IMG/VR virus record: IMGVR_UViG_3300021520_000002
Span: 62,001 to 126,000 of that record
Length of the DNA stretch: 64,000 nt
Strand: one strand, 5' to 3'
In this document: piece after piece, positions 1 through 64,000 of the stretch
How the letters are laid out: every line of letters starts with the position of its first letter
Numbering within the stretch: position 1 is the first letter of the stretch
The notes under the pieces: generated by a model
Databases searched by the model: none
The model's input: the letters and a program-made list of their open reading frames with translations, nothing else
Told to the model about the DNA's origin: nothing
Made by a program: the position numbers and the translations under genes

Positions 1-105
1 TTAGATGAACTTCCTGAATTTGATGTTGATGAATTAGATGAAGATGATGCTGAAGATTTTGAAGATGAAGAAGAAGATTTTGAAGGAATGGAAGACGATA
101 TATGA
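1..105 (+). CDS. 3' end of a protein with a highly acidic C-terminal tail (truncated by window edge)
   Basis: Frame 1 is open from base 1 (LDELPEFDVDELDEDDAEDFEDEEEDFEGMEDDI*); stop overlaps the next ATG (ATGA). Confidence 0.7.
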   Translation, partial: LDELPEFDVDELDEDDAEDFEDEEEDFEGMEDDI

Positions 106-287
106 TTAAGGAAGATCAGAAAATAGATTTAGATCAGTTAATTAATGAATTTGTACAAATGGTGGATGAAAACAGTCCTGAAGCAAGTACTGATCCAAAT
201 GTTAAACGTGTAAAAGTAATTAGAGCACAGGGTGGTTGTGCTTGTGGAAATTGTTTTGATGAAGAAGACTTTGGTGAAACTCAATGA
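102..287 (+). CDS. small hypothetical protein with CxCxxC motif
   Basis: ORF with ATGA overlaps on both sides; CACGNC. Confidence 0.6.
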   Translation: MIKEDQKIDLDQLINEFVQMVDENSPEASTDPNVKRVKVIRAQGGCACGNCFDEEDFGETQ

Positions 288-514
288 AATTAACAAAATT
301 TGATCAAGAAATAAGTCAAAGAATTTCTAGTTCTATAATTCATGAAAAATATGATATATATGAAATTGAACAAAAAATTAAAAATAGTATAAAAGATTTA
401 GTTAATGGATGGTATAAATTTACAATTAATAAATTAATTGATAAATTTTCTATTGAATTTACTTATTGTCCTACTGAATTTAGTATGAAAACAATTTTAA
501 TCATTATCAAATAG
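284..514 (+). CDS. hypothetical protein
   Basis: ORF translationally coupled to the upstream gene. Confidence 0.55.
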   Translation: MKLTKFDQEISQRISSSIIHEKYDIYEIEQKIKNSIKDLVNGWYKFTINKLIDKFSIEFTYCPTEFSMKTILIIIK

Positions 515-544
515 TTAAAATTTTTTGGAGGCGTAAAATAAATA

Positions 545-1948
545 ATGGCAAGAAAAAAAGAAGATACAAATAGAAGCGCAACTAATAGTTTTGATTCATC
601 TTCATTTGAAGATGCATCAACAGAACAAGCTGAAAAGTTAGGAACAGCATTTGAAAGTATAATTACAAGTAAGTATGGTTTTGCAAGAGCACCGGAACCA
701 TATCTAACTCCATTTGGTATTCAGCATCTTGATACATTAATTGGTGGAGGAATAACATCTTCTGCTCCAGTTATGTTAACATCAACACCTGAAACTGGAA
801 AGAGTACTTTAGCATTTCAACTTTCATCTATATTTCAAATATTGTATCCTAATTCAATGGTTGTTTATTTAGATATTGAAACAGCTGCTAATAAATCAAA
901 TAAGAATAATGCAATGTCAAGAGTTAATATATTTAAAATTGATGAGAAGAGATTTAGATATGAACCTTTGGTTATTAATATAAATCAGTTGTTTGAATTG
1001 ATTGAACAATTATGTGCTGTTAAACAGTTGTTTGAAGAGAAATCTCAGAAAGAGTTTAAAGTGTTAATTATTTGGGATAGTATAGCGGCAACTCCATCTT
1101 CTAAAGTTGAAGATGCAGAAGATCCGAATAAAATTATTGGTGTTAAAGCACGTCAGCTTACATTCGCTCTCGAGAAATATTTGCCGATGATGGCATTCAA
1201 TAGAATAACATTTCTAGCTATTGATCAGGTTCGTGCAAATCTTAATATTGATCCTTATGCTCAAAAAGAAAAATCTGTTGGAGTATTTAAAGACTATCGT
1301 GCCGCTACATCTATATCTGCATTAAATCATAGAGTTGCTCAATGGTTATTTTTATCCAGAAAAGCAGCTATTACACCAGATGATGGATTAGGCATTAATG
1401 GTTGGTATATGAGTATGTATGTTGAGAAGAATAAAATTGCTCCATCTCAGGAAGCTATTACTTGTGTTTTTGATAAGAGAAATGGTCTTCATAAATTTTG
1501 GAGTGAGTATACATTTCTTAGTGAGATGATGCCATCTGAAAAGAAGTATTATAAAACTGAAGATAAAATACCATTTCCATTATCTATTAAAAAATCTGGT
1601 CCTCAAGTATATCTTGAATTTATAGATCCAACATCAGGAAGTGTTGCATACACATCTGAAAAAATGTATAAGAAGAATATGAATAAAGCTTATATTGAAG
1701 ATAGTACTTTTAGACAAGCTTTTGATTATGTAACAAGTATGGCTGTTGAACTTAGAATTAGACAAGGACTTTTTAGGGAAAGTGAAACTGCTATTAATAT
1801 AAGTTCTGAAGTAATTGAAGAATTTGAAGCTGAAAGTCTTTCAGATGATAATTTTGATAAACCAAAAATTTCAGTTGCTGAACAAGTTGCCGCTACAATA
1901 CCTTCTATCGATGGAGAACAAGAAGCTACTTATGAATCAATATTTTAA
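545..1948 (+). CDS. uvsX: RecA/UvsX-like recombinase
   Basis: TPFGIQHLDTLIGGGI, Walker A STPETGKST, YLDIE, Walker B IIWDSIAA, IDQVR, VEKNKIAP. Confidence 0.88.
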   Translation: MARKKEDTNRSATNSFDSSSFEDASTEQAEKLGTAFESIITSKYGFARAPEPYLTPFGIQHLDTLIGGGITSSAPVMLTSTPETGKSTLAFQLSSIFQILYPNSMVVYLDIETAANKSNKNNAMSRVNIFKIDEKRFRYEPLVININQLFELIEQLCAVKQLFEEKSQKEFKVLIIWDSIAATPSSKVEDAEDPNKIIGVKARQLTFALEKYLPMMAFNRITFLAIDQVRANLNIDPYAQKEKSVGVFKDYRAATSISALNHRVAQWLFLSRKAAITPDDGLGINGWYMSMYVEKNKIAPSQEAITCVFDKRNGLHKFWSEYTFLSEMMPSEKKYYKTEDKIPFPLSIKKSGPQVYLEFIDPTSGSVAYTSEKMYKKNMNKAYIEDSTFRQAFDYVTSMAVELRIRQGLFRESETAINISSEVIEEFEAESLSDDNFDKPKISVAEQVAATIPSIDGEQEATYESIF

Positions 1949-1962
1949 TATTGGAGACTATT

Positions 1963-2931
1963 ATGGATGTTAGATTTTTAAAAGAGATTAGTGAAGCGTA
2001 TATTATAGACACTGAACTTGATGCTTTTCCGGAACAAATATATAATGAATTATATGATATTACTAAGTTCATTCAGAAAAATGATCCGGAATTATATAAT
2101 GAACTTTATGAATCAACTAGAATTACTCAACAGAAAATTTTGAAAACATATCTTGATTATGTTTTTGAATTAAATGTTGTTTCTGAAGAGATTGAAGATC
2201 AAGAATTATTGCTTGAAGAACCTATAACTATGGCTGTAACTGGTGGTTTAGGATTACTTTTGGCATATTTATATCGAAAGGGATTGACTAAAGGTATAAT
2301 GAAAATTGGTGCTGAAGCTGGAAAAGTATTTCAATATATTGGGAATTTTCTAACTAAAAAAGGTAAATATATGCAACTTAGATATTCTATAATTCAAGAG
2401 AATTATAAAAAATGTTATCTAAAATGTGATATTGAAAAACCTTCAGATATTAGTGCTCTTTCATATGGTTCTATTTCTTCATCTTCAACATTTTCATCAA
2501 AAAAAACTTCAGATCAAGCTGAATGTCTTAGAGAATGTTATCTTGATAATTTAATTGATGTGATTTGTTTACATATGGAAGGATATTTTGCTTGTTTAAA
2601 ACGGACTGGAAATTCTGCCGCTTTACAAAATACTGAAACAGATGATGTTATGAAAATGATATCGTCAACTAATATTGCAACAGCGTGTTCTGATTATTAT
2701 GATTTGGCGAGAGAATCTCTTGGAAATTTTTATAAAGTTTTAGATTTAGTTTATAATGATATGAGTGAAGATGATAATAAATTAGAATGGATGAATAAGT
2801 TTAGAGGGAGATTATTTCAAACTCGTCAACAAGTTCAGAAATATAGTAATAATGAATTACAAAGATATGAATCTTCTGGTAATTCAAAACCTGATTTTAG
2901 AGGTAAAAGACCTGATTTCAGAAGGTCTTAA
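1963..2931 (+). CDS. hypothetical protein, possibly a processed virion/head protein with one hydrophobic segment
   Basis: ORF track start 1951 (TTG); ATG 1963 follows GGAG. Acidic N-terminus ending LLLEE, then AVTGGLGLLLAYLY, then a Cys-rich helical region. Confidence 0.6.
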   Translation: MDVRFLKEISEAYIIDTELDAFPEQIYNELYDITKFIQKNDPELYNELYESTRITQQKILKTYLDYVFELNVVSEEIEDQELLLEEPITMAVTGGLGLLLAYLYRKGLTKGIMKIGAEAGKVFQYIGNFLTKKGKYMQLRYSIIQENYKKCYLKCDIEKPSDISALSYGSISSSSTFSSKKTSDQAECLRECYLDNLIDVICLHMEGYFACLKRTGNSAALQNTETDDVMKMISSTNIATACSDYYDLARESLGNFYKVLDLVYNDMSEDDNKLEWMNKFRGRLFQTRQQVQKYSNNELQRYESSGNSKPDFRGKRPDFRRS

Positions 2932-2994
2932 TAAACATTTTATTCCCCTTAGGAGGGTGTATATAATATCCTATTTCCAGGTCGGAGGACAGAA

Positions 2995-3258
2995 ATGATC
3001 AGAGCTACAATGTCAAAACGTAGTAAAGCTGGGAAAATGAATGCTCTCGGTGGAGCTTTTGCAATGAGAATTGCAAGACAAAAAAATGATCCTCTTTATA
3101 CCAAAATGAAAAAACTTAAAATATTATATAAAGCAGCTAAGAGAACTTTACTTCAAAGATATGGAGCAAAAGGTAAAATGGCAGCTCGTATGGCTGCAAC
3201 CGGCAAAATTCAAACCTTTGCACCTAAAGTTATGGGTGGTCAATTACATAAAAGATAA
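2995..3258 (+). CDS. small very basic (Lys/Arg/Met/Ala-rich) protein, possibly DNA-condensing
   Basis: GGAGG RBS; only one acidic residue in 87 aa; followed by a hairpin. Confidence 0.65.
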   Translation: MIRATMSKRSKAGKMNALGGAFAMRIARQKNDPLYTKMKKLKILYKAAKRTLLQRYGAKGKMAARMAATGKIQTFAPKVMGGQLHKR

Positions 3259-3270
3259 ATATTTTAAAAA

Positions 3271-3302
3271 TAATTGGGAAGGTGTCAAAGCCTTCCCAAT
3301 TA
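3271..3302 (+). terminator. intrinsic terminator-like hairpin
   Basis: TAATTGGGAAGG...CCTTCCCAATT inverted repeat followed by a T-rich tract. Confidence 0.7.
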
Positions 3303-3319
3303 TTATATTTGCAATTTAT

Positions 3320-3329
3320 ATATAGAAAT
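3320..3329 (+). promoter_or_regulatory. putative phage promoter motif ATATAGAAAT
   Basis: One of six intergenic copies, each oriented towards the adjacent gene. Confidence 0.5.
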
Positions 3330-3364
3330 TATCTAATTATATAAATCTATAAAATGGAGGCGCT

Positions 3365-4336
3365 GTGTCTGATTTAAATAGTATGATGGAGATGCTTGAA
3401 GTACCACAAGATATAATTGATGATATAATTGAAACTGAAAAAAGTGCTGAGATTCCTGAAAAACAATTTGAAATTATCATACCCGATATTACACGAGCAT
3501 ATTCTTTATTTGATATTGATAAATTTACAAAAGAATTACAGGAAAAATCTGCCGCTAAAAATCAAGCATATAGAGAATTATTTCAAAATATTAATGCTTA
3601 TGATTTGGCAAACAATTGTATTAGAGATATTGTTTATAAATTATTAAATACACCAGTTGAATCTTTTGCCGATAAATGGCTACCAGTATTATTAAGATCA
3701 ACTTTGGGAAATGCTATACATAATTTTATACAAGACAATTCTAATCAATTTACGGAACGAGAAGTATCAATAAAAATACCATCAAAAAGAGTTTCTGTTA
3801 GATTAGATAATTTAATTGGTCCAAATATTTTAGTCGAGATTAAAAGTTTACCTTATTCAGAATATGAAAAAATAGTTAAATCTTGTAAGCCAAGAATTGC
3901 TGATTTTTATCAAGCAGTAGCTTATAAATATTTCTTAGAAAATTTTCTTGAAGAAGCCAAAAATTCTGGAGAGAAGACAAGAACTCCACCTCCAGCTTTA
4001 AATAATTATGATATTCAACAAATTCAGTTTATTTATGTTGCTCATGATGTTGTAGCAAATGATGTTGAATCACTTGCTGAAATATTAGAGAGAATTAAAC
4101 AACTTAAAAGACTTCTTAATTCTAAATCTAATACATTCTTCTTCATGACAACATTAGCAATTGATGTTACAAATAATATTGCTGATCCATATATTAATTA
4201 TATTAAAAATAAATTAGAGCGTATTAATCATTATTTAGATAGCGGCAAGATTCCACCAAATGATGATGAATTTGTAGATACAGGTAAATGTTTCTTCTGT
4301 CTCTACAAGAAATTATGTAATCAGAATAAGAGATAA
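3365..4336 (+). CDS. Cas4-like PD-(D/E)XK exonuclease with 4Fe-4S cysteines (solo, no CRISPR)
   Basis: N-terminal C-x-R, GNAIH, RLD, EIKS, QAVAY and C-terminal CFFCLYKKLC. Confidence 0.8.
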   Translation: MSDLNSMMEMLEVPQDIIDDIIETEKSAEIPEKQFEIIIPDITRAYSLFDIDKFTKELQEKSAAKNQAYRELFQNINAYDLANNCIRDIVYKLLNTPVESFADKWLPVLLRSTLGNAIHNFIQDNSNQFTEREVSIKIPSKRVSVRLDNLIGPNILVEIKSLPYSEYEKIVKSCKPRIADFYQAVAYKYFLENFLEEAKNSGEKTRTPPPALNNYDIQQIQFIYVAHDVVANDVESLAEILERIKQLKRLLNSKSNTFFFMTTLAIDVTNNIADPYINYIKNKLERINHYLDSGKIPPNDDEFVDTGKCFFCLYKKLCNQNKR

Positions 4337-4339
4337 CAA

Positions 4340-4379
4340 ATAGAGAAGGGTTAATTCCCTTCTCTATATTCTTTTTTTT
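4340..4379 (+). terminator. intrinsic terminator
   Basis: ATAGAGAAGGG-ttaatt-CCCTTCTCTAT followed by poly-T. Confidence 0.75.
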
Positions 4380-4389
4380 GGAGATAATT

Positions 4390-4629
4390 ATGATTGTTAC
4401 TGAAGATGTTGCTAAAAAAGAAATGAAATGTTATAGAAATGTTAATGATAAAGGTGAATTTGGAACTTGTTTAGGATCAATTTGTATGGCATGGGAATGG
4501 TATCCTATAAATCAAATTAATAATGATTATGATTTTAGCGCTGGTCCAGTTGAAAATATTACTTTCACATCAAACAAAGGATATTGTGCTGCGGCTGGTA
4601 GACCATATGGATATAGAACAGGAGCTTAA
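4390..4629 (+). CDS. small Cys-containing phage protein (CxxSxCMAWxW...GYC)
   Basis: GGAG RBS before ATG 4390 (ORF track 4378); motif typical of small phage proteins. Confidence 0.6.
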   Translation: MIVTEDVAKKEMKCYRNVNDKGEFGTCLGSICMAWEWYPINQINNDYDFSAGPVENITFTSNKGYCAAAGRPYGYRTGA

Positions 4630-4631
4630 TT

Positions 4632-5084
4632 ATGATTAGTATAACTTATTTATTCGAATCAGAAAAGGAGATCTTGCCGATGAAAATTGGTATTATAGGA
4701 TATTCAGCAAAAAAATTTGATAAAAAATTAGCTGAAAAATTAATTATAGAAGGTTTAAATAAATTCAAAGCTAAAGAAGGAGATGAGTTAGTTTCTGGAT
4801 TAACTGATTTAGGAATACCAGGATTAGCTTATAGAATCGGTAAAAAAAGAAATATGAAACTTATCGGTATTGCTTGTAAAAAAGCACACGATGAAGATAG
4901 TGTTTGTTATCCTGTTGATAAAGAAATAATAGTTGGAGATAATTGGGGTGATGAATCAAAAACATTTTTAAAATATATAGATATGTTAATTAAAGTTGGT
5001 GGTGGAAAACAATCAATAGAAGAATATAATAGATTCAAAGGTCCTAAAATTGAGTTTGAATTGGCCGCTAAAGAGGATAATTAA
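4632..5084 (+). CDS. SLOG-superfamily (DprA/LOG/YspA-like) nucleotide-binding protein with N-terminal MISITYLFE leader
   Basis: MKIGIIGYS, LVSGLTDLGIPGLAY, LIGIAC, VGGGKQSIEE match the SLOG Rossmannoid pattern. Confidence 0.7.
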   Translation: MISITYLFESEKEILPMKIGIIGYSAKKFDKKLAEKLIIEGLNKFKAKEGDELVSGLTDLGIPGLAYRIGKKRNMKLIGIACKKAHDEDSVCYPVDKEIIVGDNWGDESKTFLKYIDMLIKVGGGKQSIEEYNRFKGPKIEFELAAKEDN

Positions 5085-5085
5085 A

Positions 5086-5247
5086 ATGGAACAACAAACA
5101 GCTCAAATTATACCAATAAATATTAAAAGAGGTTTTAATCCTATTTTTAGTTGTAGTTGTGGAAATGAGTCTTTTAATGAAGGAAATGGAACTGAAATTA
5201 TAATCATTTGTAAAAAATGTGGTAATACTTATGTTGAAGTAAAGTGA
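5086..5247 (+). CDS. small zinc-ribbon protein
   Basis: CSCG...CKKCG; ATG after GAGG (ORF track 5050). Confidence 0.55.
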   Translation: MEQQTAQIIPINIKRGFNPIFSCSCGNESFNEGNGTEIIIICKKCGNTYVEVK

Positions 5248-5254
5248 GGAGAAA

Positions 5255-5395
5255 ATGTTTGGAGATTTTATACTATATATAAAAGAATCTTGGAAAGAAT
5301 TTTGGTGTATTCATAATTATAAATTTGATAGATCGTTATGGTTAATACCAACACATTTAACTGTTAAGTGTGAAAAATGTGGGAGATTAAAATAA
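5255..5395 (+). CDS. 46-aa protein (CxHxY...CxKCG), not in ORF track
   Basis: GAGGAG RBS; MFGDFILYIKESWKEFWCIHNYKFDRSLWLIPTHLTVKCEKCGRLK*. Confidence 0.55.
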   Translation: MFGDFILYIKESWKEFWCIHNYKFDRSLWLIPTHLTVKCEKCGRLK

Positions 5396-5410
5396 GGGGA
5401 GTTTAAGAAT

Positions 5411-6007
5411 ATGTTATCAATAGGTTTTTTATTTGAAGATGAAGAAGATGATATTGATATGGAACAATATTTTGAAGATCGGACAAATTATCATATTGGT
5501 CTTGTAAATAGTTATTTAGATGAAATAATTGAATTACATGATCCACGTTTAGATCTTGCCGTTTTAGAACAAGAAAAAGAAATACATGATCAAAGTAAAT
5601 TTGAAGAACCAGAATATGAACCTTATGTTAAATTAACATGGAATTATTATTTAAAAGATCATGGTAAAAAAATTGATTCTTCACAAGATGAATTAAAGAA
5701 AATACAAGCGGCAACTTTTCATCATGTGAAGAATAATCAACATCATCCTGAATCTTGGGACGAGAATAGTACTATAGAAAGTATCAACAGTAAAGATAGA
5801 GATAAACCAGGGAAAATTGTTGATGCAACAAAAATGTCACTTAATTATATTGCAGCAATGGTAGCTGACTGGATGGCTATGTCAGAAGAGAAAGGAACAG
5901 ATCCATATAAGTGGTGTGAAATGAACATCAATAAAAGATGGAAGTTCACAGAAGAACAAGTTAAATTAATTTATGATCTATTGGATAAGATATGGAAGAA
6001 AAAATAG
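5411..6007 (+). CDS. HD-superfamily (DUF5662-like) phosphohydrolase with N-terminal MLSIGFLFE leader
   Basis: YH...HDQSKF...HHVKNNQHHPE...MVADWMAMS. Confidence 0.75.
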   Translation: MLSIGFLFEDEEDDIDMEQYFEDRTNYHIGLVNSYLDEIIELHDPRLDLAVLEQEKEIHDQSKFEEPEYEPYVKLTWNYYLKDHGKKIDSSQDELKKIQAATFHHVKNNQHHPESWDENSTIESINSKDRDKPGKIVDATKMSLNYIAAMVADWMAMSEEKGTDPYKWCEMNINKRWKFTEEQVKLIYDLLDKIWKKK

Positions 6008-6189
6008 ATGTTAAAACAGAACTAGAAAGATGTAAAAAAGATCCTATATATTTTATAGAGAATTATGTTGAATCGAAAGTTGTTCAATTATTAGATTTTA
6101 AAAAGACTAAAGATGAAAAAATTAAAAAGGAAACAGAAAAAAGAATATTAAAAGTATTATTAGAACATGCTGAAAAACTAGAATGGTGA
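5992..6189 (+). CDS. 65-aa protein resembling the N-terminal helix of the large terminase
   Basis: ELERCKKDPIYFIENYV versus EWFKCRENPFYFILNYV in the terminase at 15449. Confidence 0.6.
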   Translation: MEEKIDVKTELERCKKDPIYFIENYVESKVVQLLDFKKTKDEKIKKETEKRILKVLLEHAEKLEW

Positions 6190-6197
6190 GGTAAATC

Positions 6198-6773
6198 ATG
6201 ATATCAATTCTTGCCGAATATGAAAAAGAATTTTTTACTTACAATACAATATCTTCTGATATGTGGTATGAACTTATTAAAGAAGCTAAAAAAGAACAAA
6301 AAATTTTTTTTGATCTTGAAAATAATGAATCTAAAAAACAACAGAGAACAATAAAAATATTAGATAAAAAAGATACTCCACCAACAAATGAATATATTTT
6401 TAATTGTGAATTATTTACAGCTGGAGGAGATTGGGAAGTTCCTGTAAATTATTTTAGGTGTCAATTAATAAAAGGTTATTTAGAAGATAGAACAAGTTAT
6501 AGAAGACCATATTTTATTTATATACCTAAAAAAATAGAAGGAAATTATAATCTTGTTCCAAATTTAAAATCTGATGGAACTTGGCATGCTCCTGATAATT
6601 CTTATTATAAAAAAGGAATTGATCCAGAAGTGAATGATAAAGATTGTTGGAAAGCTTTAGATGGATATTTGAGAAAAATAGTAGAAGATTATATTGAAAA
6701 AAGAAAGTTAAAACAATTGGAAGGACAAACATCAATTGAAGGAAAAGAATCAAATGAGAATACAACTTCGTAA
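6198..6773 (+). CDS. hypothetical protein with MISILAE leader variant
   Basis: GAGGT RBS; 191-aa ORF. Confidence 0.7.
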   Translation: MISILAEYEKEFFTYNTISSDMWYELIKEAKKEQKIFFDLENNESKKQQRTIKILDKKDTPPTNEYIFNCELFTAGGDWEVPVNYFRCQLIKGYLEDRTSYRRPYFIYIPKKIEGNYNLVPNLKSDGTWHAPDNSYYKKGIDPEVNDKDCWKALDGYLRKIVEDYIEKRKLKQLEGQTSIEGKESNENTTS

Positions 6774-6785
6774 AAGAGGGTACTT

Positions 6786-8987
6786 ATGAATATAACGGGA
6801 CAAAGTCAATACTCAAAAATTGTGTCAGGGTTAAGACAACCAGGTAGAAAATTTGTGGGTCAAGATTTAAATTTAATTTTTGTATATCCAATTTTATTAC
6901 CCAACAAATTACCTGATCTACAAAATGTAGAAATGATAATTAGAAATTTTATATCTACAACATTTTTAAAAGAGATATTCATACAAAACACTATTAGTAT
7001 GATTTCTTTAGCTAATCAGATTCAACCTCTTTCTGACGAGATGGGAATAAGGATAGATCCAAATGCAACAGTTGCTCAAGTATTTCAAAACAATCAAACT
7101 GTTGGAAATATTCCAGTTGCTACAAGATCTGATACTTCTCCAAATTATTCTGTAAGTACACAGTATAGAGATCAAATACAGAGAAAGATTAATGAGAAGA
7201 CAGCTGTAATTCAGAAAGTAGTAAAAACAGATCCAGTGATGAGTAAATTAAATCCTTATGTTGAAATGATAACTATGGGAAATCTTATAGATGTACCAGT
7301 TATTGTAGGTACAAAAACATTTCAAGTAGACACACTTTCATTAATTCATATTTTATTAGCGGCTGTTGCAACAGATACAAAATTAGATAGTATTACTAAT
7401 TTAAATATTATTTGTGATGAACTTAATAAATTAGATGAAACAAAATATTGGAGATTATTAAATAAACTTGCCGCTGAAGATAAATCATTTCATTTATGGT
7501 CATGGATTAAATCTAGTGGAGTTAAAGTTGGAGAAAAAATATCTAACAAAGCAACATTACATATTCCTGAAACATCTAAATTTGTTAGAACTCAAGCAAA
7601 AAAAGTTGGAACTTTTGCATCTAGAATTCAAACTCAGCGAGGTAGTCTCGCTGGTGATATAATTAATCCTCTTAGAGGTAAAACTGGAGATTTAAGTGAT
7701 TTTGCTGAAAGTTCAGCATTTGAAATATTACGAGTTATGAAAACTAATTTAGATCAAACAAGATTATTTTTTAGATTTGTTTTAGATCAAAAATTTCTTA
7801 AATCACAAGTTGGAATTGAACCTTTTGATGAAAAAAGTATGACAAAAGGAATGACAGATAATCTTATTCCAGATTTGAAAAGATCAAGAATATTAACAAT
7901 TTCTGGTTTTCAAGATTTGTTAGCAGCATTTGGACTTTCTGCTTTAAGATCCAGTATAGTTGCAATTGAACCAGAACCAGATGTTGTTGGTTTAGATTTA
8001 CTTAATATAATTAATTCAGAAATTAATGAAAAACTTATTACTAGTCTTACTCAAAGTAATGAAGATGTATTTAAAACTATTTCAAATGGAATGAATTCAG
8101 CTACTATTGAGGCGACTAAACAACAAATTGATGTTATTAAGAATTTATGTAATTTTGATATCGGCAAAGAGATGGTTGATACTGGTAATAAACTAGCTGA
8201 TAAAGAATTACCAGTTAATTTTAACAATCAACAATATGTAGATTATGCTCATACTTTATCTCAACTTGGAGAATTATCTTCTGTAAAAAATAAACAGATT
8301 GAAAATTTGTTATCTCAATTTAGAGATATTGGAACAGAAGTTGTTGGGGTTTTAAGAAATGAAATAAAGACTGAAATTGCACAACGTTTAAAAACTATAT
8401 TTCAAACTTATAGTCAAAATTATACGGCAAATAATGTACCAAGAGTAGCAATTGTATTGACTACTCCATCAAATCAAGTAACAACAGATCAAGTTAATCG
8501 AGGAATTATACCAACAACACTTAATTATCTTACAGAATATTTTTATTTTTTATATTTAAAAGCTTTACAAGTAGCTATTTGTAAACTTATAACTAAAGTT
8601 GAAGTAACAGTTGATACAGCATCTAATGACATTACTGATTGGCCGAATTATACATTGGTTTTGCCGATAGAAATTGTTTCAGCTTTACATGCTGCGATGG
8701 TTTCTAAAGGATGGGAAAGTTTAACTACAGATAAAGAAGGTAATTATTTAACGAGTGAAGAACTTTCTAAAGCTGGAATAATTCATGTGACAGAAAATTA
8801 TGTTAAAGGTATAGTTAAGTTTGTAAGTATGAAATTAGGAGTACCAAATTTTGTTGTAGTCGATTCTAAAAAAGGTGATGTTTATTATAAGTTAATGCAT
8901 CAATCTGGAATCAATAAAACAAAATTATCTACGTTAGAATTATTTGTTAAAGAATCAATAAATAAACCAATTATCAATTATTATTAG
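6786..8987 (+). CDS. large hypothetical protein, probably virion-associated
   Basis: 733-aa ORF with GAGGG RBS in the + strand structural block. Confidence 0.75.
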   Translation: MNITGQSQYSKIVSGLRQPGRKFVGQDLNLIFVYPILLPNKLPDLQNVEMIIRNFISTTFLKEIFIQNTISMISLANQIQPLSDEMGIRIDPNATVAQVFQNNQTVGNIPVATRSDTSPNYSVSTQYRDQIQRKINEKTAVIQKVVKTDPVMSKLNPYVEMITMGNLIDVPVIVGTKTFQVDTLSLIHILLAAVATDTKLDSITNLNIICDELNKLDETKYWRLLNKLAAEDKSFHLWSWIKSSGVKVGEKISNKATLHIPETSKFVRTQAKKVGTFASRIQTQRGSLAGDIINPLRGKTGDLSDFAESSAFEILRVMKTNLDQTRLFFRFVLDQKFLKSQVGIEPFDEKSMTKGMTDNLIPDLKRSRILTISGFQDLLAAFGLSALRSSIVAIEPEPDVVGLDLLNIINSEINEKLITSLTQSNEDVFKTISNGMNSATIEATKQQIDVIKNLCNFDIGKEMVDTGNKLADKELPVNFNNQQYVDYAHTLSQLGELSSVKNKQIENLLSQFRDIGTEVVGVLRNEIKTEIAQRLKTIFQTYSQNYTANNVPRVAIVLTTPSNQVTTDQVNRGIIPTTLNYLTEYFYFLYLKALQVAICKLITKVEVTVDTASNDITDWPNYTLVLPIEIVSALHAAMVSKGWESLTTDKEGNYLTSEELSKAGIIHVTENYVKGIVKFVSMKLGVPNFVVVDSKKGDVYYKLMHQSGINKTKLSTLELFVKESINKPIINYY

Positions 8988-8996
8988 GAGGATACT

Positions 8997-9728
8997 ATGT
9001 ATAATATTTTAACAGAACAAGAACAATTTAATATGATGAATGAATCTGCAGCCGCGCTTAGGAAAATGAAAAATGAGAAAGTTATTAAAAGAGATCCTTT
9101 AAAAGTTTTATCTGAAAATCTTCAAAGTATTAATATCGGTAGTGATCTTTTTGAATCATTCGATAGTTCATCTTGGGAAGGAAAAGTAAAAGTTGATGTT
9201 TTATATTTTGAACAACTACTTCAGAAATTAAATGAAGAACAGGTTAATTTAGTTGAATCTGCTCTTAATGTATATTTTAAAGATATAAGATTAATTTATG
9301 AATTTGTTAATCTTAAACCAGAGATTTATGGTAAAAATATTAATACTAAGATTTTAGAAGATTCAAATGAAGTAAGTCAACAAAAACTTTCATCCGTTAT
9401 TTATGAATATCTTGATAGTTATTTTTATGGACTGGCACCTGAAAAACGTGTAGATAAATATATTGAAACATCCAGAGAATTAACTAAAACTTTGATTAAT
9501 GAAGGTGTAGAAGCTGAGGAAGCTATTGAATTTAGTGTAAAGACAACAGTTATGGAAAATTTACTTACTAAAATAGCTTTCCCATTTGCAACATGGTCTA
9601 GAATACATTATTTAATAGAATCAGAAGACTATGGTAAAGTATTTGATCGTAAGGCATTGATAGATTTAGTAGAGTCATTTCAGAATAAGGTAGGGTCGAT
9701 ATCGAAGATTGTTGCCGCTGTAATCTAA
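8997..9728 (+). CDS. hypothetical helical protein, possibly head-associated
   Basis: AGGAGG RBS; N-terminal ILTE, MNE, LSE and LFE motifs resemble protease sites. Confidence 0.7.
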   Translation: MYNILTEQEQFNMMNESAAALRKMKNEKVIKRDPLKVLSENLQSINIGSDLFESFDSSSWEGKVKVDVLYFEQLLQKLNEEQVNLVESALNVYFKDIRLIYEFVNLKPEIYGKNINTKILEDSNEVSQQKLSSVIYEYLDSYFYGLAPEKRVDKYIETSRELTKTLINEGVEAEEAIEFSVKTTVMENLLTKIAFPFATWSRIHYLIESEDYGKVFDRKALIDLVESFQNKVGSISKIVAAVI

Positions 9729-9750
9729 CTAATCACAAGAGGGGTGTATT

Positions 9751-10989
9751 GTGTCTAAAGTTACTGAAATATATAATAAACTAGATCAAAATTTAAGTTC
9801 TAATGTTACTCTAGTTAATGATTTAAATACTGAGATGAGTAGACTTGTTTCTCAGGCATATTCGCAAGCGATGGCTTCTGATGAAGGTTTTTGTTTTAAG
9901 TTTACACTCCCAATTACAGCAGTAACAAATTTATTCCAGCTTGTTAAACTCGATCAAGATGAAGTTGGAAAAGCGTTTCAAGAAGATTGGAAGTATCCAT
10001 CACACGCAAATATGTATGCTGATCCATATTACCATATATTAATGTTATTATTATATTATGGTCTTCGTAAGAAAAAAGAAATTATGGTTGAACATGCTTT
10101 ATTTCTTATTCTTATAAAAACATGGAATGGTAGAAAAGCTAAATATCTTAAATTTTGTGATAAACGAGTTATGAATTATGTTGTAACACATATGGTAAAT
10201 AATAAACATCTTATATCTAAATATGAATCTCCGTTAAATTTGATAAAAGAATATTTTATTCCAACATTATTGTCGAAGTATAGCAGTGAGATCTTAAAAG
10301 ATCCTTATAGAATGAGACAATTGTTTATGCAAATTTGGGTTAGAGTAGATCAAATATTTGGGTTTAACATGAGAGTAAATCCAATTACCGGAGTTAATGA
10401 AGCACAGGGTGGAATTTTACCATTGTATATGAAAGCTAAGAAAGACAATTTAACATTAGCAACACCAACAATTGCAACTGGAGATGAGGAAGAACCTGAT
10501 TTTGATCAGTATTCGACAATACATAATAGAGATGAAATAACATCAAGTACAACTGATTTTATTACAATGAATACTCAAACTCAGTATCCAGCAAGTTTTA
10601 TTTCAACTGTTAATGGATATACAAAAGTATCATCACATGTGATTGAAGAAATGTTAAAAGCAATGCATAGTCATAAGTTTTATGATATTCTTCATAATAT
10701 TATATCTATCATTTTATCTAGAACAAGTGTTGTTGATAAAAGTGATATTTGTGGTAATGATTTTATGGTAAATGTTAAGAAAAATGTTATTTCATCTAAG
10801 AATACTGATGATATAAGAAACATTCAAAAGTTATTGGATGCTCTTTGTATTCAGATATTTGATGGACCAAGTTTAAAATTAGATTTTAATAAGTATAGTA
10901 ATGTTCAAAGAATTCAAATCCGAAATGTTTTAATTTATGGATTGATTTATAATCTGAAGAAAATAAATTGTCAGGGACAAAGTATTTAA
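9751..10989 (+). CDS. probable phiKZ gp68 / AR9 gp226-like sigma-like subunit of a non-virion RNA polymerase
   Basis: DPYYHILMLLLYY...KYLKFCDKRVMNYVVTHMVNNKHLISKYES resembles the conserved core of that family as recalled; size 412 aa is compatible. Not verified by search. Confidence 0.45.
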   Translation: MSKVTEIYNKLDQNLSSNVTLVNDLNTEMSRLVSQAYSQAMASDEGFCFKFTLPITAVTNLFQLVKLDQDEVGKAFQEDWKYPSHANMYADPYYHILMLLLYYGLRKKKEIMVEHALFLILIKTWNGRKAKYLKFCDKRVMNYVVTHMVNNKHLISKYESPLNLIKEYFIPTLLSKYSSEILKDPYRMRQLFMQIWVRVDQIFGFNMRVNPITGVNEAQGGILPLYMKAKKDNLTLATPTIATGDEEEPDFDQYSTIHNRDEITSSTTDFITMNTQTQYPASFISTVNGYTKVSSHVIEEMLKAMHSHKFYDILHNIISIILSRTSVVDKSDICGNDFMVNVKKNVISSKNTDDIRNIQKLLDALCIQIFDGPSLKLDFNKYSNVQRIQIRNVLIYGLIYNLKKINCQGQSI

Positions 10990-10994
10990 AATTA

Positions 10995-11030
10995 ATATCG
11001 GCAAGATCTATTACTAAATCTTGCCGATAT
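10995..11030. repeat. intergenic palindrome copy 1 (ATCGGCAAGAT...ATCTTGCCGAT)
   Basis: ATATCGGCAAGATCTATTACTAAATCTTGCCGATAT. Confidence 0.95.
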
Positions 11031-11045
11031 TTAACGAGGTAAAAA

Positions 11046-12110
11046 ATGGATAATTTAATAGACTACATAAATCAAGCCTTCTTTACGGAAGATACTGGAG
11101 TTATGAACTATTTCTATCAGCAACAATATCAAAATTATGCTCCAGATATTAATGGATATACCTTATGTTTTATGGTACCACCAGATTTAAGTGGTTATCG
11201 AGTAAAATTTAATGCTGGTTCTGGACTTTATACACAAGGAGATTCCAATTCTTATGTTGGAGAAGTATCAAATATGATGTCTTTTCTAGCTGTGGATTTT
11301 ACACCCCCACAAAGTCAAGTTAATACAGAACAAATATCATCTAGAACTGGAGCTATTCCTTATGCAACTGAAGTTTCAGAATCTGAACAATGTTCTGTTA
11401 CTTTTATAGATACTAATCAATTAGATATTTATCATTTTCATCATATATGGTTAGAATATATAAGAGAAGTTTTGGAAGGTGTAGTTGATCCAGCACCAGA
11501 ATATTTAAATTCAAATTCACAAATACAAGTAGATTATAGTTCACCAATAAATGATATATATGGTGCTATTGATTATGCAGCTTCTCTTTATATTGTAAAG
11601 TATAGACCAGATATGAAAACTATTACATATGTTGCTAAATGTATGGGAATTTTTCCTCAAAGTTTACCTAATAAAGAATTAGTTGGAACAAGAACTTCAA
11701 ATGAATTAACAACATTACCTTTTAATTATTTTTGCACAGCTTATAGAGAAGCAACACATCTTGATTCTGGAAATGGTGCTTGGATACTTGGAGAACTAAA
11801 TAGTTTTATTTTTAAGAAATATGCAACATCTTCAAGATCAATTCTTGGATTATTAACTGGTATGGGATTACAATCTTTATTTGAGACAGATGTTGGTGCA
11901 AGATTACTAAAATCTGTTGGACAAATTGGATCGGATGTTGTAAAATATGCAGATGTAGCATCAACAATATATAAATCAACTGAAAAATTTGGACAAATTT
12001 TTGGAGTTGGACAAACATTTGGTGAGTCAGTGGGTGGTGTTCCAAATATAGTTAGTTTTCCATCATTTAGTTCTTCATCTGATGATCCTGGGATGGGATG
12101 GGGTACATAA
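11046..12110 (+). CDS. tail-tube-like protein (paralog of 44323..45132) with Gly/Ser-rich C-terminal extension
   Basis: PDINGY...DFTPP...GIFPQSLP parallels PYISGY...GFTPH...GVFPTNLP in the tube gene. Confidence 0.65.
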   Translation: MDNLIDYINQAFFTEDTGVMNYFYQQQYQNYAPDINGYTLCFMVPPDLSGYRVKFNAGSGLYTQGDSNSYVGEVSNMMSFLAVDFTPPQSQVNTEQISSRTGAIPYATEVSESEQCSVTFIDTNQLDIYHFHHIWLEYIREVLEGVVDPAPEYLNSNSQIQVDYSSPINDIYGAIDYAASLYIVKYRPDMKTITYVAKCMGIFPQSLPNKELVGTRTSNELTTLPFNYFCTAYREATHLDSGNGAWILGELNSFIFKKYATSSRSILGLLTGMGLQSLFETDVGARLLKSVGQIGSDVVKYADVASTIYKSTEKFGQIFGVGQTFGESVGGVPNIVSFPSFSSSSDDPGMGWGT

Positions 12111-12136
12111 AATTTTAGAATTAAAAGAGGTAGAAT

Positions 12137-15100
12137 ATGGCAGATTTACCAACGCTCAGTAATGCAACACCTGAAGATTTTATTGATTATTATTTTAATA
12201 ATTTAAAAACAGATCTAGGAGTTTTTGATATTGAAATAGCTAAAGTTGGATTTATTGGCTTTTTAATGAATCTCCTTGGAAATACACATTTTGATGTAAA
12301 AACATATTATGATGGATTATTTAAAGAAGCTTTTGTAGCGACGGCTCAAAGTGAAGAGAGTCAAAATTTACATGCTGCTATTTATGGATATACACCAGCT
12401 TTTGCAATACCAGCAACAGCAACAGGCTCAATTGAATTCGATTTTAATACAGCTCTTTCTACAAAAAATCCTAAGACAGTTAAACGAGAAGTATTTATTG
12501 GATATAGAACAACAGATCCAACAGGAACAACTGCAGAAAGAATTGGTGATATTACATTTAATTCTTCAGTTTATAAATTTACAATTGATGCTTTATATAA
12601 ATTTGTTCAAGAAATTACAAATCCTGGTACACCGTCAGAATCTAGTTCATATTATACAGAAGTAACAACAGTTGATGGAACAAAAATTATAATTCCATCA
12701 TCATCAGCTTATATAATTGTACCACTATATTCAACAACCCAATATAATTATAAAACTTATGAATTTCAAATTCCAAAATATAATCTTGGCTCATTTCAGA
12801 CATATTATTTTACAATTGATAGTGGTTATTATCTTTCTGCTGTTGAAGTTTATATTACTCCTACTGGTGGTGTTGAAGAAGAATATGAGGTTCAATTTGT
12901 TAAATATCTTGCTAGTGGAGATGATAAAACAGTATTTCTTAAAAAGATATCATCAACAAATTATATGCTTGAATTTGGTTCTGGTACTAGAGGAGTTTGG
13001 GTATCTCAATATAATGCTCGAGTAGTTATTAAATATTGTGAAGGAACTGCTGGTAATTTAATTGATTCATCATCAACAAAAATTGCTATTAATTGTGAAA
13101 CTTATAGTAAAGATTATGAAATAGATCCAATAACTGGGAATTTAATTCCTTTTAGTGGTCAAACAATAATAAAATCAAATTCAGTAGTTACAGATTTTGA
13201 ATCATCTAATGGTGGTACAAATTCTTTATCTGGTGATAATTTAAGAAATGAAATTGTAAATTTTATACAATCGAGGGATAATTTAGTTAGTGAAACTGAT
13301 TTTTATAATATTACTAGTGAAAATACTTTTTTAAAAGATTTTAAATTTTTATTTAAAAAGACTAATGTATATGATAATATTTTTCATCTATATAGGGCTT
13401 TTAGAGATAGAAATCAAGAAATATGTTATACAACTGATTATTTATTACCAATAGTAAATATTAATTTAAGTCCAGAAAATCTTATTTTAACATCTATTGT
13501 TGGTACTGGTTCATTAATACCAGGTCATACATATGCATATAGGGTTAGTGCTTATGATTCTTGGGGAGTATCTATTCCTTGTGATGAAGTTAGTATTATA
13601 TTAGCTGTTGGAAGTGATAGTGTAAGAATTACTTGGGACGCTATGAATAATGCTGTTGGTTATAGAATATATGGTAGAACTGTTAGTTCACAAGGAATGT
13701 ATTGGGATACAACTGATTTATTTATTGTTGATGATGGGAGTGCTGGTACTCCAGAAATTGTTCCAAGTGGTGCAACTTTAACTGATATGATTTATGATCC
13801 AGTTTTCTTTTTAGATGATTCATTTAGTTGTACACCAGATTCAGTAACTAATATTTTTTCAAGTGTAAATCATGGATTAGATGATGATGATGTTATATGT
13901 TTCTCTGGTACAGGTGGTGGAGTTACTGTTCAAACATATTATTATATTATTGATTCAATAGTAGATTCTTTTAAAATATCTCTTAGTAGAAGTGGAACAG
14001 CCGTAACATTAACAGATAATATAGTTAATGGTTTTTTCCGACCTTTTATTAGTCCTTTTTTTTATAAAGGAAATTCTAGATTAGGATATTTTGATGGATA
14101 TATTTTAGATCAAAATTTGTTGGTTCAATTTAGTGAAGTTATTTTAAGTACAAATACTATAGGTACTGGTTTTGATGTTCCTGTGATTTATCTTAATTTA
14201 AATTATAATATGATTACAGAGACAACAATATTACAAGTTAAATCATATCAGGATATTTCAGCATTACAGTTTGTTATTACTGTTTTTGGTTCTACAATAG
14301 CAAATCAGACTATGGTTTGGAATCCAGTAACAGATGCATTTGAATGGAATTATACTAATAGTTTAACATTTGGTATTATGGAAGAAGAATTACAAATTGA
14401 AGTTGTTGGATATGAATTTACAACTGTTTTTGTTGAAAGATTTAGAAGTAGAACAAGTAGTTTTTATCAAATATTAAATATAAGTGATCAATTAAGGTTA
14501 TTTAGATATGTTTATGGTACTAATATGTATATATTAAATCTTCCAGTAATATATTATGGAGGATTTATTAGTGATTCCGATTATTATTTAGATAAAATAT
14601 ATGAATTTATGATTAGTGCAAGTTTTCAAAATAATAGAATGATAACTGACAATGTTCAAGGTAGATTTTTAAATACTTATATTATTAAATCACCAGTGAT
14701 TGAAAATTGTTTAGTTCAGAAGGGAGAAGTATTTTCTGATTATAATTGGTTGGTTGGTATTTTAGAAACTTTAGATGAACCTTATTTAACAGTACCATTA
14801 GTTGGAGATAGATATCGAGTAAGTACTACTCCAGTTGGAGGAAGTGTATTTGATGGACATGCTAATGAAATAGCAATATATGCGGTTGGTGGTTGGACAT
14901 TTTATATTCCCATTGAAGATGATGGAGTTTTTGATGCAACATCAAGATTTGCTTATATTTGGGATAGTTCTGCTTGGGTTAGTATTCCTTCTATTAGATT
15001 GCCTTTAAAAATGATTGTGAATATTAAAGTGAATAAGGATTATACAGATAGAAATCCAACAGATCTTGGTCAAGTAAAAACTAATTTAATATTAACATTA

Positions 15101-15379
15101 GCTGATCATTTACAGACATGGAGAACAGGAGTTAATATTAAATTTTATAGTAGTCAAATAGTTGATATAATACACAATAATAGACCATGGGTTAAATCTG
15201 TTGTTGTTTTAGTTACAGATTCATCTCCTGTTCCAAATAGTCTTAATAATGGTATTGAAATTATAACTGAAGATTTAGTAGTTCTTGGTAATTTACCTGA
15301 TAAGCTTGAGATTTTAAAATATATACCACCCATGATTTATTGGGATATTAATAACATTGTTGTGAATTTAAGTATTTAA
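12137..15379 (+). CDS. baseplate wedge protein (T4 gp6-like) with inserted FN3-like and DUF2793-like modules
   Basis: EAFVATAQ...AAIYGY, LEFGSGTRG, GGTNSLSGDNLR, NLVSETDFY; YAYRVSAYDSWG and WDAMNNAVGYRIYGR; FDGHANEIAIY..GGWTFY. Confidence 0.75.
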   Translation: MADLPTLSNATPEDFIDYYFNNLKTDLGVFDIEIAKVGFIGFLMNLLGNTHFDVKTYYDGLFKEAFVATAQSEESQNLHAAIYGYTPAFAIPATATGSIEFDFNTALSTKNPKTVKREVFIGYRTTDPTGTTAERIGDITFNSSVYKFTIDALYKFVQEITNPGTPSESSSYYTEVTTVDGTKIIIPSSSAYIIVPLYSTTQYNYKTYEFQIPKYNLGSFQTYYFTIDSGYYLSAVEVYITPTGGVEEEYEVQFVKYLASGDDKTVFLKKISSTNYMLEFGSGTRGVWVSQYNARVVIKYCEGTAGNLIDSSSTKIAINCETYSKDYEIDPITGNLIPFSGQTIIKSNSVVTDFESSNGGTNSLSGDNLRNEIVNFIQSRDNLVSETDFYNITSENTFLKDFKFLFKKTNVYDNIFHLYRAFRDRNQEICYTTDYLLPIVNINLSPENLILTSIVGTGSLIPGHTYAYRVSAYDSWGVSIPCDEVSIILAVGSDSVRITWDAMNNAVGYRIYGRTVSSQGMYWDTTDLFIVDDGSAGTPEIVPSGATLTDMIYDPVFFLDDSFSCTPDSVTNIFSSVNHGLDDDDVICFSGTGGGVTVQTYYYIIDSIVDSFKISLSRSGTAVTLTDNIVNGFFRPFISPFFYKGNSRLGYFDGYILDQNLLVQFSEVILSTNTIGTGFDVPVIYLNLNYNMITETTILQVKSYQDISALQFVITVFGSTIANQTMVWNPVTDAFEWNYTNSLTFGIMEEELQIEVVGYEFTTVFVERFRSRTSSFYQILNISDQLRLFRYVYGTNMYILNLPVIYYGGFISDSDYYLDKIYEFMISASFQNNRMITDNVQGRFLNTYIIKSPVIENCLVQKGEVFSDYNWLVGILETLDEPYLTVPLVGDRYRVSTTPVGGSVFDGHANEIAIYAVGGWTFYIPIEDDGVFDATSRFAYIWDSSAWVSIPSIRLPLKMIVNIKVNKDYTDRNPTDLGQVKTNLILTLADHLQTWRTGVNIKFYSSQIVDIIHNNRPWVKSVVVLVTDSSPVPNSLNNGIEIITEDLVVLGNLPDKLEILKYIPPMIYWDINNIVVNLSI

Positions 15380-15389
15380 ATTTGTTTCA

Positions 15390-15421
15390 ATCGGCAAGAT
15401 CTGAAAAATGATCTTGCCGAT
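15390..15421. repeat. intergenic palindrome copy 2
   Basis: ATCGGCAAGATCTGAAAAATGATCTTGCCGAT. Confidence 0.95.
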
Positions 15422-15448
15422 GTTCCAAAATTGGAGGCGAAAAATTTT

Positions 15449-17305
15449 ATGATACGGGCACCATTTGTTTTAACTAAATATGATGAAGAGTCACTGAATC
15501 TTCTTCAAGAAAGTAATGGAATAAGTATCGATGAATTTAAACAAAATGAGTGGTTTAAATGTCGAGAGAATCCATTCTATTTTATTTTGAATTATGTTTA
15601 CCTACCAGAAGTTGGTGGGAAATTAAAATACACAAAAGAATATTTACACCCAAAATTTAGAAGAATAATAAAATCAATATATAAAAATCATATGGCAATG
15701 TTAATGGCTTCAAGACAGTTAGGAAAAAGCTCAATTGCCGCTTGTCTACTTGCTTGGGCATTAATCTTTTTTCCAAATAATAGAGTTGTTATTCTAAACT
15801 ATAGAAAAATTGCCGCTCAAGAAAACTTAAAGAAAATAAAGTTCATAATACAAAATTTACCAAGTTGGATGAGGATTCCTTATAGATCTAAAAGTGAAAT
15901 AAAGGAATATGCTGAATTACAAAATGGTTCAAGAATAGACACATTTTATCCTTCATCAACAAGTTCTCCTTCTACATTAGCTCGTTCATTAACAGTTCCA
16001 ATCTTATATGTTGATGAGGTAGCTTTTATTTCTCATATGGAAGAAATTTATGGTTCAGCACAGCAGACACTTTCTAATGCTAGAGAACAAGCTATTAAAA
16101 ATAGTTATCCCTACTTTATTTTTATGACATCAACTCCCAACGGTGTTGAAGGTGATGGAAAATTCTTTTATGATTTTTGGATGAATGCTGTTGAATCTGA
16201 TGATCTTTTTGCTGAAGATCCAGAAACTGGAATGGAAGATTGGATACCAAATACTGATGATGTTCTTAATCAACCAGATAAAAATAGTTTTACAAGAGTT
16301 AAATATCATTGGTCTGAAAATCCAGATAAAACTATAGCATGGTATGAACAACAAAAGAAAGAACTCAACTTTGATCTTAGAAAGATTAATCAGGAATTAG
16401 ATATACTTTTTGTTGGTGGGACAAATTGTATTTTTACCGATGAAGTTTTACAAAAGTTAACATTTTTTCCTAGAGCAAATTATCTTGAACTTTCAAATCA
16501 AGTTCAGTTCGATATGTATGAGGAAATTGATACTCAAGATTATTATTTATTAGGGGTAGATACAGCGAGTTCTATTAAAGGAGCTTTTAATGCTCTTGAA
16601 TTATTTTCATATAGAGATTTTAAACAAGTTGGTGAAGCTAATGTTAGATTGGGGTCATTGACTAAATATGGTGAAACTGTTGATTCATTATTTAGACAAA
16701 TATATAAAACAACACAAAGAATAATTCTTTGTATAGAAAATAATTCTATCGGCAAAGCAGTTATTGAACATCTAATTTATCATATTAAAGATTTTAATTA
16801 TATGCCTTTTATATATAAAGAAAAAGATCCTGATATGGTAGAAAAACATGAATTTGGAATTTCAACAACTGGGAAATCTAAAGAATTAATGGTTTCTCTT
16901 TTTTATGATCATATTAATCAAAATCCACAATGTTTAAAATCCCAAAATTTAATTGCACAATTAGGTACAATTCAAAGATCGAATCGTGGAACAATTAAAG
17001 CTTCGGGTTTTAGTGATATGTTTATGTCTGGAAGTTTTTGTGCATATGTTCGTAATAGAACATTTCTAGATATTTTGCCGTTATTAGGTCAATCAAATAA
17101 ACAAGTACAAGATACATTTTTTAACTCGGTAAAAACTGCTGCTGAAATGATGAATGTTAAATTAATTATTAAAAATTCTTTACAACAAGAAACTGGTTTT
17201 ATGTCTGTTCAAGAAGATTCTTATAGAGATGAAGATGCTAAACACGAAAGTGATACAATATTAGATGAAGATTGGAGAATATATATACCGATCATGACAC
17301 CATAG
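15449..17305 (+). CDS. terL: terminase large subunit (T4 gp17-like)
   Basis: Walker A SRQLGKS, Walker B LYVDEVAF, coupling motif TSTPNG, nuclease LGVDTA, IENNSIG; ATG 15449 after GGAGG (ORF track 15431). Confidence 0.93.
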   Translation: MIRAPFVLTKYDEESLNLLQESNGISIDEFKQNEWFKCRENPFYFILNYVYLPEVGGKLKYTKEYLHPKFRRIIKSIYKNHMAMLMASRQLGKSSIAACLLAWALIFFPNNRVVILNYRKIAAQENLKKIKFIIQNLPSWMRIPYRSKSEIKEYAELQNGSRIDTFYPSSTSSPSTLARSLTVPILYVDEVAFISHMEEIYGSAQQTLSNAREQAIKNSYPYFIFMTSTPNGVEGDGKFFYDFWMNAVESDDLFAEDPETGMEDWIPNTDDVLNQPDKNSFTRVKYHWSENPDKTIAWYEQQKKELNFDLRKINQELDILFVGGTNCIFTDEVLQKLTFFPRANYLELSNQVQFDMYEEIDTQDYYLLGVDTASSIKGAFNALELFSYRDFKQVGEANVRLGSLTKYGETVDSLFRQIYKTTQRIILCIENNSIGKAVIEHLIYHIKDFNYMPFIYKEKDPDMVEKHEFGISTTGKSKELMVSLFYDHINQNPQCLKSQNLIAQLGTIQRSNRGTIKASGFSDMFMSGSFCAYVRNRTFLDILPLLGQSNKQVQDTFFNSVKTAAEMMNVKLIIKNSLQQETGFMSVQEDSYRDEDAKHESDTILDEDWRIYIPIMTP

Positions 17306-17315
17306 GAGAGTTAGT

Positions 17316-20300
17316 ATGGCTGATTATATGAATCCTAGTGTGGGGTTGAATCCGAATTTGATGAGACTTCAGATGCAAGCTCAAGCACAGGCACAAAGAT
17401 CTGAACAACAGCGTGGTCCTTATACAAGAAATACACCTAATGAAGGTGGAATGACTGCTGCTAATGAAGCAATATTTAGACAATTTCAAAGACCAATTAA
17501 TAAGATTCAAGGTAATAAAGCTTTCATGGCTAGTACTATGGGCTTTACAATGGCTATGGATTATCAGAAACAGTTGATAGGTACTATGACTTCAGTTTTT
17601 AAGAAAATAGATTCTAAAGAACTTACTAATGTTGTTGGAAATATGATGGGTAAAGCTGGTGCTTTGGCTTATCTTTTACCCACTTCATTATCGAGAGTTT
17701 TATCATCTAAAAGAGATTCATTTGAAAAAGTATTTTCTAGAGAACTTGGTGTTGTCGGCACAATGTATAAAACTCTTAATCTTATGTCACTTATTAGATA
17801 TCCAATGAGGACATTACCAGCGGGTTTAGCTATGTTAGCTGGATTTCCTAATCTAGCTAAATTATTTCCTCGTCCAGAAACATTATTAACTGGAGCAGCT
17901 GTAGGTGCTTATAAAGGTGCTAAAGCTGTTGGAGGAGTAGGAGCAGCTGCTGGTGGTGGAATACTTAATTATTTAACAGGTGGAGCTTTTGGAAAAGGAG
18001 TTGGTGCAGTTACTGGTTCTGCAGTTGGGGGTCAAGCTGTCGGTGTATTAAAGAAAGTTTTTGGAGGAATTGATTCTAAAGTTTTAGCTGTACTTGGTTC
18101 TCCAGTAGGTCTTTCTTTAGCTCTTGCTGGTGCTCAAATTGGATTAGCAATATGGAAATCTATTAAATTATCAAGATTATTACCATCTAGAAAATCACCT
18201 ATAAATTTAGAAAGAATGTATTCTGATAGTATGGGTTATGATGCTGTTTTGAGTCGTATAAGTTCTTTAGCTGCTGTTGGTAAAATGAAACCTGAAGAAG
18301 TAACTGCTCAAGCATCTTTAATAAATGCACAATTATTAATGTCTATTGAAAGGCATACTAGTCTTTTAAGACTTATGGCTGTTGAGGCAGATTATAAACG
18401 TGAAGAAAGAGAGAAACAAGGTCGTTCTTATAATATTGATGTTCTTGGTCAAGATCCAGCTGGAATGTTTTCACAAGGATTAAATAAAGCAACTGGATAC
18501 TTACATAAAACAATAGCAAAATATGATCCGATAACACAAATAATGAATTTCATATTTTCTGGTGGAAGATTAAGACCAAGAGGAGAAATAGCAAGACTTG
18601 AAAAAACATATGGTATAGGTCAATATGGAAAAAATATTAAAGAACAGTCTAAAAGTTTTGGAATAAGTTTAACAGAATCAAGACTATTATCTATGGATTC
18701 AAATCAGATAATTCAAATGGGTCTTAGTCATGAAGATAGAGTAGAAAAATTACTTCAATGGGACGGAGAACTTTTAAAAGGAATATATTCTGAAAATATA
18801 ACTTTGCGCAAAGGATTTGGTTTTGCAAAGAATGTTTTATATCAACCACATGAAAATCTTAAAAAGTTTGGTCATGCTATAAATCCACTTAATCTTCCAG
18901 GTATTCATGCTTTGAGTAGTTTAGCATCAGCACCATTTAGAGCTATTGGAGCTGTTACAAGAGGAATTTGGAGAGCACCAGGTGCTTTAAGACGTATGAT
19001 TAGTCCAGGTAGTCCAGAAGAACTTTCCATAGGTGGTAGTGGTGCGCAAGGTGCTCTTCCAGTTAGATGGGTTGGACAATTACCTCCAGGTAGAGCTAAA
19101 GGTGGACCAGTTATTAGAAATAAAACATATATTGTTGGAGAAGAAGGTCCAGAATTATTACGAGATGGAAGAGTTATTCCATTACGTGATAGTAAAGGAA
19201 GATTCAGATCACCTGGTACTCTTCATTTAAGTGCTGAACAAATGGCTGCTCGCAAAAGGAATCGTACACTCACACAAGAACTTGGAGAGGTTGCTGAAAA
19301 GAAAGAGAAGGCTGCAACAAGTGGAACACAATCTGGAATACTTTCAACTTTAAAAGATATGGCAAAGTCTTTAAAGAACTTTGCTATTGGTGGAGTTAAG
19401 GGAGCTTTTGAGGGTGGAAAAAATATTTTAGGAGATATATTTTCTGCTGGTAAAAATCTTATAGGTTCTGGATTTGGATTAGTTGGTGGTCTTTTTAAAG
19501 GGATACTTGGTTTTATGGTACACAATCCACTTATAACAATTGCTGGTGGATTATTATTATATTTAGTACCAAAATTAATCAAGTCACTTACAGAAAATTA
19601 TGAAATTGATTGGGATAAAATTAAAGAAAAATTAACTGGTGTATTAGAAAAAGGTTCTGAATTATCAAAAACTCCAATTGGCAAATATGCTTCTAGTGGA
19701 TTTATGATGGGTATTCCTTTTGGTATTATGCCAGGTATTATTGGTGCTTTAATTGGTGGTGGAGTTGGTGGCTTTTTTACATTAATGGCAAAAATTAAAG
19801 AAGATGATCCTGATAATATATGGAAAAAACTACTTGATGGAAAAATTTTAGATAAAGTTGAACAAGGTTCTTTTGCATTAGGTGGTGCTGTAGCAGGAGT
19901 AAAATTAGGATCTAGATTTGGACTTATGGGTTCTATTGTTGGTGGATTATTAGGTGGTGGTCTTGGTTGGTATGGGGCTATGTTAAAAGAAGGCAAAAAA
20001 GATGAAGTTATTCAAACTATAAAAGATATAGCTGCTAGTCCAACATTTCAAGGTATGGAAAGAATTAGTATGGCTGTTGCTGGTGGTTTAGCAGGATTGG
20101 GAATTGGATTAAAATTTGGATTAATACCAGGAGTAGTTGGTGGATTAGTAGGTGCTGGATTAGGTTATTATCTTGCTCTTATGAGAGAAGGAAAACAAGA
20201 AGAAGGAAAAGAAAAAATGATGTTACTTCTTAATGATATTTGGGAAGCAACATCTAAAACTCTTAAAGCCAATCCATTAATAGGAGAACTTGCTGCAGCT

Positions 20301-22247
20301 GGATTTCTTCTTGGAACACCTCTTGGTTTACCAGGAATGATTGCAGGTGGTATGCTCGGTGGTGGTCTTGGTGTATATCTTGCATTTTTTAGAGATGTAA
20401 GTGAAGATAAAAAAGACAGTTTATGGGCAAAATTATCAGATGAAAAATCTCCTTTAATAAAACAAATGAAAGGTGTTGGTGGTGCTTTACTTGGTTTTAA
20501 GATTGGAAGCTCAGCTGGACTTGGTGGTGGAATAATAGGTAGTATTTTTGGTTATTATATTGCTAGTATGGGTCTAATTAGTAAAGAATTGGATAAAGAT
20601 GATCCAAAAGTATCTAATATTTTTTATGGAGTAATAAAACAAATGTTTGCTGATACTTTTAGAGCTTCTGCAGATTATCCAGTAGCATCAGCATATGTTG
20701 GTGCCAGTTTTGGACTTTATCTTGGATTAATGACAAGAAATCCGTATATTGCATTTTATGGTGGAATAGCTGGTGCCGTAGCTGGGATGTTAATGAGCGC
20801 AATTTCAAGATTAGTAATTGATTTAGAAAAAGATACTAGTTGGCAAAATATAACTAAACAAGTTTTTAGAAGAATAGCTAGTTGGTCTGTTTTTGGAGGA
20901 AGAGATGAAGATTTTAAACAATTAATAAAAGATTTAGAAGGTGGAAACACTACTGCTCCAACATCTTCTACTGCTCCAACATCTTCTACTGCTCCAAGAA
21001 GTTTAGAAGAGTTTGATAAAGTGGGTCAGAATTGGAAATCTGGAAAATATTCAGTGTCCACTGGATCTACTAGTAAATCATCTAGTGCACCAGTTGGTAA
21101 AAGAGGACAAGGAGCTACTGAAGAAACTGTTGGAAGAGTTCCAGCAGAAATGATGGAATATTTTCAAGAAGCATCTGATACATATGGTGTTTCAAAGGAT
21201 ACTTTAATAGCTATAGCTAGTGCTGAAAATGCAAGATTTGAACCAAGTAAAGTTAATCCAAAAGGTGAACCAGGAAATCATGCTACTGGAATATTTCAAT
21301 TTCTTCCCAGTACTTGGAGAGCAATGGGTGGTAATCCAGAAGATATAACTGATGCTCGTACTAATATTATGATGGGTGGTAAATTAGTTGCCCAAAATAT
21401 TGCTGCATATCAGAAAAAATATGGTAGTGATCCAAATCGTACACAATTATATGAAATGCATCATTTCGGTACTAGTGGTGGTTTAAATTTTATGGGTAAA
21501 TTAGAATCAAGTCCAGAAGCTGGATTTTCATTATCAAAGAAAGAAATGGAACATAATCCTCATTTAGCTGCTAAAACAAATCGAGATATTGATAATATGA
21601 TGGCTAAAAAAATGGGTGTAACAGCTTCAGCTGTTAGTGGTGGTAAAATACCATTTTCAGGAACAGAATATACTTCAAATTATAAAGATGAATATTGGAA
21701 ACAATCACAAGCTATGCATGCTGCTTATCTTGAACAATGGAATAGTTTTGATAATGCTGGGGATAGTAATGCTTATACTGAAAGTTATTTAAAAGAACAA
21801 GCTAAACTTGAACTTGCATATGATGTTGCAGAAAAGAAATATGGTGGAGGAGTAGCAAAAGATGTAGCAAAAACTACTACACCAACTCCTAATAAAGGTC
21901 CCACAAGTATGGTTGAATTACTTGGTCACGCTTGGAAATCAGCTGGTGAATATATTTCTGGATTTGGAATGCCAACTGCTGAACAAGTTAAAGCTGAATT
22001 AGCAAAGACTAAAGAAACAGTAATGGATGTTGTTTCTGGTGCAACTGCTGCAACTACTCAAGCTGTTGGTAATGTAACTTCTGGAAGCAATAATACAAAT
22101 GTAAATCAAGTATCTGGTCAGTCTGGAGATAGTGGTTTAGATAGTTTTTGTTTAAAAATATTTAATAGTGTATGTTCAGTATTTAAGGATGATTATGTTA
22201 AATATCCTTTTTCTGCTGAATTATTTCATTCAAATAATATTAGTTAA
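17316..22247 (+). CDS. tape measure protein with C-terminal lytic transglycosylase (SLT) domain
   Basis: 1643 aa; Gly/Ala/Leu-rich amphipathic repeats; RAKGGPV...YIVGEEGPEL; SLT motifs IASAEN and ATGIFQFLPSTW. Confidence 0.8.
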   Translation: MADYMNPSVGLNPNLMRLQMQAQAQAQRSEQQRGPYTRNTPNEGGMTAANEAIFRQFQRPINKIQGNKAFMASTMGFTMAMDYQKQLIGTMTSVFKKIDSKELTNVVGNMMGKAGALAYLLPTSLSRVLSSKRDSFEKVFSRELGVVGTMYKTLNLMSLIRYPMRTLPAGLAMLAGFPNLAKLFPRPETLLTGAAVGAYKGAKAVGGVGAAAGGGILNYLTGGAFGKGVGAVTGSAVGGQAVGVLKKVFGGIDSKVLAVLGSPVGLSLALAGAQIGLAIWKSIKLSRLLPSRKSPINLERMYSDSMGYDAVLSRISSLAAVGKMKPEEVTAQASLINAQLLMSIERHTSLLRLMAVEADYKREEREKQGRSYNIDVLGQDPAGMFSQGLNKATGYLHKTIAKYDPITQIMNFIFSGGRLRPRGEIARLEKTYGIGQYGKNIKEQSKSFGISLTESRLLSMDSNQIIQMGLSHEDRVEKLLQWDGELLKGIYSENITLRKGFGFAKNVLYQPHENLKKFGHAINPLNLPGIHALSSLASAPFRAIGAVTRGIWRAPGALRRMISPGSPEELSIGGSGAQGALPVRWVGQLPPGRAKGGPVIRNKTYIVGEEGPELLRDGRVIPLRDSKGRFRSPGTLHLSAEQMAARKRNRTLTQELGEVAEKKEKAATSGTQSGILSTLKDMAKSLKNFAIGGVKGAFEGGKNILGDIFSAGKNLIGSGFGLVGGLFKGILGFMVHNPLITIAGGLLLYLVPKLIKSLTENYEIDWDKIKEKLTGVLEKGSELSKTPIGKYASSGFMMGIPFGIMPGIIGALIGGGVGGFFTLMAKIKEDDPDNIWKKLLDGKILDKVEQGSFALGGAVAGVKLGSRFGLMGSIVGGLLGGGLGWYGAMLKEGKKDEVIQTIKDIAASPTFQGMERISMAVAGGLAGLGIGLKFGLIPGVVGGLVGAGLGYYLALMREGKQEEGKEKMMLLLNDIWEATSKTLKANPLIGELAAAGFLLGTPLGLPGMIAGGMLGGGLGVYLAFFRDVSEDKKDSLWAKLSDEKSPLIKQMKGVGGALLGFKIGSSAGLGGGIIGSIFGYYIASMGLISKELDKDDPKVSNIFYGVIKQMFADTFRASADYPVASAYVGASFGLYLGLMTRNPYIAFYGGIAGAVAGMLMSAISRLVIDLEKDTSWQNITKQVFRRIASWSVFGGRDEDFKQLIKDLEGGNTTAPTSSTAPTSSTAPRSLEEFDKVGQNWKSGKYSVSTGSTSKSSSAPVGKRGQGATEETVGRVPAEMMEYFQEASDTYGVSKDTLIAIASAENARFEPSKVNPKGEPGNHATGIFQFLPSTWRAMGGNPEDITDARTNIMMGGKLVAQNIAAYQKKYGSDPNRTQLYEMHHFGTSGGLNFMGKLESSPEAGFSLSKKEMEHNPHLAAKTNRDIDNMMAKKMGVTASAVSGGKIPFSGTEYTSNYKDEYWKQSQAMHAAYLEQWNSFDNAGDSNAYTESYLKEQAKLELAYDVAEKKYGGGVAKDVAKTTTPTPNKGPTSMVELLGHAWKSAGEYISGFGMPTAEQVKAELAKTKETVMDVVSGATAATTQAVGNVTSGSNNTNVNQVSGQSGDSGLDSFCLKIFNSVCSVFKDDYVKYPFSAELFHSNNIS
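20951..20996 (+). repeat. 18-bp tandem repeat (TACTGCTCCAACATCTTC x ~2.5) encoding TAPTSS linker
   Basis: Direct repeats inside the tape measure gene. Confidence 0.85.
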
Positions 22248-22253
22248 TAAATG

Positions 22254-22288
22254 GATCGGCAAGATCTAGAAATAGAATCTTGCCGATC
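22254..22288. repeat. intergenic palindrome copy 3
   Basis: GATCGGCAAGATCTAGAAATAGAATCTTGCCGATC. Confidence 0.95.
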
Positions 22289-22307
22289 TCCCTCTAGGAG
22301 GCGAAAA

Positions 22308-24038
22308 ATGTTTGATGTTGATTATGATTATGAAGATATAGTTTATGAAGAGGAATATATTCCTAGTGAAAGTCCAATAGGTTCATTACCTGAAGATATG
22401 AATGATTCTAATGCTTATGATCCACAATATATGACTGATGCTGATGCTTACACAGTTAATCCTGAAGATATGACAGATGCTAATGCATATGATTATCTTA
22501 ATGATTCTGAATATCAAAAATTTACACAATATGGAAGTGATGCTGCAAGTGATGTAGGTACATATTTAAAAACTGGAGTCACTTCTGGTGCTCGAAGTAT
22601 TATTGATGCTTTAACATCAAATAAAAATTCAATACCACGTGGAAATTCTTTGTTTACTATTGGTAAACCAGTAGGATTTAATAATATTATAGATCCTCAA
22701 AAAAGACTTAGTAGTTATATTAGAACAAAAATGAGTGTTATTGATCTTATTCCATGTGAATATAGTATGGATTTTACAAAAATGCAAGAAACAGCAAAAG
22801 GACAAAATCCTGTTGGTGGTGGACTTTATAAAATATCATATGATAAAAATATTAAGATATATCAAAAATTACAAAATTATTATGGACTTAACATTTCTGA
22901 TACTAAATCTGGAATAAGATTGTATACAACTGATGATACAACAGCTATTGACAGTTTTAATATTCAATATAAACCTAGTATTTTTCAAGGTCCAGTTGAT
23001 TCTCTTGGAGAATTAACAAGAAATATTAGAGAAATCGGATCATCAGTATTTTCAAATTTTGAACCATCTATGAGAGATTTAGCATCTAAAGGTGGTGGAT
23101 TTATAACAGGAGGTTTAAATAAAGTTTCTCCTAATACTGGTGGTTATAATAAAGCTTTTGGAGAAATAGTTCAAAGTACTTTAGAAATTCTTGTTAAAGG
23201 AAATAGAGTTTCATTTCCTAAAATTTGGCAAAACACATCTCATCAAAGTACAATTTCAACAGTAATTAAATTAGTTTCACCTTATGGATCACCTAAAGCT
23301 ATTTATGAATTTATAATTAAACCATTAACTTATTTAATTTTATTAGCTGCACCTCAAACAACAGATGGTTTTTCTTATGGTGGAGCAATGCCATTAACAA
23401 TAAAAGCGTATGGTATGAATTATACAGTTTTAGGTTCAATTAATAATATAACCTGTCGTAGAGGTGGTAGTGATACAAGTTTTAATGTTTATAGGCAACC
23501 TTTATCAATTGATGTTAGTGTTGATTTTCAAACGTTATTCGATGGATTTGCTGCTTATTTACCTACTGATAATCGGGTATCTACAGAAGAAATAAGTGCA
23601 GCATCAGATCAAATATTAATGGGTCGCAGAGAACCTGAAGTTGAATTATATCAGAAAACAGCAACTTCACCATTAATGACAGTTGGAAAATATCTTGAAT
23701 CTTTAAAACCAATTAAAATAGTTGATGGAAATTTCCAAGTATATGGTAATATGAAAAAACCAGTAAGAGTTAATGCTCCTGGTACTGGTAGTTTAGGAGA
23801 TCTTAATCAAGCTTTAGGTAATATTCAATCTGGATTAGGTGTAGGATTTGATGTGTTTGGTAAAGTTATTGGTGATATGCCTGGTATGTCAAGTCTTGCT
23901 GAATTTACAACAGCAAAAGAATCTGTTACAGAAAATGTTAGTTCAGTTGTTGATTGGATGCAGATTTCAACACAAGCAACTTCTGCAGCTGATGCCTTTA
24001 GAAATAAAGTCACATCTAATTTTCAAACTTTTTGGTAA
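22308..24038 (+). CDS. tail/baseplate-associated structural protein (tube-initiator-like)
   Basis: ATG 22308 after AGGAGG (ORF track 22251 reads through the palindrome); follows the tape measure; FPKIWQN...KLVSPYG...GSINNITCRRG. Confidence 0.55.
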   Translation: MFDVDYDYEDIVYEEEYIPSESPIGSLPEDMNDSNAYDPQYMTDADAYTVNPEDMTDANAYDYLNDSEYQKFTQYGSDAASDVGTYLKTGVTSGARSIIDALTSNKNSIPRGNSLFTIGKPVGFNNIIDPQKRLSSYIRTKMSVIDLIPCEYSMDFTKMQETAKGQNPVGGGLYKISYDKNIKIYQKLQNYYGLNISDTKSGIRLYTTDDTTAIDSFNIQYKPSIFQGPVDSLGELTRNIREIGSSVFSNFEPSMRDLASKGGGFITGGLNKVSPNTGGYNKAFGEIVQSTLEILVKGNRVSFPKIWQNTSHQSTISTVIKLVSPYGSPKAIYEFIIKPLTYLILLAAPQTTDGFSYGGAMPLTIKAYGMNYTVLGSINNITCRRGGSDTSFNVYRQPLSIDVSVDFQTLFDGFAAYLPTDNRVSTEEISAASDQILMGRREPEVELYQKTATSPLMTVGKYLESLKPIKIVDGNFQVYGNMKKPVRVNAPGTGSLGDLNQALGNIQSGLGVGFDVFGKVIGDMPGMSSLAEFTTAKESVTENVSSVVDWMQISTQATSAADAFRNKVTSNFQTFW

Positions 24039-24052
24039 AAGAAGAGGTACTT

Positions 24053-25897
24053 ATGAGTGTTTTTGCTAATAGTTTTTCAAGTTATTTAAATTATACAGCT
24101 AATTATTCAAGCAGACTAAGTTTTTTAGAATCAATTTTTGGAGATGCTTTTCGTGCTGCTAAAGATCCAAAATTTATTTCTGTAGATTTTATAAATAAAT
24201 TAGATCAATTTCCTAAATTTCCATATTTTATGAATATCATATCTGGAACTAATAATATTAAAATACCATTTATTTATAAAACATGTTTGGATAATCCAAA
24301 GTATTTACTTGAATCAATGTTAGATTCAGATATTATTTATTTAAAAACAAATTATGATACTATTCCAAATGAAATAGAGGATATTTTAAGACATTCAAAT
24401 TTTCAATATACATATTTAAGTACAGTTGATCAGATTTATGATATGAATACAATTTATAAAACAGTATCTTTAGAAACAACATATAGAAATTTTTTTATCA
24501 ATATGTATTCACAAAAATATTCAACTGTTGGAAAAGATTATTCAGCAGGATTTGAAAATAGTTGTATGGTGAATACACAAGCTATTTCAACTTTATTACA
24601 AGTTGTTTTACCAACAACTTGTAATTTATCTGATAAATTATTAAGATATATTTTAAATTTTAATAGTTTAAAACCAGGTGATATTGGATATTTTCCTGGA
24701 ATTGAAGTTCAACAACTTAATAAAATAAATTTTCAACAAGCATTTAGTATTTTTATTACAAATAATAGTTTAGATATGAGTGGAGATATTGTTGAGTTAG
24801 TTACTAAATCAATTTATAATTACAATAAGATGTCATCAAATCTTAGAACTAATCTTATTAATGTTGTAAATCCTCGTCTTTCTGAATTATCACAGAAATT
24901 TACAGATTATTTAGATTCACTTCCAGTTTTTCAACCAAGTTTTAATTTAGTTTCAAATTTTGTTGATACTTTATATTATCTTTCTTCTGTTGATTTAACA
25001 TCATTATGTTTTGCAGATCCTTATATTGTTAATCAAGAAAATTCTAATATTTTAGCTATTGAAGAAGATGGAAATTTCAGACAATATATGGAAAAAATAG
25101 ACTCATTAAATCTTCAACAATATTTTTTTCTTGTATATATTTATAAATTTTGGCCGATGAAATTTCTTAATATTTTACAAATGGCTCTTAAAGAGTATAT
25201 TCAAGATATAATAAAAACTGTAGATGAAGAAGATAATAGTTTCACATCAACTGAATATTTAGAATATATGACAAGATTATATGCTGATCCTTATGCTCCT
25301 GGAGATATAGCTAATCCATTTAGAGATGCAAAAATAAGTTATGATAATCTTTGTATATTTTTAGCTGGAATTTTTACACGGGATTATATTTGGAAAGTTG
25401 AAAACATTAAAGAAGTTTCACGATTTATTTGTGAATTACATTGTATTCAGTTAATAGATGATTTTATTGCAAGTGATTATTATATTAATTTTGTGAGAGA
25501 TTTATTACAAGATATTTTTCAATATTTACGAGATAATGGACACATAGATCATTTATTTAATTGGTATAATAATCATGAAGTTGTTGATATTTATCTTAAG
25601 ATTTTTTTAAGATATCGTATTTTTAGTGAGGATACTAAAGGACCAGGAACAAGATTGTTTCATCTTATTACTGCAAATTTTAAAACAATTTTTGATAGAG
25701 TTATAACCAATTCAACTGGAGCAGCTACATATGATGTGTCAATTACTTTTAAAACAGCTGGAGAATTAAACGATCAATTTAAAAGCTTAATAAAAAGCAG
25801 TTCAATTAATAAAATGTATCAGTTTAATGAAAATTCAGTGTTATCAAGTTTAACATGTGAAAACTTTTATGCAGTATTAGGAAAATTCTTTTCATAA
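24053..25897 (+). CDS. hypothetical protein
   Basis: Long ORF; ATG 24053 after GAGGT (ORF track 24032). Confidence 0.7.
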   Translation: MSVFANSFSSYLNYTANYSSRLSFLESIFGDAFRAAKDPKFISVDFINKLDQFPKFPYFMNIISGTNNIKIPFIYKTCLDNPKYLLESMLDSDIIYLKTNYDTIPNEIEDILRHSNFQYTYLSTVDQIYDMNTIYKTVSLETTYRNFFINMYSQKYSTVGKDYSAGFENSCMVNTQAISTLLQVVLPTTCNLSDKLLRYILNFNSLKPGDIGYFPGIEVQQLNKINFQQAFSIFITNNSLDMSGDIVELVTKSIYNYNKMSSNLRTNLINVVNPRLSELSQKFTDYLDSLPVFQPSFNLVSNFVDTLYYLSSVDLTSLCFADPYIVNQENSNILAIEEDGNFRQYMEKIDSLNLQQYFFLVYIYKFWPMKFLNILQMALKEYIQDIIKTVDEEDNSFTSTEYLEYMTRLYADPYAPGDIANPFRDAKISYDNLCIFLAGIFTRDYIWKVENIKEVSRFICELHCIQLIDDFIASDYYINFVRDLLQDIFQYLRDNGHIDHLFNWYNNHEVVDIYLKIFLRYRIFSEDTKGPGTRLFHLITANFKTIFDRVITNSTGAATYDVSITFKTAGELNDQFKSLIKSSSINKMYQFNENSVLSSLTCENFYAVLGKFFS

Positions 25898-25910
25898 TGT
25901 TTCTATTTTT

Positions 25911-25920
25911 ATATAGAAAT
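25911..25920 (+). promoter_or_regulatory. putative phage promoter motif ATATAGAAAT
   Basis: Intergenic, upstream of 25942 and the helicase. Confidence 0.5.
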
Positions 25921-25941
25921 AATTAAATTATGAGGTGTATT

Positions 25942-26178
25942 ATGATTTCAGTAGTAGATTTATTTGAAGTGGGTGGTCCAAATGATGATAGAACATCTTT
26001 TGCGAATGAACGAATTGCTACGTTACAAAGGGCTTTCAAATCTGGAAGAATGAAAGCTCCTGATTATCAAGCTCAATTAAAACAATTTATGCAAATGAAA
26101 CGTGGAGTTCCATCAAAACAGATGCCAGAAAGTGAAATTAAAACGGCAGGAACTTATTTAAATTCTTCACCACAATAG
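25942..26178 (+). CDS. small protein with MISVVDLFE leader
   Basis: GAGGTG RBS before ATG 25942 (ORF track 25930). Confidence 0.7.
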   Translation: MISVVDLFEVGGPNDDRTSFANERIATLQRAFKSGRMKAPDYQAQLKQFMQMKRGVPSKQMPESEIKTAGTYLNSSPQ

Positions 26179-26190
26179 AAAAGGAGGCGT

Positions 26191-27078
26191 ATGGTTTTTG
26201 AAACTAAAAAGAGTGGGTCAAATTCATTATTAAAAGCTTTTACATCAAGATATGTTGCTGAAGATTTTTTTGTAAATATAGCTCGAATTGTACTTTACCC
26301 ATCCGAGTTTGGTAATTTCATATCAGATAGGACAAATTCTGTAATTGATTATATGAGAGATTTTTTAAAGAGTTTGTCATTATTGTCTAATAATTTACAG
26401 TTAGCAAATAGTAAAGTTGTTAGAAGCCAAATCACTATTTTAACTTCTTTATTAACAATTCGAGAATCAAGTCCGATTTTATTAACTTACGAAAATGTTA
26501 ATCAACATTTGATGCCTGGACAAGATTTAATAGTTACTAAACTTATTCAAAAATGTGTTGATGAAAAGATTACAGATACTGATGAGTTTCGTAAAACTAC
26601 AGATGAAGTTATTAATACAATTTCATCTTATTATGAAATGATGTCTGCTGCAGATAGTATTACAATGGTTGGTAATCTTTATGATTTGATTAATGAAGGT
26701 AATCTTGTGCCGATGGAGACATTAAAAAGTTATAAAGATATTATTAATGTTGCTTATAATGATTTATCAAAATTACAATCATTAAGTAAAGCAGAATCAG
26801 CGGCAGATTATTTTGTTATTTCAGATGATAAATCTTGTGATGTATTATCTAAAACATTAGTTGATTATGTTGCAAAGGGTTTTTCAGTATTTAAAACTGG
26901 TTTTGATTTATTTGATAAACATATTGATGGAGTTGAGAGTTCATCAGTACACTTAATTGGTGCGCCTTCTAATCATGCAAAAAGTTTATTTACAATTAAT
27001 TTATCATATAGAATGATTAAAAACAATCTTGCTGATTTTGATCCACAAGATTGTATATTATTTGTAACTTTAGAGGAT
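26191..27078 (+). CDS. DnaB/gp41-like replicative helicase, exon 1
   Basis: KTGFDLFD, Walker A-like GAPSNHAKS, FVTLED; ends at the group I 5' splice site. Confidence 0.85.
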
Positions 27079-28251
27079 TAAATATGGTCCTCTTTAAATC
27101 TCGTGAATTCGGTGAATATCCAGAAGATGGACAATACCGAGCCAAGCTTCTATATTAGACTGCTAATCTAGTATAGTTGAAGGTGTAACGACTATCCCGA
27201 AAGGGAGTACACTCAAGCGAGTGGAAGCGCGAGACATCCTAATCTAAATTAAATAAAAATTTTAAATGGAGGACAGGGTTTGGCCACCTTGGTAAACTAC
27301 CTATATAGTTTGCCTTACTCCAGAAAATAATATTTTGTAGGAGATATTATGATAATAAGATATTCAAAGAAATTAGAATCAGAAGTATATAAAATGACGC
27401 CAGAAGAAAAGCTTGAAAAATTGGTGTATTTTTATATTAATGGAATGTCTTTAGATCATTGTAGTTGGACATTTACTTGTGATAAAGATTTAATTATTTC
27501 TGCTTTAAAATATAAAGATGTATTTGAACATAAAATTTGTAGTAAATGTAAAATTTTAAAATCTTTTGATGAATTTTATATGAATGAAAGTATGGGTAAG
27601 GAAACAAATCGATCTGGTGTTTCTTGTCAATGTCGAGAATGTGTTAGTAAAAATGGTAAAAATTATTTTAAGAATAATAGAGATCATAAAAGAAAATATG
27701 ATAAAGAATATAAAAGACAACCTCATGTATTAGAACAAAGATTAGAATATCAAAAAAAATATTTTAAAGATCCAATAAATTTAAAGAAAAGTGCACAAAG
27801 AGCGAATAAAATATATCATAGTGATATTAAAAAAAGATTACATACAATAGTTTCTGTTTATATTAATAAATGTTTATTTGGTGGTAAAAAGGGAATTTCA
27901 ATAAATAAAATTCTTGGATATACTATGGATGATCTTAAAATACATCTTGAAAAACAATTTGATAATAATATGACTTGGATTAATTATGGATTTTATTGGG
28001 AAATTGATCATATTATTCCAGTTAGTAATTTTACATTTATTTCATATGAAGATGAAGCTTTTAAGAAATGTTGGTCATTGGAAAATTTACAACCACTTGA
28101 AAAAACAATAAATAGAATAAAAAGTAATAAATTGAACTTTGTAGTGATTTAAAAATTAGATTAGGATGAAGAGATAGTCTATTCTCATAGGCAACTATGA
28201 GCTGCAGATAATGCTGCGAATAAGAAGTAGCGATTCTTATTGAATAAAAAG
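27079..28251 (+). mobile_element. group I self-splicing intron (1173 nt) with HNH ORF in P8
   Basis: P1 AGAGGAT/GTCCTCT with U.G at the splice site; P7 GACTAT/ATAGTC; P8 CATCCTAATCTAA/TTAGATTAGGATG brackets the ORF; terminal G 28251; P10 TAAATAT/ATATTTA; splicing restores frame (VTLED|DIYKLVRRF). Confidence 0.9.
27349..28152 (+). CDS. intron-encoded HNH homing endonuclease
   Basis: CSKC and CREC zinc motifs; WEIDHIIP...NLQPLEKTINRIKSNK. Confidence 0.9.
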   Translation: MIIRYSKKLESEVYKMTPEEKLEKLVYFYINGMSLDHCSWTFTCDKDLIISALKYKDVFEHKICSKCKILKSFDEFYMNESMGKETNRSGVSCQCRECVSKNGKNYFKNNRDHKRKYDKEYKRQPHVLEQRLEYQKKYFKDPINLKKSAQRANKIYHSDIKKRLHTIVSVYINKCLFGGKKGISINKILGYTMDDLKIHLEKQFDNNMTWINYGFYWEIDHIIPVSNFTFISYEDEAFKKCWSLENLQPLEKTINRIKSNKLNFVVI

Positions 28252-29226
28252 GATATTTATAAATTAGTTCGACGTTTTGCATCAATATATGGAAATTATA
28301 AATTTGATTCTTTAAAAAGATTATTTGCAAAGTCATATGAAATGACAAGAGCAACACAAATTATGGATATGTCTACAGAAGCTAGTGCAAGATTGTATGG
28401 TAATTTAGATGGAGTATTTAAAAATGTTTTGAAGACAAGTATTGCAAAAGTAACTCAGGGAAAAGTAAATATTGCAATTAAACATTGTTCTGAAAATTCA
28501 TTTTCTCCTGGTGATCTTGGACGGTTTATAGATCGTTTAAATATCGAAGGATATAAAGTTAAAATAGTTTTTGTTGATTATTTAGATGTTATGAGTGCTA
28601 CAATTAATAGGTTTGGTGGAGCTGGAAAAGAATATGATATCTTAGGTCAAATCACACAGGAGTTACGTAACTTAGCTCGGATACATAAAGTGCCGATAAT
28701 AAGCCCAACTCAGAATAGAAGAGAATCTGAAAATGTTAATACTAAATTAAGTAACGAACAAACAGGGGATAGTTATAAGAAAATAAGATATTCAGATTTT
28801 ATCTATTCGTGTCGTTTAAGACCAGATCTTAACTTTCTATCTGAGGGTGTTAGACATCATGTTATTACAACAAAACATAATCCAGATGGAACAGTAGTTG
28901 ATTTTATTTCTCCAGAACTTATTAAGATTAAAGAAAGTTTATTTCAAGTATTAGTACCATTTGAAGTTAAGATTACAAAGTCAAAAGATTCAGAAAGAGA
29001 TTCTATGAAGTTTTTCTTATTCTGTAAAGAAAATTTAAGAATGTATAATAATGTTGATGAGTATATTAAAGATGCACCAATCATTGCAATTAATAGTGAG
29101 AAGTTAGAAAAGGATATTTCTATTTTAACAAATTTAGCAATTACAAGTGTTTCAAATGGTTCGGAAGGATTTTTTGAAGAAGAACAAAATGATCAATTTG
29201 GGATGAATGTTATACCTTTTGCTTAA
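28252..29226 (+). CDS. DnaB/gp41-like replicative helicase, exon 2
   Basis: Walker B VFVDYLD, ELRNLA, PIISPTQNRR, GDSYKK, ITKSKD. Confidence 0.85.
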   Translation, partial: DIYKLVRRFASIYGNYKFDSLKRLFAKSYEMTRATQIMDMSTEASARLYGNLDGVFKNVLKTSIAKVTQGKVNIAIKHCSENSFSPGDLGRFIDRLNIEGYKVKIVFVDYLDVMSATINRFGGAGKEYDILGQITQELRNLARIHKVPIISPTQNRRESENVNTKLSNEQTGDSYKKIRYSDFIYSCRLRPDLNFLSEGVRHHVITTKHNPDGTVVDFISPELIKIKESLFQVLVPFEVKITKSKDSERDSMKFFLFCKENLRMYNNVDEYIKDAPIIAINSEKLEKDISILTNLAITSVSNGSEGFFEEEQNDQFGMNVIPFA

Positions 29227-29272
29227 GGAGCGTAAATATGAGAAGTGATCCGACAGATAAATGAAATTAAAT

Positions 29273-29308
29273 ATATCGGCAAGATCTATTTCTAGGTCTT
29301 GCCGATAT
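29273..29308. repeat. intergenic palindrome copy 4
   Basis: ATATCGGCAAGATCTATTTCTAGGTCTTGCCGATAT. Confidence 0.95.
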
Positions 29309-29335
29309 TTAATAATCTTATGGGGGATAAGTGTC

Positions 29336-29581
29336 ATGGGCTACGGAGACAATCCTAGTGAATGTAAACGATATAGAGGATGTAACGCGCAAAAAAATAG
29401 AAATTTTTATTGTAATCATTATGATAAATGCTTAATGAAAGCTATTGAAAATGATTGGAGAAATTTCAATTGTAAAAGCTGTTGGAAATTTAAGTATAAA
29501 GATTCAATGAGAAAAATATATATCTGTGTTAATTACGCTAGTGTGATTCTATCATTAATGTTTTTATATTCTAAAAAGTGA
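29336..29581 (+). CDS. small Cys-rich protein (RNxxCxHYDxCL...CxSC)
   Basis: ATG 29336 after GGGGG (ORF track 29261 reads through the palindrome). Confidence 0.55.
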   Translation: MGYGDNPSECKRYRGCNAQKNRNFYCNHYDKCLMKAIENDWRNFNCKSCWKFKYKDSMRKIYICVNYASVILSLMFLYSKK

Positions 29582-29752
29582 ATTAGTTTCTGGTACTAAA
29601 AATTTTTTAAAAAGTGAAAACCCTTTTAACAAATACATGAAAATAGTCTACATAAAATGACGAAAGTAATTAGGTAACTATATTAATAACCGGGAAAGTA
29701 ATTTCCAAAAGATGTGAGTTTTTAAAACAAAATAATTTATGGAGGTTTTTAC

Positions 29753-30001
29753 ATGATAAGAGAGTTTATTCAATTAGTAGACGAAGCCGTCGATGAAGGT
29801 TTCGATCGTGGACTCAATCTATTTATGGAAGGTCTTGAAGAAGATCTTGCAAAGAGTGAGATTATTGCTGAGAGTGGTGGTTTTGATAAAGTAGTTTCTC
29901 AGATGATGACGGCTGATGGTATCGAACTTTTAAACGAAGAAGAAATCAGTGAAGAAAGAATTGATGCACTTCTGAAAGAACTGGAAGAAGGGGAGAAATA
30001 A
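29753..30001 (+). CDS. small acidic prohead core/scaffold-like protein
   Basis: GGAGG RBS; MIREFIQLVDE start; many hydrophobic-x-E sites; first gene of the head cluster. Confidence 0.55.
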   Translation: MIREFIQLVDEAVDEGFDRGLNLFMEGLEEDLAKSEIIAESGGFDKVVSQMMTADGIELLNEEEISEERIDALLKELEEGEK

Positions 30002-30004
30002 TAA

Positions 30005-30373
30005 TTGTATAGTATTTTTACGATATGCTTATTGATAGTTCAAATAGTTGTTTTGATATTAATTTTAACAAGAGTAAAAGGTAAGGATGATGAATTTGTT
30101 ATAGCTAATGCAACATTAGTTAATGTTGTAGATAATTATTATAATATGGTACTTATAGGTCAAGTGGAAGAATTAAGAAAACTTTATGATTTGAATCCTG
30201 AATCTAAAACAAATTCATTAAAACCATATACTGAAAAGTATAATATTTTACTCAAGAATTGTTCTAAAGAAATTATGACTTCATATTTGTCTAAGAATTG
30301 TTTAAGTATATTGTTGAGATATTATAGTGTTGAGAGTTTAGCTTTAATAATCATATCAAATTTTAAAAGGTAA
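30005..30373 (+). CDS. hypothetical protein with N-terminal transmembrane helix
   Basis: IFTICLLIVQIVVLILIL. Confidence 0.6.
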   Translation: MYSIFTICLLIVQIVVLILILTRVKGKDDEFVIANATLVNVVDNYYNMVLIGQVEELRKLYDLNPESKTNSLKPYTEKYNILLKNCSKEIMTSYLSKNCLSILLRYYSVESLALIIISNFKR

Positions 30374-30376
30374 TGT

Positions 30377-32485
30377 ATGTCATTCTTTGGTGAGTTATTT
30401 AAAGACGAAGCACTTGAAAATTTTGATGCTAGAATAGATACACTTGTTAATCAATTTCCATCAATTAATAGAGAAGAACCAGTTGATTTATTGTCAGGAG
30501 ATTTTATTTCATCATTTATGGAACATTCTTCAAAAGATGAACTGGAAAAAGTTCTTCAAGGAATTTCAGTTTCTAGAGATAGACTTGAAAGATACGCGGT
30601 TTATGATGAAGCATATAAATATGTTCCAATTCTTAAGAGAATGATGAAAGTTTATGTTGCTAATATTTTACAAAAGAATCCAGTAACTGGTAAAAGTATT
30701 TTAATTCAAGAATCTGGAGATTTGACAAGTGAGAAGCGCCAAAATAAAGAAGTATTAGATCAAGCAAAAGATTTTTCTAATAATTGTATTAAGACATTTG
30801 GTTTATTGGATAGATTAAAACATAAGATTTTACCGAATGAACTAACCTATGGTGACTGTTATCTTGAAGTAGTAGATGTAAATCAAGAAATTAAAAAATC
30901 TGATCCAGAAGGTGCTGCCGCTGTTCAAATGACAACATTATTTGAAGGTGAATATTTGAACATGAGTAAAGAAGTAGAACAAATGAAGAATCGTGCAAAT
31001 GGACATTTGCCGTTAGGACAAATTGATCAACTTCTGATGAAGACAGCTAATTATTTGGCAGAGATTGAAATAGCTTCTTTTCCTGAGTCGTATGATCCTA
31101 ATGAAAAAGATGATGAAGATAAAAAAAGAGATGTAAATAACTATAGTAATAGTGGTGAAGGTAATGAAAAAGAAAATAAAAAGAAAAGCGAAACTATAGA
31201 TTTTAATGATATAGTTTTAAAATTACATAAACCACAACAAATTATAGTTTTACAAACAAATTATGGTTCAACTATAGGATATCTTGAAGTTACAAAAGAT
31301 GAATTTCCTCAAGTATTTAATTTAACTCAATCTTTATCAACTTTAGTTGGACGTATAACATCACTTATAGGAAAAGATCAATTAAATCAAGATAACGTAA
31401 CTGATAGAATTGTTCGATTTATTGTAAAGCAGGCATTGGATAAAGCAGATAAAGCTAAAGCTTTTAATATGGATGATCAACAAAATGCCCAGTCAATTAA
31501 TGACATTTTGAAGAATCTAGATCCAAATGTTTATACATATATTAAAAGACTTATAATTGAACAAGGATTAAATCAAACGCAGTCTCAATATCTTCACAAA
31601 TTAAAAATAAGATTCATATCAGCAAGCCGTATGATAGCTTTTACAATTCCGTCAAACGAATATGATCCATATGGTATTTCATTTATTGATAATTTAGTAT
31701 TTCAGTGTAAGTTGTATATTCTATCGCAGTTGTCAAATGTAATTATGAAGTTGAGTAGAGCTGCACCAGTCAGGAAATGGACTATCGATACTGGTAGTAC
31801 ACAAATGCACGCAAACTTGATTCAGAAACTGAAAAGAGAACTCTACAATACAAGAGTTACACTTGATGATTTAGGTAGTTTTAAATCGATTCCAAAACTG
31901 TTAAGTGATTTCAAAGATATGTTTGTATTAGCTAAAGGTGGTAATAAACCAATCGATGTTGAAGTAACTTCTCATGGTGATCCAACTATTAGAGTAGCTG
32001 ATCTTGAGGATGCTAGAAGAGAAATTATGAGTCTTTCAGGTATTCCACCAGCGTATTTAGGTTATGCAGATGTAATAGAACTCAGGGAACAGTTGGTTCA
32101 TACTAATGTTTCTTTCGCGACAGAAATTATTGATATGCAAGAAAACATAACAGCTGGTCTTACAAAATTTGTAGATATTGTTGCTGAAATTTTAAAGGTT
32201 AACTATAAACCATCGGAATATGTGCAGATTAAATTGATTCCTCCGATAGTTTTAATTCTTCAATTAATTGAAATGACATTATCATCAATAGGAAATATTA
32301 ATGGAATTTTTCAAACATTACAAACTCCAGTTGATCCTTATTTCTTCTTAAAACAATATGTTCCTTATATTGATTGGGAAGCTTTTAAAGAAGCGGCAGA
32401 TGTTTATACTACTGCTCAGAAAACAAAAGCTGAAATTGATGCAAATAAGGGCGGCGGAGGCGATCCTGGAGCTGGAGGAGGATAA
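30377..32485 (+). CDS. portal protein (T4 gp20-like)
   Basis: YGDCYLE, PYGISFID, KLSRAAPVRKWTIDTG, LSGIPPAYLG; upstream of protease and capsid genes. Confidence 0.85.
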   Translation: MSFFGELFKDEALENFDARIDTLVNQFPSINREEPVDLLSGDFISSFMEHSSKDELEKVLQGISVSRDRLERYAVYDEAYKYVPILKRMMKVYVANILQKNPVTGKSILIQESGDLTSEKRQNKEVLDQAKDFSNNCIKTFGLLDRLKHKILPNELTYGDCYLEVVDVNQEIKKSDPEGAAAVQMTTLFEGEYLNMSKEVEQMKNRANGHLPLGQIDQLLMKTANYLAEIEIASFPESYDPNEKDDEDKKRDVNNYSNSGEGNEKENKKKSETIDFNDIVLKLHKPQQIIVLQTNYGSTIGYLEVTKDEFPQVFNLTQSLSTLVGRITSLIGKDQLNQDNVTDRIVRFIVKQALDKADKAKAFNMDDQQNAQSINDILKNLDPNVYTYIKRLIIEQGLNQTQSQYLHKLKIRFISASRMIAFTIPSNEYDPYGISFIDNLVFQCKLYILSQLSNVIMKLSRAAPVRKWTIDTGSTQMHANLIQKLKRELYNTRVTLDDLGSFKSIPKLLSDFKDMFVLAKGGNKPIDVEVTSHGDPTIRVADLEDARREIMSLSGIPPAYLGYADVIELREQLVHTNVSFATEIIDMQENITAGLTKFVDIVAEILKVNYKPSEYVQIKLIPPIVLILQLIEMTLSSIGNINGIFQTLQTPVDPYFFLKQYVPYIDWEAFKEAADVYTTAQKTKAEIDANKGGGGDPGAGGG

Positions 32486-32487
32486 TA

Positions 32488-32976
32488 ATGCTTTTAGTAG
32501 AAGTTTTATTTGAACAAACTCCATCTCAAGTTCCTCCGGTACAAATTATTCAACATGTTACTCATACTCCAAAAGAACCTGATTCTAAATCGGTGGAGCC
32601 GAAACAACAGGAACAACCTGCCTCACAGGCACAAGCTGTTCCTCAGGAACAACAAATTCCACAGGGTCAGGAAACTGGAGACGAAGAAACAACTGGGGAA
32701 GAAATTCCAGAAGATGGACTTGGTGATGGTGGTCAGATGCAAGAGGAAGGTATTTCACCAGATCTTTTGCCGATTAAAAAATATTATTTGATTAGTAAAT
32801 TAAAAGAATTAAAGAATCAACTTATAGAATATAGTTTACAGAACGATGAACTTGATATCTTATTAAAATTTGCAGACAATCTATCATACAGTTCATTATT
32901 AAATGTTGGACTAATAATCACAGATGTTATTGGACAACAATTAGCGAGGTTAAAAGATGGCAAAAATACCAATTAG
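32488..32976 (+). CDS. acidic Gln/Glu-rich prohead core-like protein with MLLVEVLFE leader
   Basis: Between portal and protease; disordered Q/E/P-rich N-terminal half. Confidence 0.55.
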   Translation: MLLVEVLFEQTPSQVPPVQIIQHVTHTPKEPDSKSVEPKQQEQPASQAQAVPQEQQIPQGQETGDEETTGEEIPEDGLGDGGQMQEEGISPDLLPIKKYYLISKLKELKNQLIEYSLQNDELDILLKFADNLSYSSLLNVGLIITDVIGQQLARLKDGKNTN

Positions 32977-33721
32977 GAAATATAATTTTATATTTGAGAC
33001 TACCTCGATTAGTTCACGTGATGATATCAAGGTTTTAGAGGAAACAAAGTTACCTAATGGAAATGGAAAAATTTCAGCTTCTGTTAGGTTACAGGAAGCA
33101 GAAATGAAAAATAGTAATAGTCGATATTACTCAAATTCAATCTGTGAATCTATAGTGAATCAGTTATCTCCAAAAGCAAGTAGTCGTTCACTTTTAATGG
33201 AGATCGATCACCCTTTGTTTGTCTCTGACGATCAAAATGTTCTCAAAAGGAGAGCATCAATTGTTGAAATTAATAATTGTGGTAGTTTATTAAGAGAGAT
33301 AAGTTTTGCTGATAGAAAAGTGGGTGGTATATTTGAAACGCTTAGTGGTTTCAAAGGTCCAGATTTATATAATATAATTATGAAAGATAAGGTTGATGTA
33401 GGATTTTCGTTGAGAGCTCTTGGAGCAGTCGAACAACTTCAGGATGGAACAATAATGGTTAAAGATCCTATCAAACCAATTACTTATGATGTAGTTTCAA
33501 ACCCAAGTCACGCAACAGCAAAAGTTCTCGAATTCTTACCAGAAAACGTTACAGATTTTATGTCTGAACATAGTATGATTTATGAAGCAGCTGATATGGA
33601 GATGCTGGATCTAGATCATATAACTGTTGCAGACAGTACAATTTCATTAACAGAATTTTTCGACGACATTTATAAACAAAAATTTTCGGAAGTTATTACT
33701 AGAATAACTTTTAGAGTTTAA
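32957..33721 (+). CDS. prohead core protease (T4 gp21-like)
   Basis: NSNSRYY, EIDHP, VGFSLRALG, TYDVVSNPS. Confidence 0.9.
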   Translation: MAKIPIRKYNFIFETTSISSRDDIKVLEETKLPNGNGKISASVRLQEAEMKNSNSRYYSNSICESIVNQLSPKASSRSLLMEIDHPLFVSDDQNVLKRRASIVEINNCGSLLREISFADRKVGGIFETLSGFKGPDLYNIIMKDKVDVGFSLRALGAVEQLQDGTIMVKDPIKPITYDVVSNPSHATAKVLEFLPENVTDFMSEHSMIYEAADMEMLDLDHITVADSTISLTEFFDDIYKQKFSEVITRITFRV

Positions 33722-33749
33722 TAATATTATATTTAAAGGAGATTTAACT

Positions 33750-35357
33750 ATGTACGAACAAGCGATATTTGAAAATTATGAAATGTTCTTAAATGAGCAT
33801 AGTGATGAATTTTCTACTCCAAGTGGAGCATTGAAACTCATTACTGACAACGGTATGTTCAGATCTTATATGGAAGGTTTGACCAACGGCCTTGATTCAA
33901 ATCAGAGAGCTGTTGTTATGTCAGTAGCAAATCGTCAGAGGGAATATCTTTTAACAGAATCCGCAAACGTTCCAGGTTCTACACTGGCATTTGGTTGGAC
34001 TGTTCTTTCTTTCCCTATTCTTGTTGATATTTATGCTGAGCCAGTTGTGTCAGAGCTTTGCAATGTTTATCCAGTATCTTCACCAGTAGCTTCAATTCCT
34101 AGAATCAAAATTATGGCCTATATTAGGGGTTATGATGGAAACGTAACTCAGGTTCGTATGCCTACATTGAATCAGGCAGTAAGACCTGGTGCACTTAATC
34201 TTACAGTAACACCAGCCGTAAGTAATAACATTTTTACTATTGCTTCAGCTGCAGTTGCTCCTGCAACAGTAACATCAGATATGTACAGAATTAACAGGAG
34301 ATATACTCTTCTTACAGCTGTTCAGATTAATGAAACAACTGCTCTTGGTCCTGTTGTTGCACATAACGTATCAGTAACAATTAAACCAGACAACAGAAAT
34401 CAGTTTGTGGGTAGTTTTACATTTAATGATAATACTCCTGCTCCTGTTGGTCCTGTAGCAATTGTTGGTACTTTAAATGGTCATATTGACTATGATTCAG
34501 GCATATTCCAGTATCAGATTGTTTATGCAGTTGGTGCAACAACTTCTACTTTTGCAACAGTTTCAGCAACTATGACTATTCGTTTTATGTCTCTGACAAC
34601 TCAGAATGGTCGTATAAAAGTTAAGATTCAGACAGAAATGACTGATGTAAGCATCGATCAGAATGAAGATTTCTTGATTGAACTTCCTCCGGAAGATATT
34701 CAGGATTTCAGAGCAATCTTTAAGATTGACATTTTGAGAACACTTTCAGAAGCTATTAAGAGACAGATCATGTTAAACAAAGATCAGGATCTTGCATTCT
34801 TCTTAGCAGCTGCAGAAGGTGATATGGCATCTAATGGCGCAGCAGAAGCATTGAATCTTGCAAGTTTTGATGTAACTGGTGGACGTTTTGAGCCTAACAA
34901 AGTCATCGACGTTTTCAAAGCAGTAATTCCTAAGATTTCTATTCTTACTGGAATTATTCGTAGAAACTTCAACATGTATCCTTCTTATCTTGTCGCTGGT
35001 TTGAAGACTGCCGCATTACTTAGATCAGTTCAGACTTTCGCTCTCCAGATGCCAGGTATTGGAAATGGCGACGGAGCAGTAGGTTGGGCAGGGGATGTTG
35101 CACAGATGTTGAAGATGAAAGTTCTTGAGTCCAATGCAATCGCTGAAGGTAAGATTTATCTTTCAACGAAAGCTCCGAACAATGCTCTCGAGAAATCAGC
35201 AATTGTAGATTTGATTTATCAACCTCTTTACATTGTAACTGAGGTAACTGATGGTCAGACCAGGAACTATGTAAGATCCAGGACACTCATTGAAATTCCT
35301 AGAACAGATGGTCTTGGTGTTATTAATATTACTGGTCTTGGCACATATTTTACGTAA
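33750..35357 (+). CDS. major capsid protein
   Basis: 535 aa directly after the protease; probable maturation site YLLTE|SA near residue 70; C-terminal YQPLY...VRSRT; highly-expressed codon usage. Confidence 0.85.
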   Translation: MYEQAIFENYEMFLNEHSDEFSTPSGALKLITDNGMFRSYMEGLTNGLDSNQRAVVMSVANRQREYLLTESANVPGSTLAFGWTVLSFPILVDIYAEPVVSELCNVYPVSSPVASIPRIKIMAYIRGYDGNVTQVRMPTLNQAVRPGALNLTVTPAVSNNIFTIASAAVAPATVTSDMYRINRRYTLLTAVQINETTALGPVVAHNVSVTIKPDNRNQFVGSFTFNDNTPAPVGPVAIVGTLNGHIDYDSGIFQYQIVYAVGATTSTFATVSATMTIRFMSLTTQNGRIKVKIQTEMTDVSIDQNEDFLIELPPEDIQDFRAIFKIDILRTLSEAIKRQIMLNKDQDLAFFLAAAEGDMASNGAAEALNLASFDVTGGRFEPNKVIDVFKAVIPKISILTGIIRRNFNMYPSYLVAGLKTAALLRSVQTFALQMPGIGNGDGAVGWAGDVAQMLKMKVLESNAIAEGKIYLSTKAPNNALEKSAIVDLIYQPLYIVTEVTDGQTRNYVRSRTLIEIPRTDGLGVINITGLGTYFT

Positions 35358-35372
35358 AATTTAGTTAAAGAT

Positions 35373-35406
35373 ATCGGCAAGATCTAAATTAATAGATCTT
35401 GCCGAT
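35373..35406. repeat. intergenic palindrome copy 5
   Basis: ATCGGCAAGATCTAAATTAATAGATCTTGCCGAT. Confidence 0.95.
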
Positions 35407-35409
35407 TAT

Positions 35410-35438
35410 TTTATTTTTGGAGATTGAATATGATAAGT
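35410..35438 (+). repeat. 29-bp direct repeat (5'UTR/RBS/start), copy A
   Basis: TTTATTTTTGGAGATTGAATATGATAAGT, identical at 36783..36811. Confidence 0.95.
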
Positions 35439-35648
35439 TTGTTTGAAATGTTTAAATTAAATGTTGATTCTAAACCACCATCAGAATGGAGTAATACAAA
35501 TACAAAAGTTTATGCTAAAAATCAACCAACATTTGAAGAATTAATAGCTCATCGCAATAATAAACAACCAATTAATAATTTTGATGATAGTTTAAGAGCT
35601 AAACAAGTATCATATCACTTCTTGAAAAAATTAAAATTAAATAAGTAA
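35430..35648 (+). CDS. small protein with MISLFE leader
   Basis: GGAG RBS before ATG 35430 (ORF track 35424). Confidence 0.65.
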   Translation: MISLFEMFKLNVDSKPPSEWSNTNTKVYAKNQPTFEELIAHRNNKQPINNFDDSLRAKQVSYHFLKKLKLNK

Positions 35649-35673
35649 ACAAAGAAAATGGAGGCGTAAATAA

Positions 35674-36570
35674 ATGGCATTAAGTGAATTTTTAAAAGCG
35701 ATGGAAATAGTTAGTAATATTAAGAAACAAGAAGTTCCACTTCCAATAGCCAGAAAGAGTGCTGTCGTAAGTCCTCTTAGGGTTGGAGACGATTTATCAT
35801 TAAGATCATCATTAACTTCACCTGTTAACTATGATAGACAAATGACTAAATTGATATTTGATTTAACAGAATTTATGGCCGCTGAAGGTCAACCATTAAT
35901 TAAAGAAAATTTTGAGTTCTTTTGTAAAACAACATCTAATATTGATAAGATTTGTTTGATTTGGGGTTTATATAAAACTACATACGAATCATTAGGAAAG
36001 AGAACTTTTAAGTGTGATAAAGAGAATTGTAAAGCTGAATTTAAACAGGATGTATTATTAGACAGTTTAGTTAAAGAAGATACTTTCTGTCCTTGGGAAG
36101 AGGAAGAACTTCCTTTTCATGAATTTATTTGGGAGATAGTTGTTCCTTATGAACAGTTTGAATTTATATTTGAAAGTAGAATACCATCAATCAGTGATAA
36201 TAACAGAGTATTAAGTAATTTATCTATTGAGTCAGTTCAGGAAAATTTTCAGACAGGTGGTAATTTATTTAGTAGAAGTGAACAAATGACACTTCTTAAT
36301 AGATCAGTTGCAATTAAGAGTGTAGTTAATCCAAATAATGTTCCTAAAACAGAAAATATGCAAGAGTTATTAATTGCTTTCAGAAAATATGTTCCTCATA
36401 TAGTTTCTGAAAAATTCTTTATTGAATACAATAAGAAATTTGATAAATATTATCCAAAATTTTATACAATGATACCTTGTCCTCAGTGTGGTAATGAAAT
36501 AAAATTCACGGTAGACCTGGAATCAGAATTTTTTCGGAGAAGCTTATTTGGTGGAGGGGAGGGCAGCTAA
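35674..36570 (+). CDS. baseplate hub assembly / tail chaperone (T4 gp26-like)
   Basis: IDKICLIWGLYKTTYE, CxxxxC, RIPSISD, C-terminal CPQCG...EFF. Confidence 0.7.
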   Translation: MALSEFLKAMEIVSNIKKQEVPLPIARKSAVVSPLRVGDDLSLRSSLTSPVNYDRQMTKLIFDLTEFMAAEGQPLIKENFEFFCKTTSNIDKICLIWGLYKTTYESLGKRTFKCDKENCKAEFKQDVLLDSLVKEDTFCPWEEEELPFHEFIWEIVVPYEQFEFIFESRIPSISDNNRVLSNLSIESVQENFQTGGNLFSRSEQMTLLNRSVAIKSVVNPNNVPKTENMQELLIAFRKYVPHIVSEKFFIEYNKKFDKYYPKFYTMIPCPQCGNEIKFTVDLESEFFRRSLFGGGEGS

Positions 36571-36769
36571 GAATTATAAATATTTTGTTGATACATTTAT
36601 CTTATATCAAGCTATGTTTGACAATACTGGAGATCTTAATTCTATTCTCAATCTTCCATATCCTTTATACAATGATATTATTCTCAAACAGATTGAAGAG
36701 AAGAAAAGAGAAAAGAAGCTTCATGATGAAAATATGAGAAAAATGAAAACACAACCGAAAAAGAAATAG
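36548..36769 (+). CDS. small baseplate assembly protein (gp51-like/tail chaperone second ORF)
   Basis: Overlaps the gp26-like gene; ILNLPYPLYNDIILKQIEEKKRE. Confidence 0.55.
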   Translation: MVEGRAAKNYKYFVDTFILYQAMFDNTGDLNSILNLPYPLYNDIILKQIEEKKREKKLHDENMRKMKTQPKKK

Positions 36770-36782
36770 TTATCGGCAAAAA

Positions 36783-36811
36783 TTTATTTTTGGAGATTGA
36801 ATATGATAAGT
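36783..36811 (+). repeat. 29-bp direct repeat (5'UTR/RBS/start), copy B
   Basis: Identical to 35410..35438. Confidence 0.95.
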
Positions 36812-37078
36812 GTTAGTATATTATTTGAAATTGGAAATAGTCCAGAGATGAGAGATAAATTATTCAAATTATCAAATTCATATCAGAAATCAATGAAATT
36901 ATTAAAAGAACCAGAAGATATTTCTGCAAAACAAAAATTAAGTGCTGCAGGAAATAGAGCACTTCAATTAGGAAGAAGTATTTCTTATAGATTACATGGG
37001 CAAAATCCAGAAACAACCATGAAAATGGCAGGAATATATAAATCAATGCTTCAACGTGCACAAGGTGAAAAAAAATAA
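36803..37078 (+). CDS. small basic protein with MISVSILFE leader
   Basis: GGAG RBS before ATG 36803 (ORF track 36797). Confidence 0.7.
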   Translation: MISVSILFEIGNSPEMRDKLFKLSNSYQKSMKLLKEPEDISAKQKLSAAGNRALQLGRSISYRLHGQNPETTMKMAGIYKSMLQRAQGEKK

Positions 37079-37108
37079 GATCTTGCCGATAAAATTTGAG
37101 GGTATATT

Positions 37109-37639
37109 ATGACAATAGATTTAAGAACACTTCCGACAAATATACTAGAACAAATCCCTCTATCAATTAGAACTTTTCAATCAGTATATACTGTTGAAGA
37201 TTTACCGAGTAGAATTCAAGAATTGATTAAACAATATCTTGATGCTACTCCAATTGTAAAGTATTCTAATGTTTTCGATTTTAAACCAGAAATTTCAAAA
37301 TATAGTGATTTTCAAACTATTAATAATAAAGTTGATCTTGTTATAGAATATTTAAAAAATTATCTTTTAGTTTTACCAGAATCATATCCATTTGATCCAA
37401 TATTTGGATGTAGTTTAAAATATCATTTACAAACAAGAGATACTAATTTAAGACAAACATTAATATCTGCAGAGATAGATAAAGTTGTTAATATTTTATC
37501 TCTTCAGTTTAATGTTCCAATTATTGTTAAGAGTGTTATTATGAATCCTGTATCTGGAACAGTCTATAGTGAATTTAATATAAAGATTGATCTTCAGATA
37601 GGTGAATATTATAAAAGCATTAATGTTGAATTTACGTAA
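37109..37639 (+). CDS. gp25-like baseplate wedge / sheath initiator
   Basis: LKNYLLVLPESYPFDPIFGCSLKYHL. Confidence 0.75.
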   Translation: MTIDLRTLPTNILEQIPLSIRTFQSVYTVEDLPSRIQELIKQYLDATPIVKYSNVFDFKPEISKYSDFQTINNKVDLVIEYLKNYLLVLPESYPFDPIFGCSLKYHLQTRDTNLRQTLISAEIDKVVNILSLQFNVPIIVKSVIMNPVSGTVYSEFNIKIDLQIGEYYKSINVEFT

Positions 37640-37674
37640 AAAGATCTCAACCAGTTATAGTTGAGATCTTTTTA
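37637..37674. terminator. bidirectional terminator between convergent genes
   Basis: TAAAAAGATCTCAAC-cagttata-GTTGAGATCTTTTTA. Confidence 0.8.
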
Positions 37675-38472
37675 TTATGTATTAGTGTTTACATATTCTG
37701 AAATTTTATTCAAAGTTATTTCATTAGTTTTTTCAAGGTTATAACTTGCATGTATTAAAATTGGATTTTTTTCGTTTTTAAATAATTCTCTTATAAAACC
37801 TTTACGTAAATATATTTTATAAGTATTAGATACAATAATATCAAATATTGACCATAATGGAAGAATACGTTGAATAATATTAATGACTTCGAATTTTGAA
37901 CATTCACCAACATATAATTCAGATGGATTCATAATTGTGAAATATATTTGACAAATAGATTTATCTATAGTTACTAATATAAAACCATGATTTAAAATTG
38001 ATGGAAATGTTTTAAGAAAATCAGTTTTAAATTTAGTTTTTTGATCGTAATTTATACTATATTTTTGTGGTTCAATATTATTAAAAGTTAATTTTCCTTC
38101 TACACCAATTTCTAATTCATTTTGTTTTTTCTTTTCAACTACAGTTGTATAATGTATAAAACCATTTTCAGCTGTACCAAACATATCATCAGGCAAACGT
38201 TTTGTACAATCAAAATGTATCATATTATCTGAAACGCTATAAGTTGCAACTCCAGGAATAAGATCATATAATGATTGTATTTTAGTTAATTTGCCGATCT
38301 GTACGAAGAATTTTGAATAGAAATTATCATCCATTTTAACAAAGGGGCAAACAACATCTGTGATTGTATCTCTTATTTTTTTTGCTAAAATGAATTGTTG
38401 ATCTGATGATAGCATTACTTGTGTAAGATTGATATTTGATTTTTTGTTGTCAACTTGGTAATTAATTGGCAT
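37675..38472 (-). CDS. hypothetical protein, isolated minus-strand gene in the structural block
   Basis: AAGGAG RBS; own upstream motif and terminator. Confidence 0.7.
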   Translation of the reverse strand: MPINYQVDNKKSNINLTQVMLSSDQQFILAKKIRDTITDVVCPFVKMDDNFYSKFFVQIGKLTKIQSLYDLIPGVATYSVSDNMIHFDCTKRLPDDMFGTAENGFIHYTTVVEKKKQNELEIGVEGKLTFNNIEPQKYSINYDQKTKFKTDFLKTFPSILNHGFILVTIDKSICQIYFTIMNPSELYVGECSKFEVINIIQRILPLWSIFDIIVSNTYKIYLRKGFIRELFKNEKNPILIHASYNLEKTNEITLNKISEYVNTNT

Positions 38473-38515
38473 TTTTACACTCTCCTTTTATTGTATTATA
38501 TTTACTAAAAGTATC

Positions 38516-38525
38516 ATTTCTATAT
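38516..38525 (-). promoter_or_regulatory. putative phage promoter motif ATATAGAAAT
   Basis: Minus-strand copy upstream of 38472. Confidence 0.5.
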
Positions 38526-38552
38526 AAATTTAGAAGCTGATAAGGATAGAAT

Positions 38553-39512
38553 ATGTTAAACGCTCTATATGATCCACAGTCAGTTCAATCATATCATAGT
38601 GAATATTTAAAATTAATAAATTTTTATATGAATATTAAACGTCCAAGTTCATTTATTCGATATTACAATATTGATATTGATAATTCAACATATGATGAAA
38701 AATTGGAATCAACTTATGATATGTATCACGTTTCAAATATTAGATTTAATCTTTATGATTTTACTCCATCATTTTATTTAGCACCAGTTTTAAATGCGAC
38801 TGCTAATGTATCTGATCTTCGAGGACAAATGCTAGATGCAACATCTACAATTGTTACATATAGTATTGAGAAGCCAAGAATTCATGATTTAGTTATGTTT
38901 TATTCACCAGTTAAAGGTGGAGAAATTTTTAGAGTTACAAATTTTCGAACCCCGGTTAATGCAATACATTCAGATCCAAATCTCACATGGTTTGAAATGG
39001 ATCTTGAATATGCACCTTTATCAGATCCTGGCCGATTAAAAATTCTGAATCATTTTGTTTATGATTTATCTGAAGAGAAGTATATTAGTTATCAAGATTA
39101 TATAAAGTTTATGGATTTACTAAAATCATTAGAGGATTTACTAACTCAAATTTCAAAATTTTATGATTCATATAATGACTTATATCAATATACTCAGTTA
39201 GTCCCGGTTGAAGTTAATGAGTTATTGATATTCTTTAAAAGGACATATGCTAATAAGTATAAGAGAATACTAGAACAATTTTTATTACCTTATGGGTATC
39301 TTGACAATACAAATTTTCAGATGATGTATTCTGATGTTAACGAGTTACCTTTTGTTGCTGGAAATTATACATATCATGTTTATAATTTAACAACAAAACA
39401 AATTGAAGATTATACTTGGTCAGTATCTCATACTGAAGATCAAGTTGGACTTGATGAATTATTTTTATTAGCATTTAGACTTTTACAGATATCGTATGAT
39501 TGGAAAATTTAG
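38553..39512 (+). CDS. virion structural protein (neck/head-completion-like, tentative)
   Basis: FIRYYNID...KPRIHDLVMF...IFRVT; located in the tail cluster. Confidence 0.5.
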   Translation: MLNALYDPQSVQSYHSEYLKLINFYMNIKRPSSFIRYYNIDIDNSTYDEKLESTYDMYHVSNIRFNLYDFTPSFYLAPVLNATANVSDLRGQMLDATSTIVTYSIEKPRIHDLVMFYSPVKGGEIFRVTNFRTPVNAIHSDPNLTWFEMDLEYAPLSDPGRLKILNHFVYDLSEEKYISYQDYIKFMDLLKSLEDLLTQISKFYDSYNDLYQYTQLVPVEVNELLIFFKRTYANKYKRILEQFLLPYGYLDNTNFQMMYSDVNELPFVAGNYTYHVYNLTTKQIEDYTWSVSHTEDQVGLDELFLLAFRLLQISYDWKI

Positions 39513-39526
39513 TTTGGAGAACTATT

Positions 39527-41194
39527 GTGGCTAATGAACTTTCAACAACTCTAATAGAAACAAAAACAATCACAATTGATCAAATTAGAAATTTTTTTGA
39601 TCAACATATTAAAACTTATTATCCTTATAGAGATGATAAAGTCTATTCAACTTTAATTTCTAATTTGGTGGAATATTATTATAATAATATGTATAATGTT
39701 ATTCCACAAGAGTTAAAAGAGTTTATTGAACAATATAATATTGATAATGTTGATTTATATGATAGACTTCTTGTTGATATTGGTGTTCCAAATACACTAA
39801 TTCAACAACTTACATATAATGAAAAGTCTATTTTTTTAAAAAGTCTTGTTGATTTTTATCAGTATAAATCAACTTTAAAATTTGTTCAAAATGTTGGAGA
39901 AGCTTATATTGAAACTGATAGAATAAATATTTATGAACTTTATATTGATTATGATTTTGCACGTGAACAACCATGGGTATTAAAACCTATAAATATTCAT
40001 CATCATGATCAAGTTAATTTAACTGAAGAATCGTTAGATTATATTGATGCTTATGAGAGAATTCCATCATTATTAATTGATCCAGAAAGACTTAGTGTTA
40101 TGAGAGATGATAATCAACTTGTTTTGCCGATAAAATCAAATATATTGTTTCTCGATTACACTTTATCTACTGATGTTAGTACATTATATTCTTTAATTGT
40201 TGTGACATTTTTAAAAGAGTATAAGAACACTTATATTGAATTATATTTTGCCGATGGAACATCAATTTCATCTAAATTAGGTTCAATTCTTTTTGCTTGG
40301 TTTTATTTAATTAGTCAATATCATAATTATGATTGGCCTGCAATCGGAAACGATCCAATATATATTCCAGTAATGTTAACAATGTTATATGATAGTCCAA
40401 CATATCCTTATTCTATTACTGATTTAGATGGATTAATAACTGATTATAACAACATAACAACAATTACTGAAAGAGATGATTTTTATAAAGATAAACTTGC
40501 TATGAAATTTTATACTATTCCTATTGTAACATTTCAAGCAATTACACTTATAGAAATGCAAGGAATACTTAGAGTTTTAGATTCAGAATTAGGTTCATAT
40601 TTAGATTTAAAAATAAGTGAATCTGTATCAAGTATTGAAGATCTTTTAACAAATATATATACATCGTTAAATGTATATATAAATAGTTCATTAACACCAT
40701 CAGATTTTAAAAAATATTCTGAATATTTTATAAAATTTTTACCACAAATTATAGAAAATCCAACATTAACACCTACTTATAAAATTTTACAAATTCTTAA
40801 ACCATTTCATGTCGAATTGTATACTAGATTTCAAGAAATAATTTCATGTGATGATAAGTTTAATTCTATTTGGTTTGAAACTGGTGATGTTAATTATAGA
40901 TTTCTTTATAATGCAGCAAGTGTTTTTAATGCATCTGATATTTCAATATTTTCAACAGTAATGGCAAGTCAAAATGATGTTCTTTCAATTATAGATAGTT
41001 ATACTATTACAGATAGTATAGATTGGGTTGATAATCATTTTTATGATATTGATAAAGGAGTTAATATTACAGGTGTTGGTGATTATATTGCAGTAGTAGC
41101 TGGAATTAGTGGTTTAGTAGCTCCAACTTGGACTACTACTACTGGTGATATAATTGTTGATAATACAGTTCAATGGATGTGCATATCAGTTTAA
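39527..41194 (+). CDS. baseplate wedge protein (gp7-like)
   Basis: LVDFYQYKST and LKPFHVE motifs; GTG 39527 after GGAG (ORF track 39500). Confidence 0.6.
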   Translation: MANELSTTLIETKTITIDQIRNFFDQHIKTYYPYRDDKVYSTLISNLVEYYYNNMYNVIPQELKEFIEQYNIDNVDLYDRLLVDIGVPNTLIQQLTYNEKSIFLKSLVDFYQYKSTLKFVQNVGEAYIETDRINIYELYIDYDFAREQPWVLKPINIHHHDQVNLTEESLDYIDAYERIPSLLIDPERLSVMRDDNQLVLPIKSNILFLDYTLSTDVSTLYSLIVVTFLKEYKNTYIELYFADGTSISSKLGSILFAWFYLISQYHNYDWPAIGNDPIYIPVMLTMLYDSPTYPYSITDLDGLITDYNNITTITERDDFYKDKLAMKFYTIPIVTFQAITLIEMQGILRVLDSELGSYLDLKISESVSSIEDLLTNIYTSLNVYINSSLTPSDFKKYSEYFIKFLPQIIENPTLTPTYKILQILKPFHVELYTRFQEIISCDDKFNSIWFETGDVNYRFLYNAASVFNASDISIFSTVMASQNDVLSIIDSYTITDSIDWVDNHFYDIDKGVNITGVGDYIAVVAGISGLVAPTWTTTTGDIIVDNTVQWMCISV

Positions 41195-41227
41195 TAAAAA
41201 ATATAAAATTTGCTGGAGGTTCCAGTT

Positions 41228-41950
41228 GTGTTAAATCATATTATATCTGCAGAAGATGATCTTAGAATTTTTGATAAATTAGCGTTAGAAATGAGAAAAA
41301 ATCCAGGAAGAGGTCCAATTGGTTGGGTTCAAATTTTTCTCCAAACAAAGAAAGGTCTTATTTATGATGAAGGTTCAAATCTTGTTAGTGCACGAGGTCG
41401 TGAATTTGTTGCACAAAGAACATTTAACATCACCAATTATAATGGTGGTTTAAGAACTGATTGGAGAAAACATATAGTAACACATTATGGGGTTGGGTCT
41501 GGTGGATCAACAATAACTGGAGGTGGAGTTGTTTCATTATTAGGTCCATACATATGTGATACACAATTAATTACAGCAATAGATCTTGGTGAAAGTGGTT
41601 ATTTAACTGAGCCAGGTGGAATAACTAATGCTGTTAAACCAATTACAGCAGATGGTGGATCAATGGTTTTAGAAGTTCAAAATTATACTGGTGGAGTAGT
41701 TTCATGTGATTATTACACCAAAATAAAGAATACTTGTATAATTCCATCAGGTCAACCAACTAGTTTAGCTGCTGGAGATTCAGTTAAAGTTGATGAAGCT
41801 GCTCTTTATTTTGTTTTGAATTCAGCAGTTGATCCAGATGTAGATCCACCAATATACTCAGATCCGAATTTATTTGCTCATATTTGTTTTGCTCCAAAGT
41901 GGAAAGAAAAAGAGAGTACTTTAACAATTGTTTGGTATATTTTATGTTAA
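41228..41950 (+). CDS. baseplate/tail-fibre attachment protein
   Basis: NLVSARGREF, YGVGSGG, VDEAALY, LFAHICF, LTIVWYI; GTG 41228 after GGAGG (ORF track 41210). Confidence 0.6.
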   Translation: MLNHIISAEDDLRIFDKLALEMRKNPGRGPIGWVQIFLQTKKGLIYDEGSNLVSARGREFVAQRTFNITNYNGGLRTDWRKHIVTHYGVGSGGSTITGGGVVSLLGPYICDTQLITAIDLGESGYLTEPGGITNAVKPITADGGSMVLEVQNYTGGVVSCDYYTKIKNTCIIPSGQPTSLAAGDSVKVDEAALYFVLNSAVDPDVDPPIYSDPNLFAHICFAPKWKEKESTLTIVWYILC

Positions 41951-41952
41951 TA

Positions 41953-41989
41953 AACTTTTATATTTTTTCCCGGTAAAATATAAAAAGTT
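41953..41989 (+). terminator. AT-rich hairpin before the sheath gene
   Basis: AACTTTTATATTTT...AAAATATAAAAAGTT. Confidence 0.5.
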
Positions 41990-42024
41990 ATTTATTTCGA
42001 AATTTTTAATTAAGGAGAGTTAAT

Positions 42025-44253
42025 ATGCCTGTTACTGATAGGAGAGAACCAGCTGTATATGTGACAATAGAAGATGCCTCCTATGCAGCACCAGCTTTAG
42101 AATTAGGTAGAGTTGGTTATGTTGCAACGGTTTGTGATCATGGTGAGCATAATAAAATATTGACAATAACAGCTCGTGATGAATTTCATAAAAAATTAGG
42201 TAAACCAAATTTTAGAAAGACAAGTCAAGCTCATTACTTGATTGATAAGTTTTTACAGTACTCAAATAAGTGTTTGGTTGTGCGAGTTATGCCTGATGAT
42301 GCACATTTATCTAATAGTATAATTGAAGAATCAACAGCTTCTGTAAAAATTATGAAATCTGATGGTGTAAATGAAGCTTCGTTTACGTTTATATCTGCAG
42401 TAAGCACATCTATATGGCAAGAAAGTCATGCTTATACTGCTGGTGCTATAGTAACTGTTTCTGATATTTTAAATTTTATTTATATTGCTGAAACTACTGG
42501 AACAACTGGGTCTTCTCGTCCAGGTTGGCCAATATCACCATCAGTAACTGTTGATGATGGTTCAGTTCGATGGAGATGTGAATTAAATCCTTATAATATT
42601 GTAACATGTACAGATTCAAATTCTTATGATGTTGTTTCTGTTGGTACTTGGATTTTTGCTGAAGATGATAGTCCTTCTAATGCAGCCCAAGTAGTTTCAA
42701 AAACAAATGTTGGTGGTTATTATTTAACAATTGATAGAAATTATGATGGAACTGCTCCAGTTGGACCACCATCTCTAGGATATTCATGTACTCCTTATTA
42801 TCAATGGAGTGATACATCAATATCATCAACAGCTGATTTTAATGTTTTATCAAGTACAGTTGTTTGGTATTTTTATGCAAAAGGTGCTGGATCTTATTAT
42901 AATAATATAACACTTAAAGGTGTCAGAAATGTACAGATGGAAAAAATGTACACGGATGATAATGGTGAAGTTAAATATCCTTATCTTTTTATGGATGTTG
43001 GAATTTATTATGTTAATGATGATAATACTGAATCTTTATTAGAAGGACCATGGACTGTATCATTGATTCGTAGAACAGAAAATGGTTCTATTATTCGTGA
43101 CATTACTAGTGGTCAAGTTTTATATATTGAAGATGTTATAAATCAATCAAGTGATTATCTTGGAGTCATTTCTGCTGATGGGGTAAATCAATTAATAAAT
43201 GCTACAGACGCTGCTGAAAGGCGTCTTGAAGTTATGTTAATTCTTAGCATAACTGGAACAACTATAACCTCAGCTGGAAATATTGCTGATGGTGGATTAG
43301 TTTTTCTAAATGGAGCGGATGGTACGGTAGATACTGCTAGAACAAAGCAAATGTATAATTCAGATACTGGTTATCTTGAAACAGATAATGATTATCTTAT
43401 GGCACTAGTTACTCAAGCTTATAATGGAACATTAACATCAACAGATGGTTCAGTTGAACAAATTCCAGAATGTGTCTACCCTTGGTACGACATTGATTAT
43501 GTTCTTACAGGTGGATACCCAGCGGCAGTTCAGTATGGTGGAAGAACTCTTGCTGATATTAGACAGGATTGTGTACATCTTGCAGATACTGGTAGTTTAA
43601 TAACAAACTATCAGGATGATATAACCGCAAGGTTAGAAAGTGTTGACTGGAATAATTGGACGTCAATGTTATATGTTCAGTATCGAAGAATTTTTGATAC
43701 TTTTACTGGTGAATATTTATGGATAAATCCAGTATATCATGCTATTGAAAGGCATTTATATTGTGATGCAGTTTATTTCTTAGCTGAGCCAGTTGCCGGT
43801 ATTGAGAAAGGTGCAATTAGTGAAAAGATTGATCTTGCATATAAAGGAAATCACACCCAGCGTGGTGATTTGCAGGATAAAAATCTTAATATGGTTATTG
43901 TAGAACCTCAGGGTAAATATATATTAACTCAGTTAACTACATGGAAAAGATTATCAGTTTTACAGAGAGGACATGTTGCTAAATTTGTTGCATATATTCG
44001 TAAAGAAATTCCTAAATTTCTCAAGGATATTTTACAGAGAAGAGCAACTTCTTATTGGATAGGTCAAGCACAATATCGGACCAGTGAATTTTTATCTAAA
44101 TTTTTAGAATCAAGTGTTGAAAGATATTCGGTTCTTAAAAGTTTCACTGTAAGTGTTGTTTTTGATGATGCTAGAAATGAATTAAATGTTTATGTTGATA
44201 TCACACCGATCAGATCAATTGAAAGAATTAATGTATTTATTATAGTTCATTAA
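42025..44253 (+). CDS. contractile tail sheath protein
   Basis: PAVYVTIED, LVVRV, AKGAGSYYN, PVAGIEKG, PIRSIERINV. Confidence 0.92.
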   Translation: MPVTDRREPAVYVTIEDASYAAPALELGRVGYVATVCDHGEHNKILTITARDEFHKKLGKPNFRKTSQAHYLIDKFLQYSNKCLVVRVMPDDAHLSNSIIEESTASVKIMKSDGVNEASFTFISAVSTSIWQESHAYTAGAIVTVSDILNFIYIAETTGTTGSSRPGWPISPSVTVDDGSVRWRCELNPYNIVTCTDSNSYDVVSVGTWIFAEDDSPSNAAQVVSKTNVGGYYLTIDRNYDGTAPVGPPSLGYSCTPYYQWSDTSISSTADFNVLSSTVVWYFYAKGAGSYYNNITLKGVRNVQMEKMYTDDNGEVKYPYLFMDVGIYYVNDDNTESLLEGPWTVSLIRRTENGSIIRDITSGQVLYIEDVINQSSDYLGVISADGVNQLINATDAAERRLEVMLILSITGTTITSAGNIADGGLVFLNGADGTVDTARTKQMYNSDTGYLETDNDYLMALVTQAYNGTLTSTDGSVEQIPECVYPWYDIDYVLTGGYPAAVQYGGRTLADIRQDCVHLADTGSLITNYQDDITARLESVDWNNWTSMLYVQYRRIFDTFTGEYLWINPVYHAIERHLYCDAVYFLAEPVAGIEKGAISEKIDLAYKGNHTQRGDLQDKNLNMVIVEPQGKYILTQLTTWKRLSVLQRGHVAKFVAYIRKEIPKFLKDILQRRATSYWIGQAQYRTSEFLSKFLESSVERYSVLKSFTVSVVFDDARNELNVYVDITPIRSIERINVFIIVH

Positions 44254-44259
44254 TGTTAA

Positions 44260-44297
44260 AAATCGGCAAGATCTATATTACAAGATCTTGCCGATTT
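44260..44297. repeat. intergenic palindrome copy 6
   Basis: AAATCGGCAAGATCTATATTACAAGATCTTGCCGATTT. Confidence 0.95.
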
Positions 44298-44322
44298 AAC
44301 AATTTACTTAAGGAGAATTTTT

Positions 44323-45132
44323 ATGGCTGATGCAACTTCTATTATAAGTAGGCTTGCAACCAGATTTAATAATGCTATTAAAGACCGTGACAAGCCAGAT
44401 TTTTTAACTCGTGATATCGGTGGTCAATGGAGAACAAATCAACCTTACATCTCAGGATATTTTCAGTTAGTATTTGGATTGCCACAGATTCTTTTTGATG
44501 GTGCTGATAATGCAGCTGTTGCCGCTAGATGGTTACATAGTACTTGTGAAGGGTTTACACCTCATACACAAAGTATTACAAAAATAGATATCATGGGACA
44601 AGGTCAGATTGGTTCTTCATATATTGCCAATATGATAACTACAAGAGAATTTTCTACAACTTTTAGGGAGTATCAGAACTTACCAATGTTAAATATTATT
44701 AAACGTTGGAATCCTTTTGATCCTTTTACTGGTGTAAGTGCTCTTCAAGGAAATCAATTTATTCCTATCAATTATAAAGGCTGGTGTGCAGTCATTCAGA
44801 CTAAACCAGTTAAGTCTCAGAATCAGGATATTTCTGTTGCTGATATAGAAGAGTGTTATATTTATCAAGGTGTTTTTCCAACAAATCTTCCTGTTGATGC
44901 TTTTGCATCAGATATTACAGCGAATGATACATCCCAATTATCTATAACTTGGAGTTTTGATGGTGCGCCACTCACATCTGCTGAGACTGGTGTTGCAGAT
45001 AAATGTGTAAGTTTACTTAAAGATCTTAGATATATGGGTAGTGCAGATAGTACATTTGAACGTTATCTTTCTCATGGACAGTCATTAAGTCCTTGGGGAT
45101 CTAATAGCGGTCAAGTCGGTACAGTTGTCTAA
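44323..45132 (+). CDS. tail tube protein
   Basis: Follows the sheath gene; FSTTFREY, GVFPTNLP, LSITWSFDG. Confidence 0.8.
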   Translation: MADATSIISRLATRFNNAIKDRDKPDFLTRDIGGQWRTNQPYISGYFQLVFGLPQILFDGADNAAVAARWLHSTCEGFTPHTQSITKIDIMGQGQIGSSYIANMITTREFSTTFREYQNLPMLNIIKRWNPFDPFTGVSALQGNQFIPINYKGWCAVIQTKPVKSQNQDISVADIEECYIYQGVFPTNLPVDAFASDITANDTSQLSITWSFDGAPLTSAETGVADKCVSLLKDLRYMGSADSTFERYLSHGQSLSPWGSNSGQVGTVV

Positions 45133-45137
45133 AATTT

Positions 45138-45226
45138 GAGAGCATATTTTTGCTGTGTCTACGCCTCCCAGCAAACTCCTTCGCTCTCTTCCCCCGGACC
45201 TCTCCTTCGTCGGAGAGGTCCTTTTT
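45138..45226 (+). ncRNA. candidate 3'UTR structured RNA exposing an anti-RBS loop (UACGCCUCC)
   Basis: Nested stems GAGAGC/GCTCTC and TTTGCTG/CAGCAAA with loop TGTCTACGCCTCC, followed by a terminator. Confidence 0.4.
45196..45226 (+). terminator. intrinsic terminator at the strand switch
   Basis: GGACCTCTCC-ttcgtc-GGAGAGGTCC-TTTTT. Confidence 0.85.
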
Positions 45227-45539
45227 ACCGCAAATCTTTTGTGGTCTTATTTTCTTTATAATATTTGATCATATAATAAATTCTATAAGGTTGTAAACTC
45301 ATTAAAATACACAATATAGCTCCAAGAGGATGTTTTTTAAATCCAGCAATATTAGCATTTAATTCTCTTTTCCACACAATAATTTCTTTATCATTAACAT
45401 GATATGTTTCATGTTCAATTAAAAAATTTTGTACACATTTTGGTAGATCTCTTCTGATAGAAATATTTCCATCTAGATTTGAATTACCAAATTTTGGATA
45501 CAACTCTGATTTGGTTTTGAAATTAATTTTTATTTCCAT
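45225..45539 (-). CDS. small zincin-like (HExxH) protein
   Basis: FLIEHETYH...ELNAN; AGGAG RBS. Confidence 0.55.
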   Translation of the reverse strand: MEIKINFKTKSELYPKFGNSNLDGNISIRRDLPKCVQNFLIEHETYHVNDKEIIVWKRELNANIAGFKKHPLGAILCILMSLQPYRIYYMIKYYKENKTTKDLR

Positions 45540-45559
45540 TGAATTCTCCTAAAAAGAAA

Positions 45560-45598
45560 TTGGGTGACCCGAAGGTCACCCTTTGTTTATGCAATTTG
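45560..45598 (-). terminator. cUUCGg-loop terminator, 39-bp direct repeat copy A
   Basis: Minus strand GGGTGACC-TTCG-GGTCACCC then T-rich; repeated at 46850..46888 with one mismatch. Confidence 0.85.
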
Positions 45599-46183
45599 TA
45601 CATCTACTTTTTCTTCTAAAGGTTGTATTCCTTCCTTCAAAAGTTCTTCATCTGTCCATTTTTTACCAGAATCAATACATTTTACTTTAATTTTACCAAG
45701 ATAATATGGAAGATCTGCTTTTCTATTTTTCTTGGCGCACCATTGTTTTCCAAACTCTTCATCATTGAATGGAATCAGATCATCAATTCTCATCTCATAT
45801 GGAGGAGCGCCAGCGAAACATCCAGAATCCTGGAACAGACAGAATCGTTCAATAAAACCATCCTTGTCGACAAATATGTCTGATCCACCAAAGATTCCAT
45901 ATGGATAGAAATATCCACAATCTTTTAAAAAATCTTTAATAATCATATCTTCTGGATCAATTGTATCATCCAGAGTTAAAATTTTTCCATCTTTATTAAA
46001 ATATGAAGATGGAACATCTTTTTCAAATTCGATAACTATTTTCAGAAATTTTTGGTTTTGATATGTTTCAAAATCGAATTTTTCTTCTTTATTTATTTTT
46101 GTTTGTACAGCATCAATAACTTTACCATTTCCCAATTCTGGGTGAACTATTTTAACTCCTTTAAAAACATCTATAGCTTTCAT
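45587..46183 (-). CDS. hypothetical protein
   Basis: AAGGAGG RBS; 198 aa. Confidence 0.7.
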   Translation of the reverse strand: MKAIDVFKGVKIVHPELGNGKVIDAVQTKINKEEKFDFETYQNQKFLKIVIEFEKDVPSSYFNKDGKILTLDDTIDPEDMIIKDFLKDCGYFYPYGIFGGSDIFVDKDGFIERFCLFQDSGCFAGAPPYEMRIDDLIPFNDEEFGKQWCAKKNRKADLPYYLGKIKVKCIDSGKKWTDEELLKEGIQPLEEKVDVQIA

Positions 46184-46419
46184 AACTCCTCCTTAAATTC
46201 TCATATTAGCAGCAATACATGTTCCTGGTTTCTCTCGCTGAATGAATACAACACACCAATGTAATCTTTTTGCTTCTTTAAAAGCTTTAATAAAACCATC
46301 AAATGAAAATTCAAAATCTTGACATATATCATTGTATCCGAATACTTTATACATTTTTTCTCCTCCTTTCAATTTTCACATTTACGACATTCTTCGAGCT
46401 TCATTTTTTCTCCTTGAAT

Positions 46420-46749
46420 TCAAACCAATTTATTAATCATTTTTTTATCTATATCAGTTTCGGTTATATCTTTTAATCTTAATCCGGTTATATTTGCTAT
46501 TTCAAGCGCATTTGACTTCGGAATCATCCACATTCTGTAGAGATATCCAGTGTCTAAATTAAAATCTATTAACCCGGATTTCATTGTAGGGTGATACATC
46601 TTCCCATCGATAGATATGGGTAAAAATCTGGTTAATGCAATACAGACACATTCTCCTTCTGGAATAATTAATTTGACTCCATAAGTGCATTTTTCAGATA
46701 TTACATTATCACTCATTGCAGCTTTTCCTTCTTTAAATTCAATTATCAT
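46420..46749 (-). CDS. hypothetical protein
   Basis: AAGGAG RBS. Confidence 0.65.
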   Translation of the reverse strand: MIIEFKEGKAAMSDNVISEKCTYGVKLIIPEGECVCIALTRFLPISIDGKMYHPTMKSGLIDFNLDTGYLYRMWMIPKSNALEIANITGLRLKDITETDIDKKMINKLV

Positions 46750-46816
46750 TTTTATTCTCCTTCCTCCTTTAGAATTAATAAAGATATCTATTTCTAGACT
46801 CTTATTATACTTTATT

Positions 46817-46826
46817 ATTTCTATAT
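46817..46826 (-). promoter_or_regulatory. putative phage promoter motif ATATAGAAAT(AATAAA)
   Basis: Between a terminator and the next minus-strand gene. Confidence 0.55.
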
Positions 46827-46849
46827 GAGAAGATTAAAAACAAAAAAAT

Positions 46850-46888
46850 TTGGGTGACCCGAAGGTCACCCTTTGATTATGCAATTTG
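46850..46888 (-). terminator. cUUCGg-loop terminator, 39-bp direct repeat copy B
   Basis: Matches 45560..45598. Confidence 0.85.
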
Positions 46889-47498
46889 AATATTTGATAT
46901 TTGCTATATTATAAGCTATAGCTGCATCCTCTTTAACATCAAAATAACCTAAATGTATTCGTTTTTTATTAATACTAATTAAAGCTTTCCATTTTTTATG
47001 ATATTTATTCCAACTAACACCTTTATAACCATTATTATTTTGAATAGTTCTATTATTAATATTTTGCAATTTAGTACAAACTCTTAAATTCTCTTCAAGA
47101 TTATTTAATCTATTTCTATTTTTATGATCTATTTCATATCCTTCTGGTACTACTTGTCCAGACATAGAAATTATTGCTTGATGTAATCTTATATTATGTT
47201 GTATATTATCTATATTTGACCATGAAGTTGCAACATAATTTCCATCTGTTAATCCCCATTTGTATTTTTCTATTTCTGATTTATATTTAAGATCAAAAAT
47301 AGTTTCAGCAACTTCTTTACATTTTCGATTATATAATTTCATTCTACAAATATTATTTTCAACTATAATTTCATTTGGATCATATATTGTTCTTTCTAAT
47401 ATTTTACCATGAATTCGGATTTGTTGATAATGTTTACTACAATAATCTGTTTTTCCGTAACAATTTTTAACACATTTTTCAATAGAACAAATTTTCAT
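46866..47498 (-). CDS. free-standing HNH homing endonuclease with AP2 domain
   Basis: RLHQ...EIDHKNRNRLNNLEENLR; GYKGVSW...KWKA...HLGYF...AAIAYN. Confidence 0.88.
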   Translation of the reverse strand: MKICSIEKCVKNCYGKTDYCSKHYQQIRIHGKILERTIYDPNEIIVENNICRMKLYNRKCKEVAETIFDLKYKSEIEKYKWGLTDGNYVATSWSNIDNIQHNIRLHQAIISMSGQVVPEGYEIDHKNRNRLNNLEENLRVCTKLQNINNRTIQNNNGYKGVSWNKYHKKWKALISINKKRIHLGYFDVKEDAAIAYNIANIKYSNCIIKG

Positions 47499-47718
47499 AA
47501 TAACTCTCCATTAAATCATATTTATAAAGGTAGCCCAGTTTTTAACGTTCTTTTAAATCAGTACAATGTATTCCTTCATTGTTTTTTGAATTGATTTTAC
47601 ATCTATAATTTGATGAATCAAAAGTATTTGATTCTATAAATTCTCCATGTTCACAGGTTAAGCATAATTGTGAATCAGGCCAATCATATATAGTAACTAT
47701 ATAATACATTGTTTCTCC

Positions 47719-48261
47719 TTATAATATATTAATTATAGTTATGAATGTAATTACAACAAATATTCCAGTATGAAAACCTGCTGAAACCATTTTTGCTTCA
47801 CCTGATTCCCAATTATATCTTGGAACAAATTGAATTTTCATATTTCCATCTTTATCTTTTACTTCAATTTTTTCAGTCATATGAAATTTTCTAAATGACC
47901 AAATTAATAGAATTACAACAAATGTATATATAATAAATATCATAACAGTTCTTGCAATATCTCTACCAATAACTTTATATACTAATAGAAACATTGCTGT
48001 TTTTCCTACTGGTGTTTTAGCAAATTCGTTTATATTTGTATTTAAACTTTTTGCCATTTCATCAATAGCTTTTCCAATTTCTCTTCCAACTCCAACCCAA
48101 CTTTTAACATTTTCTGGAGTTGATTCTTGTTTTTTCTGACTATCAATAATTTCATTTCTTGCATCTTTACCTATTTTTGATAAATCAACTGTTACAGTTT
48201 GAGCAACTGAAAAAGTTGCTGATATCAAAATCAAACATATTACAAGGTTTATTATTTTCAT
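47719..48261 (-). CDS. membrane protein with signal peptide
   Basis: N-terminal signal peptide plus two or three hydrophobic helices. Confidence 0.7.
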   Translation of the reverse strand: MKIINLVICLILISATFSVAQTVTVDLSKIGKDARNEIIDSQKKQESTPENVKSWVGVGREIGKAIDEMAKSLNTNINEFAKTPVGKTAMFLLVYKVIGRDIARTVMIFIIYTFVVILLIWSFRKFHMTEKIEVKDKDGNMKIQFVPRYNWESGEAKMVSAGFHTGIFVVITFITIINIL

Positions 48262-48623
48262 TTTTTCTCCTCAACATCTACATATGAAACTGATTTAGCA
48301 ATTCTATCACAAGTACAAAGAGCAATTCTTTTTGTATCATATGTCACTTTTACTAATTTACCACTTACTGCCGCAGTTTTAAATATTTTTATCATATCTA
48401 AACTATTAGGTATAAGTACATGTACATCTTCAGTAGACATAGAACCTACTCCATTTCTCATAATACCCATACTAATATCAGCAGCAACATAATCTGGACA
48501 AATAATTGGTGTTTCATTTGTTACTTTTTTAACTTGACCTATTAATTCACTATCTCGTTGGGTATAACCACAACTACTAATTAATATGATCATTAAACAC
48601 ATTACAAACATTTTTATTTTCAT
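48258..48623 (-). CDS. putative lipoprotein
   Basis: Lipobox-like ISSC after a hydrophobic leader. Confidence 0.65.
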   Translation of the reverse strand: MKIKMFVMCLMIILISSCGYTQRDSELIGQVKKVTNETPIICPDYVAADISMGIMRNGVGSMSTEDVHVLIPNSLDMIKIFKTAAVSGKLVKVTYDTKRIALCTCDRIAKSVSYVDVEEKK

Positions 48624-49162
48624 TTTTTTATCCTGTCTATGAGATTTGTTATTTCTGTTTCTGAAACTGGTTTAAATCCCCACATTTCAACACCAACATT
48701 AATTACATTTTCTTGTATTAGAAATAGGTCATGAATATGACCACATATGAAAATTTTATTTCTATCAATACAACTAACACAAGGGTCGTGTACTAAAATA
48801 ACTTTATATTCTTCTCGATATAATGCTTCTTCATTTGTTATATTTAAATCTAATTCTAAAGCTGTATGAACAGTTTTAAATCCCATTCGAACATAATCAA
48901 ATGGTTTGAACTCATCATGATTACCAAGAATCAAATGATGAGTTCCATTTAACTGATCAAATATTCTTGTAATTATATTAAGTTCATAATGTCTTGCCAT
49001 TGCAAAATCACCAACACAATAAGTTACATCATCATCAGAAACAACATCATTAAAATTTCTGATTAAAGTTTTTGTCATTTCTTTGAGATTTCTAAATGGT
49101 CTTGATGCTAAAGTTAAAATTCCTTCATGATTGAAGTGAGAGTCAGACCAGTAATATTTCAT
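48620..49162 (-). CDS. calcineurin-like metallophosphoesterase
   Basis: SDSHF, VGDF, LGNHD, VH, GHIH, NVGVE. Confidence 0.9.
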   Translation of the reverse strand: MKYYWSDSHFNHEGILTLASRPFRNLKEMTKTLIRNFNDVVSDDDVTYCVGDFAMARHYELNIITRIFDQLNGTHHLILGNHDEFKPFDYVRMGFKTVHTALELDLNITNEEALYREEYKVILVHDPCVSCIDRNKIFICGHIHDLFLIQENVINVGVEMWGFKPVSETEITNLIDRIKK

Positions 49163-49431
49163 TCTTTCTCCTCAATTGTAGTCACAACAGTTTGAGCATT
49201 TTCTAATAGTTCTAAATGACCTACTTTACTTCTTTGTGTTCTACTAATTGTTTTAATATATTTTTCTTCTAATTGTAAAATTGTTGCATGATCAGGAGCA
49301 TCTGGATGTTTATATGTAACTTCTATAATTTCCACTAAATCAATTGAATTATATTCTAAGTTACTAGGTCTTGTATACCAAGCAATATGTTTTTCTTTTA
49401 TTTTTTGTTCTTCTTCGATATTGATTATCAT
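49159..49431 (-). CDS. hypothetical protein
   Basis: ATGA-coupled ORF. Confidence 0.6.
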   Translation of the reverse strand: MIINIEEEQKIKEKHIAWYTRPSNLEYNSIDLVEIIEVTYKHPDAPDHATILQLEEKYIKTISRTQRSKVGHLELLENAQTVVTTIEEKE

Positions 49432-49613
49432 TCTTTCTCCTTATAAGGATACATCTTCTCCATTTGAGCATAATAACGATCAACTCTAGATCGATCTATT
49501 TCTTTTTCAATATTACCAATTCTTCTTTCAATTTTATTTTTTTCTTTTCTTGACGCTAATCGTTTCATATTAATTAGTTCATTTTTTTGAACTACAAGAT
49601 TTGAAAGTGTCAT
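49428..49613 (-). CDS. hypothetical basic protein
   Basis: Tightly packed ORF. Confidence 0.55.
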   Translation of the reverse strand: MTLSNLVVQKNELINMKRLASRKEKNKIERRIGNIEKEIDRSRVDRYYAQMEKMYPYKEKE

Positions 49614-49614
49614 A

Positions 49615-49884
49615 TTATGGCCTCAATTTAACATCATATACAAGATTATTATGAATCAAACCTCCTAACTTAACAGCTTCATTCATTTTATCTTTATATA
49701 TAACTTTGCTAATTGTAAAACCAACAGACATTCCAACTAATACCCAAATTATCAGAATAGTTAAATGTTTCTTTAACCAGATATTGAGTTTATCCCACCA
49801 ATCTATTGGAGAATTAAAAGTTTTTACTTGTTGTTTCTGATTCATTATTATTTCACTTTCTGGATTGTATATTCCTTCACTCAT
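49615..49884 (-). CDS. small membrane protein
   Basis: One hydrophobic helix. Confidence 0.6.
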   Translation of the reverse strand: MSEGIYNPESEIIMNQKQQVKTFNSPIDWWDKLNIWLKKHLTILIIWVLVGMSVGFTISKVIYKDKMNEAVKLGGLIHNNLVYDVKLRP

Positions 49885-50374
49885 TTTTAACTCCTTTTAC
49901 ATTTTCTTGTATAAACTCTAAAAGATTTCCACCTTCAAATTTATATCCTTTTATTCCAGCGGCAAAAGCTGCTTGCATATCTCTATCACGATCTCCAATC
50001 ATAAAAGAAGCACCAGTATTTATTGGATTATTATCAAAAATTGCCGATAGAAATAAACCTGTCTTTGGTTTTCTACAACCACAATCATCTTCATCAATAT
50101 GTGGACATATATAGAATGCATCGATTTTTTTGCCGATATTAACTTCTAATGTTTTATTTATCCATTGATGTAATTTATCGACTTGTTTCTTTGTATATAA
50201 TTTTTTACCGATACCACTTTGATTAGTGATAACAATAACTTTATATCCATTCTTTTTTAATAATTTAATAGCTTCTTTAGCTCCATCGATCCATTTAAAA
50301 TCTTTCTTATCCCAAATATATCCAACATCATGATTGATAACTCCATCACGATCTAAAAAAGCAATCTTATTCAT
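49877..50374 (-). CDS. gmhB: D-glycero-D-manno-heptose 1,7-bisphosphate phosphatase
   Basis: FLDRDGVIN, ITNQSGIG, CPH...CGCRKPK, MIGDRDRD. Confidence 0.92.
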   Translation of the reverse strand: MNKIAFLDRDGVINHDVGYIWDKKDFKWIDGAKEAIKLLKKNGYKVIVITNQSGIGKKLYTKKQVDKLHQWINKTLEVNIGKKIDAFYICPHIDEDDCGCRKPKTGLFLSAIFDNNPINTGASFMIGDRDRDMQAAFAAGIKGYKFEGGNLLEFIQENVKGVKNE

Positions 50375-50378
50375 TTAT

Positions 50379-50573
50379 TTATCCTTTTATAATTAAATTT
50401 TCTATAAAGCGTTCAATTACAGTTTCAAAATATGATTGATGTTGATATGGGTTATCTTCTTTTTGTTCAATAATTGCTTGAAGTAATTTTTCTTTTATCA
50501 TTTTTGAAATTTCTATTTTATCATTTTCATTTAATATTATATTATAATATTTTTTTGGTTCTAATGTTGCCAT
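50379..50573 (-). CDS. hypothetical protein
   Basis: Tightly packed ORF. Confidence 0.55.
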   Translation of the reverse strand: MATLEPKKYYNIILNENDKIEISKMIKEKLLQAIIEQKEDNPYQHQSYFETVIERFIENLIIKG

Positions 50574-50908
50574 TATTTTACTTCCTTATCGAAATGACCC
50601 ATATTATAATGTTTTTCAAGATCTTCCATATTATTAATTAATATATTACACGAACAAGCTATTGAATCTTTTCCTCTTATAGTATCTACAACTTCATCTA
50701 ATGATGGTCTTATCATTTCTTTCATTTCTAAAGGTGGAGTATTTATATAATCAATTATAAAGTTTATTTGATTAGAACATTCATTAACTTTATTCCAAAT
50801 ATCAGTTTGCCAAGCATGTCTAACTTTAAGACCTTGTGATGCACCAGTTTTTTCATTTACAATTTCTTCAAAAAGTGGTGGTAATTTTTCAATCTTTTTC
50901 ATAACCAT
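50573..50908 (-). CDS. hypothetical protein
   Basis: ORF with GAGGAG RBS. Confidence 0.55.
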   Translation of the reverse strand: MVMKKIEKLPPLFEEIVNEKTGASQGLKVRHAWQTDIWNKVNECSNQINFIIDYINTPPLEMKEMIRPSLDEVVDTIRGKDSIACSCNILINNMEDLEKHYNMGHFDKEVK

Positions 50909-51842
50909 TCTCCTCTAAATGTTTAATTAATTCTTCTTGTGTTATAGCGGCAGTTCCTAATTTTTCAACTACAAGTCCAGCTGCTATATTAGATAATTTA
51001 ACAGCTTGTTCAATTTCTGCTCCAGCACCAAGTGCAAGAGCAAGAACTGATACAACTGTGTCACCTGCGCCGCTAACATCATATACTTGTCTAGCTGTTG
51101 ATGGAAAGTCTAATCTATCTTTATCTCTACGAAGAAGAGTCATACCTTTTTCACCTCTAGTGATAAGTATATTTTTAATATCAAAACTTCCATTTAAATA
51201 ATCTAATTTATCAATATCATCACTATTTGTTACAAGAAATAATTCTTTCATATTAGGAGTTATAACAGTTGCTCCAGAATACTTACGCCAATTTTTTCTT
51301 TTTGGATCTATTATGATTGGTTTATTTCTGAAATGGGACATTACAACATCCAATATATCATCTGTTACTGTTCCTTTATCATAATCTGATATCACAACAA
51401 CATCAAAATCTTCATAATTATTTATATTATCAAATATTATTTTATTTTCATCAATAACAGATATTTGGTGATTTGGTTCTTTATCTATTCTTACAATTTG
51501 ATGACCATGAGCAACTATTCTATTTTTAGTAATAGTTGACCAAAATTTATCAATAAATAAATTTGATCTTATATCAAAATTTTCAAATGATTGTTTGAGA
51601 ATTTTTCCATCATCATCATCACCAATTACACCTGTTATTTCAACATTTCCTCTAAGTGATTTGATATTATAAGCTGTATTGCCAGCTCCCCCAGGTCTCA
51701 TAGTTGTTCGTTCAAATTTCATAATAGGAACTGGAGCTTCAGGAGATATCCTATCTACAGTTCCTATTGTGTATTTATCTAACATTACATCTCCAATAAC
51801 AAACACTTTAACTTGACTAAATTTTTCAATTATTTGTTTCAT
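50889..51842 (-). CDS. hldA: D-glycero-beta-D-manno-heptose-7-phosphate kinase (HldE/RfaE kinase domain)
   Basis: GDVMLDKY..G.VDRISPEAPVP, GGAGN, SDYDKG, TPNMKE, DVSGAGDT. Confidence 0.93.
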   Translation of the reverse strand: MKQIIEKFSQVKVFVIGDVMLDKYTIGTVDRISPEAPVPIMKFERTTMRPGGAGNTAYNIKSLRGNVEITGVIGDDDDGKILKQSFENFDIRSNLFIDKFWSTITKNRIVAHGHQIVRIDKEPNHQISVIDENKIIFDNINNYEDFDVVVISDYDKGTVTDDILDVVMSHFRNKPIIIDPKRKNWRKYSGATVITPNMKELFLVTNSDDIDKLDYLNGSFDIKNILITRGEKGMTLLRRDKDRLDFPSTARQVYDVSGAGDTVVSVLALALGAGAEIEQAVKLSNIAAGLVVEKLGTAAITQEELIKHLEENGYEKD

Positions 51843-52336
51843 TATTTTTCTCCAAAATATCTTCTATAAAAGTTTTTCTCACCATCATGGTGATTACTTC
51901 TTTCAATACCATGTTCAAAAATAGCGCTTTTAATTCTTTGTAGAAATCTAGGCATCTCTTTTTCACTAGGTTTCTTTTTCATTCCTAATAACATTACAGC
52001 ATCACCCAATGCTTCTCTTAATTTCCAATTATTTTGTCTTTCACAAAAATTTTTATAATCTTTAAGAGATTGTGTTACAGATCCTAAAATTTCTGGAATA
52101 TGTTCTGGATATTCTGAAATGAAATTCTTAATTTTTTTAAGTTGTTCTTCTTGTTCATATGGTAGCATTTGTCTCCTTTTTATATGAAATGGTGCGCTAT
52201 TACGCCAAAAGATTCCAACCCTGTATCCCACCCATGGCACATCACTTAAAGCTCTTACCCCTTTAAGCATTTTGCACCAGGTGGAGTGTTCATATCTACT
52301 CTTTAAAGGATGGCTGCTTCGAGGCCTACCTCCCAT
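51842..52336 (-). CDS. hypothetical protein
   Basis: 164-aa ORF inside the heptose cluster. Confidence 0.6.
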   Translation of the reverse strand: MGGRPRSSHPLKSRYEHSTWCKMLKGVRALSDVPWVGYRVGIFWRNSAPFHIKRRQMLPYEQEEQLKKIKNFISEYPEHIPEILGSVTQSLKDYKNFCERQNNWKLREALGDAVMLLGMKKKPSEKEMPRFLQRIKSAIFEHGIERSNHHDGEKNFYRRYFGEK

Positions 52337-52344
52337 TTCATTTA

Positions 52345-52602
52345 TTAGAAATGTTTATCGTTACGAAATGGAATATTATCATAATTTCCATAATCACCAA
52401 AAATTTCCATAGGAACTAATATTTGTTTATCATTATGTGAATGATTTCTAAGATTATATATAATACTAGACATTCTATCAATTGTTTTTTGTAACTTTTT
52501 CACTTCTATTCTTGTACGTTCAATTTTTTCACTATCACTAAGTTCTTCCCAATATTTTTCTCTACTACATACTGCTTTGTCTTGTTGTTCATCCATTTTC
52601 AA
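52345..52602 (-). CDS. hypothetical coiled-coil protein
   Basis: ORF overlapping the upstream stop. Confidence 0.55.
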   Translation of the reverse strand: MKMDEQQDKAVCSREKYWEELSDSEKIERTRIEVKKLQKTIDRMSSIIYNLRNHSHNDKQILVPMEIFGDYGNYDNIPFRNDKHF

Positions 52603-53569
52603 TTTCTCCTTTCATTCTTTCTCTGATAGTTGTATATATCATATGATTGATCATGAAATAAACTTCTTGAATAATTTCAGTTATAAGTGATGGTATTCGA
52701 ATGGTATAATTACTATTATTCACTAGATTTATACTTGGATTTTGTCCAGCAAAAGTAATAATTTTACATTTTACACGTTGCCCTTCAAGAGCAGCTCGTA
52801 ATATATTTTTTGATTTGCCGCTAGTTGAAAGTAATAATAAAACATCTTTTTTATCTAAAAAAGGTATAAGTAGATTATGAAAAACATATTCATAAGATAC
52901 ATCATTACCCATTGAAGTTACAGCTGAAATGTTTTCTGTAAGAGCGATTGCTGGAAGTCCTATACACATAAATTCACCAGCTAGATGAATCGCATCTGCA
53001 GCACTTCCTCCATTACCACATATTACTAATTTACCACCTCTTTTAAAAGATTTAAATATAACATCAATAATTTCTTTAATTATACCATTATGTTTTTCAT
53101 TTTCATCTAATAATTTTATTGCTTCACAGTGAATTTTCATATATCCATTTTCAGGAAGACATGATTTTTGAATATTACTAATAATATTAGTTGTTGAATA
53201 TTTATCAAGTCTTGGAATAGCAACAACTTCACCACTCCATTCTTTTACAAGTTCTTCTTCAATCTCTAATCTTCCTTCCCAATCTCCACCTTTAACAATA
53301 ATATCTGGTTTTATTCTTTTTATTAAATTATCAGGTCTTTCTTCATTAAATACAATAACATTATCGACATATCTTGTATGTAATAACATTACTTCTCTAT
53401 CTACCTGATTTCTAAAAGGTTTTCTTCCTCTTAGTTTCTCGAATGATGAATCACTATTTAAACCAACAATTAATTCATCACCAAGTGATTTAGCTTTTCT
53501 AAGTAAATGAAGGTGACCAGGATGTAATATTTCAAAACATCCATTAGTGAATACTGTTTTTGGTTTCAT
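52589..53569 (-). CDS. hldC-gmhA: fusion of heptose-1-phosphate adenylyltransferase (HldC/RfaE2) and phosphoheptose isomerase (GmhA)
   Basis: N-half TNGCFEILHPGH, GLNSDSS, VKGGDW, YSTT; C-half CGNGGSAADAIH, GND, STSGKS, IQE. Confidence 0.92.
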   Translation of the reverse strand: MKPKTVFTNGCFEILHPGHLHLLRKAKSLGDELIVGLNSDSSFEKLRGRKPFRNQVDREVMLLHTRYVDNVIVFNEERPDNLIKRIKPDIIVKGGDWEGRLEIEEELVKEWSGEVVAIPRLDKYSTTNIISNIQKSCLPENGYMKIHCEAIKLLDENEKHNGIIKEIIDVIFKSFKRGGKLVICGNGGSAADAIHLAGEFMCIGLPAIALTENISAVTSMGNDVSYEYVFHNLLIPFLDKKDVLLLLSTSGKSKNILRAALEGQRVKCKIITFAGQNPSINLVNNSNYTIRIPSLITEIIQEVYFMINHMIYTTIRERMKGEIENG

Positions 53570-53784
53570 TTCTTTTCTCCTGGAATTTCACATGTAATAC
53601 TTTTTGCTCCAAAGGCTTTTTGTTCATATTTGATTAATCCTTTCACAGCTTCACAACTTTTAATAATAGATAATTCTGTTTCGTGTTCTAATAGTAATAT
53701 TTTTTCTTGATGATCATAATCTTGTTTTGAGCTACATGAAACTAATAATAAACTAATAAATATTAGTATTATATATTTTTTCAT
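53566..53784 (-). CDS. putative lipoprotein
   Basis: MKKYIILIFISLLLVSC lipobox. Confidence 0.65.
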   Translation of the reverse strand: MKKYIILIFISLLLVSCSSKQDYDHQEKILLLEHETELSIIKSCEAVKGLIKYEQKAFGAKSITCEIPGEKK

Positions 53785-54032
53785 TATTTATCCTTTATTT
53801 TGTTATAATATAAAATTAGAACTTCTAAGGCACAAGAAAGAGCTTTGTATTTTCTATCAAAACTTTTTTGTATACAACCTCCATCGAATCTCACTTCATC
53901 ATTACGCCACCAATAAACTCCTTTCATGTTCAATCTATAATCATTTTTCTTGTTAAATATATATCCAACAACTTTATGATTATATACTAATTGAGTATTT
54001 CCATTTGGTAATCTATATGTTGAAAACGTCAT
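53784..54032 (-). CDS. hypothetical protein
   Basis: Coupled ORF. Confidence 0.55.
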   Translation of the reverse strand: MTFSTYRLPNGNTQLVYNHKVVGYIFNKKNDYRLNMKGVYWWRNDEVRFDGGCIQKSFDRKYKALSCALEVLILYYNKIKDK

Positions 54033-54340
54033 TTGTTCTCCTCAAGCATTCTAACAGGTTTCCCATGAACGATGGCGTATGCTATTTCTTTTTTCGTACT
54101 TTCTCCAATGTAACCACCAACATTAATAATCAACACTTCATCAGCAAGATCTATTTTTCTGAGATGTAATTTGTCTAACATCTTTTTGACTTCTCCGTTC
54201 ATATCTATTCCTTCAATATGACCAAATAATCCAACTGTTAAAACAATTTTACCTTTTAATGTTTCTTCTTTCATTGCTTGTTCATATTCATTTTTAAATC
54301 TTGTTGAACCACAAAGACATACTATTTTGGGTCTATCCAT
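54029..54340 (-). CDS. nucleoside 2-deoxyribosyltransferase-like (NDT-fold) protein
   Basis: IVCLCGS.RF...KIDLADEVLIINVGGYIGESTKKEIAYA...GKPV. Confidence 0.7.
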   Translation of the reverse strand: MDRPKIVCLCGSTRFKNEYEQAMKEETLKGKIVLTVGLFGHIEGIDMNGEVKKMLDKLHLRKIDLADEVLIINVGGYIGESTKKEIAYAIVHGKPVRMLEENK

Positions 54341-54353
54341 TTCTCCTCCTTTC

Positions 54354-54617
54354 TCAGTATAAATCCTCAGACATTAATGTTGGTGATGCCCAAGGGTCTT
54401 TATGGTCTATCAATTGATTACACTCTACCGCTATTTTAAATGCTTCGTGTCTATCCACAAATATGTCAGCATCAGTTATAAAACCCTGTGTATACTCAGA
54501 GTGTTTAACGGGTCTATCTCCCGTTTCTTCAACTATCTTTTTTATAACATCACCATGACGTTTACCTGTCCAGACCTTACCATCACTAATCCTTTGAATT
54601 GCTGATTCTTTAATCAT
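54354..54617 (-). CDS. small phage protein (G.RH...QGF.TD...FVDR.EA..IA)
   Basis: ATG 54617 after AAGGAG (ORF track 54665 runs into the structured RNA). Confidence 0.65.
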   Translation of the reverse strand: MIKESAIQRISDGKVWTGKRHGDVIKKIVEETGDRPVKHSEYTQGFITDADIFVDRHEAFKIAVECNQLIDHKDPWASPTLMSEDLY

Positions 54618-54635
54618 AGTTTCTCCTTTAAAAAC

Positions 54636-54741
54636 AATACAGGGAATGGGGTAGCTGAGCCCCACAAGCGGGATTTTACAAGCTGCGGGCTCTTAACCCA
54701 TGCTAACCCTCGATCACTTCGCCTTATCACGTCCCTGTATT
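54636..54741 (-). ncRNA. GC-rich structured non-coding RNA of unknown class (~106 nt)
   Basis: Closing stem AATACAGGGA/TCCCTGTATT; internal GAGCCC/GGGCTC or TGGGG/CCCCA helices; GC far above the flanks. Confidence 0.55.
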
Positions 54742-54753
54742 TTTATTATTTGT

Positions 54754-54923
54754 TGGCACAGAAGATAGGGATTCAAACCCTACACGGACTGGACATTCTC
54801 ATTCTTATACGTCCTTTCTTCCTTAATCAGTACTTTATAAAAGGCATCAATCTCATATATTTCCCTTTATCATCTCCATCCTGAGATGTTCAGGATTGTG
54901 TCTACTCATTCCACCACTTCTGT
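54754..54923 (-). ncRNA. tRNA-like RNA (170 nt) with ~95-nt variable-arm insertion
   Basis: Acceptor ACAGAAG/CTTCTGT+G+CCA, Leu-type D arm GTGGAATGAGTAGACAC, stem ATCCTG/CAGGAT with loop AACATCT, T arm TAGGG-TTTGAAT-CCCTA. Confidence 0.7.
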
Positions 54924-55388
54924 GCCGTTAATTTTAATCTTCTTTTCTTATCTTACCACATTTGTGACAAGACCATTCGTGATCTTTTACAACAGTTTTC
55001 CATCTGTTATAACCACAATCACAAGGTTTAATATCATCTTTTCTTTTATAGTTTCTTATTTTTTTCTTAGGTGACCACATGTTTTCTCCTTTATTTGCCT
55101 ATTGTTTTTTTACTTACAAATCCACCTTTTCTTTCAGAACCACATTTACTAGTTGTAACTGTTATAGATTTATCTGAATTTACATATGTTTGAACTGATG
55201 CTTTATTTGTTTTTGTAACACTATCAGGTTTTCGATTAGTTACATTGTTTTTCATAATTTCTCCTTGTTAACTATCACGATTTGATAATGCTTCTTTAGC
55301 AGCTTCTACAGCAATCATAACAACTGCTGTAAGTACTGTAACGCTAACTCCTATTACAACTTGTTTTATAACATCAATTGACTCTTTT

Positions 55389-55649
55389 TTAAACCAACTC
55401 ATGTTGTTCTCCTTTATTGTAGTTTTTCATATATGGATCTATATTGTCCATAGCTTTTTGAATATTAAAACATATTTTACTTCCACAAATTGGACAATTT
55501 TTAGTTGCTCTTGTATCATAAATAATTTCACATTCAATACATAATACAGCATATCTTAATCCTATAGAACTAATTATTTGTGTATTATTTGATATAACTG
55601 AAATTTGTATGTCTTCTTTTTTAAAGAATTTATTTATGAAGTTGTTCAT
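55389..55649 (-). CDS. small zinc-ribbon protein
   Basis: CIEC...CPICGS. Confidence 0.65.
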   Translation of the reverse strand: MNNFINKFFKKEDIQISVISNNTQIISSIGLRYAVLCIECEIIYDTRATKNCPICGSKICFNIQKAMDNIDPYMKNYNKGEQHELV

Positions 55650-56398
55650 AATCTAAACTCTTGACCTTTCATGACAAATCCTTTAAATCCATCATGTTTA
55701 GCAGCAGGAAGAGGACCATCTTGATAATGACATAACCACATCTTTTTACGAATATTTTCAGGTAGTGTTAATAGTTCAGAATAATGTGCGTGAACTCCAC
55801 TTTTAAAAGGAGTTGTTTCACAGTCCTGAAAAATTAAATCTGCTGATGCATAAAAATCTTTAATCTGATTAGGATTAAACTGTGTATCTGTTGTTATGAA
55901 TATATTTTTAGTTTTAGTTCTTAATTTCAATCCAAAACATGGTCTAATACTAAATCCATCCATTATATGTACTACCTGGATAGGTGTTATTAAAATATTA
56001 TTCCAATGAACAGTTTCATTTTGACTAATAGCAATTACGTTAAAATAATCACTTAATTTCATTATCTTATTTTGAATACTTCCCAAACCACCAGATAATG
56101 TATTTTGCCATATTGATTCTTCTAAGGCTTTACTTATTAATAGATCAGGTTTAGTACAAGATGGATCAAAATATCGGCAAAAAGCTAAATATTCTAATCC
56201 ACCGGCATGATCTGCATGAAGATGTGAAATATACACTTCTGTTATATCTTTATATGACATTCCAGAATCTTTCAATGAAAATCTAATATCTGAACCTGCA
56301 TCAATTAAAAGTTTTTCTTTACCTTTAGTTAATAACATATTTGTTTGATAATTTGTCATTGAAAAAGCACTTCCACTTCCTAAGAATTTTAGTATCAT
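55646..56398 (-). CDS. MBL-fold metallohydrolase, Apyc1-like (cyclic nucleotide phosphodiesterase / RNase Z-like)
   Basis: FLGSGSAF, LIDAG, SHLHADHAGGLE, LSGGL, FQDCE, GVHAHY.ELLTLP, WLCHY. Confidence 0.8.
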   Translation of the reverse strand: MILKFLGSGSAFSMTNYQTNMLLTKGKEKLLIDAGSDIRFSLKDSGMSYKDITEVYISHLHADHAGGLEYLAFCRYFDPSCTKPDLLISKALEESIWQNTLSGGLGSIQNKIMKLSDYFNVIAISQNETVHWNNILITPIQVVHIMDGFSIRPCFGLKLRTKTKNIFITTDTQFNPNQIKDFYASADLIFQDCETTPFKSGVHAHYSELLTLPENIRKKMWLCHYQDGPLPAAKHDGFKGFVMKGQEFRL

Positions 56399-56424
56399 TT
56401 TTGTTTTTCCTTTTTAGATTTTTA

Positions 56425-56512
56425 TGGTGGCGCTGACTGGACTTGAACCAGCATGGAGAAAATCTCCGAGAGATTTTAAATCTCTTGTGTAAACCAATTC
56501 CACCACAGCGCC
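56425..56512 (-). tRNA. tRNA-Leu(TAA)
   Basis: GGCGCTG...AGAGA-TTTAAAA-TCTCT...GTTCAAGTC...CAGCGCC A CCA; long variable arm. Confidence 0.95.
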
Positions 56513-56519
56513 GATTATG

Positions 56520-56789
56520 TTAAGATTTACATTTATTTAATAGAATAATTGTTACTTTCAAAAAATCAACAAGATGATCAGCATCATATACACTTTCATA
56601 TTCAAAATCTTCTTCAGCTTCAAATATCGAAATATATTTACTATTGATAGTTTCTCTTTTTTCTTCTAATTTATCCATTTTTGAACTTTTTTGTTTATCT
56701 TCATTAAGCATTTCTAAATTTAAAACATATATTTTTTCTTCTAACATTGTTAATTCAATGATATCTTTTTTTATTTCATCTATTGTCAT
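56520..56789 (-). CDS. hypothetical protein between tRNAs
   Basis: ATG 56789 after AAGGA (ORF track 56855 overlaps tRNA-Ser). Confidence 0.55.
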   Translation of the reverse strand: MTIDEIKKDIIELTMLEEKIYVLNLEMLNEDKQKSSKMDKLEEKRETINSKYISIFEAEEDFEYESVYDADHLVDFLKVTIILLNKCKS

Positions 56790-56814
56790 TTTTATTTTCC
56801 TTTTTTGTATTATT

Positions 56815-56904
56815 TGGCGGAGAGCGTAGGATTTGAACCCACGAACCGCTTTCACGATTTCTAGTTTTCAAGACTAGCACCATCAGCCTCTCGGTCAGCT
56901 CTCC
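56815..56904 (-). tRNA. tRNA-Ser(TGA)
   Basis: GGAGAGC...CTAGT-CTTGAAA-ACTAG...GTTCAAATC...GCTCTCC G CCA; long variable arm. Confidence 0.95.
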
Positions 56905-56910
56905 ATTTAA

Positions 56911-57150
56911 TTATTTGCCGATTTTAATTTTCTCTATAATTTTACAATCCTCTAAATGACAAAAATCATCAATTCTACAATCATAGCAAACTGTTAGATT
57001 TGGACAACAATCTTCAACTATTCTAAAAACATCATTACCAAATCTACCATGTAGTTTATTTAAAATAAATGTGATCATTCTACTATTTTTAGCTGTAATA
57101 AGTTTACAATCATTACATTTCTCATCACATAAATATCTTCTATCTTTCAT
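56911..57150 (-). CDS. small Cys-rich protein
   Basis: CDEKCNDC...CCP...CYDCRIDDFCH. Confidence 0.6.
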   Translation of the reverse strand: MKDRRYLCDEKCNDCKLITAKNSRMITFILNKLHGRFGNDVFRIVEDCCPNLTVCYDCRIDDFCHLEDCKIIEKIKIGK

Positions 57151-57391
57151 TGTAATACTCTCTTTTTATATGAACAATTTTAACACACTCACATGGAACT
57201 TTTCTAACTCTCCCAGAAAGTCTTTTCTTAGGAACTGAACCTTCACCTTTACAAATTAAACAGTTTGGATCAGGATGTTTAGTTTCATATGGTTTGTATC
57301 TATCAATTGTAGAATCTATTACTTTATTAATATCGACCCCAACAAATGTTGCCATTGATGTTAATGTTAATAAACTTTTATCTTCCATCAT
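57140..57391 (-). CDS. small zinc-finger protein
   Basis: CLICKGEG...PCEC. Confidence 0.6.
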   Translation of the reverse strand: MMEDKSLLTLTSMATFVGVDINKVIDSTIDRYKPYETKHPDPNCLICKGEGSVPKKRLSGRVRKVPCECVKIVHIKREYYNER

Positions 57392-57588
57392 AACATTCCA
57401 GTTACATAAATTCTAACATATGGTATATCAATAGCATTAATACAATGAGTAACAGTAACTACTTTTCCAATTGCTCCACCACTAATAGATCTAATAAAAT
57501 CTCCAATTCTTGGAACAGCAACAAATGTTTTTGGCCAAAATAATGTTTTAAGATTATCTTCGTTTGATGTGACTTCACCTGCTATCAT
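57388..57588 (-). CDS. hypothetical protein
   Basis: AAGGAG RBS; VPRIGD motif. Confidence 0.6.
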   Translation of the reverse strand: MIAGEVTSNEDNLKTLFWPKTFVAVPRIGDFIRSISGGAIGKVVTVTHCINAIDIPYVRIYVTGML

Positions 57589-57597
57589 TTTCTCTCC

Positions 57598-57828
57598 TTA
57601 ACATACACAATGATCTGGAATTTCCATTAACCAAACTCTCCAATATTTTTCTTTTTCAGCAAAAGACATATCTTTAACATCTAAATCTTTTGGATGTCTA
57701 TAAAAATCATTACCTAATTGTGATAATTTTTCATCTTGTTTTAAATTCTTTTTTAAATGTTGTAAAGTACAATAGTTACATTTTGTTAGTTCACTCATTT
57801 CATTTTCCATTTTGCTACAAGTTCCCAA
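57598..57828 (-). CDS. small Cys-containing protein
   Basis: CNYC...HCVC; true start probably the later MSELT. Confidence 0.55.
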   Translation of the reverse strand: MGTCSKMENEMSELTKCNYCTLQHLKKNLKQDEKLSQLGNDFYRHPKDLDVKDMSFAEKEKYWRVWLMEIPDHCVC

Positions 57829-58073
57829 TTTCCAAATCTTTCATCAAAATATATAATCATATCAGAATCATTAATAGATGTAGATAACGTTTCAATTTCT
57901 GTTTTTAATATGTTAGATTCAAATTCTGCAGTTTGTGATATCATATTTTTTAAATGTCTAAACTTTTCTAATTTTGCATTTACTTGAATTTCAATTAATT
58001 CTTTTATAATTTCTTTTTTAAAAACTTCAAGTATACTTTTTATTTCTTTTTCTAAGTCCATTTTATATTCCAT
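57795..58073 (-). CDS. hypothetical protein
   Basis: Packed ORF. Confidence 0.5.
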   Translation of the reverse strand: MEYKMDLEKEIKSILEVFKKEIIKELIEIQVNAKLEKFRHLKNMISQTAEFESNILKTEIETLSTSINDSDMIIYFDERFGNWELVAKWKMK

Positions 58074-58461
58074 CCCAAGGTGAATAAAGATTTAGATTAC
58101 CTCTTTTTTTGATTGCCCAACGATGACTTCCTGGACCAATAAATTCTATAAATCCATTTTCAGTATCATTAACTCCAGATACTCCACCATGTCTAATATC
58201 AAAACCTTCAGAAAAATCTTTGCCTCGAACATTGAAAAATGCCGTTCCTGGTAATCCATTTTGATCATTTTCTGTTGGCTTTAAAGTAACATCTAAAATA
58301 TCTGTTATTATTATTTCATCAAAAATAATATCTCTCTCATTTGCTAATCGTTGATCAACAAGAGGACCACTATCATATACCTTTCCACCAATCCAATATA
58401 CACTGTTATCAACTATATCTGTAAGATCAGGAAAAAACTTTCCATCCACCATTAAGTACAT
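58063..58461 (-). CDS. hypothetical protein
   Basis: AAGGAGGT RBS. Confidence 0.65.
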   Translation of the reverse strand: MYLMVDGKFFPDLTDIVDNSVYWIGGKVYDSGPLVDQRLANERDIIFDEIIITDILDVTLKPTENDQNGLPGTAFFNVRGKDFSEGFDIRHGGVSGVNDTENGFIEFIGPGSHRWAIKKRGNLNLYSPWDGI

Positions 58462-58496
58462 ACTACCTCCTTTTGAAATTAAAATATATTTATATT

Positions 58497-58506
58497 ATTT
58501 CTATAT
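58497..58506 (-). promoter_or_regulatory. putative phage promoter motif ATATAGAAAT(AATA)
   Basis: Upstream of 58461. Confidence 0.55.
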
Positions 58507-58528
58507 GAATTAAGCTAAAATTAAAAAT

Positions 58529-58562
58529 TATCGGCAAGACCTATTTCTAGATCTTGCCGATA
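58529..58562. repeat. intergenic palindrome copy 7
   Basis: TATCGGCAAGACCTATTTCTAGATCTTGCCGATA. Confidence 0.95.
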
Positions 58563-58567
58563 TTAAT

Positions 58568-59215
58568 TTATTTCCAATTATCCTGAATCACCACTTTTCC
58601 ATCAATATGGGTGTGGCGTCCAATTTTATCTATGAGTTTATCATGTTCTAATATTATATCTATTAATCTATCATTAATTACAGAAATTTCTCCATCAATT
58701 CTTTTCATCCATGCTATTACAGCTTCAGAGAAAGATGAGACTTCCACTATTCCTTTAACTGTTTTCTCTTTAGGTTCTTCAATAATAGTTTTCTGTTTAG
58801 GTTCTTCAAAGATAGATTTTATCTTTTGTTGTCTTGTAATAAGTTCTCTTGGTGGAACTACAAATTTCAAATCCCAATCAAAAGTATACTTTTCTAAAGC
58901 AACCCAAGGATTTGTTATTTTAGGTAATTTTATAACTCTTTTATAAAATTCTTCCCAAGACACAGCACTTTTTACAATTGTTGCCAATTTAAAAAGTATA
59001 GTATCAGGAATCAATACAATATCGTTACCAGTTATTCCTAATTTTTTATTTCTAAGTTTTGAAGCATTAAATGTTTTGATAAGAGTAGTTGCTATTTTAT
59101 ATCTAAGAGTTTCGATATCATCACATTTATGTTTCATTGCCGATAAAATAAAATCTATTTGTTTTCCATTTAATTTTTTAAATTCTTCTATTATTTGACT
59201 GTATTGTTTACTCAT
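58568..59215 (-). CDS. hypothetical protein
   Basis: AAGGAG RBS; 215 aa. Confidence 0.65.
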   Translation of the reverse strand: MSKQYSQIIEEFKKLNGKQIDFILSAMKHKCDDIETLRYKIATTLIKTFNASKLRNKKLGITGNDIVLIPDTILFKLATIVKSAVSWEEFYKRVIKLPKITNPWVALEKYTFDWDLKFVVPPRELITRQQKIKSIFEEPKQKTIIEEPKEKTVKGIVEVSSFSEAVIAWMKRIDGEISVINDRLIDIILEHDKLIDKIGRHTHIDGKVVIQDNWK

Positions 59216-59216
59216 T

Positions 59217-59762
59217 TTACTCCTTTAGTAATTGAGTATATAAGTTCATTACATGTTTAGCTTGCTTATGAGCTACAGGATTGTTTCCACCTTTATATAA
59301 AGCAAGCGCCTTTTGTAAGTCTCCATTCGTTTCTTTTAGTTTTTGTTGCAGAATACGTACTCCATGTAAAGTATCTACATCGCTAAAAGAACTTGCTGTT
59401 GGTGTTTGTAGAATTCCTTTATATCTAACAGGAGTTCTATTTTTAGGTCCAACTGCTTGTTCGTCAAAATTTGATTCTGTTTTCATAAGAGCAGTAATTA
59501 ATTTATTATTAAGTCCTGTTTGTTTATGTGAAACTAGAATCGCCTTTACCAGTTCCGGTACTTTATTTTTTGGAGCATGAAGTCTATTTAAATCTTTTTC
59601 AATTTGTTCTGATAATAATTGATCTTTTGTTTTTAAAATTTCTATTTTTATTTCTTGCTTTTTTAGTACCGGCACTGGCAATGAATTGTTCAAACTATTA
59701 TATGTAACTACTACAAAGTATATACACATACATTGAATAAACAGTCTTGTCAGTAACTTCAT
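59217..59762 (-). CDS. lytic transglycosylase (SLT) with N-terminal signal/anchor
   Basis: ALMKTESNF, GILQ, ALALYKGG; hydrophobic N-terminus. Confidence 0.8.
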   Translation of the reverse strand: MKLLTRLFIQCMCIYFVVVTYNSLNNSLPVPVLKKQEIKIEILKTKDQLLSEQIEKDLNRLHAPKNKVPELVKAILVSHKQTGLNNKLITALMKTESNFDEQAVGPKNRTPVRYKGILQTPTASSFSDVDTLHGVRILQQKLKETNGDLQKALALYKGGNNPVAHKQAKHVMNLYTQLLKE

Positions 59763-59775
59763 TATATACTACCTC

Positions 59776-59928
59776 CTAAGTTTTTCTATTATCATTCTCT
59801 GAAATTTTTTGAGCTTTTTCTTGTGCTTTATTTGCAAATTCATTAACTTTATTTCTAAATTTATTACTATAAATGTATAGGCTTATCGCCCATCCAATAA
59901 TTAGTATTATCCAAAACCAATCCATCAT
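59776..59928 (-). CDS. 50-aa single-TM protein (paralog B), not in ORF track
   Basis: MMDWFWIILIIGWAISLYIYSNKFRNKVNEFANKAQEKAQKISENDNRKT*. Confidence 0.65.
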   Translation of the reverse strand: MMDWFWIILIIGWAISLYIYSNKFRNKVNEFANKAQEKAQKISENDNRKT

Positions 59929-60081
59929 TTATACCTTATCTTTATCTGAAATATCTTGAGCTGTACCTTTTATTTTATCTGCTCCAGCATCAACAACTTT
60001 TTTGAATGTTTTACTATAAATATATAAGGTTATCATCCAACCTATAAAACATATTATTGCTGCCCACACCCAAAAGTCCAT
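59929..60081 (-). CDS. 50-aa single-TM protein (paralog A), not in ORF track
   Basis: AAGGAGGT RBS; MDFWVWAAIICFIGWMITLYIYSKTFKKVVDAGADKIKGTAQDISDKDKV*. Confidence 0.7.
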   Translation of the reverse strand: MDFWVWAAIICFIGWMITLYIYSKTFKKVVDAGADKIKGTAQDISDKDKV

Positions 60082-60094
60082 ATTAACCTCCTTT

Positions 60095-60361
60095 TTAGTC
60101 GTTTCTTATATCAATGATTTTTGCTAAATAAATTGAATAAGAATTTTTTGGATCTTTTTCTTCAAATTTAAATAAATTATTTAAATATTTTGAAATTTTA
60201 TTTCTTTTCTTTAAAATAAGAGTATGAGTTGATGTGAAATCACTAAATTGTTCTTCTGTTATAATATTTTCAGTAACTAATTGTTTAAGAATAACTTCTT
60301 TAATATTATCACCAAAATTTTGTAGATCTTCAAATGAGTAATCAAAATGTTCTATTATCAT
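60095..60361 (-). CDS. hypothetical protein
   Basis: GAGGT RBS. Confidence 0.6.
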   Translation of the reverse strand: MIIEHFDYSFEDLQNFGDNIKEVILKQLVTENIITEEQFSDFTSTHTLILKKRNKISKYLNNLFKFEEKDPKNSYSIYLAKIIDIRND

Positions 60362-60385
60362 TTTACCTCTTTTTGTTAGATTGAG

Positions 60386-60457
60386 TTGCAGGGGTCAGAC
60401 TTGAACTGACGACTTGAAGCTTATGAGGCTTCCACGCTACCTCTGCGTCACCCTGCA
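60386..60457 (-). tRNA. tRNA with CAT anticodon (elongator Met or Ile2), CCA not encoded
   Basis: TGCAGGG...GAAGC-CTCATAA-GCTTC...GTCAG-TTCAAGT-CTGAC-CCCTGCA-A. Confidence 0.88.
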
Positions 60458-60470
60458 AATCTTTTAAGAA

Positions 60471-60542
60471 GGAGGAATTGGCTCAACTTTCCCTAAATTA
60501 TTGTCGACAATTAAATGTCATCGGATGTTTGGCCATTCCTCC
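60471..60542 (-). ncRNA. candidate small structured RNA upstream of the CAT tRNA
   Basis: Closing helix GGAGGAAT(T)GGC/GCCA(A)TTCCTCC with an inner ATTGTCGACAAT palindrome. Confidence 0.35.
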
Positions 60543-60546
60543 CAGT

Positions 60547-60771
60547 TTATTCTTTTTTTGTTTCTTCATTAAACCGCTTAAGAGTTTCAACGGCTCCTTC
60601 TAATTCTTTGCCGCATTTTTCACAAACTATTAAAGGTTCAGGACAAGGATCATCTTCAGGATTATAATCATATACTCCTTTTTTAACTACCTTTCCTTCT
60701 AGAGTGGCAAAAACTTTATCACCCTTCTTTAATGGCTGTTGACAAATGTAGCAGTTCTTAGCTGCTGCCAT
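60547..60771 (-). CDS. small zinc-finger protein
   Basis: CYIC...CEKC; AGGAGG RBS. Confidence 0.65.
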   Translation of the reverse strand: MAAAKNCYICQQPLKKGDKVFATLEGKVVKKGVYDYNPEDDPCPEPLIVCEKCGKELEGAVETLKRFNEETKKE

Positions 60772-60787
60772 AATTTAACCTCCTATT

Positions 60788-61288
60788 TTATAAATAACAG
60801 AAGATAACTTCTTCTGGAGTTATCTTTTCTAAAATTTTTAAAACAACATCTTTATCTAATCCTCCATTACTCACTCCTGGTATCGGCAAATAAACTTCTT
60901 TAAGATTATTATCTTTTATTAAATAACTTAATTGAATCATACTTCTTTGAATAAGTCCTAAATCAGCTTTACACCAGAAACCTGGAACATTTTCATCTGT
61001 TGGTTTAAATCTTGGTTTAATATGATCTAGTGTTTGTTCATAATTTCCATATGATGGTTTAACTGGAAAAACTATAATTCTTTCATATATAAATCCAACA
61101 ATATTTCCATATTTTTCTAAATGTTGTCCTAAATTTTTTGGAAGATCTAAAATTAATTTTGCCATAGCAAGAGCATTACCTCTACCAAGAACACCCTCTT
61201 TTGATTTTTTTATATATCCATTTGTAGTGATACACACAATTTTACCTTGTTTCCAAAGTTCTACTATATTAGCTTTTATTATTTTCAT
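60788..61288 (-). CDS. macrodomain-like (ADP-ribose-binding/hydrolase) protein
   Basis: ITTNGY...GVLGRGNA, FPVK, ADLGLIQRS, LPIPGVSNGGL; ATG 61288 (ORF track 61333). Confidence 0.7.
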   Translation of the reverse strand: MKIIKANIVELWKQGKIVCITTNGYIKKSKEGVLGRGNALAMAKLILDLPKNLGQHLEKYGNIVGFIYERIIVFPVKPSYGNYEQTLDHIKPRFKPTDENVPGFWCKADLGLIQRSMIQLSYLIKDNNLKEVYLPIPGVSNGGLDKDVVLKILEKITPEEVIFCYL

Positions 61289-61457
61289 TTCGTTCTCGTC
61301 GTGAACTTCTATCAAAAGCAATACTTGCTCCAATAAGTCCTAGAATAGAAACAATTAATACAACCAAGAAAGCTCCCAATATAAATTTAGGAAAAAATAT
61401 ACAAAGCCCTAAAACTATTGCTCCAAATAAACTAAATATCTTAGCTATTGCACTCAC
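61269..61457 (-). CDS. small two-TM membrane protein
   Basis: AAGGAGG RBS; two hydrophobic helices. Confidence 0.6.
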   Translation of the reverse strand: MSAIAKIFSLFGAIVLGLCIFFPKFILGAFLVVLIVSILGLIGASIAFDRSSRRERNENNKS

Positions 61458-61491
61458 ACTTCCTCCTTAAGGATATGTATTTAATTTTATT

Positions 61492-61501
61492 ATTTCTATA
61501 T
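61492..61501 (-). promoter_or_regulatory. putative phage promoter motif ATATAGAAAT(AATAAA)
   Basis: Upstream of 61457. Confidence 0.55.
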
Positions 61502-61580
61502 ATAAATAGATAATATTAAATTTGAGTTTAAGAATAAAAATTAGGGCGTCTTTGATGACGCCACTTGTTTTTTGTTGATA

Positions 61581-62288
61581 TTATTTTACTCGATTATCAA
61601 ATGTTCTCATTATTCTTATATTAATTTTATTTTCAGTTAACATATTACATATTGCATCTCTGAGATTTTCAAATTTTTCTTTAGTTGGTTCTGGTAAATT
61701 AACTTGTTTGTATCTTGAATTTACTCCAAGCCAAACATATTCTGGATTAATTTTTTTAATCATTTTTAAAAATTCATCATGATCAAAATCCATAACTGGT
61801 TCTATTGTTAGAATTTTATGAGGCCAATTTAATTTTAGAAATTGTCTATATCTAACTATTGGCGCTGGTGCTTTTGAAATTTTTTCATAACCATCATTTC
61901 TATTGGTTTCTAATGTTGTTATTAATTTCACATTATCTGGTAATATATCTAGAAATTGTTCAAAATATTTTGGTCTCTTACTTTGCATGAAGAATATTTT
62001 ATTTTTATGCTTTATATTACTCATACTTTTAATTATTTTGATAGTAAATTCTGGATCACAAAATGATATATCTCCGTTACCACATACAAATATTGTTTTA
62101 GCACTAGGTATTTTATCTAGCCTATCTGGATGTGTATGTGGAATAAAGTTATAACAATCAATACATCTCTTTTTCTGTCGTTTAGCTTGTGCTTGAAAAC
62201 TGGGTTTACAGTATTCACAATCAAACTCGCAACCTTTAAATGGGTTCCATGTCTTCACATTTGTATACATATTTGATTTTGTTGTCAT
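61581..62288 (-). CDS. DUF5131 (phage Gp37/Gp68) radical-SAM-like protein
   Basis: TWNPFKGCEFDCEYC, IFVCGNGD, QSKRP, TTLETN, TIEP. Confidence 0.75.
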   Translation of the reverse strand: MTTKSNMYTNVKTWNPFKGCEFDCEYCKPSFQAQAKRQKKRCIDCYNFIPHTHPDRLDKIPSAKTIFVCGNGDISFCDPEFTIKIIKSMSNIKHKNKIFFMQSKRPKYFEQFLDILPDNVKLITTLETNRNDGYEKISKAPAPIVRYRQFLKLNWPHKILTIEPVMDFDHDEFLKMIKKINPEYVWLGVNSRYKQVNLPEPTKEKFENLRDAICNMLTENKINIRIMRTFDNRVK

Positions 62289-62301
62289 TTATTTTTCCTT
62301 T

Positions 62302-62336
62302 AATCGGCAAGATTCTATTTCTAGATCTTGCCGATT
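62302..62336. repeat. intergenic palindrome copy 8
   Basis: AATCGGCAAGATTCTATTTCTAGATCTTGCCGATT; core is the exact reverse complement of copy 3. Confidence 0.95.
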
Positions 62337-62341
62337 TTTAT

Positions 62342-63073
62342 TTATTCTTCAACATATCCAATTTTCTTATTTGGTGAATACTTAATATTCTTAATATCAT
62401 GTTCTTCTTTAATGAATATTATTATTCCCATAACAGCTTGTGAATGTGAATATTGATATGATTCTGGGTATAAATACCAATGATCTGGTATCCAATATAA
62501 TTTCTTCAATTCTTTTAAAACATCAAATATTGAATATTTAAGTCTTTCAGATTTTGAATATGGATTAACTAATATAAAATTTGAAATTAACATTAATTCA
62601 TTTCCAATATTATAATCAATTAATGACATAATCTTTTTCAGATATTGTACACTATTTTTTGGTTGCATTACACCATCATAATTGATTATAGATATTTTAG
62701 GATTATAAATAACAACTTTTTCTAATTCTTCTACAAAATCTCCATGTATCCAATTAATATTCGGAAAAAATCTTTTATTTTCTTCAATAATAATTTCTTC
62801 TCTATCAACTCCAAAATACTGATCTGGACGAATTAGACCTTTTTCTGTTATATAACCTAATTCACCTTTTATTGGTTTATCTTTGTTGAAGTGTGAACCA
62901 CACATTGCCCAATATTGACCATCTTCTGGAATTGATTTTCTTCCAAATATTTCTTTATATAAATTCACTATGGTAATAAAACGAGAAATCTTTTTCTGTT
63001 TTACATCCCATGGTGCGTTATATATATAATTTGGTAGAGATGATTTTTTATTAAAGTGAGGGTTGAGTTGCAT
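62342..63073 (-). CDS. putative SAM-dependent methyltransferase-fold protein
   Basis: YWAMCG...YFGVDRE...WIHGDF...IINYDG spacing fits Rossmann MTase strands; ATG 63073 (ORF track 63115). Confidence 0.45.
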   Translation of the reverse strand: MQLNPHFNKKSSLPNYIYNAPWDVKQKKISRFITIVNLYKEIFGRKSIPEDGQYWAMCGSHFNKDKPIKGELGYITEKGLIRPDQYFGVDREEIIIEENKRFFPNINWIHGDFVEELEKVVIYNPKISIINYDGVMQPKNSVQYLKKIMSLIDYNIGNELMLISNFILVNPYSKSERLKYSIFDVLKELKKLYWIPDHWYLYPESYQYSHSQAVMGIIIFIKEEHDIKNIKYSPNKKIGYVEE

Positions 63074-63998
63074 ATGATTTCCTTGGTTTTGGATTTTTTC
63101 TCTTAATATGAGCAAAAATTTCAGGATATTTTTGAATTGCTCGTACTAATCCTGAATAACCATTATTTTTTAACCAATTATGGTTTGGTAATCCATTATG
63201 TTTTTTAGCTAATTCTTCAGAAATTTTAATCCATTCATCAATAGATTTTGTTATATATTGTCTCTTAATATGATCAAATTTTTCTGGATATCTTGTAAGC
63301 ATACCTGCCAATCCAGAATAACCATTATTTTTTAACCATTTAACAGTTGGTAATCCATTATGTTTCTTAGCTAATTCTTCAGCAATTTTAACCCATTCAC
63401 TACACAATATTCTTTTTTTCTGTCTCTTAATATGTGCAAATTTTTCTGGATATTTTGTAAGCATAGCTATTAATCCTGAATATCCATTATCTTTTAACCA
63501 TGTTGAATTTGGTAATCCATTATGTTTCTTAGCTAATTCTTCTGAAAATTTAATCCATTCATCAATAGATTTTCTTACTTCTTTCTGTTTCTTAATATGA
63601 GCAAATTTTTCTGGATATTTTGTAAGCATACCTGACAATCCTGAATAACCATTATTTTTTAACCAATCATGGTTTGGTAATCCATTATGTTTCTTAGCTA
63701 ATTCTTCAGCAATTTTAACCCATTCATCTGGAGAAATCATTCTTTTCTGTCTCTTAATATGTGCAAATTTTTCTGGATATTTTGTAAGCATAGCTATTAA
63801 TCCTGAATATCCATTGTTTTTTAACCATTTAGGTGTTGGTAATCCATTATGTTTCTTAGCTAATTCTTCAGCAATTTTAACCCATTCATCACATGTTTTT
63901 AACTTACTCTCATAAACTTCTCTAAACTTCTTAAAATGATCAATTCCACAAGTCTTTGTTGCAAATATTAGAAGATCTTTAAATATCTCATTAATAAA
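63051..63998 (-). CDS. protein with five C-terminal ~54-aa tandem repeats (5' truncated by window edge)
   Basis: Frame stays open from 63998; repeat EWxKxxEELAKKHNGLPxxxWLKxNGYSGLxxMLTKYPEKFAHIKRQ. Confidence 0.8.
   Translation of the reverse strand, partial: FINEIFKDLLIFATKTCGIDHFKKFREVYESKLKTCDEWVKIAEELAKKHNGLPTPKWLKNNGYSGLIAMLTKYPEKFAHIKRQKRMISPDEWVKIAEELAKKHNGLPNHDWLKNNGYSGLSGMLTKYPEKFAHIKKQKEVRKSIDEWIKFSEELAKKHNGLPNSTWLKDNGYSGLIAMLTKYPEKFAHIKRQKKRILCSEWVKIAEELAKKHNGLPTVKWLKNNGYSGLAGMLTRYPEKFDHIKRQYITKSIDEWIKISEELAKKHNGLPNHNWLKNNGYSGLVRAIQKYPEIFAHIKRKNPKPRKSYATQPSL
63103..63892 (-). repeat. five ~162-bp tandem coding repeats
   Basis: Near-identical units with CCATTC anchors at about 63231, 63393, 63556, 63721 and 63882. 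Confidence 0.9.
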
Positions 63999-64000
63999 TA

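What the first reader, a model, noticed from the sequence alone, without database searches (positions are those of the whole stretch)
4632..4700. Palindrome arm sits at the junction between the leader and the SLOG domain
A perfect 13-bp arm AGATCTTGCCGAT (4669-4681) separates MISITYLFESEK from the natural domain start MKIGIIG. It supplies the AT of that ATG (4680) and is overlapped by an AAGGAG RBS. This looks like the scar of a leader-to-cargo fusion at the repeat and could give two isoforms, tagged and untagged. Arm-like sequences also occur in three other leader genes: TAGATCTTGCCG at 5550, TCTTGCCGA near 6209 and AGATCTTTTGCCGAT at 32760.
Basis: partly seen in the sequence, partly recalled or inferred. 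Interest (0 to 1): 0.75.

Follow-up and report, generated by a model that had tools for sequence, protein, structure and literature searches.

The report
Stray hairpin arm inside a gene linker
A 13-base half of a hairpin that this uncultured jumbo phage repeats between its genes lies inside one gene, between an added N-terminal tag and the enzyme's original start, but it arrived after the tag was fused on and is not the scar of that fusion.

Summary
AGATCTTGCCGAT lies at 4669-4681, overlaps AAGGAG (4665-4670) and supplies the AT of ATG 4680. It is a full-length solo copy of the arm of a hairpin present about 30 times in this 285.6-kb phage. Every clean copy is intergenic, 4-16 nt after a stop codon as a rule.

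About 70 homologues start at the MKIGIIG position. The tag MIS[IV]..LFE is specific to this phage clade, and residues 1-17 model as coil ahead of a LOG/SLOG fold.

The fusion-scar reading fails. Five related lineages carry the same tag-SLOG fusion without the arm. Both flanks of the junction have counterparts in the closest relative. Identity to other arm copies stops exactly at the 13 nt. The arm is therefore a later, lineage-specific patch in a variable linker.

Arm-like words in other tagged genes belong to a genome-wide excess of the core TTGCCGAT (97 in coding DNA against about 8 expected). Enrichment in tagged genes is weak.

- The internal start site is exceptional (1 of 1244 internal ATGs has a 6-nt Shine-Dalgarno), so tagged and untagged isoforms are plausible but untested.
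- At 36772/37078 a tagged gene really was inserted into a hairpin that is intact in a relative.

The parts
4620..4624 (+). Shine-Dalgarno AGGAG for the upstream (tagged) start, 7 nt before ATG 4632
   Evidence: Spacings of 5-7 nt are the commonest in this genome.
4632..5084 (+). ORF of 150 aa: tag + linker + SLOG-fold domain
   Evidence: Outside gene callers called this 150-aa form on 19 contigs.
4632..4658 (+). Tag (leader) MISITYLFE, one of about 37 such N-termini in the genome
4659..4679 (+). Linker SEKEILP. KEILP is written in five consecutive rare codons, AAG GAG ATC TTG CCG.
   Evidence: Joint codon frequency 3.8e-6. Length and sequence vary among relatives.
4665..4670 (+). Internal Shine-Dalgarno AAGGAG, 9 nt before ATG 4680
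4669..4681 (+). Solo, perfect, full-length copy of the hairpin's right arm, read as (E)ILP(M)
4680..5084 (+). Ancestral start codon and SLOG-fold domain. The first strand begins at K18.
4241..4253 (+). Left-arm-like AGCGGCAAGATTC inside gene 3365-4336. It differs from the relative by 5 clustered changes.
4340..4372 (+). Ordinary intrinsic terminator (GC stem + T8), a different class from the arm hairpins
5551..5563 (+). Arm-like AGATCTTGCCGTT in the DUF5662 gene, read GAT CTT GCC GTT (DLAV)
6209..6217 (+). TCTTGCCGA inside the tag of gene 6198-6773, read as ILAE
32760..32774 (+). Arm with 2 extra T inside the scaffold-like gene 32488-32976
10997..11028 (.). Full hairpin before the tail-tube gene. 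It is conserved at the matching site in relative L001 (16431-16462).
15390..15421 (.). Full hairpin before the large terminase gene
22255..22287 (.). Full hairpin
29275..29306 (.). Full hairpin. Its loop is inverted relative to the matching copy in L064.
35373..35406 (.). Full hairpin 15 nt after the major head protein gene
44262..44295 (.). Full hairpin 8 nt after the tail sheath gene
58530..58561 (.). Full hairpin among minus-strand genes, followed by a U-tract and the motif CATATAGAAATAATA
62303..62335 (.). Full hairpin among minus-strand genes
36772..36779 (+). Left half (ATCGGCAA) of a hairpin split by an insertion
36780..37077 (+). Inserted cassette: start region plus tagged gene 36803-37078
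37078..37090 (+). Perfect right arm of the split hairpin. Its first A is the last base of the inserted gene's stop codon.
32957..33721 (+). Head maturation protease (Peptidase_S80 family), relevant to what the tag may be

Best explanation
SHOWN
- The 13 bases are a genuine solo copy of one arm of a hairpin, ATCGGCAAGATCT - loop - AGATCTTGCCGAT, that this jumbo phage places between cistrons.
- The copy lies in the 21-nt linker between a clade-specific N-terminal tag (MIS[IV]..LFE) and the ancestral start of a SLOG-fold gene.
- There it fills the spacer between a retained Shine-Dalgarno sequence and the ancestral ATG.
- The tag-SLOG fusion is present in five relatives that lack the arm.

INFERRED
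- The fusion is therefore older than the arm, and the arm is not its scar.
- The arm most likely arrived later as a short patch copied from a hairpin arm. The same unknown force makes the arm's core about 10-20 times too common in this phage's coding DNA.
- It was tolerated because neither the protein linker nor the spacer constrains sequence at that spot.
- The gene makes the tagged protein.
- The strong internal start site probably also yields some untagged SLOG protein.
For: 1. Hairpin family. There are 27 clean and about 4 degenerate copies. All clean ones are intergenic. Nearly all lie 4-16 nt after a stop, and most lie 14-35 nt before the next ATG.
2. The same sequence stands at matching sites in relatives.
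3. Homologues. P0002-P0007 (60-83% identity) carry the tag plus a linker of 5-10 residues. More distant homologues start at the KIG motif.
4. DNA of five tagged relatives shows no arm.
5. L003 has the same linker length, with AAGGAG + 9 nt + TTG at the same place. So the Shine-Dalgarno belongs to the gene and the arm replaced only the spacer.
6. The closest relative is collinear on both sides of the junction.
7. Identity to every other arm copy ends exactly at the 13 nt.
8. Coding DNA holds 49 sense + 48 antisense cores against 5.6 + 2.4 in synonymous shuffles. Arms at up to 1 mismatch number 19 + 9 against 0.7 + 0.25.
9. Lineage-specific cores often differ from the relative by 3-5 clustered changes within well-conserved flanks.
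10. A second perfect arm, in the same reading frame, sits at codons 3-7 of a topoisomerase subunit, another unconstrained N-terminal stretch.
11. The internal start is exceptional. Only 1 of 1244 internal in-frame ATGs has a 6-nt Shine-Dalgarno, and only 2.2% have 5 nt or more.
12. Four of the five relatives keep a Shine-Dalgarno-like word plus ATG or TTG there.
Against: - P0002 (83% identical) has the peptide EEILPM in its linker, so the arm may be older than this one lineage. Its DNA could not be fetched.
- Loss of an ancestral arm in five lineages cannot be formally excluded.
- The arm spans exactly from the Shine-Dalgarno to the start codon, which is suggestive of function.
- No mechanism for patch copying is demonstrated.
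- No expression data cover the site. The metatranscriptome contigs miss it.
Confidence: 0.6

Rival explanations
1. Recombination at a hairpin arm joined a tag module to an untagged SLOG gene, and the arm is the scar of that event.
For: - Hairpins are real insertion sites for tagged genes. At 36772/37078 a tagged gene lies inside a hairpin that is intact in relative L061.
- Repeated stem-loops are known recombination points in T4-type phages (PMC2839356, PMC4122927).
- Arm-like words are mildly enriched in tagged genes.
Against: - Five related lineages have the fusion without the arm.
- There is no synteny break at the arm.
- The arm is not in the usual hairpin position. Here the Shine-Dalgarno lies upstream of the arm, whereas at hairpins it lies downstream.
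- No left half and no shared flanks were found.
- None of 15 tagged genes in relatives has an arm.
Confidence: 0.1
2. The solo arm is a working regulatory half-site. Whatever recognises the hairpin arm, or a complementary left arm in the same transcript such as 4241-4253, covers the internal start site and sets the ratio of tagged to untagged protein.
For: - The arm spans exactly the Shine-Dalgarno-to-ATG interval.
- The stem sequence, not only its pairing, is conserved between phages about 78% identical in this protein, which suggests sequence-specific recognition.
- A word able to form 10-11 base pairs with the arm lies 415 nt upstream (and my own reading).
- The linker uses five rare codons in a row.
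Against: - The arm is absent from five relatives that keep the internal start.
- Local folding is unremarkable, with z = -1.0 and -1.35.
- With about 100 solo cores in the genome, a nearby complementary word is not surprising.
- No recognising factor is known.
Confidence: 0.2
3. Only ATG 4680 is used, and the upstream in-frame stretch is not translated into this protein. The tag would then be an artefact of ORF calling.
For: - My own scoring gene caller picked 4680 because of its stronger Shine-Dalgarno.
- P0009 was called from the internal Met.
Against: - The tag peptide is kept in frame and stop-free in seven lineages while the DNA varies.
- P0003 (L001/L002) has no Met, no alternative start codon and no Shine-Dalgarno at the junction, so there the tagged form is the only product.
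- ATG 4632 has a good AGGAG at 7 nt.
Confidence: 0.05
4. Chance resemblance.
For: none
Against: The expected number of perfect 13-mers is about 0.003 per genome. Shuffles and the backwards control agree.
Confidence: 0.01

Closest known systems
PeSL cassettes (promoter-early stem-loops) of T4-type phages (PMC2839356, PMC4122927)
   Same: - Near-identical stem-loops repeated in intergenic DNA just after stop codons.
- They mark insertion, deletion and replacement of small orphan genes between related phages.
- The split hairpin at 36772/37078 is such an event.
   Different: - There is usually no room for a promoter, with only 14-35 nt to the next ATG, and no excess of sigma-70-like sites.
- The hairpins also follow major structural genes (head, sheath).
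- The stem is a specific 13-nt word, not a G-run/C-run.
- Solo arms and an 8-nt core are scattered through coding DNA.
Uptake-signal-like over-represented words (Neisseria DUS, Haemophilus USS). From my own knowledge, not tested here.
   Same: A short word is many-fold over-represented in coding DNA, in all frames and both orientations, and occurs as inverted pairs forming hairpins after genes.
   Different: This is a phage, not a competent bacterium. No uptake or drive mechanism is known. The resemblance is in pattern only.
T4 capsid targeting sequences and propeptides cut by S77/S80 prohead proteases (PMC5694885)
   Same: - A short N-terminal peptide ending hydrophobic-x-Glu.
- The phage encodes an S80-family head protease.
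- A similar motif stands near the N-termini of the protease family, the head protein and a scaffold-like protein.
   Different: - About 37 genes carry it, far more than in T4.
- Most are small orphan genes in early-gene-like clusters.
- Neither cleavage nor packaging is shown.
Genes with in-frame internal translation starts giving long and short isoforms
   Same: A strong Shine-Dalgarno plus ATG inside an ORF, at a domain boundary, kept in most relatives.
   Different: The internal site is the gene's ancestral start left behind after an N-terminal extension. Use of either start is untested.

Membership tests
SLOG superfamily (the cargo domain) | Sequence match to a curated SLOG family | tested here: inconclusive
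   The window protein itself scores only E = 0.02 (14.6 bits against a 25.4 cut-off) to PF18171. Sixteen of 34 homologues match PF18306 and 4 match PF18171.
SLOG superfamily (the cargo domain) | Rossmann-like LOG/SLOG fold | tested here: met
   AF2 model with pLDDT 86. Foldseek top hits are LOG, Moco-carrier, TRPM MHR1/2 and YpsA, with E from 1e-5 to 1e-3 and TM about 0.6.
PeSL-type mobile regulatory cassettes | Repeated intergenic stem-loop directly after stop codons | tested here: met
   27 clean copies, nearly all 4-16 nt after a stop
PeSL-type mobile regulatory cassettes | Adjacent sigma-70-like early promoter within the cassette | tested here: not met
   There are mostly 14-35 nt to the next ATG, and promoter-like sites number 59 against 62 expected. 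Four copies are followed by a U-tract and a conserved CATATAGAAATAATA motif of unknown role.
PeSL-type mobile regulatory cassettes | Lies at indel or replacement junctions of orphan genes between related phages | tested here: met
   One clear case: the hairpin is intact in L061 and split by a tagged-gene cassette in the window. This does not hold for the junction at 4669.
Intrinsic (Rho-independent) terminators | Stable stem followed directly by a U-tract | tested here: inconclusive
   The stems fold at -15 to -22 kcal/mol. A clear U-tract follows only a minority of copies. Most run straight into the next gene's Shine-Dalgarno.
RNA-level hairpin (orientation-dependent element) | Strand asymmetry that makes sense only in the transcript | tested here: inconclusive
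   Loops read GNRA (GAAA or GCAA) in the sense strand in 15-16 copies against 3 in the antisense strand. Stem mismatches are G.U 23 against A.C 9 in the sense strand. The copies are not independent, and most sense cases are on minus-strand genes.
Capsid-targeting / prohead-protease propeptide (the tag) | Short N-terminal peptide ending hydrophobic-x-Glu | tested here: met
   34 of 37 tagged proteins against 51 of 405 others (p = 4e-24). The first Glu is at residue 6, 7 or 9.
Capsid-targeting / prohead-protease propeptide (the tag) | The phage encodes a Glu-specific S77/S80 head protease | tested here: met
   PF20034 scores 26.8 bits against a 23.4 cut-off, and two PHROG families annotated as head maturation protease match. 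His85, Ser151 and His185 are conserved.
Capsid-targeting / prohead-protease propeptide (the tag) | Cleavage after the Glu and presence in virions | not testable with these tools
   The complex prediction gave no answer. It needs mass spectrometry or an in vitro assay.
Dual-start gene (internal initiation) | In-frame internal start codon with a Shine-Dalgarno, conserved in relatives | tested here: met
   AAGGAG + 9 nt + ATG, a signal seen at 1 of 1244 internal ATGs. L003, L004, L005 and L006 keep a Shine-Dalgarno-like word plus TTG or ATG. L001 does not.
Dual-start gene (internal initiation) | Two protein products observed | not testable with these tools
   The RNA contigs do not cover the site.

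The most novel reading that the evidence does not exclude
The arm between the Shine-Dalgarno and the AUG is a switch. The factor, or RNA pairing, that recognises the phage-wide TCTTGCCGAT word gates internal initiation. One gene would then supply both a capsid-targeted, protease-processed SLOG enzyme (tagged) and a cytoplasmic one (untagged). More broadly, the word would be a genome-wide recognition signal of a new kind for a jumbo phage.
Probability: 0.1. Interest if true: 0.7.

Novelty: new variant of a known kind. Interest (0 to 1): 0.4.

Why it matters
The specific claim, a fusion scar, does not hold, so the junction itself is a curiosity.

The surroundings are more useful:
- An uncultured jumbo phage clade attaches one short tag to about 37 unrelated small proteins. 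The tag looks like a head-protease processing or targeting signal.
- The phage uses a sequence-conserved hairpin between cistrons, and that hairpin demonstrably serves as an insertion site for such genes.
- It carries the hairpin's core word 10-20 times too often inside coding DNA.

Each of these gives a concrete, testable handle on how jumbo phages shuffle and address their many orphan genes.

Tried and rejected
- Same junction elsewhere. An exact 16-mer scan of viral contigs gave 50 hits. All were chance hits in unrelated contexts, except one relative's ordinary hairpin.
- DNA of P0002, the only homologue with EILPM. It was not obtainable and was absent from genome contigs.
- Single-sequence search of viral contigs for SLOG relatives found nothing.
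- GenBank phages have no DNA match. The terminase is only about 24% identical to any cultured phage.
- Metatranscriptomes gave two small contigs at 5998-6175 and 6644-6796 and nothing over 4632-4700.
- Local RNA folding around the arm is not better than shuffles.
- No degenerate left arm lies within 40 nt. The best candidate has 7 mismatches.
- Rfam finds only three tRNAs in the window and no family for the hairpin.
- The Pfam S77 search of the genome was uninformative because its controls did not ring.
- Relatives of the topoisomerase gene with the second N-terminal arm were not found.
- Protease-tag complex prediction returned "no answer" and is not used as evidence either way.
- A Chi-like polar word was considered. 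The core shows 64 plus against 36 minus overall, with no switch along the genome and no sense/antisense bias, so this remains unsupported.

Full report
CONTEXT
The window is bases 62001-126000 of a 285,572-bp IMG/VR virus record, about 28% G+C and estimated 95% complete. It encodes:
- a UvsX-like recombinase, tail tube, tail sheath, large terminase and major head protein;
- an S80-family head protease;
- what look like a split RNA polymerase piece and a type II topoisomerase subunit.

No cultured phage is close. The terminase is about 24% identical to the best GenBank hits.

THE OBSERVATION
- arm at 4669-4681;
- AAGGAG at 4665-4670;
- ATG at 4680;
- one open frame from ATG 4632 to 5084.

The arm is one half of the palindrome ATCGGCAAGATCT - 6-8 nt - AGATCTTGCCGAT. 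This palindrome occurs 8 times in the window and 27 times cleanly in the genome, plus about 4 degenerate copies. Chance is excluded. Four other assemblies give the identical sequence.

WHAT THE HAIRPIN IS
All clean copies are intergenic. Nearly all lie 4-16 nt after the stop of the upstream gene, and most lie 14-35 nt before the next ATG. Several follow highly expressed structural genes such as the head protein and the sheath.

In the transcribed strand the loops read GAAA or GCAA in 15-16 copies, against 3 in the other orientation. Stem mismatches are G.U 23 times against A.C 9 times. This points to an RNA hairpin, although the copies are not independent.

Only a minority are followed by a U-tract. 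Four of those are followed by a conserved CATATAGAAATAATA motif. Most copies are therefore better described as intercistronic stem-loops (attenuator, processing or stabilising elements) than as classical terminators. The phage also has classical terminators, for example at 4340-4372.

The same 13-nt stem stands at matching sites in relatives whose SLOG protein is about 78% identical. In one pair the loop is inverted. Rfam has no family for it.

THE GENE
Forty-three homologues were found by sequence and 80 loci in metagenomes.
- The six closest (60-83% identity) begin with M[IL]S[IVL]..LFE and a linker of 5-10 residues.
- About 70 others begin 0-5 residues before [KR]IG[IV]VGY.
- The AF2 model (pLDDT 86) is coil for residues 1-17 and starts its first strand at K18.
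- Its best structural matches are LOG, Moco-carrier and TRPM SLOG domains.
- Sixteen of 34 homologues match Pfam SLOG cluster 4.

So tag + linker + SLOG is correct, and MKIGIIG is the ancestral start.

IS THE ARM THE FUSION SCAR?
No, for four reasons.
- DNA of five tagged relatives (L001/L002, L003, L004, L005, L006) shows the fusion but no arm.
- L003 has the same linker length with AAGGAG + 9 nt + TTG. The Shine-Dalgarno therefore belongs to the old start region, and the window's arm merely replaced the spacer.
- In an alignment with the closest relative, the segment that has been swapped is the small orphan gene upstream (4378-4629 against an unrelated 66-aa gene). Its boundaries lie at the terminator and Shine-Dalgarno on the left and at the tag's own Shine-Dalgarno on the right, not at the arm.
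- Identity to all other arm copies ends exactly at the 13 nt, and no left half lies nearby.

P0002 (83% identical) has EEILPM, so the arm may be shared by two sister lineages. Its DNA could not be obtained.

ARMS IN OTHER TAGGED GENES
About 37 genes carry the tag. The Ser codon is TCN in 22 and AGY in 14, so the peptide rather than the DNA is conserved.

Arm-like words at up to 1 mismatch are 5 in tagged genes against 1.2 expected (p = 0.007, post hoc). The 8-nt core is not enriched (5 against 4.4). Their positions vary, and none of 15 tagged genes in relatives has one.

Most in-gene copies are read GAT CTT GCC GAT (D-L-A-D-like) in the sense frame. The copy at 5551 recurs in L005 as LDLAE, but L001 and L004 have LDNS and LDND there.

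These copies belong to a genome-wide phenomenon:
- TTGCCGAT occurs 100 times outside hairpins, in all frames and both orientations.
- Against synonymous-codon shuffles, coding DNA holds 49 + 48 cores where 5.6 + 2.4 are expected, and 19 + 9 near-perfect arms where 0.7 + 0.25 are expected.
- CTT-GCC-GAT encodes 7 of 24 Leu-Ala-Asp triplets, although GCC is only 5% of Ala codons.
- Relatives show the same excess.
- Lineage-specific copies often differ from the orthologous sequence by 3-5 clustered changes. This suggests patch-wise copying or strong selection, and I cannot tell which.

At 36772-37090 a hairpin is split. ATCGGCAA stands 2 nt after the stop of gene 36548-36769. Then come about 300 nt holding a start region and the tagged gene 36803-37078. 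Then comes a perfect right arm 18 nt before gene 37109.

In relative L061 the same two flanking genes are separated by an intact hairpin. The cassette's first 28 nt match the sequence downstream of hairpin 35373. This is a PeSL-like modular insertion (PMC2839356, PMC4122927).

TWO ISOFORMS?
- Only 1 of 1244 internal in-frame ATGs in the genome has a 6-nt Shine-Dalgarno, and 2.2% have 5 nt or more.
- The linker residues KEILP use five rare codons in a row, with a joint frequency of 3.8e-6.
- Four of the five relatives keep a Shine-Dalgarno-like word plus ATG or TTG.
- The tagged form is certainly selected. The tag is kept in seven lineages, and it is the only possible product in L001.

An untagged product is plausible but unproven. 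SLOG is the only one of the 37 tagged genes with such an internal site.

WHAT THE TAG MAY BE (inference)
- 34 of 37 tags have hydrophobic-x-Glu in residues 4-10, against 13% of other proteins.
- The phage has an S80 head protease. Proteases of that kind cut after Glu, and T4 uses 10-20-residue N-terminal targeting peptides (PMC5694885).
- 44 of 50 members of this protease family carry a similar motif near their own N-terminus.
- So do the head protein (AIFE), the scaffold-like protein (VLFE) and the protease itself (FIFE).
- A complex prediction gave no answer.

VERDICT
The architecture and the possible dual start are supported. The fusion-scar interpretation is not supported. The arm is best read as a later solo copy of a phage-wide word at a permissive spot.

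Noticed in passing
window 36772-37090, relative L061:560-720: A hairpin is split by insertion of a roughly 300-nt cassette holding a start region and tagged gene 36803-37078. The hairpin is intact between the same two genes in the relative. The inserted ORF ends on a stop codon at the loop/arm boundary.
   Followed up: yes
whole genome (G000), e.g. window 3664, 8659, 40246, 50128: The 8-mer TTGCCGAT (the best-kept part of the arm) occurs 100 times outside hairpins, in all frames and both orientations. That is about 9-20 times more than synonymous-codon shuffles allow. Relatives show the same excess. The cause is unknown.
   Followed up: partly
about 37 genes, mostly genome 16.5-99 kb. In the window: 4632, 5411, 6198, 25942, 35430, 36803.: There is a shared N-terminal tag MIS[IV] followed by hydrophobic-x-Glu at residues 4-10. 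It is conserved as a peptide, since both Ser codon families are used. It is attached to unrelated proteins, including SLOG and DUF5662, whose Pfam match begins only after it.
   Followed up: partly
window 32488-35357: The scaffold-like protein (MLLVEVLFE), the S80 head protease (..NFIFE) and the major head protein (MYEQAIFE) all carry the same kind of motif near the N-terminus. So do 44 of 50 protease homologues from other phages.
   Followed up: partly
window 4378-4629 against L001:9808-10008: The small gene just upstream of SLOG is replaced by an unrelated one in the closest relative. The boundaries lie at the conserved terminator and Shine-Dalgarno on one side and the tag's Shine-Dalgarno on the other.
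   Followed up: partly
window 4241-4253: AGCGGCAAGATTC (codes SGKI) stands where the relative has AATAATAAGATAC (NNKI). That is five clustered changes creating an arm-like core in DNA that is otherwise about 90% identical.
   Followed up: partly
downstream of hairpins at window 58530 and genome 127714, 259705, 263666: A conserved motif CATATAGAAATAATA lies 20-30 nt after a hairpin plus U-tract. It may be a phage promoter at operon starts.
   Followed up: no
window 29275-29306 against L064: The hairpin loop is inverted between matching sites of two related phages (ATTTCT against AGAAATA).
   Followed up: no
genome 161332-161344 (outside the window): A second perfect solo arm, in the same reading frame, lies at codons 3-7 (MQKILPI) of a type II topoisomerase subunit.
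   Followed up: partly
window 56428-56512, 56818-56904, 60386-60457 (minus strand): Three tRNA genes.
   Followed up: no
proteins P0008, P0010, P0011, P0019: A different short N-terminal extension, M.R[FL]E.YI.E, precedes the SLOG domain in another group of homologues. This may be a second kind of tag.
   Followed up: no

What the first reader, a model, noticed from the sequence alone, without database searches (positions are those of the whole stretch)
10995..62336. Family of conserved intergenic palindromes ATCGGCAAGATC-loop-GATCTTGCCGAT
Eight full copies (10995, 15390, 22254, 29273, 35373, 44260, 58529, 62302) lie between co-directional genes, most within ~20 nt of a stop. Arms are nearly invariant while loops vary, and they lack the consistent U-tract of this genome's real terminators. 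Copies 3 and 8 are identical over 33 nt when read on the transcribed strand (GAAA loop, bulged A). The substitutions in copies 4 and 7 both give G.U pairs on the transcribed strand, favouring a folded single-stranded form; copy 1 has a C.A mismatch instead. They flank key genes (both tube paralogs, terminase, capsid). Candidate roles are RNA processing/stabilising signals, dimeric protein operators, or REP/attC-like recombination sites. A degenerate copy may lie near 46777-46806.
Basis: partly seen in the sequence, partly recalled or inferred. Interest (0 to 1): 0.8.

Follow-up and report, generated by a model that had tools for sequence, protein, structure and literature searches.

The report
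Conserved stem-loop family between phage genes
A large freshwater T4-like phage and its close relatives put one nearly identical 32-34-base hairpin just after the stop codons of many genes; the one copy with RNA data marks an mRNA 3' end, the copies also act as joints where genes are inserted or swapped, and the hairpin arms contain the most over-used 8-letter word of the whole genome.

Summary
There are eight full palindromes (arm hits 20 against 0.1 expected), and a covariance model finds exactly these eight. The window belongs to a 285-kb T4-like phage contig. At least six related low-GC phage contigs carry the same family, often at orthologous gene junctions.

Pairing of the arms is maintained by compensatory changes, so a folded hairpin matters. 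A rigid dimer operator is unlikely. Family-wide there is no G.U strand bias and no consistent U-tract.

More distant relatives have unrelated hairpins at the same junctions. In four metatranscriptome runs (two samples) the abundant capsid-gene contig ends at copy 5 and depth drops about 3-fold.

Best reading: inter-cistronic RNA stem-loops that set or protect mRNA 3' ends, homogenised and spread like the PeSL cassettes of T4-type phages. One copy was gained at a junction that lacks it in relatives. In this genome that copy is split by a 299-nt gene insertion.

New and unexplained: outside the palindromes, ATCGGCAA is the most over-represented 8-mer of the window. It is built inside genes from rare codons, in both orientations. 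This points to an additional DNA-level signal.

The parts
10997..11028 (+). Palindrome copy 1. It lies 7 nt after the stop of ORF 9751-10989 and 17 nt before the ATG of a tail-tube-like gene. It has a C.A mismatch on the sense strand.
15390..15421 (+). Palindrome copy 2. It lies 10 nt after the stop of the 1080-aa tail protein gene, upstream of the large terminase gene. Orthologous copies exist in G2 (L006:1962) and G4 (L024:5528, stem extended to about 18 bp).
22255..22287 (+). Palindrome copy 3. It lies 7 nt after the stop of the 1643-aa SLT-domain protein gene. It has a GAAA loop and a bulged A, and is identical to copy 8 on the sense strand.
29275..29306 (+). Palindrome copy 4. It lies 48 nt after the stop of the DnaB-like helicase gene (exon 2). 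It has a U.G pair on the sense strand. Orthologous copies exist in G2 and G5.
35373..35406 (+). Palindrome copy 5. It lies 15 nt after the major capsid gene stop and has a T-rich tail. The abundant metatranscriptome contig ends here in four runs.
36772..36779 (+). Left-arm remnant (ATCGGCAA) of a split palindrome.
36780..37078 (+). A 299-nt insertion inside the split palindrome, made of a 5' leader with a Shine-Dalgarno sequence plus small gene Y (ATG 36803). Its first 29 nt repeat 35410-35438. A homologue of Y in G2 sits directly after the capsid-gene hairpin.
37079..37090 (+). Intact right arm of the split palindrome. G2 has the whole palindrome at exactly this junction (L105:7093-7124). G4, G5 and L019 have neither a hairpin nor gene Y there.
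44262..44295 (+). Palindrome copy 6. It lies 8 nt after the tail sheath gene stop. The orthologous site carries compensatory variants in G4 (GACC/GGTC) and G5 (G:C at pair 5).
58530..58561 (-). Palindrome copy 7. It lies 6 nt after the stop of ORF 58568-59215. It is followed by a T-rich stretch and the conserved promoter-like box (58494-58505), giving a PeSL-like cassette.
62303..62335 (-). Palindrome copy 8. It lies 6 nt after the stop of ORF 62342-63115 and 14 nt before the next ATG.
4670..4681 (+). Lone right arm (GATCTTGCCGAT), lying between a Shine-Dalgarno sequence and the ATG at 4680.
1181..60889 (.). Sixteen lone ATCGGCAA words outside the full and split palindromes, at 1181, 3666, 4674, 8160, 8661, 16748, 32767, 38291, 40124, 40248, 50041, 50130, 56173, 56915, 59137 and 60882. 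The one at 4674 lies inside the lone arm listed above. The others lie inside called ORFs, in both orientations, and use rare codons. The related word AGCGGCA is also enriched (19 copies).
37636..37675 (.). Non-family bidirectional hairpin between convergent genes. G5 has a family member at the same site (L017:13607).

Best explanation
The palindromes are transcribed as part of long operon mRNAs and fold into stable 12-18-bp stem-loops right after the stop codon of the upstream gene. There they set or protect the 3' end of the upstream mRNA segment, acting as a leaky terminator and/or a block to 3'-to-5' exonucleases. The upstream gene (for example the capsid gene) is therefore represented several-fold more than its downstream neighbours. 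This job is generic, because more distant relatives use unrelated hairpins at the same junctions.

In this clade the hairpins have become one sequence family for two reasons. First, they are copied and converted between sites by recombination, like the PeSL terminator/promoter cassettes of T4-type phages. This creates new copies, flips loops, and makes the hairpins the joints at which small genes are inserted or exchanged. Second, their arms are inverted pairs of an 8-nt word, ATCGGCAA, that this lineage also enriches inside its genes. This implies a second, DNA-level use of the word, possibly as a recognition site for a DNA-binding, nicking or recombination function, in the way uptake or Chi-type words are paired in terminators.

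Shown: the existence of the family, its position, the maintained pairing, an mRNA 3' end at one copy, the gain and the splitting of one copy, and the word enrichment. Inferred: that all copies act on RNA, how they are copied, and what reads the word.
For: (1) Position. Eight of eight window copies, and the copies in relatives, are intergenic. Seven of the eight start 6-15 nt after a stop codon.
(2) Same sites, other hairpins. Relatives with 31-53% capsid identity carry unrelated GC-rich hairpins directly after the capsid stop; L019 also has them after the helicase and tube-paralog genes. At the convergent junction G5 has a family copy, while G1, G2 and G4 have non-family hairpins.
(3) RNA. In four metatranscriptome runs (two samples) a contig of depth about 10-12 covering the head genes ends at 35342-35397, within or just before copy 5. 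Downstream contigs have depth 2-7. The antisense-gene stretch 37600-38179 has zero depth, so the signal is RNA and not DNA. Word share is 0.60 for 33000-42999 against 0.14 for 9500-16499.
(4) Pairing. 90.6% of cells are paired against 84.4% in shuffles (0 of 500 shuffles reach it). The covariation score is 0.198 against 0.085. Three pair types occur at column 11-32 with no unpaired case. There is a complete U:A to C:G switch with U.G intermediates. The outer flanks co-vary.
(5) Copying. Non-orthologous copies share loops, and loops occur in both orientations. The junction between ORF 36548-36769 and ORF 37109-37639 has no hairpin in G4, G5 and L019, an intact family hairpin in G2, and a copy split by a 299-nt gene insertion in the window. 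Hairpin plus promoter-box cassettes are repeated.
(6) Word. ATCGGCAA occurs 34 times against 0.49 expected. After masking the palindromes it is the top 8-mer of 16,582 tested. It is made from rare codons such as ATC-GGC and CCG. Related enriched words occur in G2 and G4-G6 but not in three outgroup loci.
Against: RNA data exist for one copy only, and that copy is the one with the most terminator-like T-rich tail. They come from assembled contigs without strand or end resolution, and three of the four runs are from one sample. Most copies lack a U-tract, so classical intrinsic termination is doubtful. Termination and post-transcriptional trimming cannot be told apart. There is no sense-strand bias of wobble pairs (10 against 8), so pairing could be maintained at the DNA level (cruciform, or hairpin-templated correction) rather than in RNA. 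Eight stem pairs are invariant in 41 copies from at least seven contigs. No outer-stem variants were found in IMG/VR. This invariance is stronger than a purely structural role predicts and hints at a sequence-specific reader that was not identified.
Confidence: 0.55

Rival explanations
1. The primary function is at the DNA level. ATCGGCAA is a genome-wide recognition word for a phage or host DNA machine: Chi-like protection or recombination, site-specific nicking, or a binding site. The palindromes are simply paired words placed where coding constraints are absent, as with uptake sequences in Neisseria terminators. Any RNA effect is secondary.
For: Lone words are 30-fold or more over-represented inside genes, in both orientations and in several reading frames, using rare codons. 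One G1 site arose by two synonymous changes relative to G2 (ATC GGC AAA against ATT GGT AAA). Related words are enriched only in genomes that carry the palindromes. The core CGGC and AGA are invariant in all copies.
Against: Lone sites share only the outer 8 nt; the inner GATC(T) part and the complementarity are specific to the palindromes. Within single genomes, variant copies (G:C, C:G, A:U at pair 5) stay complementary, which a degenerate word would not require. Unrelated hairpins occupy the same sites in relatives. No reader protein and no host genome carrying the word were found. The orientation bias is weak (12:4 in the window, about 17:8 overall).
Confidence: 0.2
2. The palindromes are selfish, miniature mobile palindromic elements (REP/MITE-like) that spread through a hairpin-specific nuclease or transposase encoded elsewhere in the 285-kb genome. 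Their position after stop codons only reflects where insertions are tolerated.
For: A copy was gained at a junction that ancestrally had 5-8 nt between genes. The same variant occurs in either orientation relative to transcription (copy 1 against L012 copies). Decayed and half copies exist. Two homing-type endonuclease genes lie in the window.
Against: No Y1/HUH transposase or integrase appears in the Pfam survey of 86 window ORFs, which lists the top 25 of 30 matched families; only 64 of 285 kb was examined. There are no target-site duplications or conserved target. Copies persist at orthologous sites across genomes whose capsid proteins are only about 70% identical, with arms intact. This indicates purifying selection rather than neutral parasitism.
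Confidence: 0.1
3. The hairpins are sequence-specific RNA signals read by a dedicated protein, such as a Cas6-like or RNase III-type processing nuclease or a stem-loop binding protein as for histone mRNAs. This protein cuts or stabilises polycistronic mRNAs at each junction.
For: The stem sequence is invariant while the loop is free. There is a 3' end at copy 5. Copies lie 2-30 nt upstream of ribosome-binding sites.
Against: There is no strand bias of wobble pairs. The same variant is used in both orientations relative to transcription. Lone words occur in both orientations inside genes. Unrelated hairpins substitute at the same sites. No candidate RNA-binding or RNase domain was found in the window.
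Confidence: 0.1
4. The palindromes are double-stranded operators for a dimeric transcription regulator, or hairpin promoters of the N4 type.
For: The half-sites are perfectly symmetric and are placed just upstream of ribosome-binding sites.
Against: Inter-arm spacing varies from 7 to 20 nt and the stems extend through co-varying flanks. Only 14-29 nt separate the palindrome from the ATG at most copies, leaving no room for a promoter. RNA depth falls rather than rises downstream of copy 5.
Confidence: 0.04

Closest known systems
PeSL (promoter-early stem-loop) cassettes of T4-type phages (Arbiol et al. 2010, PMC2839356; Comeau et al. 2014, PMC4122927)
   Same: The phage superfamily is the same (Gp23-type capsid, T4-type portal, prohead protease). 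Both are repeated intergenic stem-loops at the 3' end of the upstream gene followed by a Shine-Dalgarno sequence and a start codon. Both are associated with insertion, replacement and displacement of small ORFs. Degraded or half elements occur near indels. Copy 7, and copies in L012 and L003, are followed by a conserved promoter-like box.
   Different: PeSL stems are short and loosely conserved and are defined together with a sigma-70-like promoter. They are described as less frequent in structural regions. Here the stem is 12-18 bp with a core that is invariant across genomes. Six of the eight window copies sit in late, replication or structural operons with no room for a promoter. The arms also contain a word that is enriched genome-wide.
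DNA uptake sequences (DUS/USS) paired as terminators in Neisseria and Haemophilus, and Chi-type over-represented octamers (established knowledge, not tested here)
   Same: A short word is strongly over-represented, including inside genes. Inverted pairs of the word form hairpins just downstream of genes. The density is about one per few kb.
   Different: These are bacterial chromosomes with known readers (ComP, RecBCD/AddAB). Here the genome is a phage, no reader is known, and orientation bias is weak. The palindromes carry an extra conserved inner part (GATC) that is absent from lone sites.
REP/BIME elements of enterobacteria
   Same: Both are extragenic repeated palindromes after stop codons in operons that stabilise upstream mRNA against 3' exonucleases. 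Both occur in both orientations.
   Different: REPs are imperfect, carry a conserved GTAG, and are linked to RAYT transposases. None of these features was found here.
Rho-independent terminators
   Same: A GC-containing stem-loop sits after a gene. Copy 5 and most G6 copies have a T-run, and a transcript end is seen at copy 5.
   Different: There is no consistent U-tract. The hairpin is so close to the stop codon that terminating ribosomes should mask it. One sequence is shared by all sites.

Membership tests
Rho-independent terminator | Stable GC-containing stem-loop | tested here: met
   Folding energies are -18.6 to -24.6 kcal/mol, with z-scores of -5.9 to -9.4.
Rho-independent terminator | U-tract directly 3' of the stem on the sense strand | tested here: not met
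   The mean is 4.5 T in the 10 nt after the stem against 4.8 A in the 10 nt before it (n=38, p=0.45). Only copy 5 and the G6 copies are T-rich.
Rho-independent terminator | Transcripts end at the element | tested here: inconclusive
   Contig ends and a roughly 3-fold depth drop are seen at copy 5 in four runs. Contigs give no exact ends.
PeSL (T4-type phages) | Phage of the T4 superfamily | tested here: met
   Capsid relatives carry PF07068 Gp23. Neighbouring genes are Portal_T4 and Peptidase_S77. The terminase matches Terminase_6N of T4 type.
PeSL (T4-type phages) | Stem-loop immediately followed by a sigma-70-like early promoter, then a Shine-Dalgarno sequence and a start codon | tested here: not met
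   At seven of the eight copies only 14-29 nt separate the stem from the ATG, leaving no room for a promoter. Only copy 7 (and L012 and L003 copies) has a conserved promoter-like box.
PeSL (T4-type phages) | Association with indels and ORF exchange between close relatives | tested here: met
   There is a split copy with inserted gene Y. The Y homologue in G2 lies after the capsid hairpin. The hairpin is gained in G1/G2 relative to G4, G5 and L019. The cassette position differs between G1 and G2 next to a variable region.
REP/RAYT | Y1 (RAYT) transposase gene and a conserved GTAG at the foot of the REP | tested here: not met
   No Y1_Tnp appears in the Pfam survey of 86 window ORFs, which lists the top 25 of 30 matched families. 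There is no GTAG in the arms. Only 64 of 285 kb was examined.
Integron attC | Imperfect R''-L''/L'-R' structure with extrahelical bases, an IntI integrase and a cassette array | tested here: not met
   The arms are mostly perfect. No integrase appears among the families listed for the window. The genes between copies are conserved core phage genes.
Chi/DUS-like genome-wide word | Word strongly over-represented, also within coding sequence | tested here: met
   34 occurrences against 0.49 expected. It is the top 8-mer after masking the palindromes. It is built from rare codons.
Chi/DUS-like genome-wide word | Cognate recognition machinery, or the same word enriched in the host genome | not testable with these tools
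   The host was not identified. The genome scan was truncated and gave only phage-like low-GC contigs.
Chi/DUS-like genome-wide word | Strand orientation bias (Chi) | tested here: inconclusive
   The split is 12:4 in the window and about 17:8 when other loci of the same genome are included.
Dimeric dsDNA operator | Fixed half-site spacing | tested here: not met
   Inter-arm distance is 7-10 nt in most copies and 20 nt in L024:5528.
Known RNA families (Rfam) | Match to a curated covariance model | tested here: not met
   At gathering threshold only three tRNAs matched in the window.

The most novel reading that the evidence does not exclude
ATCGGCAA (with its relative AGCGGCA) is a genome-wide signal that this phage lineage writes into its own genes by codon choice. 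It is read by an unidentified DNA-processing function, either a phage nickase or recombination factor, or a host Chi-type reader. The inter-genic palindromes are paired copies of that signal. They serve both as mRNA 3'-end hairpins and as the preferred break-and-join points for gene cassette exchange. In effect this would be a phage-borne equivalent of uptake or Chi words paired in terminators.
Probability: 0.3. Interest if true: 0.8.

Novelty: new variant of a known kind. Interest (0 to 1): 0.6.

Why it matters
Repeated regulatory stem-loops are thought to drive modular gene shuffling in T4-type phages, but the known examples are short and loosely conserved. This family is long and nearly invariant across diverged genomes. 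It sits inside core structural operons, has direct RNA support for one copy, and provides a clean empty / filled / split series of one site. That makes the recombination-joint idea directly testable. The extreme enrichment of the arm word inside genes, achieved with rare codons, would be an unusual example of a phage maintaining a genome-wide sequence signal. It could also lead to a new DNA-binding or nicking factor. The hairpin is a practical marker for recognising members of this uncultured freshwater jumbo-phage clade.

Tried and rejected
- No similar record exists in the GenBank phage collection, by DNA or by capsid protein.
- Rfam gave no family for the hairpins.
- The T4 late promoter word TATAAATA is not enriched (21 against 19.8).
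- The sigma-70 scan was at background level.
- The G.U strand-bias test showed no bias.
- The U-tract test showed no enrichment.
- Full-text search for the arm sequence returned only unrelated primers.
- Host inference from the heptose-pathway fusion protein failed; the nearest cellular homologues are about 42% identical Acidobacteriota.
- A scan that allowed outer-stem variants found none within the family.
- The relationship of contigs G3, G6 and G7 to the window phage could not be established from the pieces held.
- A maximal-order Markov expectation was uninformative for the word.
- A k-mer ranking over all G1 loci was swamped by repetitive coding sequence in L011-L013, so it was redone on the window alone.
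- The first attempt to fetch the G2 junction with the 176-aa protein missed G2. The neighbouring 298-aa protein worked.

Full report
**1. The observation.** The arm ATCGGCAAGATC, allowing one mismatch, occurs 20 times in the window against 0.10 expected from shuffles.
- Sixteen hits form eight inverted pairs: 10997-11028, 15390-15421, 22255-22287, 29275-29306, 35373-35406, 44262-44295, 58530-58561 and 62303-62335.
- A covariance model built from 41 family members and run without filters recovers exactly these eight (40-55 bits); the next hit scores 10 bits.
- Each folds into a 12-16-bp stem with an energy of -18.6 to -24.6 kcal/mol and a z-score of -5.9 to -9.4.
- All eight are intergenic between co-directional genes. 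Seven begin 6-15 nt after the upstream stop and one begins 48 nt after it. The next ATG lies 14-29 nt downstream, or 68 nt for copy 7.
- The suggested degenerate copy at 46774-46809 is at noise level for the model (8.4 bits, E 8.5). It does share the inner loop motif.

**2. Where the window comes from.** The window is identical to part of IMGVR_UViG_3300021520_000002, a 285.6-kb viral contig with 28-29% GC.
- Metatranscriptome runs that hold the sequence are labelled freshwater.
- There is no similar record in the GenBank phage collection.
- The gene content is that of a distant T4-type myovirus: large terminase, sheath and tube-like proteins, a capsid whose relatives carry the Gp23 domain, a T4-type portal, an S77 prohead protease and a DnaB-like helicase.
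- Genes use strong Shine-Dalgarno sequences. The host was not identified.

**3. The family in other genomes.** Pattern scans and locus fetches recovered the same palindrome in at least six further low-GC viral contigs (labelled G2-G7) and in three phage-like contigs binned into MAGs.
- G2 shares about 77-87% nucleotide identity with the window in the aligned segments. G4 and G5 have capsids about 71-72% identical. The relationship of G3, G6 and G7 is unresolved.
- Copies sit at orthologous junctions: before the terminase gene; after the 1643-aa protein gene; after the helicase gene; after the capsid gene; and after the sheath gene.
- Loops differ freely, while the stem core is constant.

**4. 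Pairing is maintained.** I made a sense-oriented alignment of 41 copies and counted base pairs on it.
- 90.6% of cells are standard pairs against 84.4% in shuffles (0 of 500 shuffles reach this). The covariation score is 0.198 against 0.085. All slid registers collapse to 31-42% paired.
- Pair 11-32 is A:U in 29 copies, G:C in 7 and C:G in 5, and is never unpaired. Single genomes hold two or three of these types.
- Pair 15-28 shows U:A, U.G (window copies 4 and 7) and a complete C:G switch (L071:2932, at the site orthologous to copy 6).
- The two positions outside the core co-vary (AT/AT, AC/GT, AG/CT, GG/CC), and some stems extend to 17-18 bp.
- A low-GC scan that left pair 11-32 free returned only complementary combinations, whereas chance hits in high-GC contigs were mixed.
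- So a folded hairpin, or a process that symmetrises the arms, is real.
- Eight pairs (CGGC and AGA, with their partners) never vary in the 41 copies. A scan that freed the outer stem found no family variants.

**5.
- Across the family there are 10 sense-strand G.U pairs against 8 A.C pairs, which would be G.U on the other strand.
- Seven imperfect copies fold better on the sense strand and three on the antisense strand.
- The same variant (right arm AATC with a similar loop) is found in both orientations relative to transcription. Loop types occur flipped, for example tatttcta/tagaaata and tatattacaa/ttgtaatata.
- T-runs after the stem are not enriched overall: 4.5 of 10 T downstream against 4.8 of 10 A upstream. 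Only the G6 copies and window copy 5 look like classical terminators.

**6. What the sites do.**
- In relatives with only 31-53% capsid identity, an unrelated GC-rich hairpin follows the capsid stop codon. This is seen in L019, L090, L091, L094, L096, L097 and L098. In L019 other unrelated hairpins follow the helicase and tube-paralog genes.
- At the convergent junction after ORF 37109-37639, G5 has a family copy. The window, G2 and G4 have different hairpins there.
- The need for a hairpin at these junctions is therefore old and sequence-independent.
- RNA evidence comes from four metatranscriptome runs (three from one sample). A contig of word depth about 10-12 covers the head genes and ends at 35374, 35342, 35397 and 35370, which is at copy 5 (35373-35406).
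- Downstream contigs are short with depths of 2-7. The stretch 37600-38179, which lies in the oppositely oriented gene, has zero depth, so the signal is RNA and not contaminating DNA.
- The head and tail region is also far better represented than 9500-16499: word share 0.60 against 0.14.
- This fits a transcript 3' end or a stabilising barrier with partial read-through, and argues against a promoter.
- Two caveats apply. Copy 5 is the copy with the most terminator-like tail. Contigs give neither strand nor exact ends.
- The closeness of the stems to stop codons (6-15 nt) makes efficient co-translational termination unlikely on general grounds. A post-transcriptional 3'-exonuclease block is therefore at least as plausible. 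This last point is inference.

**7. The family is dynamic and marks recombination joints.**
- The junction between ORF 36548-36769 and ORF 37109-37639 has only 5-8 nt and no hairpin in G4, G5 and the outgroup L019.
- G2 has an intact family palindrome followed by a new Shine-Dalgarno sequence at that junction (L105:7093-7124). The BLAST boundaries fall exactly at its arms.
- In the window the same palindrome is split. The left remnant ATCGGCAA is at 36772-36779. A 299-nt insert follows, carrying a leader, a Shine-Dalgarno sequence and small gene Y. The intact right arm is at 37079-37090.
- The first 29 nt of the insert repeat the sequence that follows copy 5 (35410-35438 = 36783-36811).
- In G2 a homologue of Y lies directly after the capsid hairpin, where the window has a different small gene.
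- Further signs of turnover are a lone right arm between a Shine-Dalgarno sequence and the ATG at 4670-4681 and a copy with one arm decayed by three transitions (L012:3800-3831).
- Copy 7, two L012 copies and L003:7476 are each followed by a T-rich stretch and a conserved box (core TATAGAAATAAT), and then a Shine-Dalgarno sequence.
- The same box follows unrelated hairpins at 46852, 3280 and 61360. Its four exact copies all lie upstream of genes in the correct orientation.
- This stem-loop-plus-promoter architecture, and the link with ORF exchange, is what Arbiol et al. (PMC2839356) and Comeau et al. (PMC4122927) described as PeSLs in T4-type phages.
- Seven of the eight window copies leave no room for a promoter and six sit in core late or replication operons. 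They are therefore PeSL-like rather than PeSLs.

**8. An unexpected second layer.**
- The outer 8 nt of the arm, ATCGGCAA, occurs 34 times in the window against 0.49 expected.
- Sixteen occurrences lie outside the full and split palindromes. Fifteen of these are inside called ORFs. They occur in both orientations: 9 have TTGCCGAT and 7 have ATCGGCAA on the coding strand. They occupy three reading frames.
- They are spelled with codons that are rare in this genome. ATC is 6% of Ile codons, GGC is 3% of Gly, CCG is 6% of Pro and GCC is 5% of Ala. For example, ATC-GGC-AAA for Ile-Gly-Lys occurs five times.
- After masking every palindrome, ATCGGCAA is the most over-represented of 16,582 8-mers: 18 against 0.44 with an order-2 model and against 2.5 with an order-3 model. 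ATCGGCAAA is the top 9-mer (14 against 0.85). The related word AGCGGCA is also enriched, 19 against 0.53.
- G2 shows TAGCGGCA (12 against 0.1). G4, G5 and G6 show CGGCAAGA. Three outgroup loci without the palindrome family show nothing comparable.
- Lone sites are only partly conserved between G1 and G2. One G1 site differs from G2 by two synonymous changes that create the word.
- A tight palindrome made of two such words lies at L011:5676-5694.
- Orientation bias is weak.
- This pattern means that the word itself is favoured at the DNA level, independently of the hairpins. The closest analogies, from established knowledge, are uptake sequences paired in terminators and Chi-type octamers.
- I could not identify a reader. 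The window encodes an HNH-AP2 endonuclease (46866-47498) and a His-Me endonuclease within an intron (27349-28152). Nothing links either to the word.

**9. Verdict.**
- The finding is real and is more than a set of plain terminators. Its core function is most likely the ordinary one of inter-cistronic mRNA 3'-end hairpins.
- What is unusual is threefold: the degree of sequence fixation across diverged genomes; the documented gain and splitting of a copy by a gene insertion; and the fact that the arms carry the genome's most over-used word.
- I rate it a new variant of a known kind (PeSL-like stem-loop modules). There is a 0.3 chance that a genuinely new genome-wide DNA signal lies behind it.
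- The main weaknesses are these: RNA support for one copy only; no strand-resolved ends; only 64 of 285 kb of the genome examined for candidate factors; an unidentified host; and no way to tell selection for pairing in RNA from hairpin-templated correction in DNA.

Noticed in passing
window 27028-28239: A group I intron (Rfam RF00028, 53.5 bits, E 1.8e-12, with a 3' piece at 28147-28199) carries a His-Me finger endonuclease ORF (27349-28152). It splits the DnaB-like helicase gene into ORFs 26191-27081 and 28240-29226 (296 + 328 aa). Relatives have a single gene of 608-640 aa.
   Followed up: yes
L006:2582-3577 (G2 terminase gene): The G2 large terminase gene has an insertion of about 1 kb relative to the window at window position about 16004-16008. 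Part of it (L006:2614-2775) resembles the 5' part of the window's helicase intron (27097-27259). It is probably a related mobile intron in another gene.
   Followed up: partly
window 45562-45581 and 46852-46871: Two identical UUCG-loop hairpins with T-runs on both sides bracket a segment that has no counterpart in G2. An HNH_3 + AP2 homing-type endonuclease gene (46866-47498, minus strand) lies directly beside the second hairpin.
   Followed up: partly
window 25912, 46814, 58494, 61489 (exact); 3321, 38513 (1 mismatch): A conserved promoter-like box with core TATAGAAATAAT lies upstream of genes on both strands, usually preceded by a hairpin and a T-rich stretch. The T4 late-promoter word TATAAATA is not enriched.
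   Followed up: partly
window 49877-53569 (minus strand): A cluster of sugar-nucleotide genes resembles a heptose pathway: a HAD/PNK3P phosphatase, a PfkB kinase and a cytidylyltransferase-SIS fusion. The nearest cellular homologues are about 42% identical (Acidobacteriota).
   Followed up: partly
window 55646-56398 (minus strand): An ORF matches the anti-Pycsar Apyc1 family (E 3e-28), a metallo-beta-lactamase-fold cyclic-nucleotide phosphodiesterase that acts as a counter-defence.
   Followed up: no
window 56425-56512, 56815-56904, 60385-60457 (minus strand): Three tRNA genes are present (Leu-TAA, Ser-TGA, Met-CAT). A lone ATCGGCAA word abuts the tRNA-Ser end (56915). Another lies 742 nt away in the inverse orientation (56173).
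   Followed up: no
L011-L013 (other parts of the same 285-kb contig): These loci contain very repetitive coding sequence (for example ACAAGTGG 93 times against 5 expected). This suggests giant repeat-rich structural proteins (ORFs of 1440 and more than 1950 aa).
   Followed up: no
window 29239-29265: An 8-codon mini-ORF with its own Shine-Dalgarno sequence lies between the helicase stop and palindrome copy 4. This explains the unusually long 48-nt gap at this copy.
   Followed up: no

What the first reader, a model, noticed from the sequence alone, without database searches (positions are those of the whole stretch)
35373..37091. A gene inserted inside a palindrome with a duplicated RBS/leader module: candidate cassette-capture system
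The 36803 gene is enclosed by the two arms of a split palindrome: TATCGGCAA at 36771 and AGATCTTGCCGATA at 37078, overlapping its stop. Its 29-bp 5' module TTTATTTTTGGAGATTGAATATGATAAGT is identical to that of the unrelated 35430 gene, which abuts intact palindrome 5. Both encode MIS..LFE leaders and both interrupt conserved structural gene order. Inference: palindromes are insertion sites where an RBS plus capsid-targeting leader is joined to new cargo, an integron-like route to diversify injected proteins. No dedicated recombinase is visible in this window.
Basis: partly seen in the sequence, partly recalled or inferred. Interest (0 to 1): 0.88.

Follow-up and report, generated by a model that had tools for sequence, protein, structure and literature searches.

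The report
Leader-tagged gene inserted into phage hairpin
In an uncultivated 286-kb freshwater phage, a small orphan gene with a shared start signal and short N-terminal tag has landed inside one copy of a repeated RNA hairpin, and relatives still keep the unbroken hairpin; this resembles gene shuffling already known in T4-like phages, not a new integron-like system.

Summary
The 29-nt module occurs exactly twice. Gene X (36803-37078, 91 aa) lies between ATCGGCAA (36772-36779) and AGATCTTGCCGAT (37078-37090).

An 87%-identical relative has the intact palindrome at the same spot with no gene. The closest relative has a short hairpin there. Relatives at about 65% identity have nothing there.

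The palindrome is one of 27-28 copies in the 61% of this 285.6-kb freshwater phage contig that was held. All inspected copies are intergenic. The copy after the capsid gene keeps its pairing through compensatory changes, and two lineages have an ordinary terminator in its place. I read it as an intercistronic RNA hairpin, not a dedicated insertion site.

The tag M-I-S-x(2-4)-L-F-E starts at least 11 small genes; eight have no palindrome nearby. The major capsid protein and a scaffold-like protein have similar N-termini ending in [LI]FE. This suggests a prohead-protease or capsid-targeting signal, which is inferred, not shown.

The slot after the capsid gene carries the same hairpin, RBS and leader joined to five different cargos in relatives.

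Best reading: a hypervariable slot for leader-tagged proteins, exchanged by recombination in conserved flanks, plus one ectopic copy into a second hairpin. This parallels T4 internal proteins and PeSL shuffling. No recombinase was found, and an integron-like mechanism is not supported.

The parts
33750..35357 (+). Major capsid protein gene (535 aa). Its N-terminus is MYEQAIFE, an [LI]FE motif like the leader.
   Evidence: PHROG major head protein. PDB 7x30 major structural protein, E=1.6e-9. The N-terminal x(3-5)-[LI]FE-NYE is conserved in relatives.
35373..35406 (+). Intact palindrome or RNA hairpin (13-nt arms, 8-nt loop) 16 nt after the capsid gene stop. It marks the 5' edge of variable slot 1.
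   Evidence: RNA fold -23.8 kcal/mol, z=-8.5. Terminator-like with a T-rich tail. Covariation across 10 relatives.
35410..35438 (+). Copy 1 of the exact 29-nt module: T-rich spacer, GGAG RBS and ATGATAAGT.
   Evidence: The same 32 nt are also at slot 1 of relative L066.
35430..35648 (+). Gene Y, 72 aa, with leader MISLFE. It is an orphan cargo at slot 1.
   Evidence: Only itself found among 5.8 billion proteins. No Pfam or PHROG hit.
35674..36570 (+). Conserved 298-aa structural-module gene of unknown function.
   Evidence: Present in 71 database clusters and in every related locus fetched with it.
36548..36769 (+). Conserved 73-aa ORF that overlaps the end of the 298-aa gene in the +1 frame.
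   Evidence: Conservation starts at residue 1, upstream of the first ATG.
36772..36779 (+). Left half of the split palindrome (ATCGGCAA, the first 8 of 13 arm bases).
   Evidence: It aligns with the left arm of the intact palindrome in L003.
36780..37072 (+). Inserted segment of 293 nt. It replaces the 6 nt GATCTG of the L003-type palindrome.
   Evidence: blastn of relative B against contig A breaks at window 36779 and 37073. A sediment relative has depth 0.17 over 36816-36979.
36783..36811 (+). Copy 2 of the exact 29-nt module.
36803..37078 (+). Gene X, 91 aa, with leader MISVSILFE. Its N-terminal 34 aa are homologous to the slot-1 gene of relative L003.
   Evidence: 59% identity over 34 aa, E=5e-9. 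Orphan otherwise. An RNA-library contig spans 36627-37289.
37078..37090 (+). Right arm of the split palindrome (AGATCTTGCCGAT, complete). It overlaps the stop of X by 1 nt.
37109..37639 (+). Conserved 176-aa gene. It may be gp25-like, but this is not significant.
4632..4681 (+). Another leader (MISITYLFESEKE) followed in frame by an orphan right arm AGATCTTGCCGAT (4669-4681), then a second RBS and ATG at 4679. This may be a second junction between a leader and a half-palindrome.
25942..26178 (+). Leader gene (MISVVDLFE, 78 aa) with no palindrome. A TATATAGAAATAA motif lies upstream.
5411..6007 (+). Leader gene (MLSIGFLFE, 198 aa, DUF5662) with no intact palindrome.
32488..32976 (+). 162-aa gene between the portal-sized gene and the protease gene. 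Its N-terminus is MLLVEVLFE, so it looks scaffold-like.
   Evidence: The L003 homologue begins MFLVEVLFE.
32957..33721 (+). Prohead protease of the Peptidase_S80 family.
   Evidence: Pfam E=3.6e-6, above the cut-off. PHROG head maturation protease, E=3e-15.

Best explanation
The region holds two accessory-gene slots in the head and baseplate module of a jumbo phage. Both are built around copies of one repeated RNA hairpin. The hairpin ATCGGCAAGATCT-loop-AGATCTTGCCGAT most likely acts in the transcript as an attenuator or 3'-end stabiliser between cistrons. That would keep mRNAs such as the capsid mRNA more abundant than the downstream message. The peptide M-I-S-x(2-4)-L-F-E is a protein-level tag on many small proteins. 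It most likely marks them for the prohead core and for removal after Glu by the S80 prohead protease, as the T4 capsid targeting sequence does. Slot 1 lies just after the capsid gene. Its 5' flank (hairpin, T-rich spacer, GGAG RBS, leader codons) and its 3' flank (the last codons ..AATAAG, the stop, and the RBS of the next gene) are conserved. Different cargos are exchanged between them by recombination between co-infecting relatives. Gene X began as a slot-1 cassette. One ectopic event then copied it, from the base right after the hairpin to its ..AATAAG end, into the next hairpin copy 1.4 kb downstream. It entered between the first 8 bases of the left arm and the loop. The right junction shares a 5-nt AAATA microhomology with the loop. 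Slot 1 in this lineage now holds another cargo, Y, behind the same 29-nt module. Shown: the insertion and its boundaries, the empty alleles, the hairpin covariation, the recurrence of the leader, and the cargo diversity. Inferred: the RNA-level role of the hairpin, cleavage and targeting by the leader, and the recombination mechanism.
For: Empty and occupied alleles. L003 has the intact palindrome at the homologous site, in 24 contigs. L066-L069 have a short hairpin there. All relatives at about 65% identity have a 24-36 nt spacer with no palindrome. The blastn breakpoints are at 36779 and 37073. A sediment relative lacks the body of X.

Origin of X at slot 1. Its 5' end, AAATTTATTTTTGGAG, equals the sequence right after the slot-1 hairpin in L003. 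The slot-1 gene of L003 shares the X N-terminus. The X 3' end, AAATAAG, matches the common slot-1 3' end.

Cargo diversity at slot 1 behind the same leader. The cargos are Y, W (84 aa), X-long (139 aa), a glycine-zipper protein (97 aa) and a GNAT acetyltransferase (153 aa, E=4.5e-12). Some relatives have no leader gene there.

The leader is selected as a peptide. At least 11 genes in the held 61% of the contig carry it, with synonymous Ser and Ile codons. The capsid protein N-terminus keeps [LI]FE in relatives while the residues before it vary. An S80 protease is present.

Hairpin function. 94% of cells pair, 7 pairs change on both sides, and 0 of 500 shuffles reach this. L050 and L171 have unrelated stem-plus-T-run terminators at the same place. 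By my manual count from the copies listed, after re-pairing the AGAAATA-loop copies as 11-bp stems (the script's raw totals were 17 G-U and 8 A-C), there are about 12 G-U against about 3 A-C mismatches in the sense orientation. RNA-library contig depth falls from 10-12 over the capsid gene to 1-5 after the hairpin.

Known precedents: PeSL shuffling (PMC2839356, PMC4122927), and diverse T-even internal proteins that share only the capsid targeting sequence (PMC3012670).
Against: There is only one split palindrome, so the insertion mechanism rests on a single event. The left junction shows no microhomology.

The PeSL model predicts intact repeats on both sides of the cassette, not half arms.

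No proteomic or cleavage data exist for this uncultivated phage. S80 proteases studied so far cut after A/S/G-x-E, whereas L-x-E is the T4 gp21 motif (my recollection of the literature, with PMC10052503 for S80).

The RNA evidence comes from assembled contigs of metatranscriptome libraries. These can contain DNA and tend to break at repeats.

The hairpin stem sequence is far more conserved than an ordinary terminator needs. Its 8-mer core is also strongly over-represented outside palindromes. An extra sequence-specific function therefore remains unexplained.
Confidence: 0.6

Rival explanations
1. The palindromes are attachment sites of a dedicated, integron-like or hairpin-specific (HUH or tyrosine recombinase) cassette-capture system. 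The system inserts modules of RBS, leader and cargo.
For: A gene sits between two halves of a palindrome whose intact form exists in a relative. The palindrome stem is conserved far beyond structural need and is restricted to this phage clade. At a second leader junction, window 4632-4681, the leader also joins at the loop and right arm. Thirty-nine percent of the contig was not examined.
Against: Twenty-five or more of the 27-28 palindromes have no leader gene next to them. Eight of 11 leader genes have no palindrome. No integrase, transposase or HUH family appeared among the 25 listed of 33 Pfam families hit by 75 window ORFs. Cargo exchange at slot 1 leaves the hairpin intact and uses conserved flanks on both sides. 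The occupied allele is fixed in 23 contigs, with no context variants. In integrons the attC palindrome stays whole at the 3' end of each cassette, which is not the geometry here.
Confidence: 0.07
2. The biology is the same but the route differs. Unequal homologous crossover between the slot-1 hairpin and the slot-2 hairpin of two genome copies duplicated the whole interval (leader-X, the 298-aa gene and the 73-aa gene). Later deletions removed the redundant second copy, between the two AAATAAG motifs, and most of the upstream hairpin. This left X between half arms.
For: The two palindromes are direct 32-34 nt repeats 1.4 kb apart, which is the substrate used in PeSL shuffling (PMC2839356). The X 3' end AAATAAG and the loop plus right arm GAAATA-AGATC share microhomology suited to such a deletion. 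X moved by exactly one palindrome interval.
Against: This route needs three or four events where direct insertion needs one. No intermediate with a duplicated 298-aa gene turned up in any of the roughly 70 related clusters or loci examined. The upstream deletion has no clear flanking repeat.
Confidence: 0.2
3. X is ancestral at this site. The intact palindrome in L003 arose later, when X was lost and the site was converted from another palindrome copy. On this view the 'split palindrome' is two orphan half-sites.
For: The 8-mer core occurs as an orphan 18 times in the window, so half-sites are common. The short hairpin in L066 could be a deletion scar of X, since ATCAGCAAAATTTC resembles ATCGGCAAAAATTT.. 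joined to ..CTTGCC.
Against: Outgroups at about 65% identity have neither X nor a palindrome at this site. The flanks of the half arms match the flanks of the L003 palindrome base for base. Both ends of X carry slot-1 boundary sequences.
Confidence: 0.05

Closest known systems
PeSL (promoter-early stem-loop) regulatory cassettes of T4-type phages (Arbiol et al. 2010, PMC2839356; Comeau et al. 2014, PMC4122927)
   Same: Both have a short conserved intergenic motif with a terminator-type stem-loop, repeated many times in one phage genome. In both, orphan genes that differ between close relatives lie next to the motif, and recombination at the motif is proposed to shuffle genes without a dedicated recombinase.
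   Different: PeSLs combine a strong sigma-70 early promoter with the stem-loop and lie in early hyperplastic regions. Here the hairpin is followed within 10-25 nt by the next RBS, with no promoter, and it lies in late structural operons. PeSL cassettes are flanked by two whole repeats and form mini-circles. Here the one inserted cassette lies between two halves of a single hairpin, and circles were not tested.
T4 internal proteins (IPI, IPII, IPIII, Alt) with the capsid targeting sequence, and the polymorphic IP locus of T-even phages (PMC3012670, citing Repoila et al. 1994)
   Same: Both have a short conserved N-terminal leader ending in hydrophobic-x-Glu on otherwise unrelated small proteins and enzymes. 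Both encode a prohead protease. Both have a locus where relatives carry different cargos behind the same leader.
   Different: The leader sequence differs (MISxSxLFE against the T4 MKTYQEFIAE, the latter from memory). The protease family is S80 (phiKZ and SPN3US type), not T4 gp21. Packaging, cleavage and ejection are untested here. Here the capsid protein itself carries a short N-terminal [LI]FE motif only 6-8 residues from its start.
Integron gene cassettes (attC x attI recombination by IntI)
   Same: Both involve a promoterless ORF associated with an imperfect palindrome and inserted at a palindromic site, and a variable cargo set.
   Different: No IntI-type recombinase was found in the window. 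The attC palindrome stays whole at the 3' end of each cassette, whereas here the palindrome is split around the gene. There is no attI or Pc promoter. Most palindromes here carry no cassette.
Intercistronic REP-type or terminator hairpins that set differential mRNA stability within operons, and uptake-sequence pairs that double as terminators (general knowledge)
   Same: Both are repeated, sequence-conserved inverted repeats placed after stop codons between co-directional genes. The single half-motif is also over-represented elsewhere in the genome.
   Different: This is a phage-borne family restricted to one clade of uncultivated jumbo phages. Its binding partner or processing enzyme is unknown.

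Membership tests
PeSL-type mobile regulatory cassette | Conserved intergenic motif with a stem-loop terminator, repeated across the genome | tested here: met
   27-28 copies in the held 61% of the contig, and 8 in relative B. Fold energy -23.8 kcal/mol. Covariation.
PeSL-type mobile regulatory cassette | The motif includes a strong sigma-70-type early promoter | tested here: not met
   The RBS and start codon follow the hairpin within about 10-25 nt at most copies. Sigma-70-like hits are no more frequent than in shuffles. A different promoter-like motif, TATATAGAAATAA, adjoins only the 58530 copy.
PeSL-type mobile regulatory cassette | Genes that differ between close relatives are contiguous with the motif | tested here: met
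   Slots 1 and 2 differ among the window, L066, L003 and L054. Other indels between contigs A and B are linked to HNH or intron-type insertions instead.
PeSL-type mobile regulatory cassette | The cassette is flanked by two whole repeats, and mini-circles exist | tested here: not met
   X is flanked by an 8-nt left half and a 13-nt right arm of one palindrome. Circles could not be tested, because only assembled contigs were available.
CTS-tagged internal (ejected) head proteins, T4 type | A short conserved N-terminal leader shared by otherwise unrelated proteins | tested here: met
   At least 11 genes in contig A, plus relatives. Cargos include GNAT, DUF5662, a glycine zipper and orphans. Synonymous codon variation shows selection on the peptide.
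CTS-tagged internal (ejected) head proteins, T4 type | The leader ends at a prohead-protease cleavage motif, and a protease gene is present | tested here: inconclusive
   L-F-E fits the T4 L/I-x-E rule, and an S80 protease is encoded. The capsid and scaffold-like proteins share [LI]FE. Known S80 enzymes prefer A/S/G-x-E, and no cleavage data exist.
CTS-tagged internal (ejected) head proteins, T4 type | The proteins are packaged in the capsid and ejected | not testable with these tools
   The phage is uncultivated and known only from lake metagenomes.
Integron | An IntI tyrosine recombinase with adjacent attI and Pc promoter | tested here: not met
   No integrase or recombinase family is among the 25 listed of 33 Pfam families hit by 75 window ORFs. 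The other 8 families and 39% of the contig were not seen.
Integron | Each cassette carries a whole attC palindrome at its 3' end, and cassettes form arrays | tested here: not met
   The palindrome is upstream of the cassette at slot 1 and split around it at slot 2. Leader-gene arrays at contig A 40160-40930 contain no palindromes.
Rho-independent (intrinsic) terminator | A G+C-rich stem-loop followed by a U-tract, placed after a stop codon, with transcripts ending there | tested here: inconclusive
   The stem and position criteria are met at all copies. The 35373 copy has a T-rich tail and passes the scan, but many copies lack a T-run. RNA contig depth drops about 3-fold after 35373, but these are contigs, not reads. 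Classic terminators replace the hairpin in L050 and L171.
IS200/IS605 or REP/RAYT hairpin-targeting elements | An HUH (Y1) transposase, with insertion 3' of a fixed tetra- or pentanucleotide next to a hairpin | tested here: not met
   No Y1_Tnp or RAYT family is in the window sweep. The 293-nt insert encodes only the 91-aa orphan.

The most novel reading that the evidence does not exclude
The hairpin, or its over-represented 8-mer core TTGCCGAT, is recognised by an unidentified phage or host factor that cuts or stalls at it. That would make every copy a programmed recombination hotspot. The phage would then use these hotspots to capture and move leader-tagged genes for packaged proteins. This would be a recombinase-free or novel-recombinase cassette system that diversifies the set of injected proteins in jumbo phages.
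Probability: 0.08. Interest if true: 0.85.

Novelty: new variant of a known kind. Interest (0 to 1): 0.5.

Why it matters
The locus preserves clear before and after states of a gene gain in a phage structural operon. The intact hairpin, a short hairpin and the gene-occupied hairpin all survive in close relatives.

It also reveals a previously undescribed leader, MISxSxLFE, shared by the capsid protein, a scaffold-like protein and at least 11 small variable proteins of an uncultivated freshwater jumbo phage.

If the leader is a capsid-targeting and cleavage tag, it offers a simple sequence rule for listing the packaged, probably ejected, proteins of this phage clade. Those include enzymes such as a GNAT acetyltransferase. 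It also extends the T4 pattern of a conserved tag on variable cargo to a phage with a phiKZ-type protease. Such proteins are prime candidates for anti-defence functions.

It does not reveal a new recombination machine.

Tried and rejected
- blastn of 33700-39600 against 50,697 GenBank phage records gave no match, so no annotated relative exists.
- Pfam and PHROG scans of X, Y and the neighbouring genes gave nothing for X and Y.
- Word-indexed homologue searches for X and Y returned only the proteins themselves.
- The ESM Atlas search for X gave no lead: model pLDDT 0.51, best feature score 0.73.
- Exact-protein look-up of X returned 23 contigs, all with identical context, so no alternative locations were found.
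- A search of IMG/VR for relatives of the 4632 leader gene returned only the source contig. The history of that half-palindrome therefore could not be traced.
- Scanning GTDB genomes for the palindrome gave scattered single hits in unrelated bacteria, plus a few low-GC contigs that are probably mis-binned relatives. None covered the capsid region.
- Read laying joints 35385 to 37076 and 35394 to 37076 were rejected as matches to other palindrome copies. The 36779 to 37083 joint has depth 2 and a 28-nt side, so it is only weak support for an empty allele in the sediment sample.
- I tried to derive both insertion junctions from one microhomology or slippage scheme. The right junction fits (AAATA), but the left does not.
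- Repoila et al. 1994 is not in the paper library. It is cited only through the T4 head review.
- I rejected the idea that Y is the C-terminal remnant of an X-long type gene. BLASTP shows no similarity beyond the shared final codons.
Full report
**What the window is.** The window is bases 62001-126000 of IMGVR_UViG_3300021520_000002, a 285,572-bp viral contig from lake water. It has 29% G+C. No GenBank phage matches it at the DNA level. The region of interest lies in a head and tail module on the + strand.
- The gene at 32957-33721 is a Peptidase_S80 prohead protease.
- The gene at 33750-35357 is the major capsid protein (PDB 7x30, E=1.6e-9).
- Then come a 298-aa gene, an overlapping 73-aa ORF and a 176-aa gene. 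This order is kept in all related loci whose held sequence spans these genes, among the 23 from metagenomes and 3 from IMG/VR.
- The labels 'gp51-like' and 'gp25-like' could not be confirmed.

**Checking the observation.**
- The palindrome ATCGGCAAGATCT-AAATTAAT-AGATCTTGCCGAT lies at 35373-35406.
- TATCGGCAA is at 36771-36779.
- AGATCTTGCCGATA is at 37078-37091 and shares one base with the TAA stop of the 36803 gene.
- The 29-nt module is exact at 35410-35438 and 36783-36811, with none expected by chance.
- The 13-nt arm is found 23 times in the window at up to 2 mismatches, against about 1 expected.

**The palindrome family.** A pattern scan of IMG/VR found the palindrome in only six contigs, all from this phage group.
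- The held 61% of the source contig has 27-28 intact copies. The held half of the 87%-identical relative (contig B, the source of L003) has 8.
- Each of the eight copies in the window lies between co-directional genes a few bases after a stop codon. The flanks listed for the other copies show the same layout where they can be read: the next RBS and start codon usually follow within 10-25 nt, leaving no room for a promoter.
- The copy after the capsid gene folds at -23.8 kcal/mol (z=-8.5). It is the only copy in 28-46 kb that also passes a stem-plus-T-run terminator scan.
- Across ten relatives this hairpin is 94% paired. Seven pairs change on both sides, for example ATCGGCCAG/CTGGCCGAT, ACCGG/CCGGT and CGGTAAG/CTTACCG. 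None of 500 shuffles reaches this.
- In two lineages (L050/L051 and L171) the same position holds an unrelated classic terminator.
- By my manual count from the copies listed, after re-pairing the AGAAATA-loop copies as 11-bp stems, imperfect copies oriented by their flanking genes carry about 12 G-U and about 3 A-C mismatches on the sense strand; the script's raw totals were 17 and 8. The loop reads AGAAAT(A) in the sense direction on both strands.
- In two metatranscriptome libraries, contig depth is 10-12 over the capsid gene and 1-5 after the hairpin. This is weak evidence, because these are contigs and DNA carry-over is possible.

I conclude that the palindrome is mainly an intercistronic RNA hairpin that acts as an attenuator, terminator or stabiliser. 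Its stem sequence is conserved far more than structure alone needs. Its 8-mer core TTGCCGAT occurs 34 times in the window against 0.6 expected, and 18 of those lie outside palindromes. This remains unexplained.

**The empty site exists.** In L003 the homologous spot between the 71-aa ORF and the 181-aa gene reads ..AAATAG-AT-ATCGGCAAGATCT-GAAATA-GAATCTTGCCGAT-AAAACTTGAGG... This is an intact palindrome with no gene. The same allele is in 24 contigs.
- The closest relative (L066-L069, in the same 90% cluster for the 298-aa protein) has a short hairpin there and no gene: TTATCAGCAA-AATTTC-TTGCCGAT.
- All relatives at about 65% identity have a 24-36 nt spacer with neither palindrome nor gene.
- blastn between the two contigs breaks at window 36779 and 37073. 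So 293 nt (36780-37072) replace just GATCTG of the palindrome. The right junction shares AAATA with the loop.
- A sediment metagenome holding a 95-99% relative has depth 0.17 over the body of X, against 3-8 on either side.
- With the outgroups as reference, the order of events is: gain of a hairpin at this site, then insertion of X into it.
- In this phage the occupied state is fixed. X is found in 23 contigs from several samples, always in the same context.

**Where X came from.** The left end of the insert, AAATTTATTTTTGGAG.., is the sequence that follows the right arm of the slot-1 hairpin in L003 (AAATTTTATTTTTGGAG..).
- The L003 slot-1 gene shares its N-terminal 34 residues with X (59% identity, E=5e-9).
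- The right end of the insert..AAATAAG, matches the shared 3' end of slot-1 genes (..AATAAGTAA). That in turn is the remnant of the last codons (..LNK) of an older 90-aa gene, 'Z', which still occupies slot 1 in the distant relatives.
- X is therefore a slot-1 cassette copied into the next hairpin downstream.
- In L003 the leader ATG of this gene has become ATA. The ORF opens only from an ATG inside the hairpin loop, so that copy may be decaying.

**Slot 1 is hypervariable.** Behind the same hairpin, spacer, RBS and leader, the states found are:
- Y (72 aa) in the window;
- W (84 aa) in L066, with the identical 32-nt module;
- X-long (139 aa) in L003;
- a glycine-zipper protein (97 aa) plus Z in L054;
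- a GNAT acetyltransferase (153 aa, Pfam E=4.5e-12) plus Z in L041;
- Z alone in six lineages;
- nothing in four lineages.

X and Y have no homologues among 5.8 billion proteins, and the Atlas gave no lead.

**The leader.** The motif M-[IL]-S-x(2-4)-[LI]-F-E starts five genes in the window (4632, 5411, 25942, 35430, 36803). It starts at least 11 genes in the held part of the contig, including a tandem array of four at contig position 40160-40930, where relative B has one.
- Ser and Ile are encoded by different codons in different genes. So the peptide is under selection, not the DNA.
- Only the two copies in the finding share non-coding bases as well, which marks a recent duplication.
- The capsid protein begins MYEQAIFE-NYE. 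Relatives keep x(3-5)-[LI]FE-NYE while the residues before it vary.
- The 162-aa gene before the protease begins MLLVEVLFE.
- Together with the S80 protease, this points to a cleavage and targeting tag like the T4 capsid targeting sequence. That sequence is the only feature shared by the otherwise diverse T-even internal proteins (PMC3012670). This is inference. S80 proteases studied so far cut after A/S/G-x-E (PMC10052503 and my recollection), whereas hydrophobic-x-E is the T4 gp21 rule.

**Are leader genes linked to palindromes?** Mostly they are not. Eight of 11 have none nearby, and 25 or more palindromes have no leader gene beside them.
- There is one further link. At 4632-4681 a leader (MISITYLFESEKE) runs in frame into an orphan right arm (AGATCTTGCCGAT, read as ILP) and a second RBS and ATG.
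- This resembles the right junction of X with the cargo missing. I could not trace its history.

**Recombinase.** A Pfam sweep of 75 window ORFs hit 33 families. The 25 listed include HNH_3 and AP2 (a homing endonuclease), terminase, tail sheath, S80, DnaB, Apyc1 and heptose-pathway enzymes. There is no integrase, transposase or HUH family among them. Eight families and 39% of the contig were not seen.

**Mechanism.**
- Cargo exchange at slot 1 leaves both flanks intact. Homologous recombination between relatives in the conserved 5' and 3' flanks explains it best, as proposed for PeSL cassettes (PMC2839356, PMC4122927) and the T-even IP locus.
- The slot-2 event is a single ectopic insertion. 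I favour illegitimate, microhomology-assisted copying into a hairpin, since hairpins are known trouble spots for replication.
- I list as a rival an unequal crossover between the two hairpins followed by deletions.
- The split arms are still predicted to pair around the X ORF in RNA (10 bp, in both the MFE and centroid folds, z=-2.4). An RNA-library contig spans 36627-37289. So X is probably read through with its neighbours.

**Verdict.** The integron-like mechanism is not supported. The system is a new variant of known phage strategies: CTS-tagged variable head proteins, and shuffling at repeated regulatory hairpins.

Noticed in passing
whole window, e.g. 1181, 3666, 8661, 32767, 38291, 40124, 40248, 50041, 50130, 56915, 59137: The 8-mer core of the palindrome, TTGCCGAT (or ATCGGCAA on the other strand), occurs 34 times in the window against 0.6 expected. 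Eighteen of these lie outside palindromes, mostly inside coding regions and in different frames. This suggests a sequence-specific signal of the Chi or uptake-sequence type, or a protein-binding site, beyond hairpin formation.
   Followed up: partly
window 3319, 25910, 38514(-), 46815(-), 58495(-), 61490(-): The motif TATATAGAAATAA occurs 6 times at up to 1 mismatch, against 1.4 expected. Each copy is intergenic and oriented toward the downstream gene, so it is a candidate phage promoter. At 58495 it sits right next to the 58530 hairpin, forming a PeSL-like terminator-promoter pair.
   Followed up: partly
window 36548-36570: The 73-aa ORF overlaps the end of the 298-aa gene in the +1 frame. 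It is conserved from its first residue (VEGRAAKNYKYF), upstream of any ATG, in all relatives. It either starts at TTG or GTG behind a GGAG, or it is reached by a programmed frameshift.
   Followed up: no
L003 3557-4916 (contig B 69450-70778); also L002: The major capsid gene of relatives is interrupted by an insert of about 1.3 kb that carries an HNH-type endonuclease ORF and looks like an intron. The capsid gene in the window is uninterrupted. One window ORF matches HNH_3 and AP2.
   Followed up: partly
contig A 40160-40930 (outside the window; L034): Four small leader genes (57-67 aa) stand in tandem, with conserved N- and C-termini and variable middles. Relative B has a single gene there. 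This is expansion of leader genes without any palindrome.
   Followed up: partly
L003 5547-5966: The slot-1 homologue of X in the 87% relative has ATA instead of the leader ATG. The ORF opens only from an ATG inside the hairpin loop, so the gene may be decaying or may use a non-canonical start.
   Followed up: no
window 45228-63791, - strand: The early-type gene block includes a homologue of the anti-Pycsar protein Apyc1 (E=2.5e-28). It also includes a set of sugar-nucleotide genes (PfkB kinase, cytidylyltransferase-like, SIS, HAD phosphatase) that suggests heptose-type modification.
   Followed up: no
window 62986-63893 and 19740-20412: There are five tandem copies of a 162-nt unit inside - strand ORFs at the window end. 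There are also four copies of a 198-nt glycine-rich repeat inside the 1643-aa protein.
   Followed up: no
L091, L093, L100, L107, L112, L142 (CAZRCF010000001.1, 256,708 bp): A 257-kb, roughly 29% G+C contig binned as a Lentimicrobiaceae MAG carries at least 6 copies of the same palindrome. Contigs of a 'Bacteroidetes WAS_Bin_9' MAG carry 4. These are probably related jumbo phages. They are a weak hint that the host is a Bacteroidota.
   Followed up: partly
window 37636-37675: A different 16-bp hairpin (GTAAAAAGATCTCAAC..GTTGAGATCTTTTTAT) lies between the convergent 176-aa (+) and 265-aa (-) genes. It is probably a bidirectional terminator. It also contains AGATCT.
   Followed up: no
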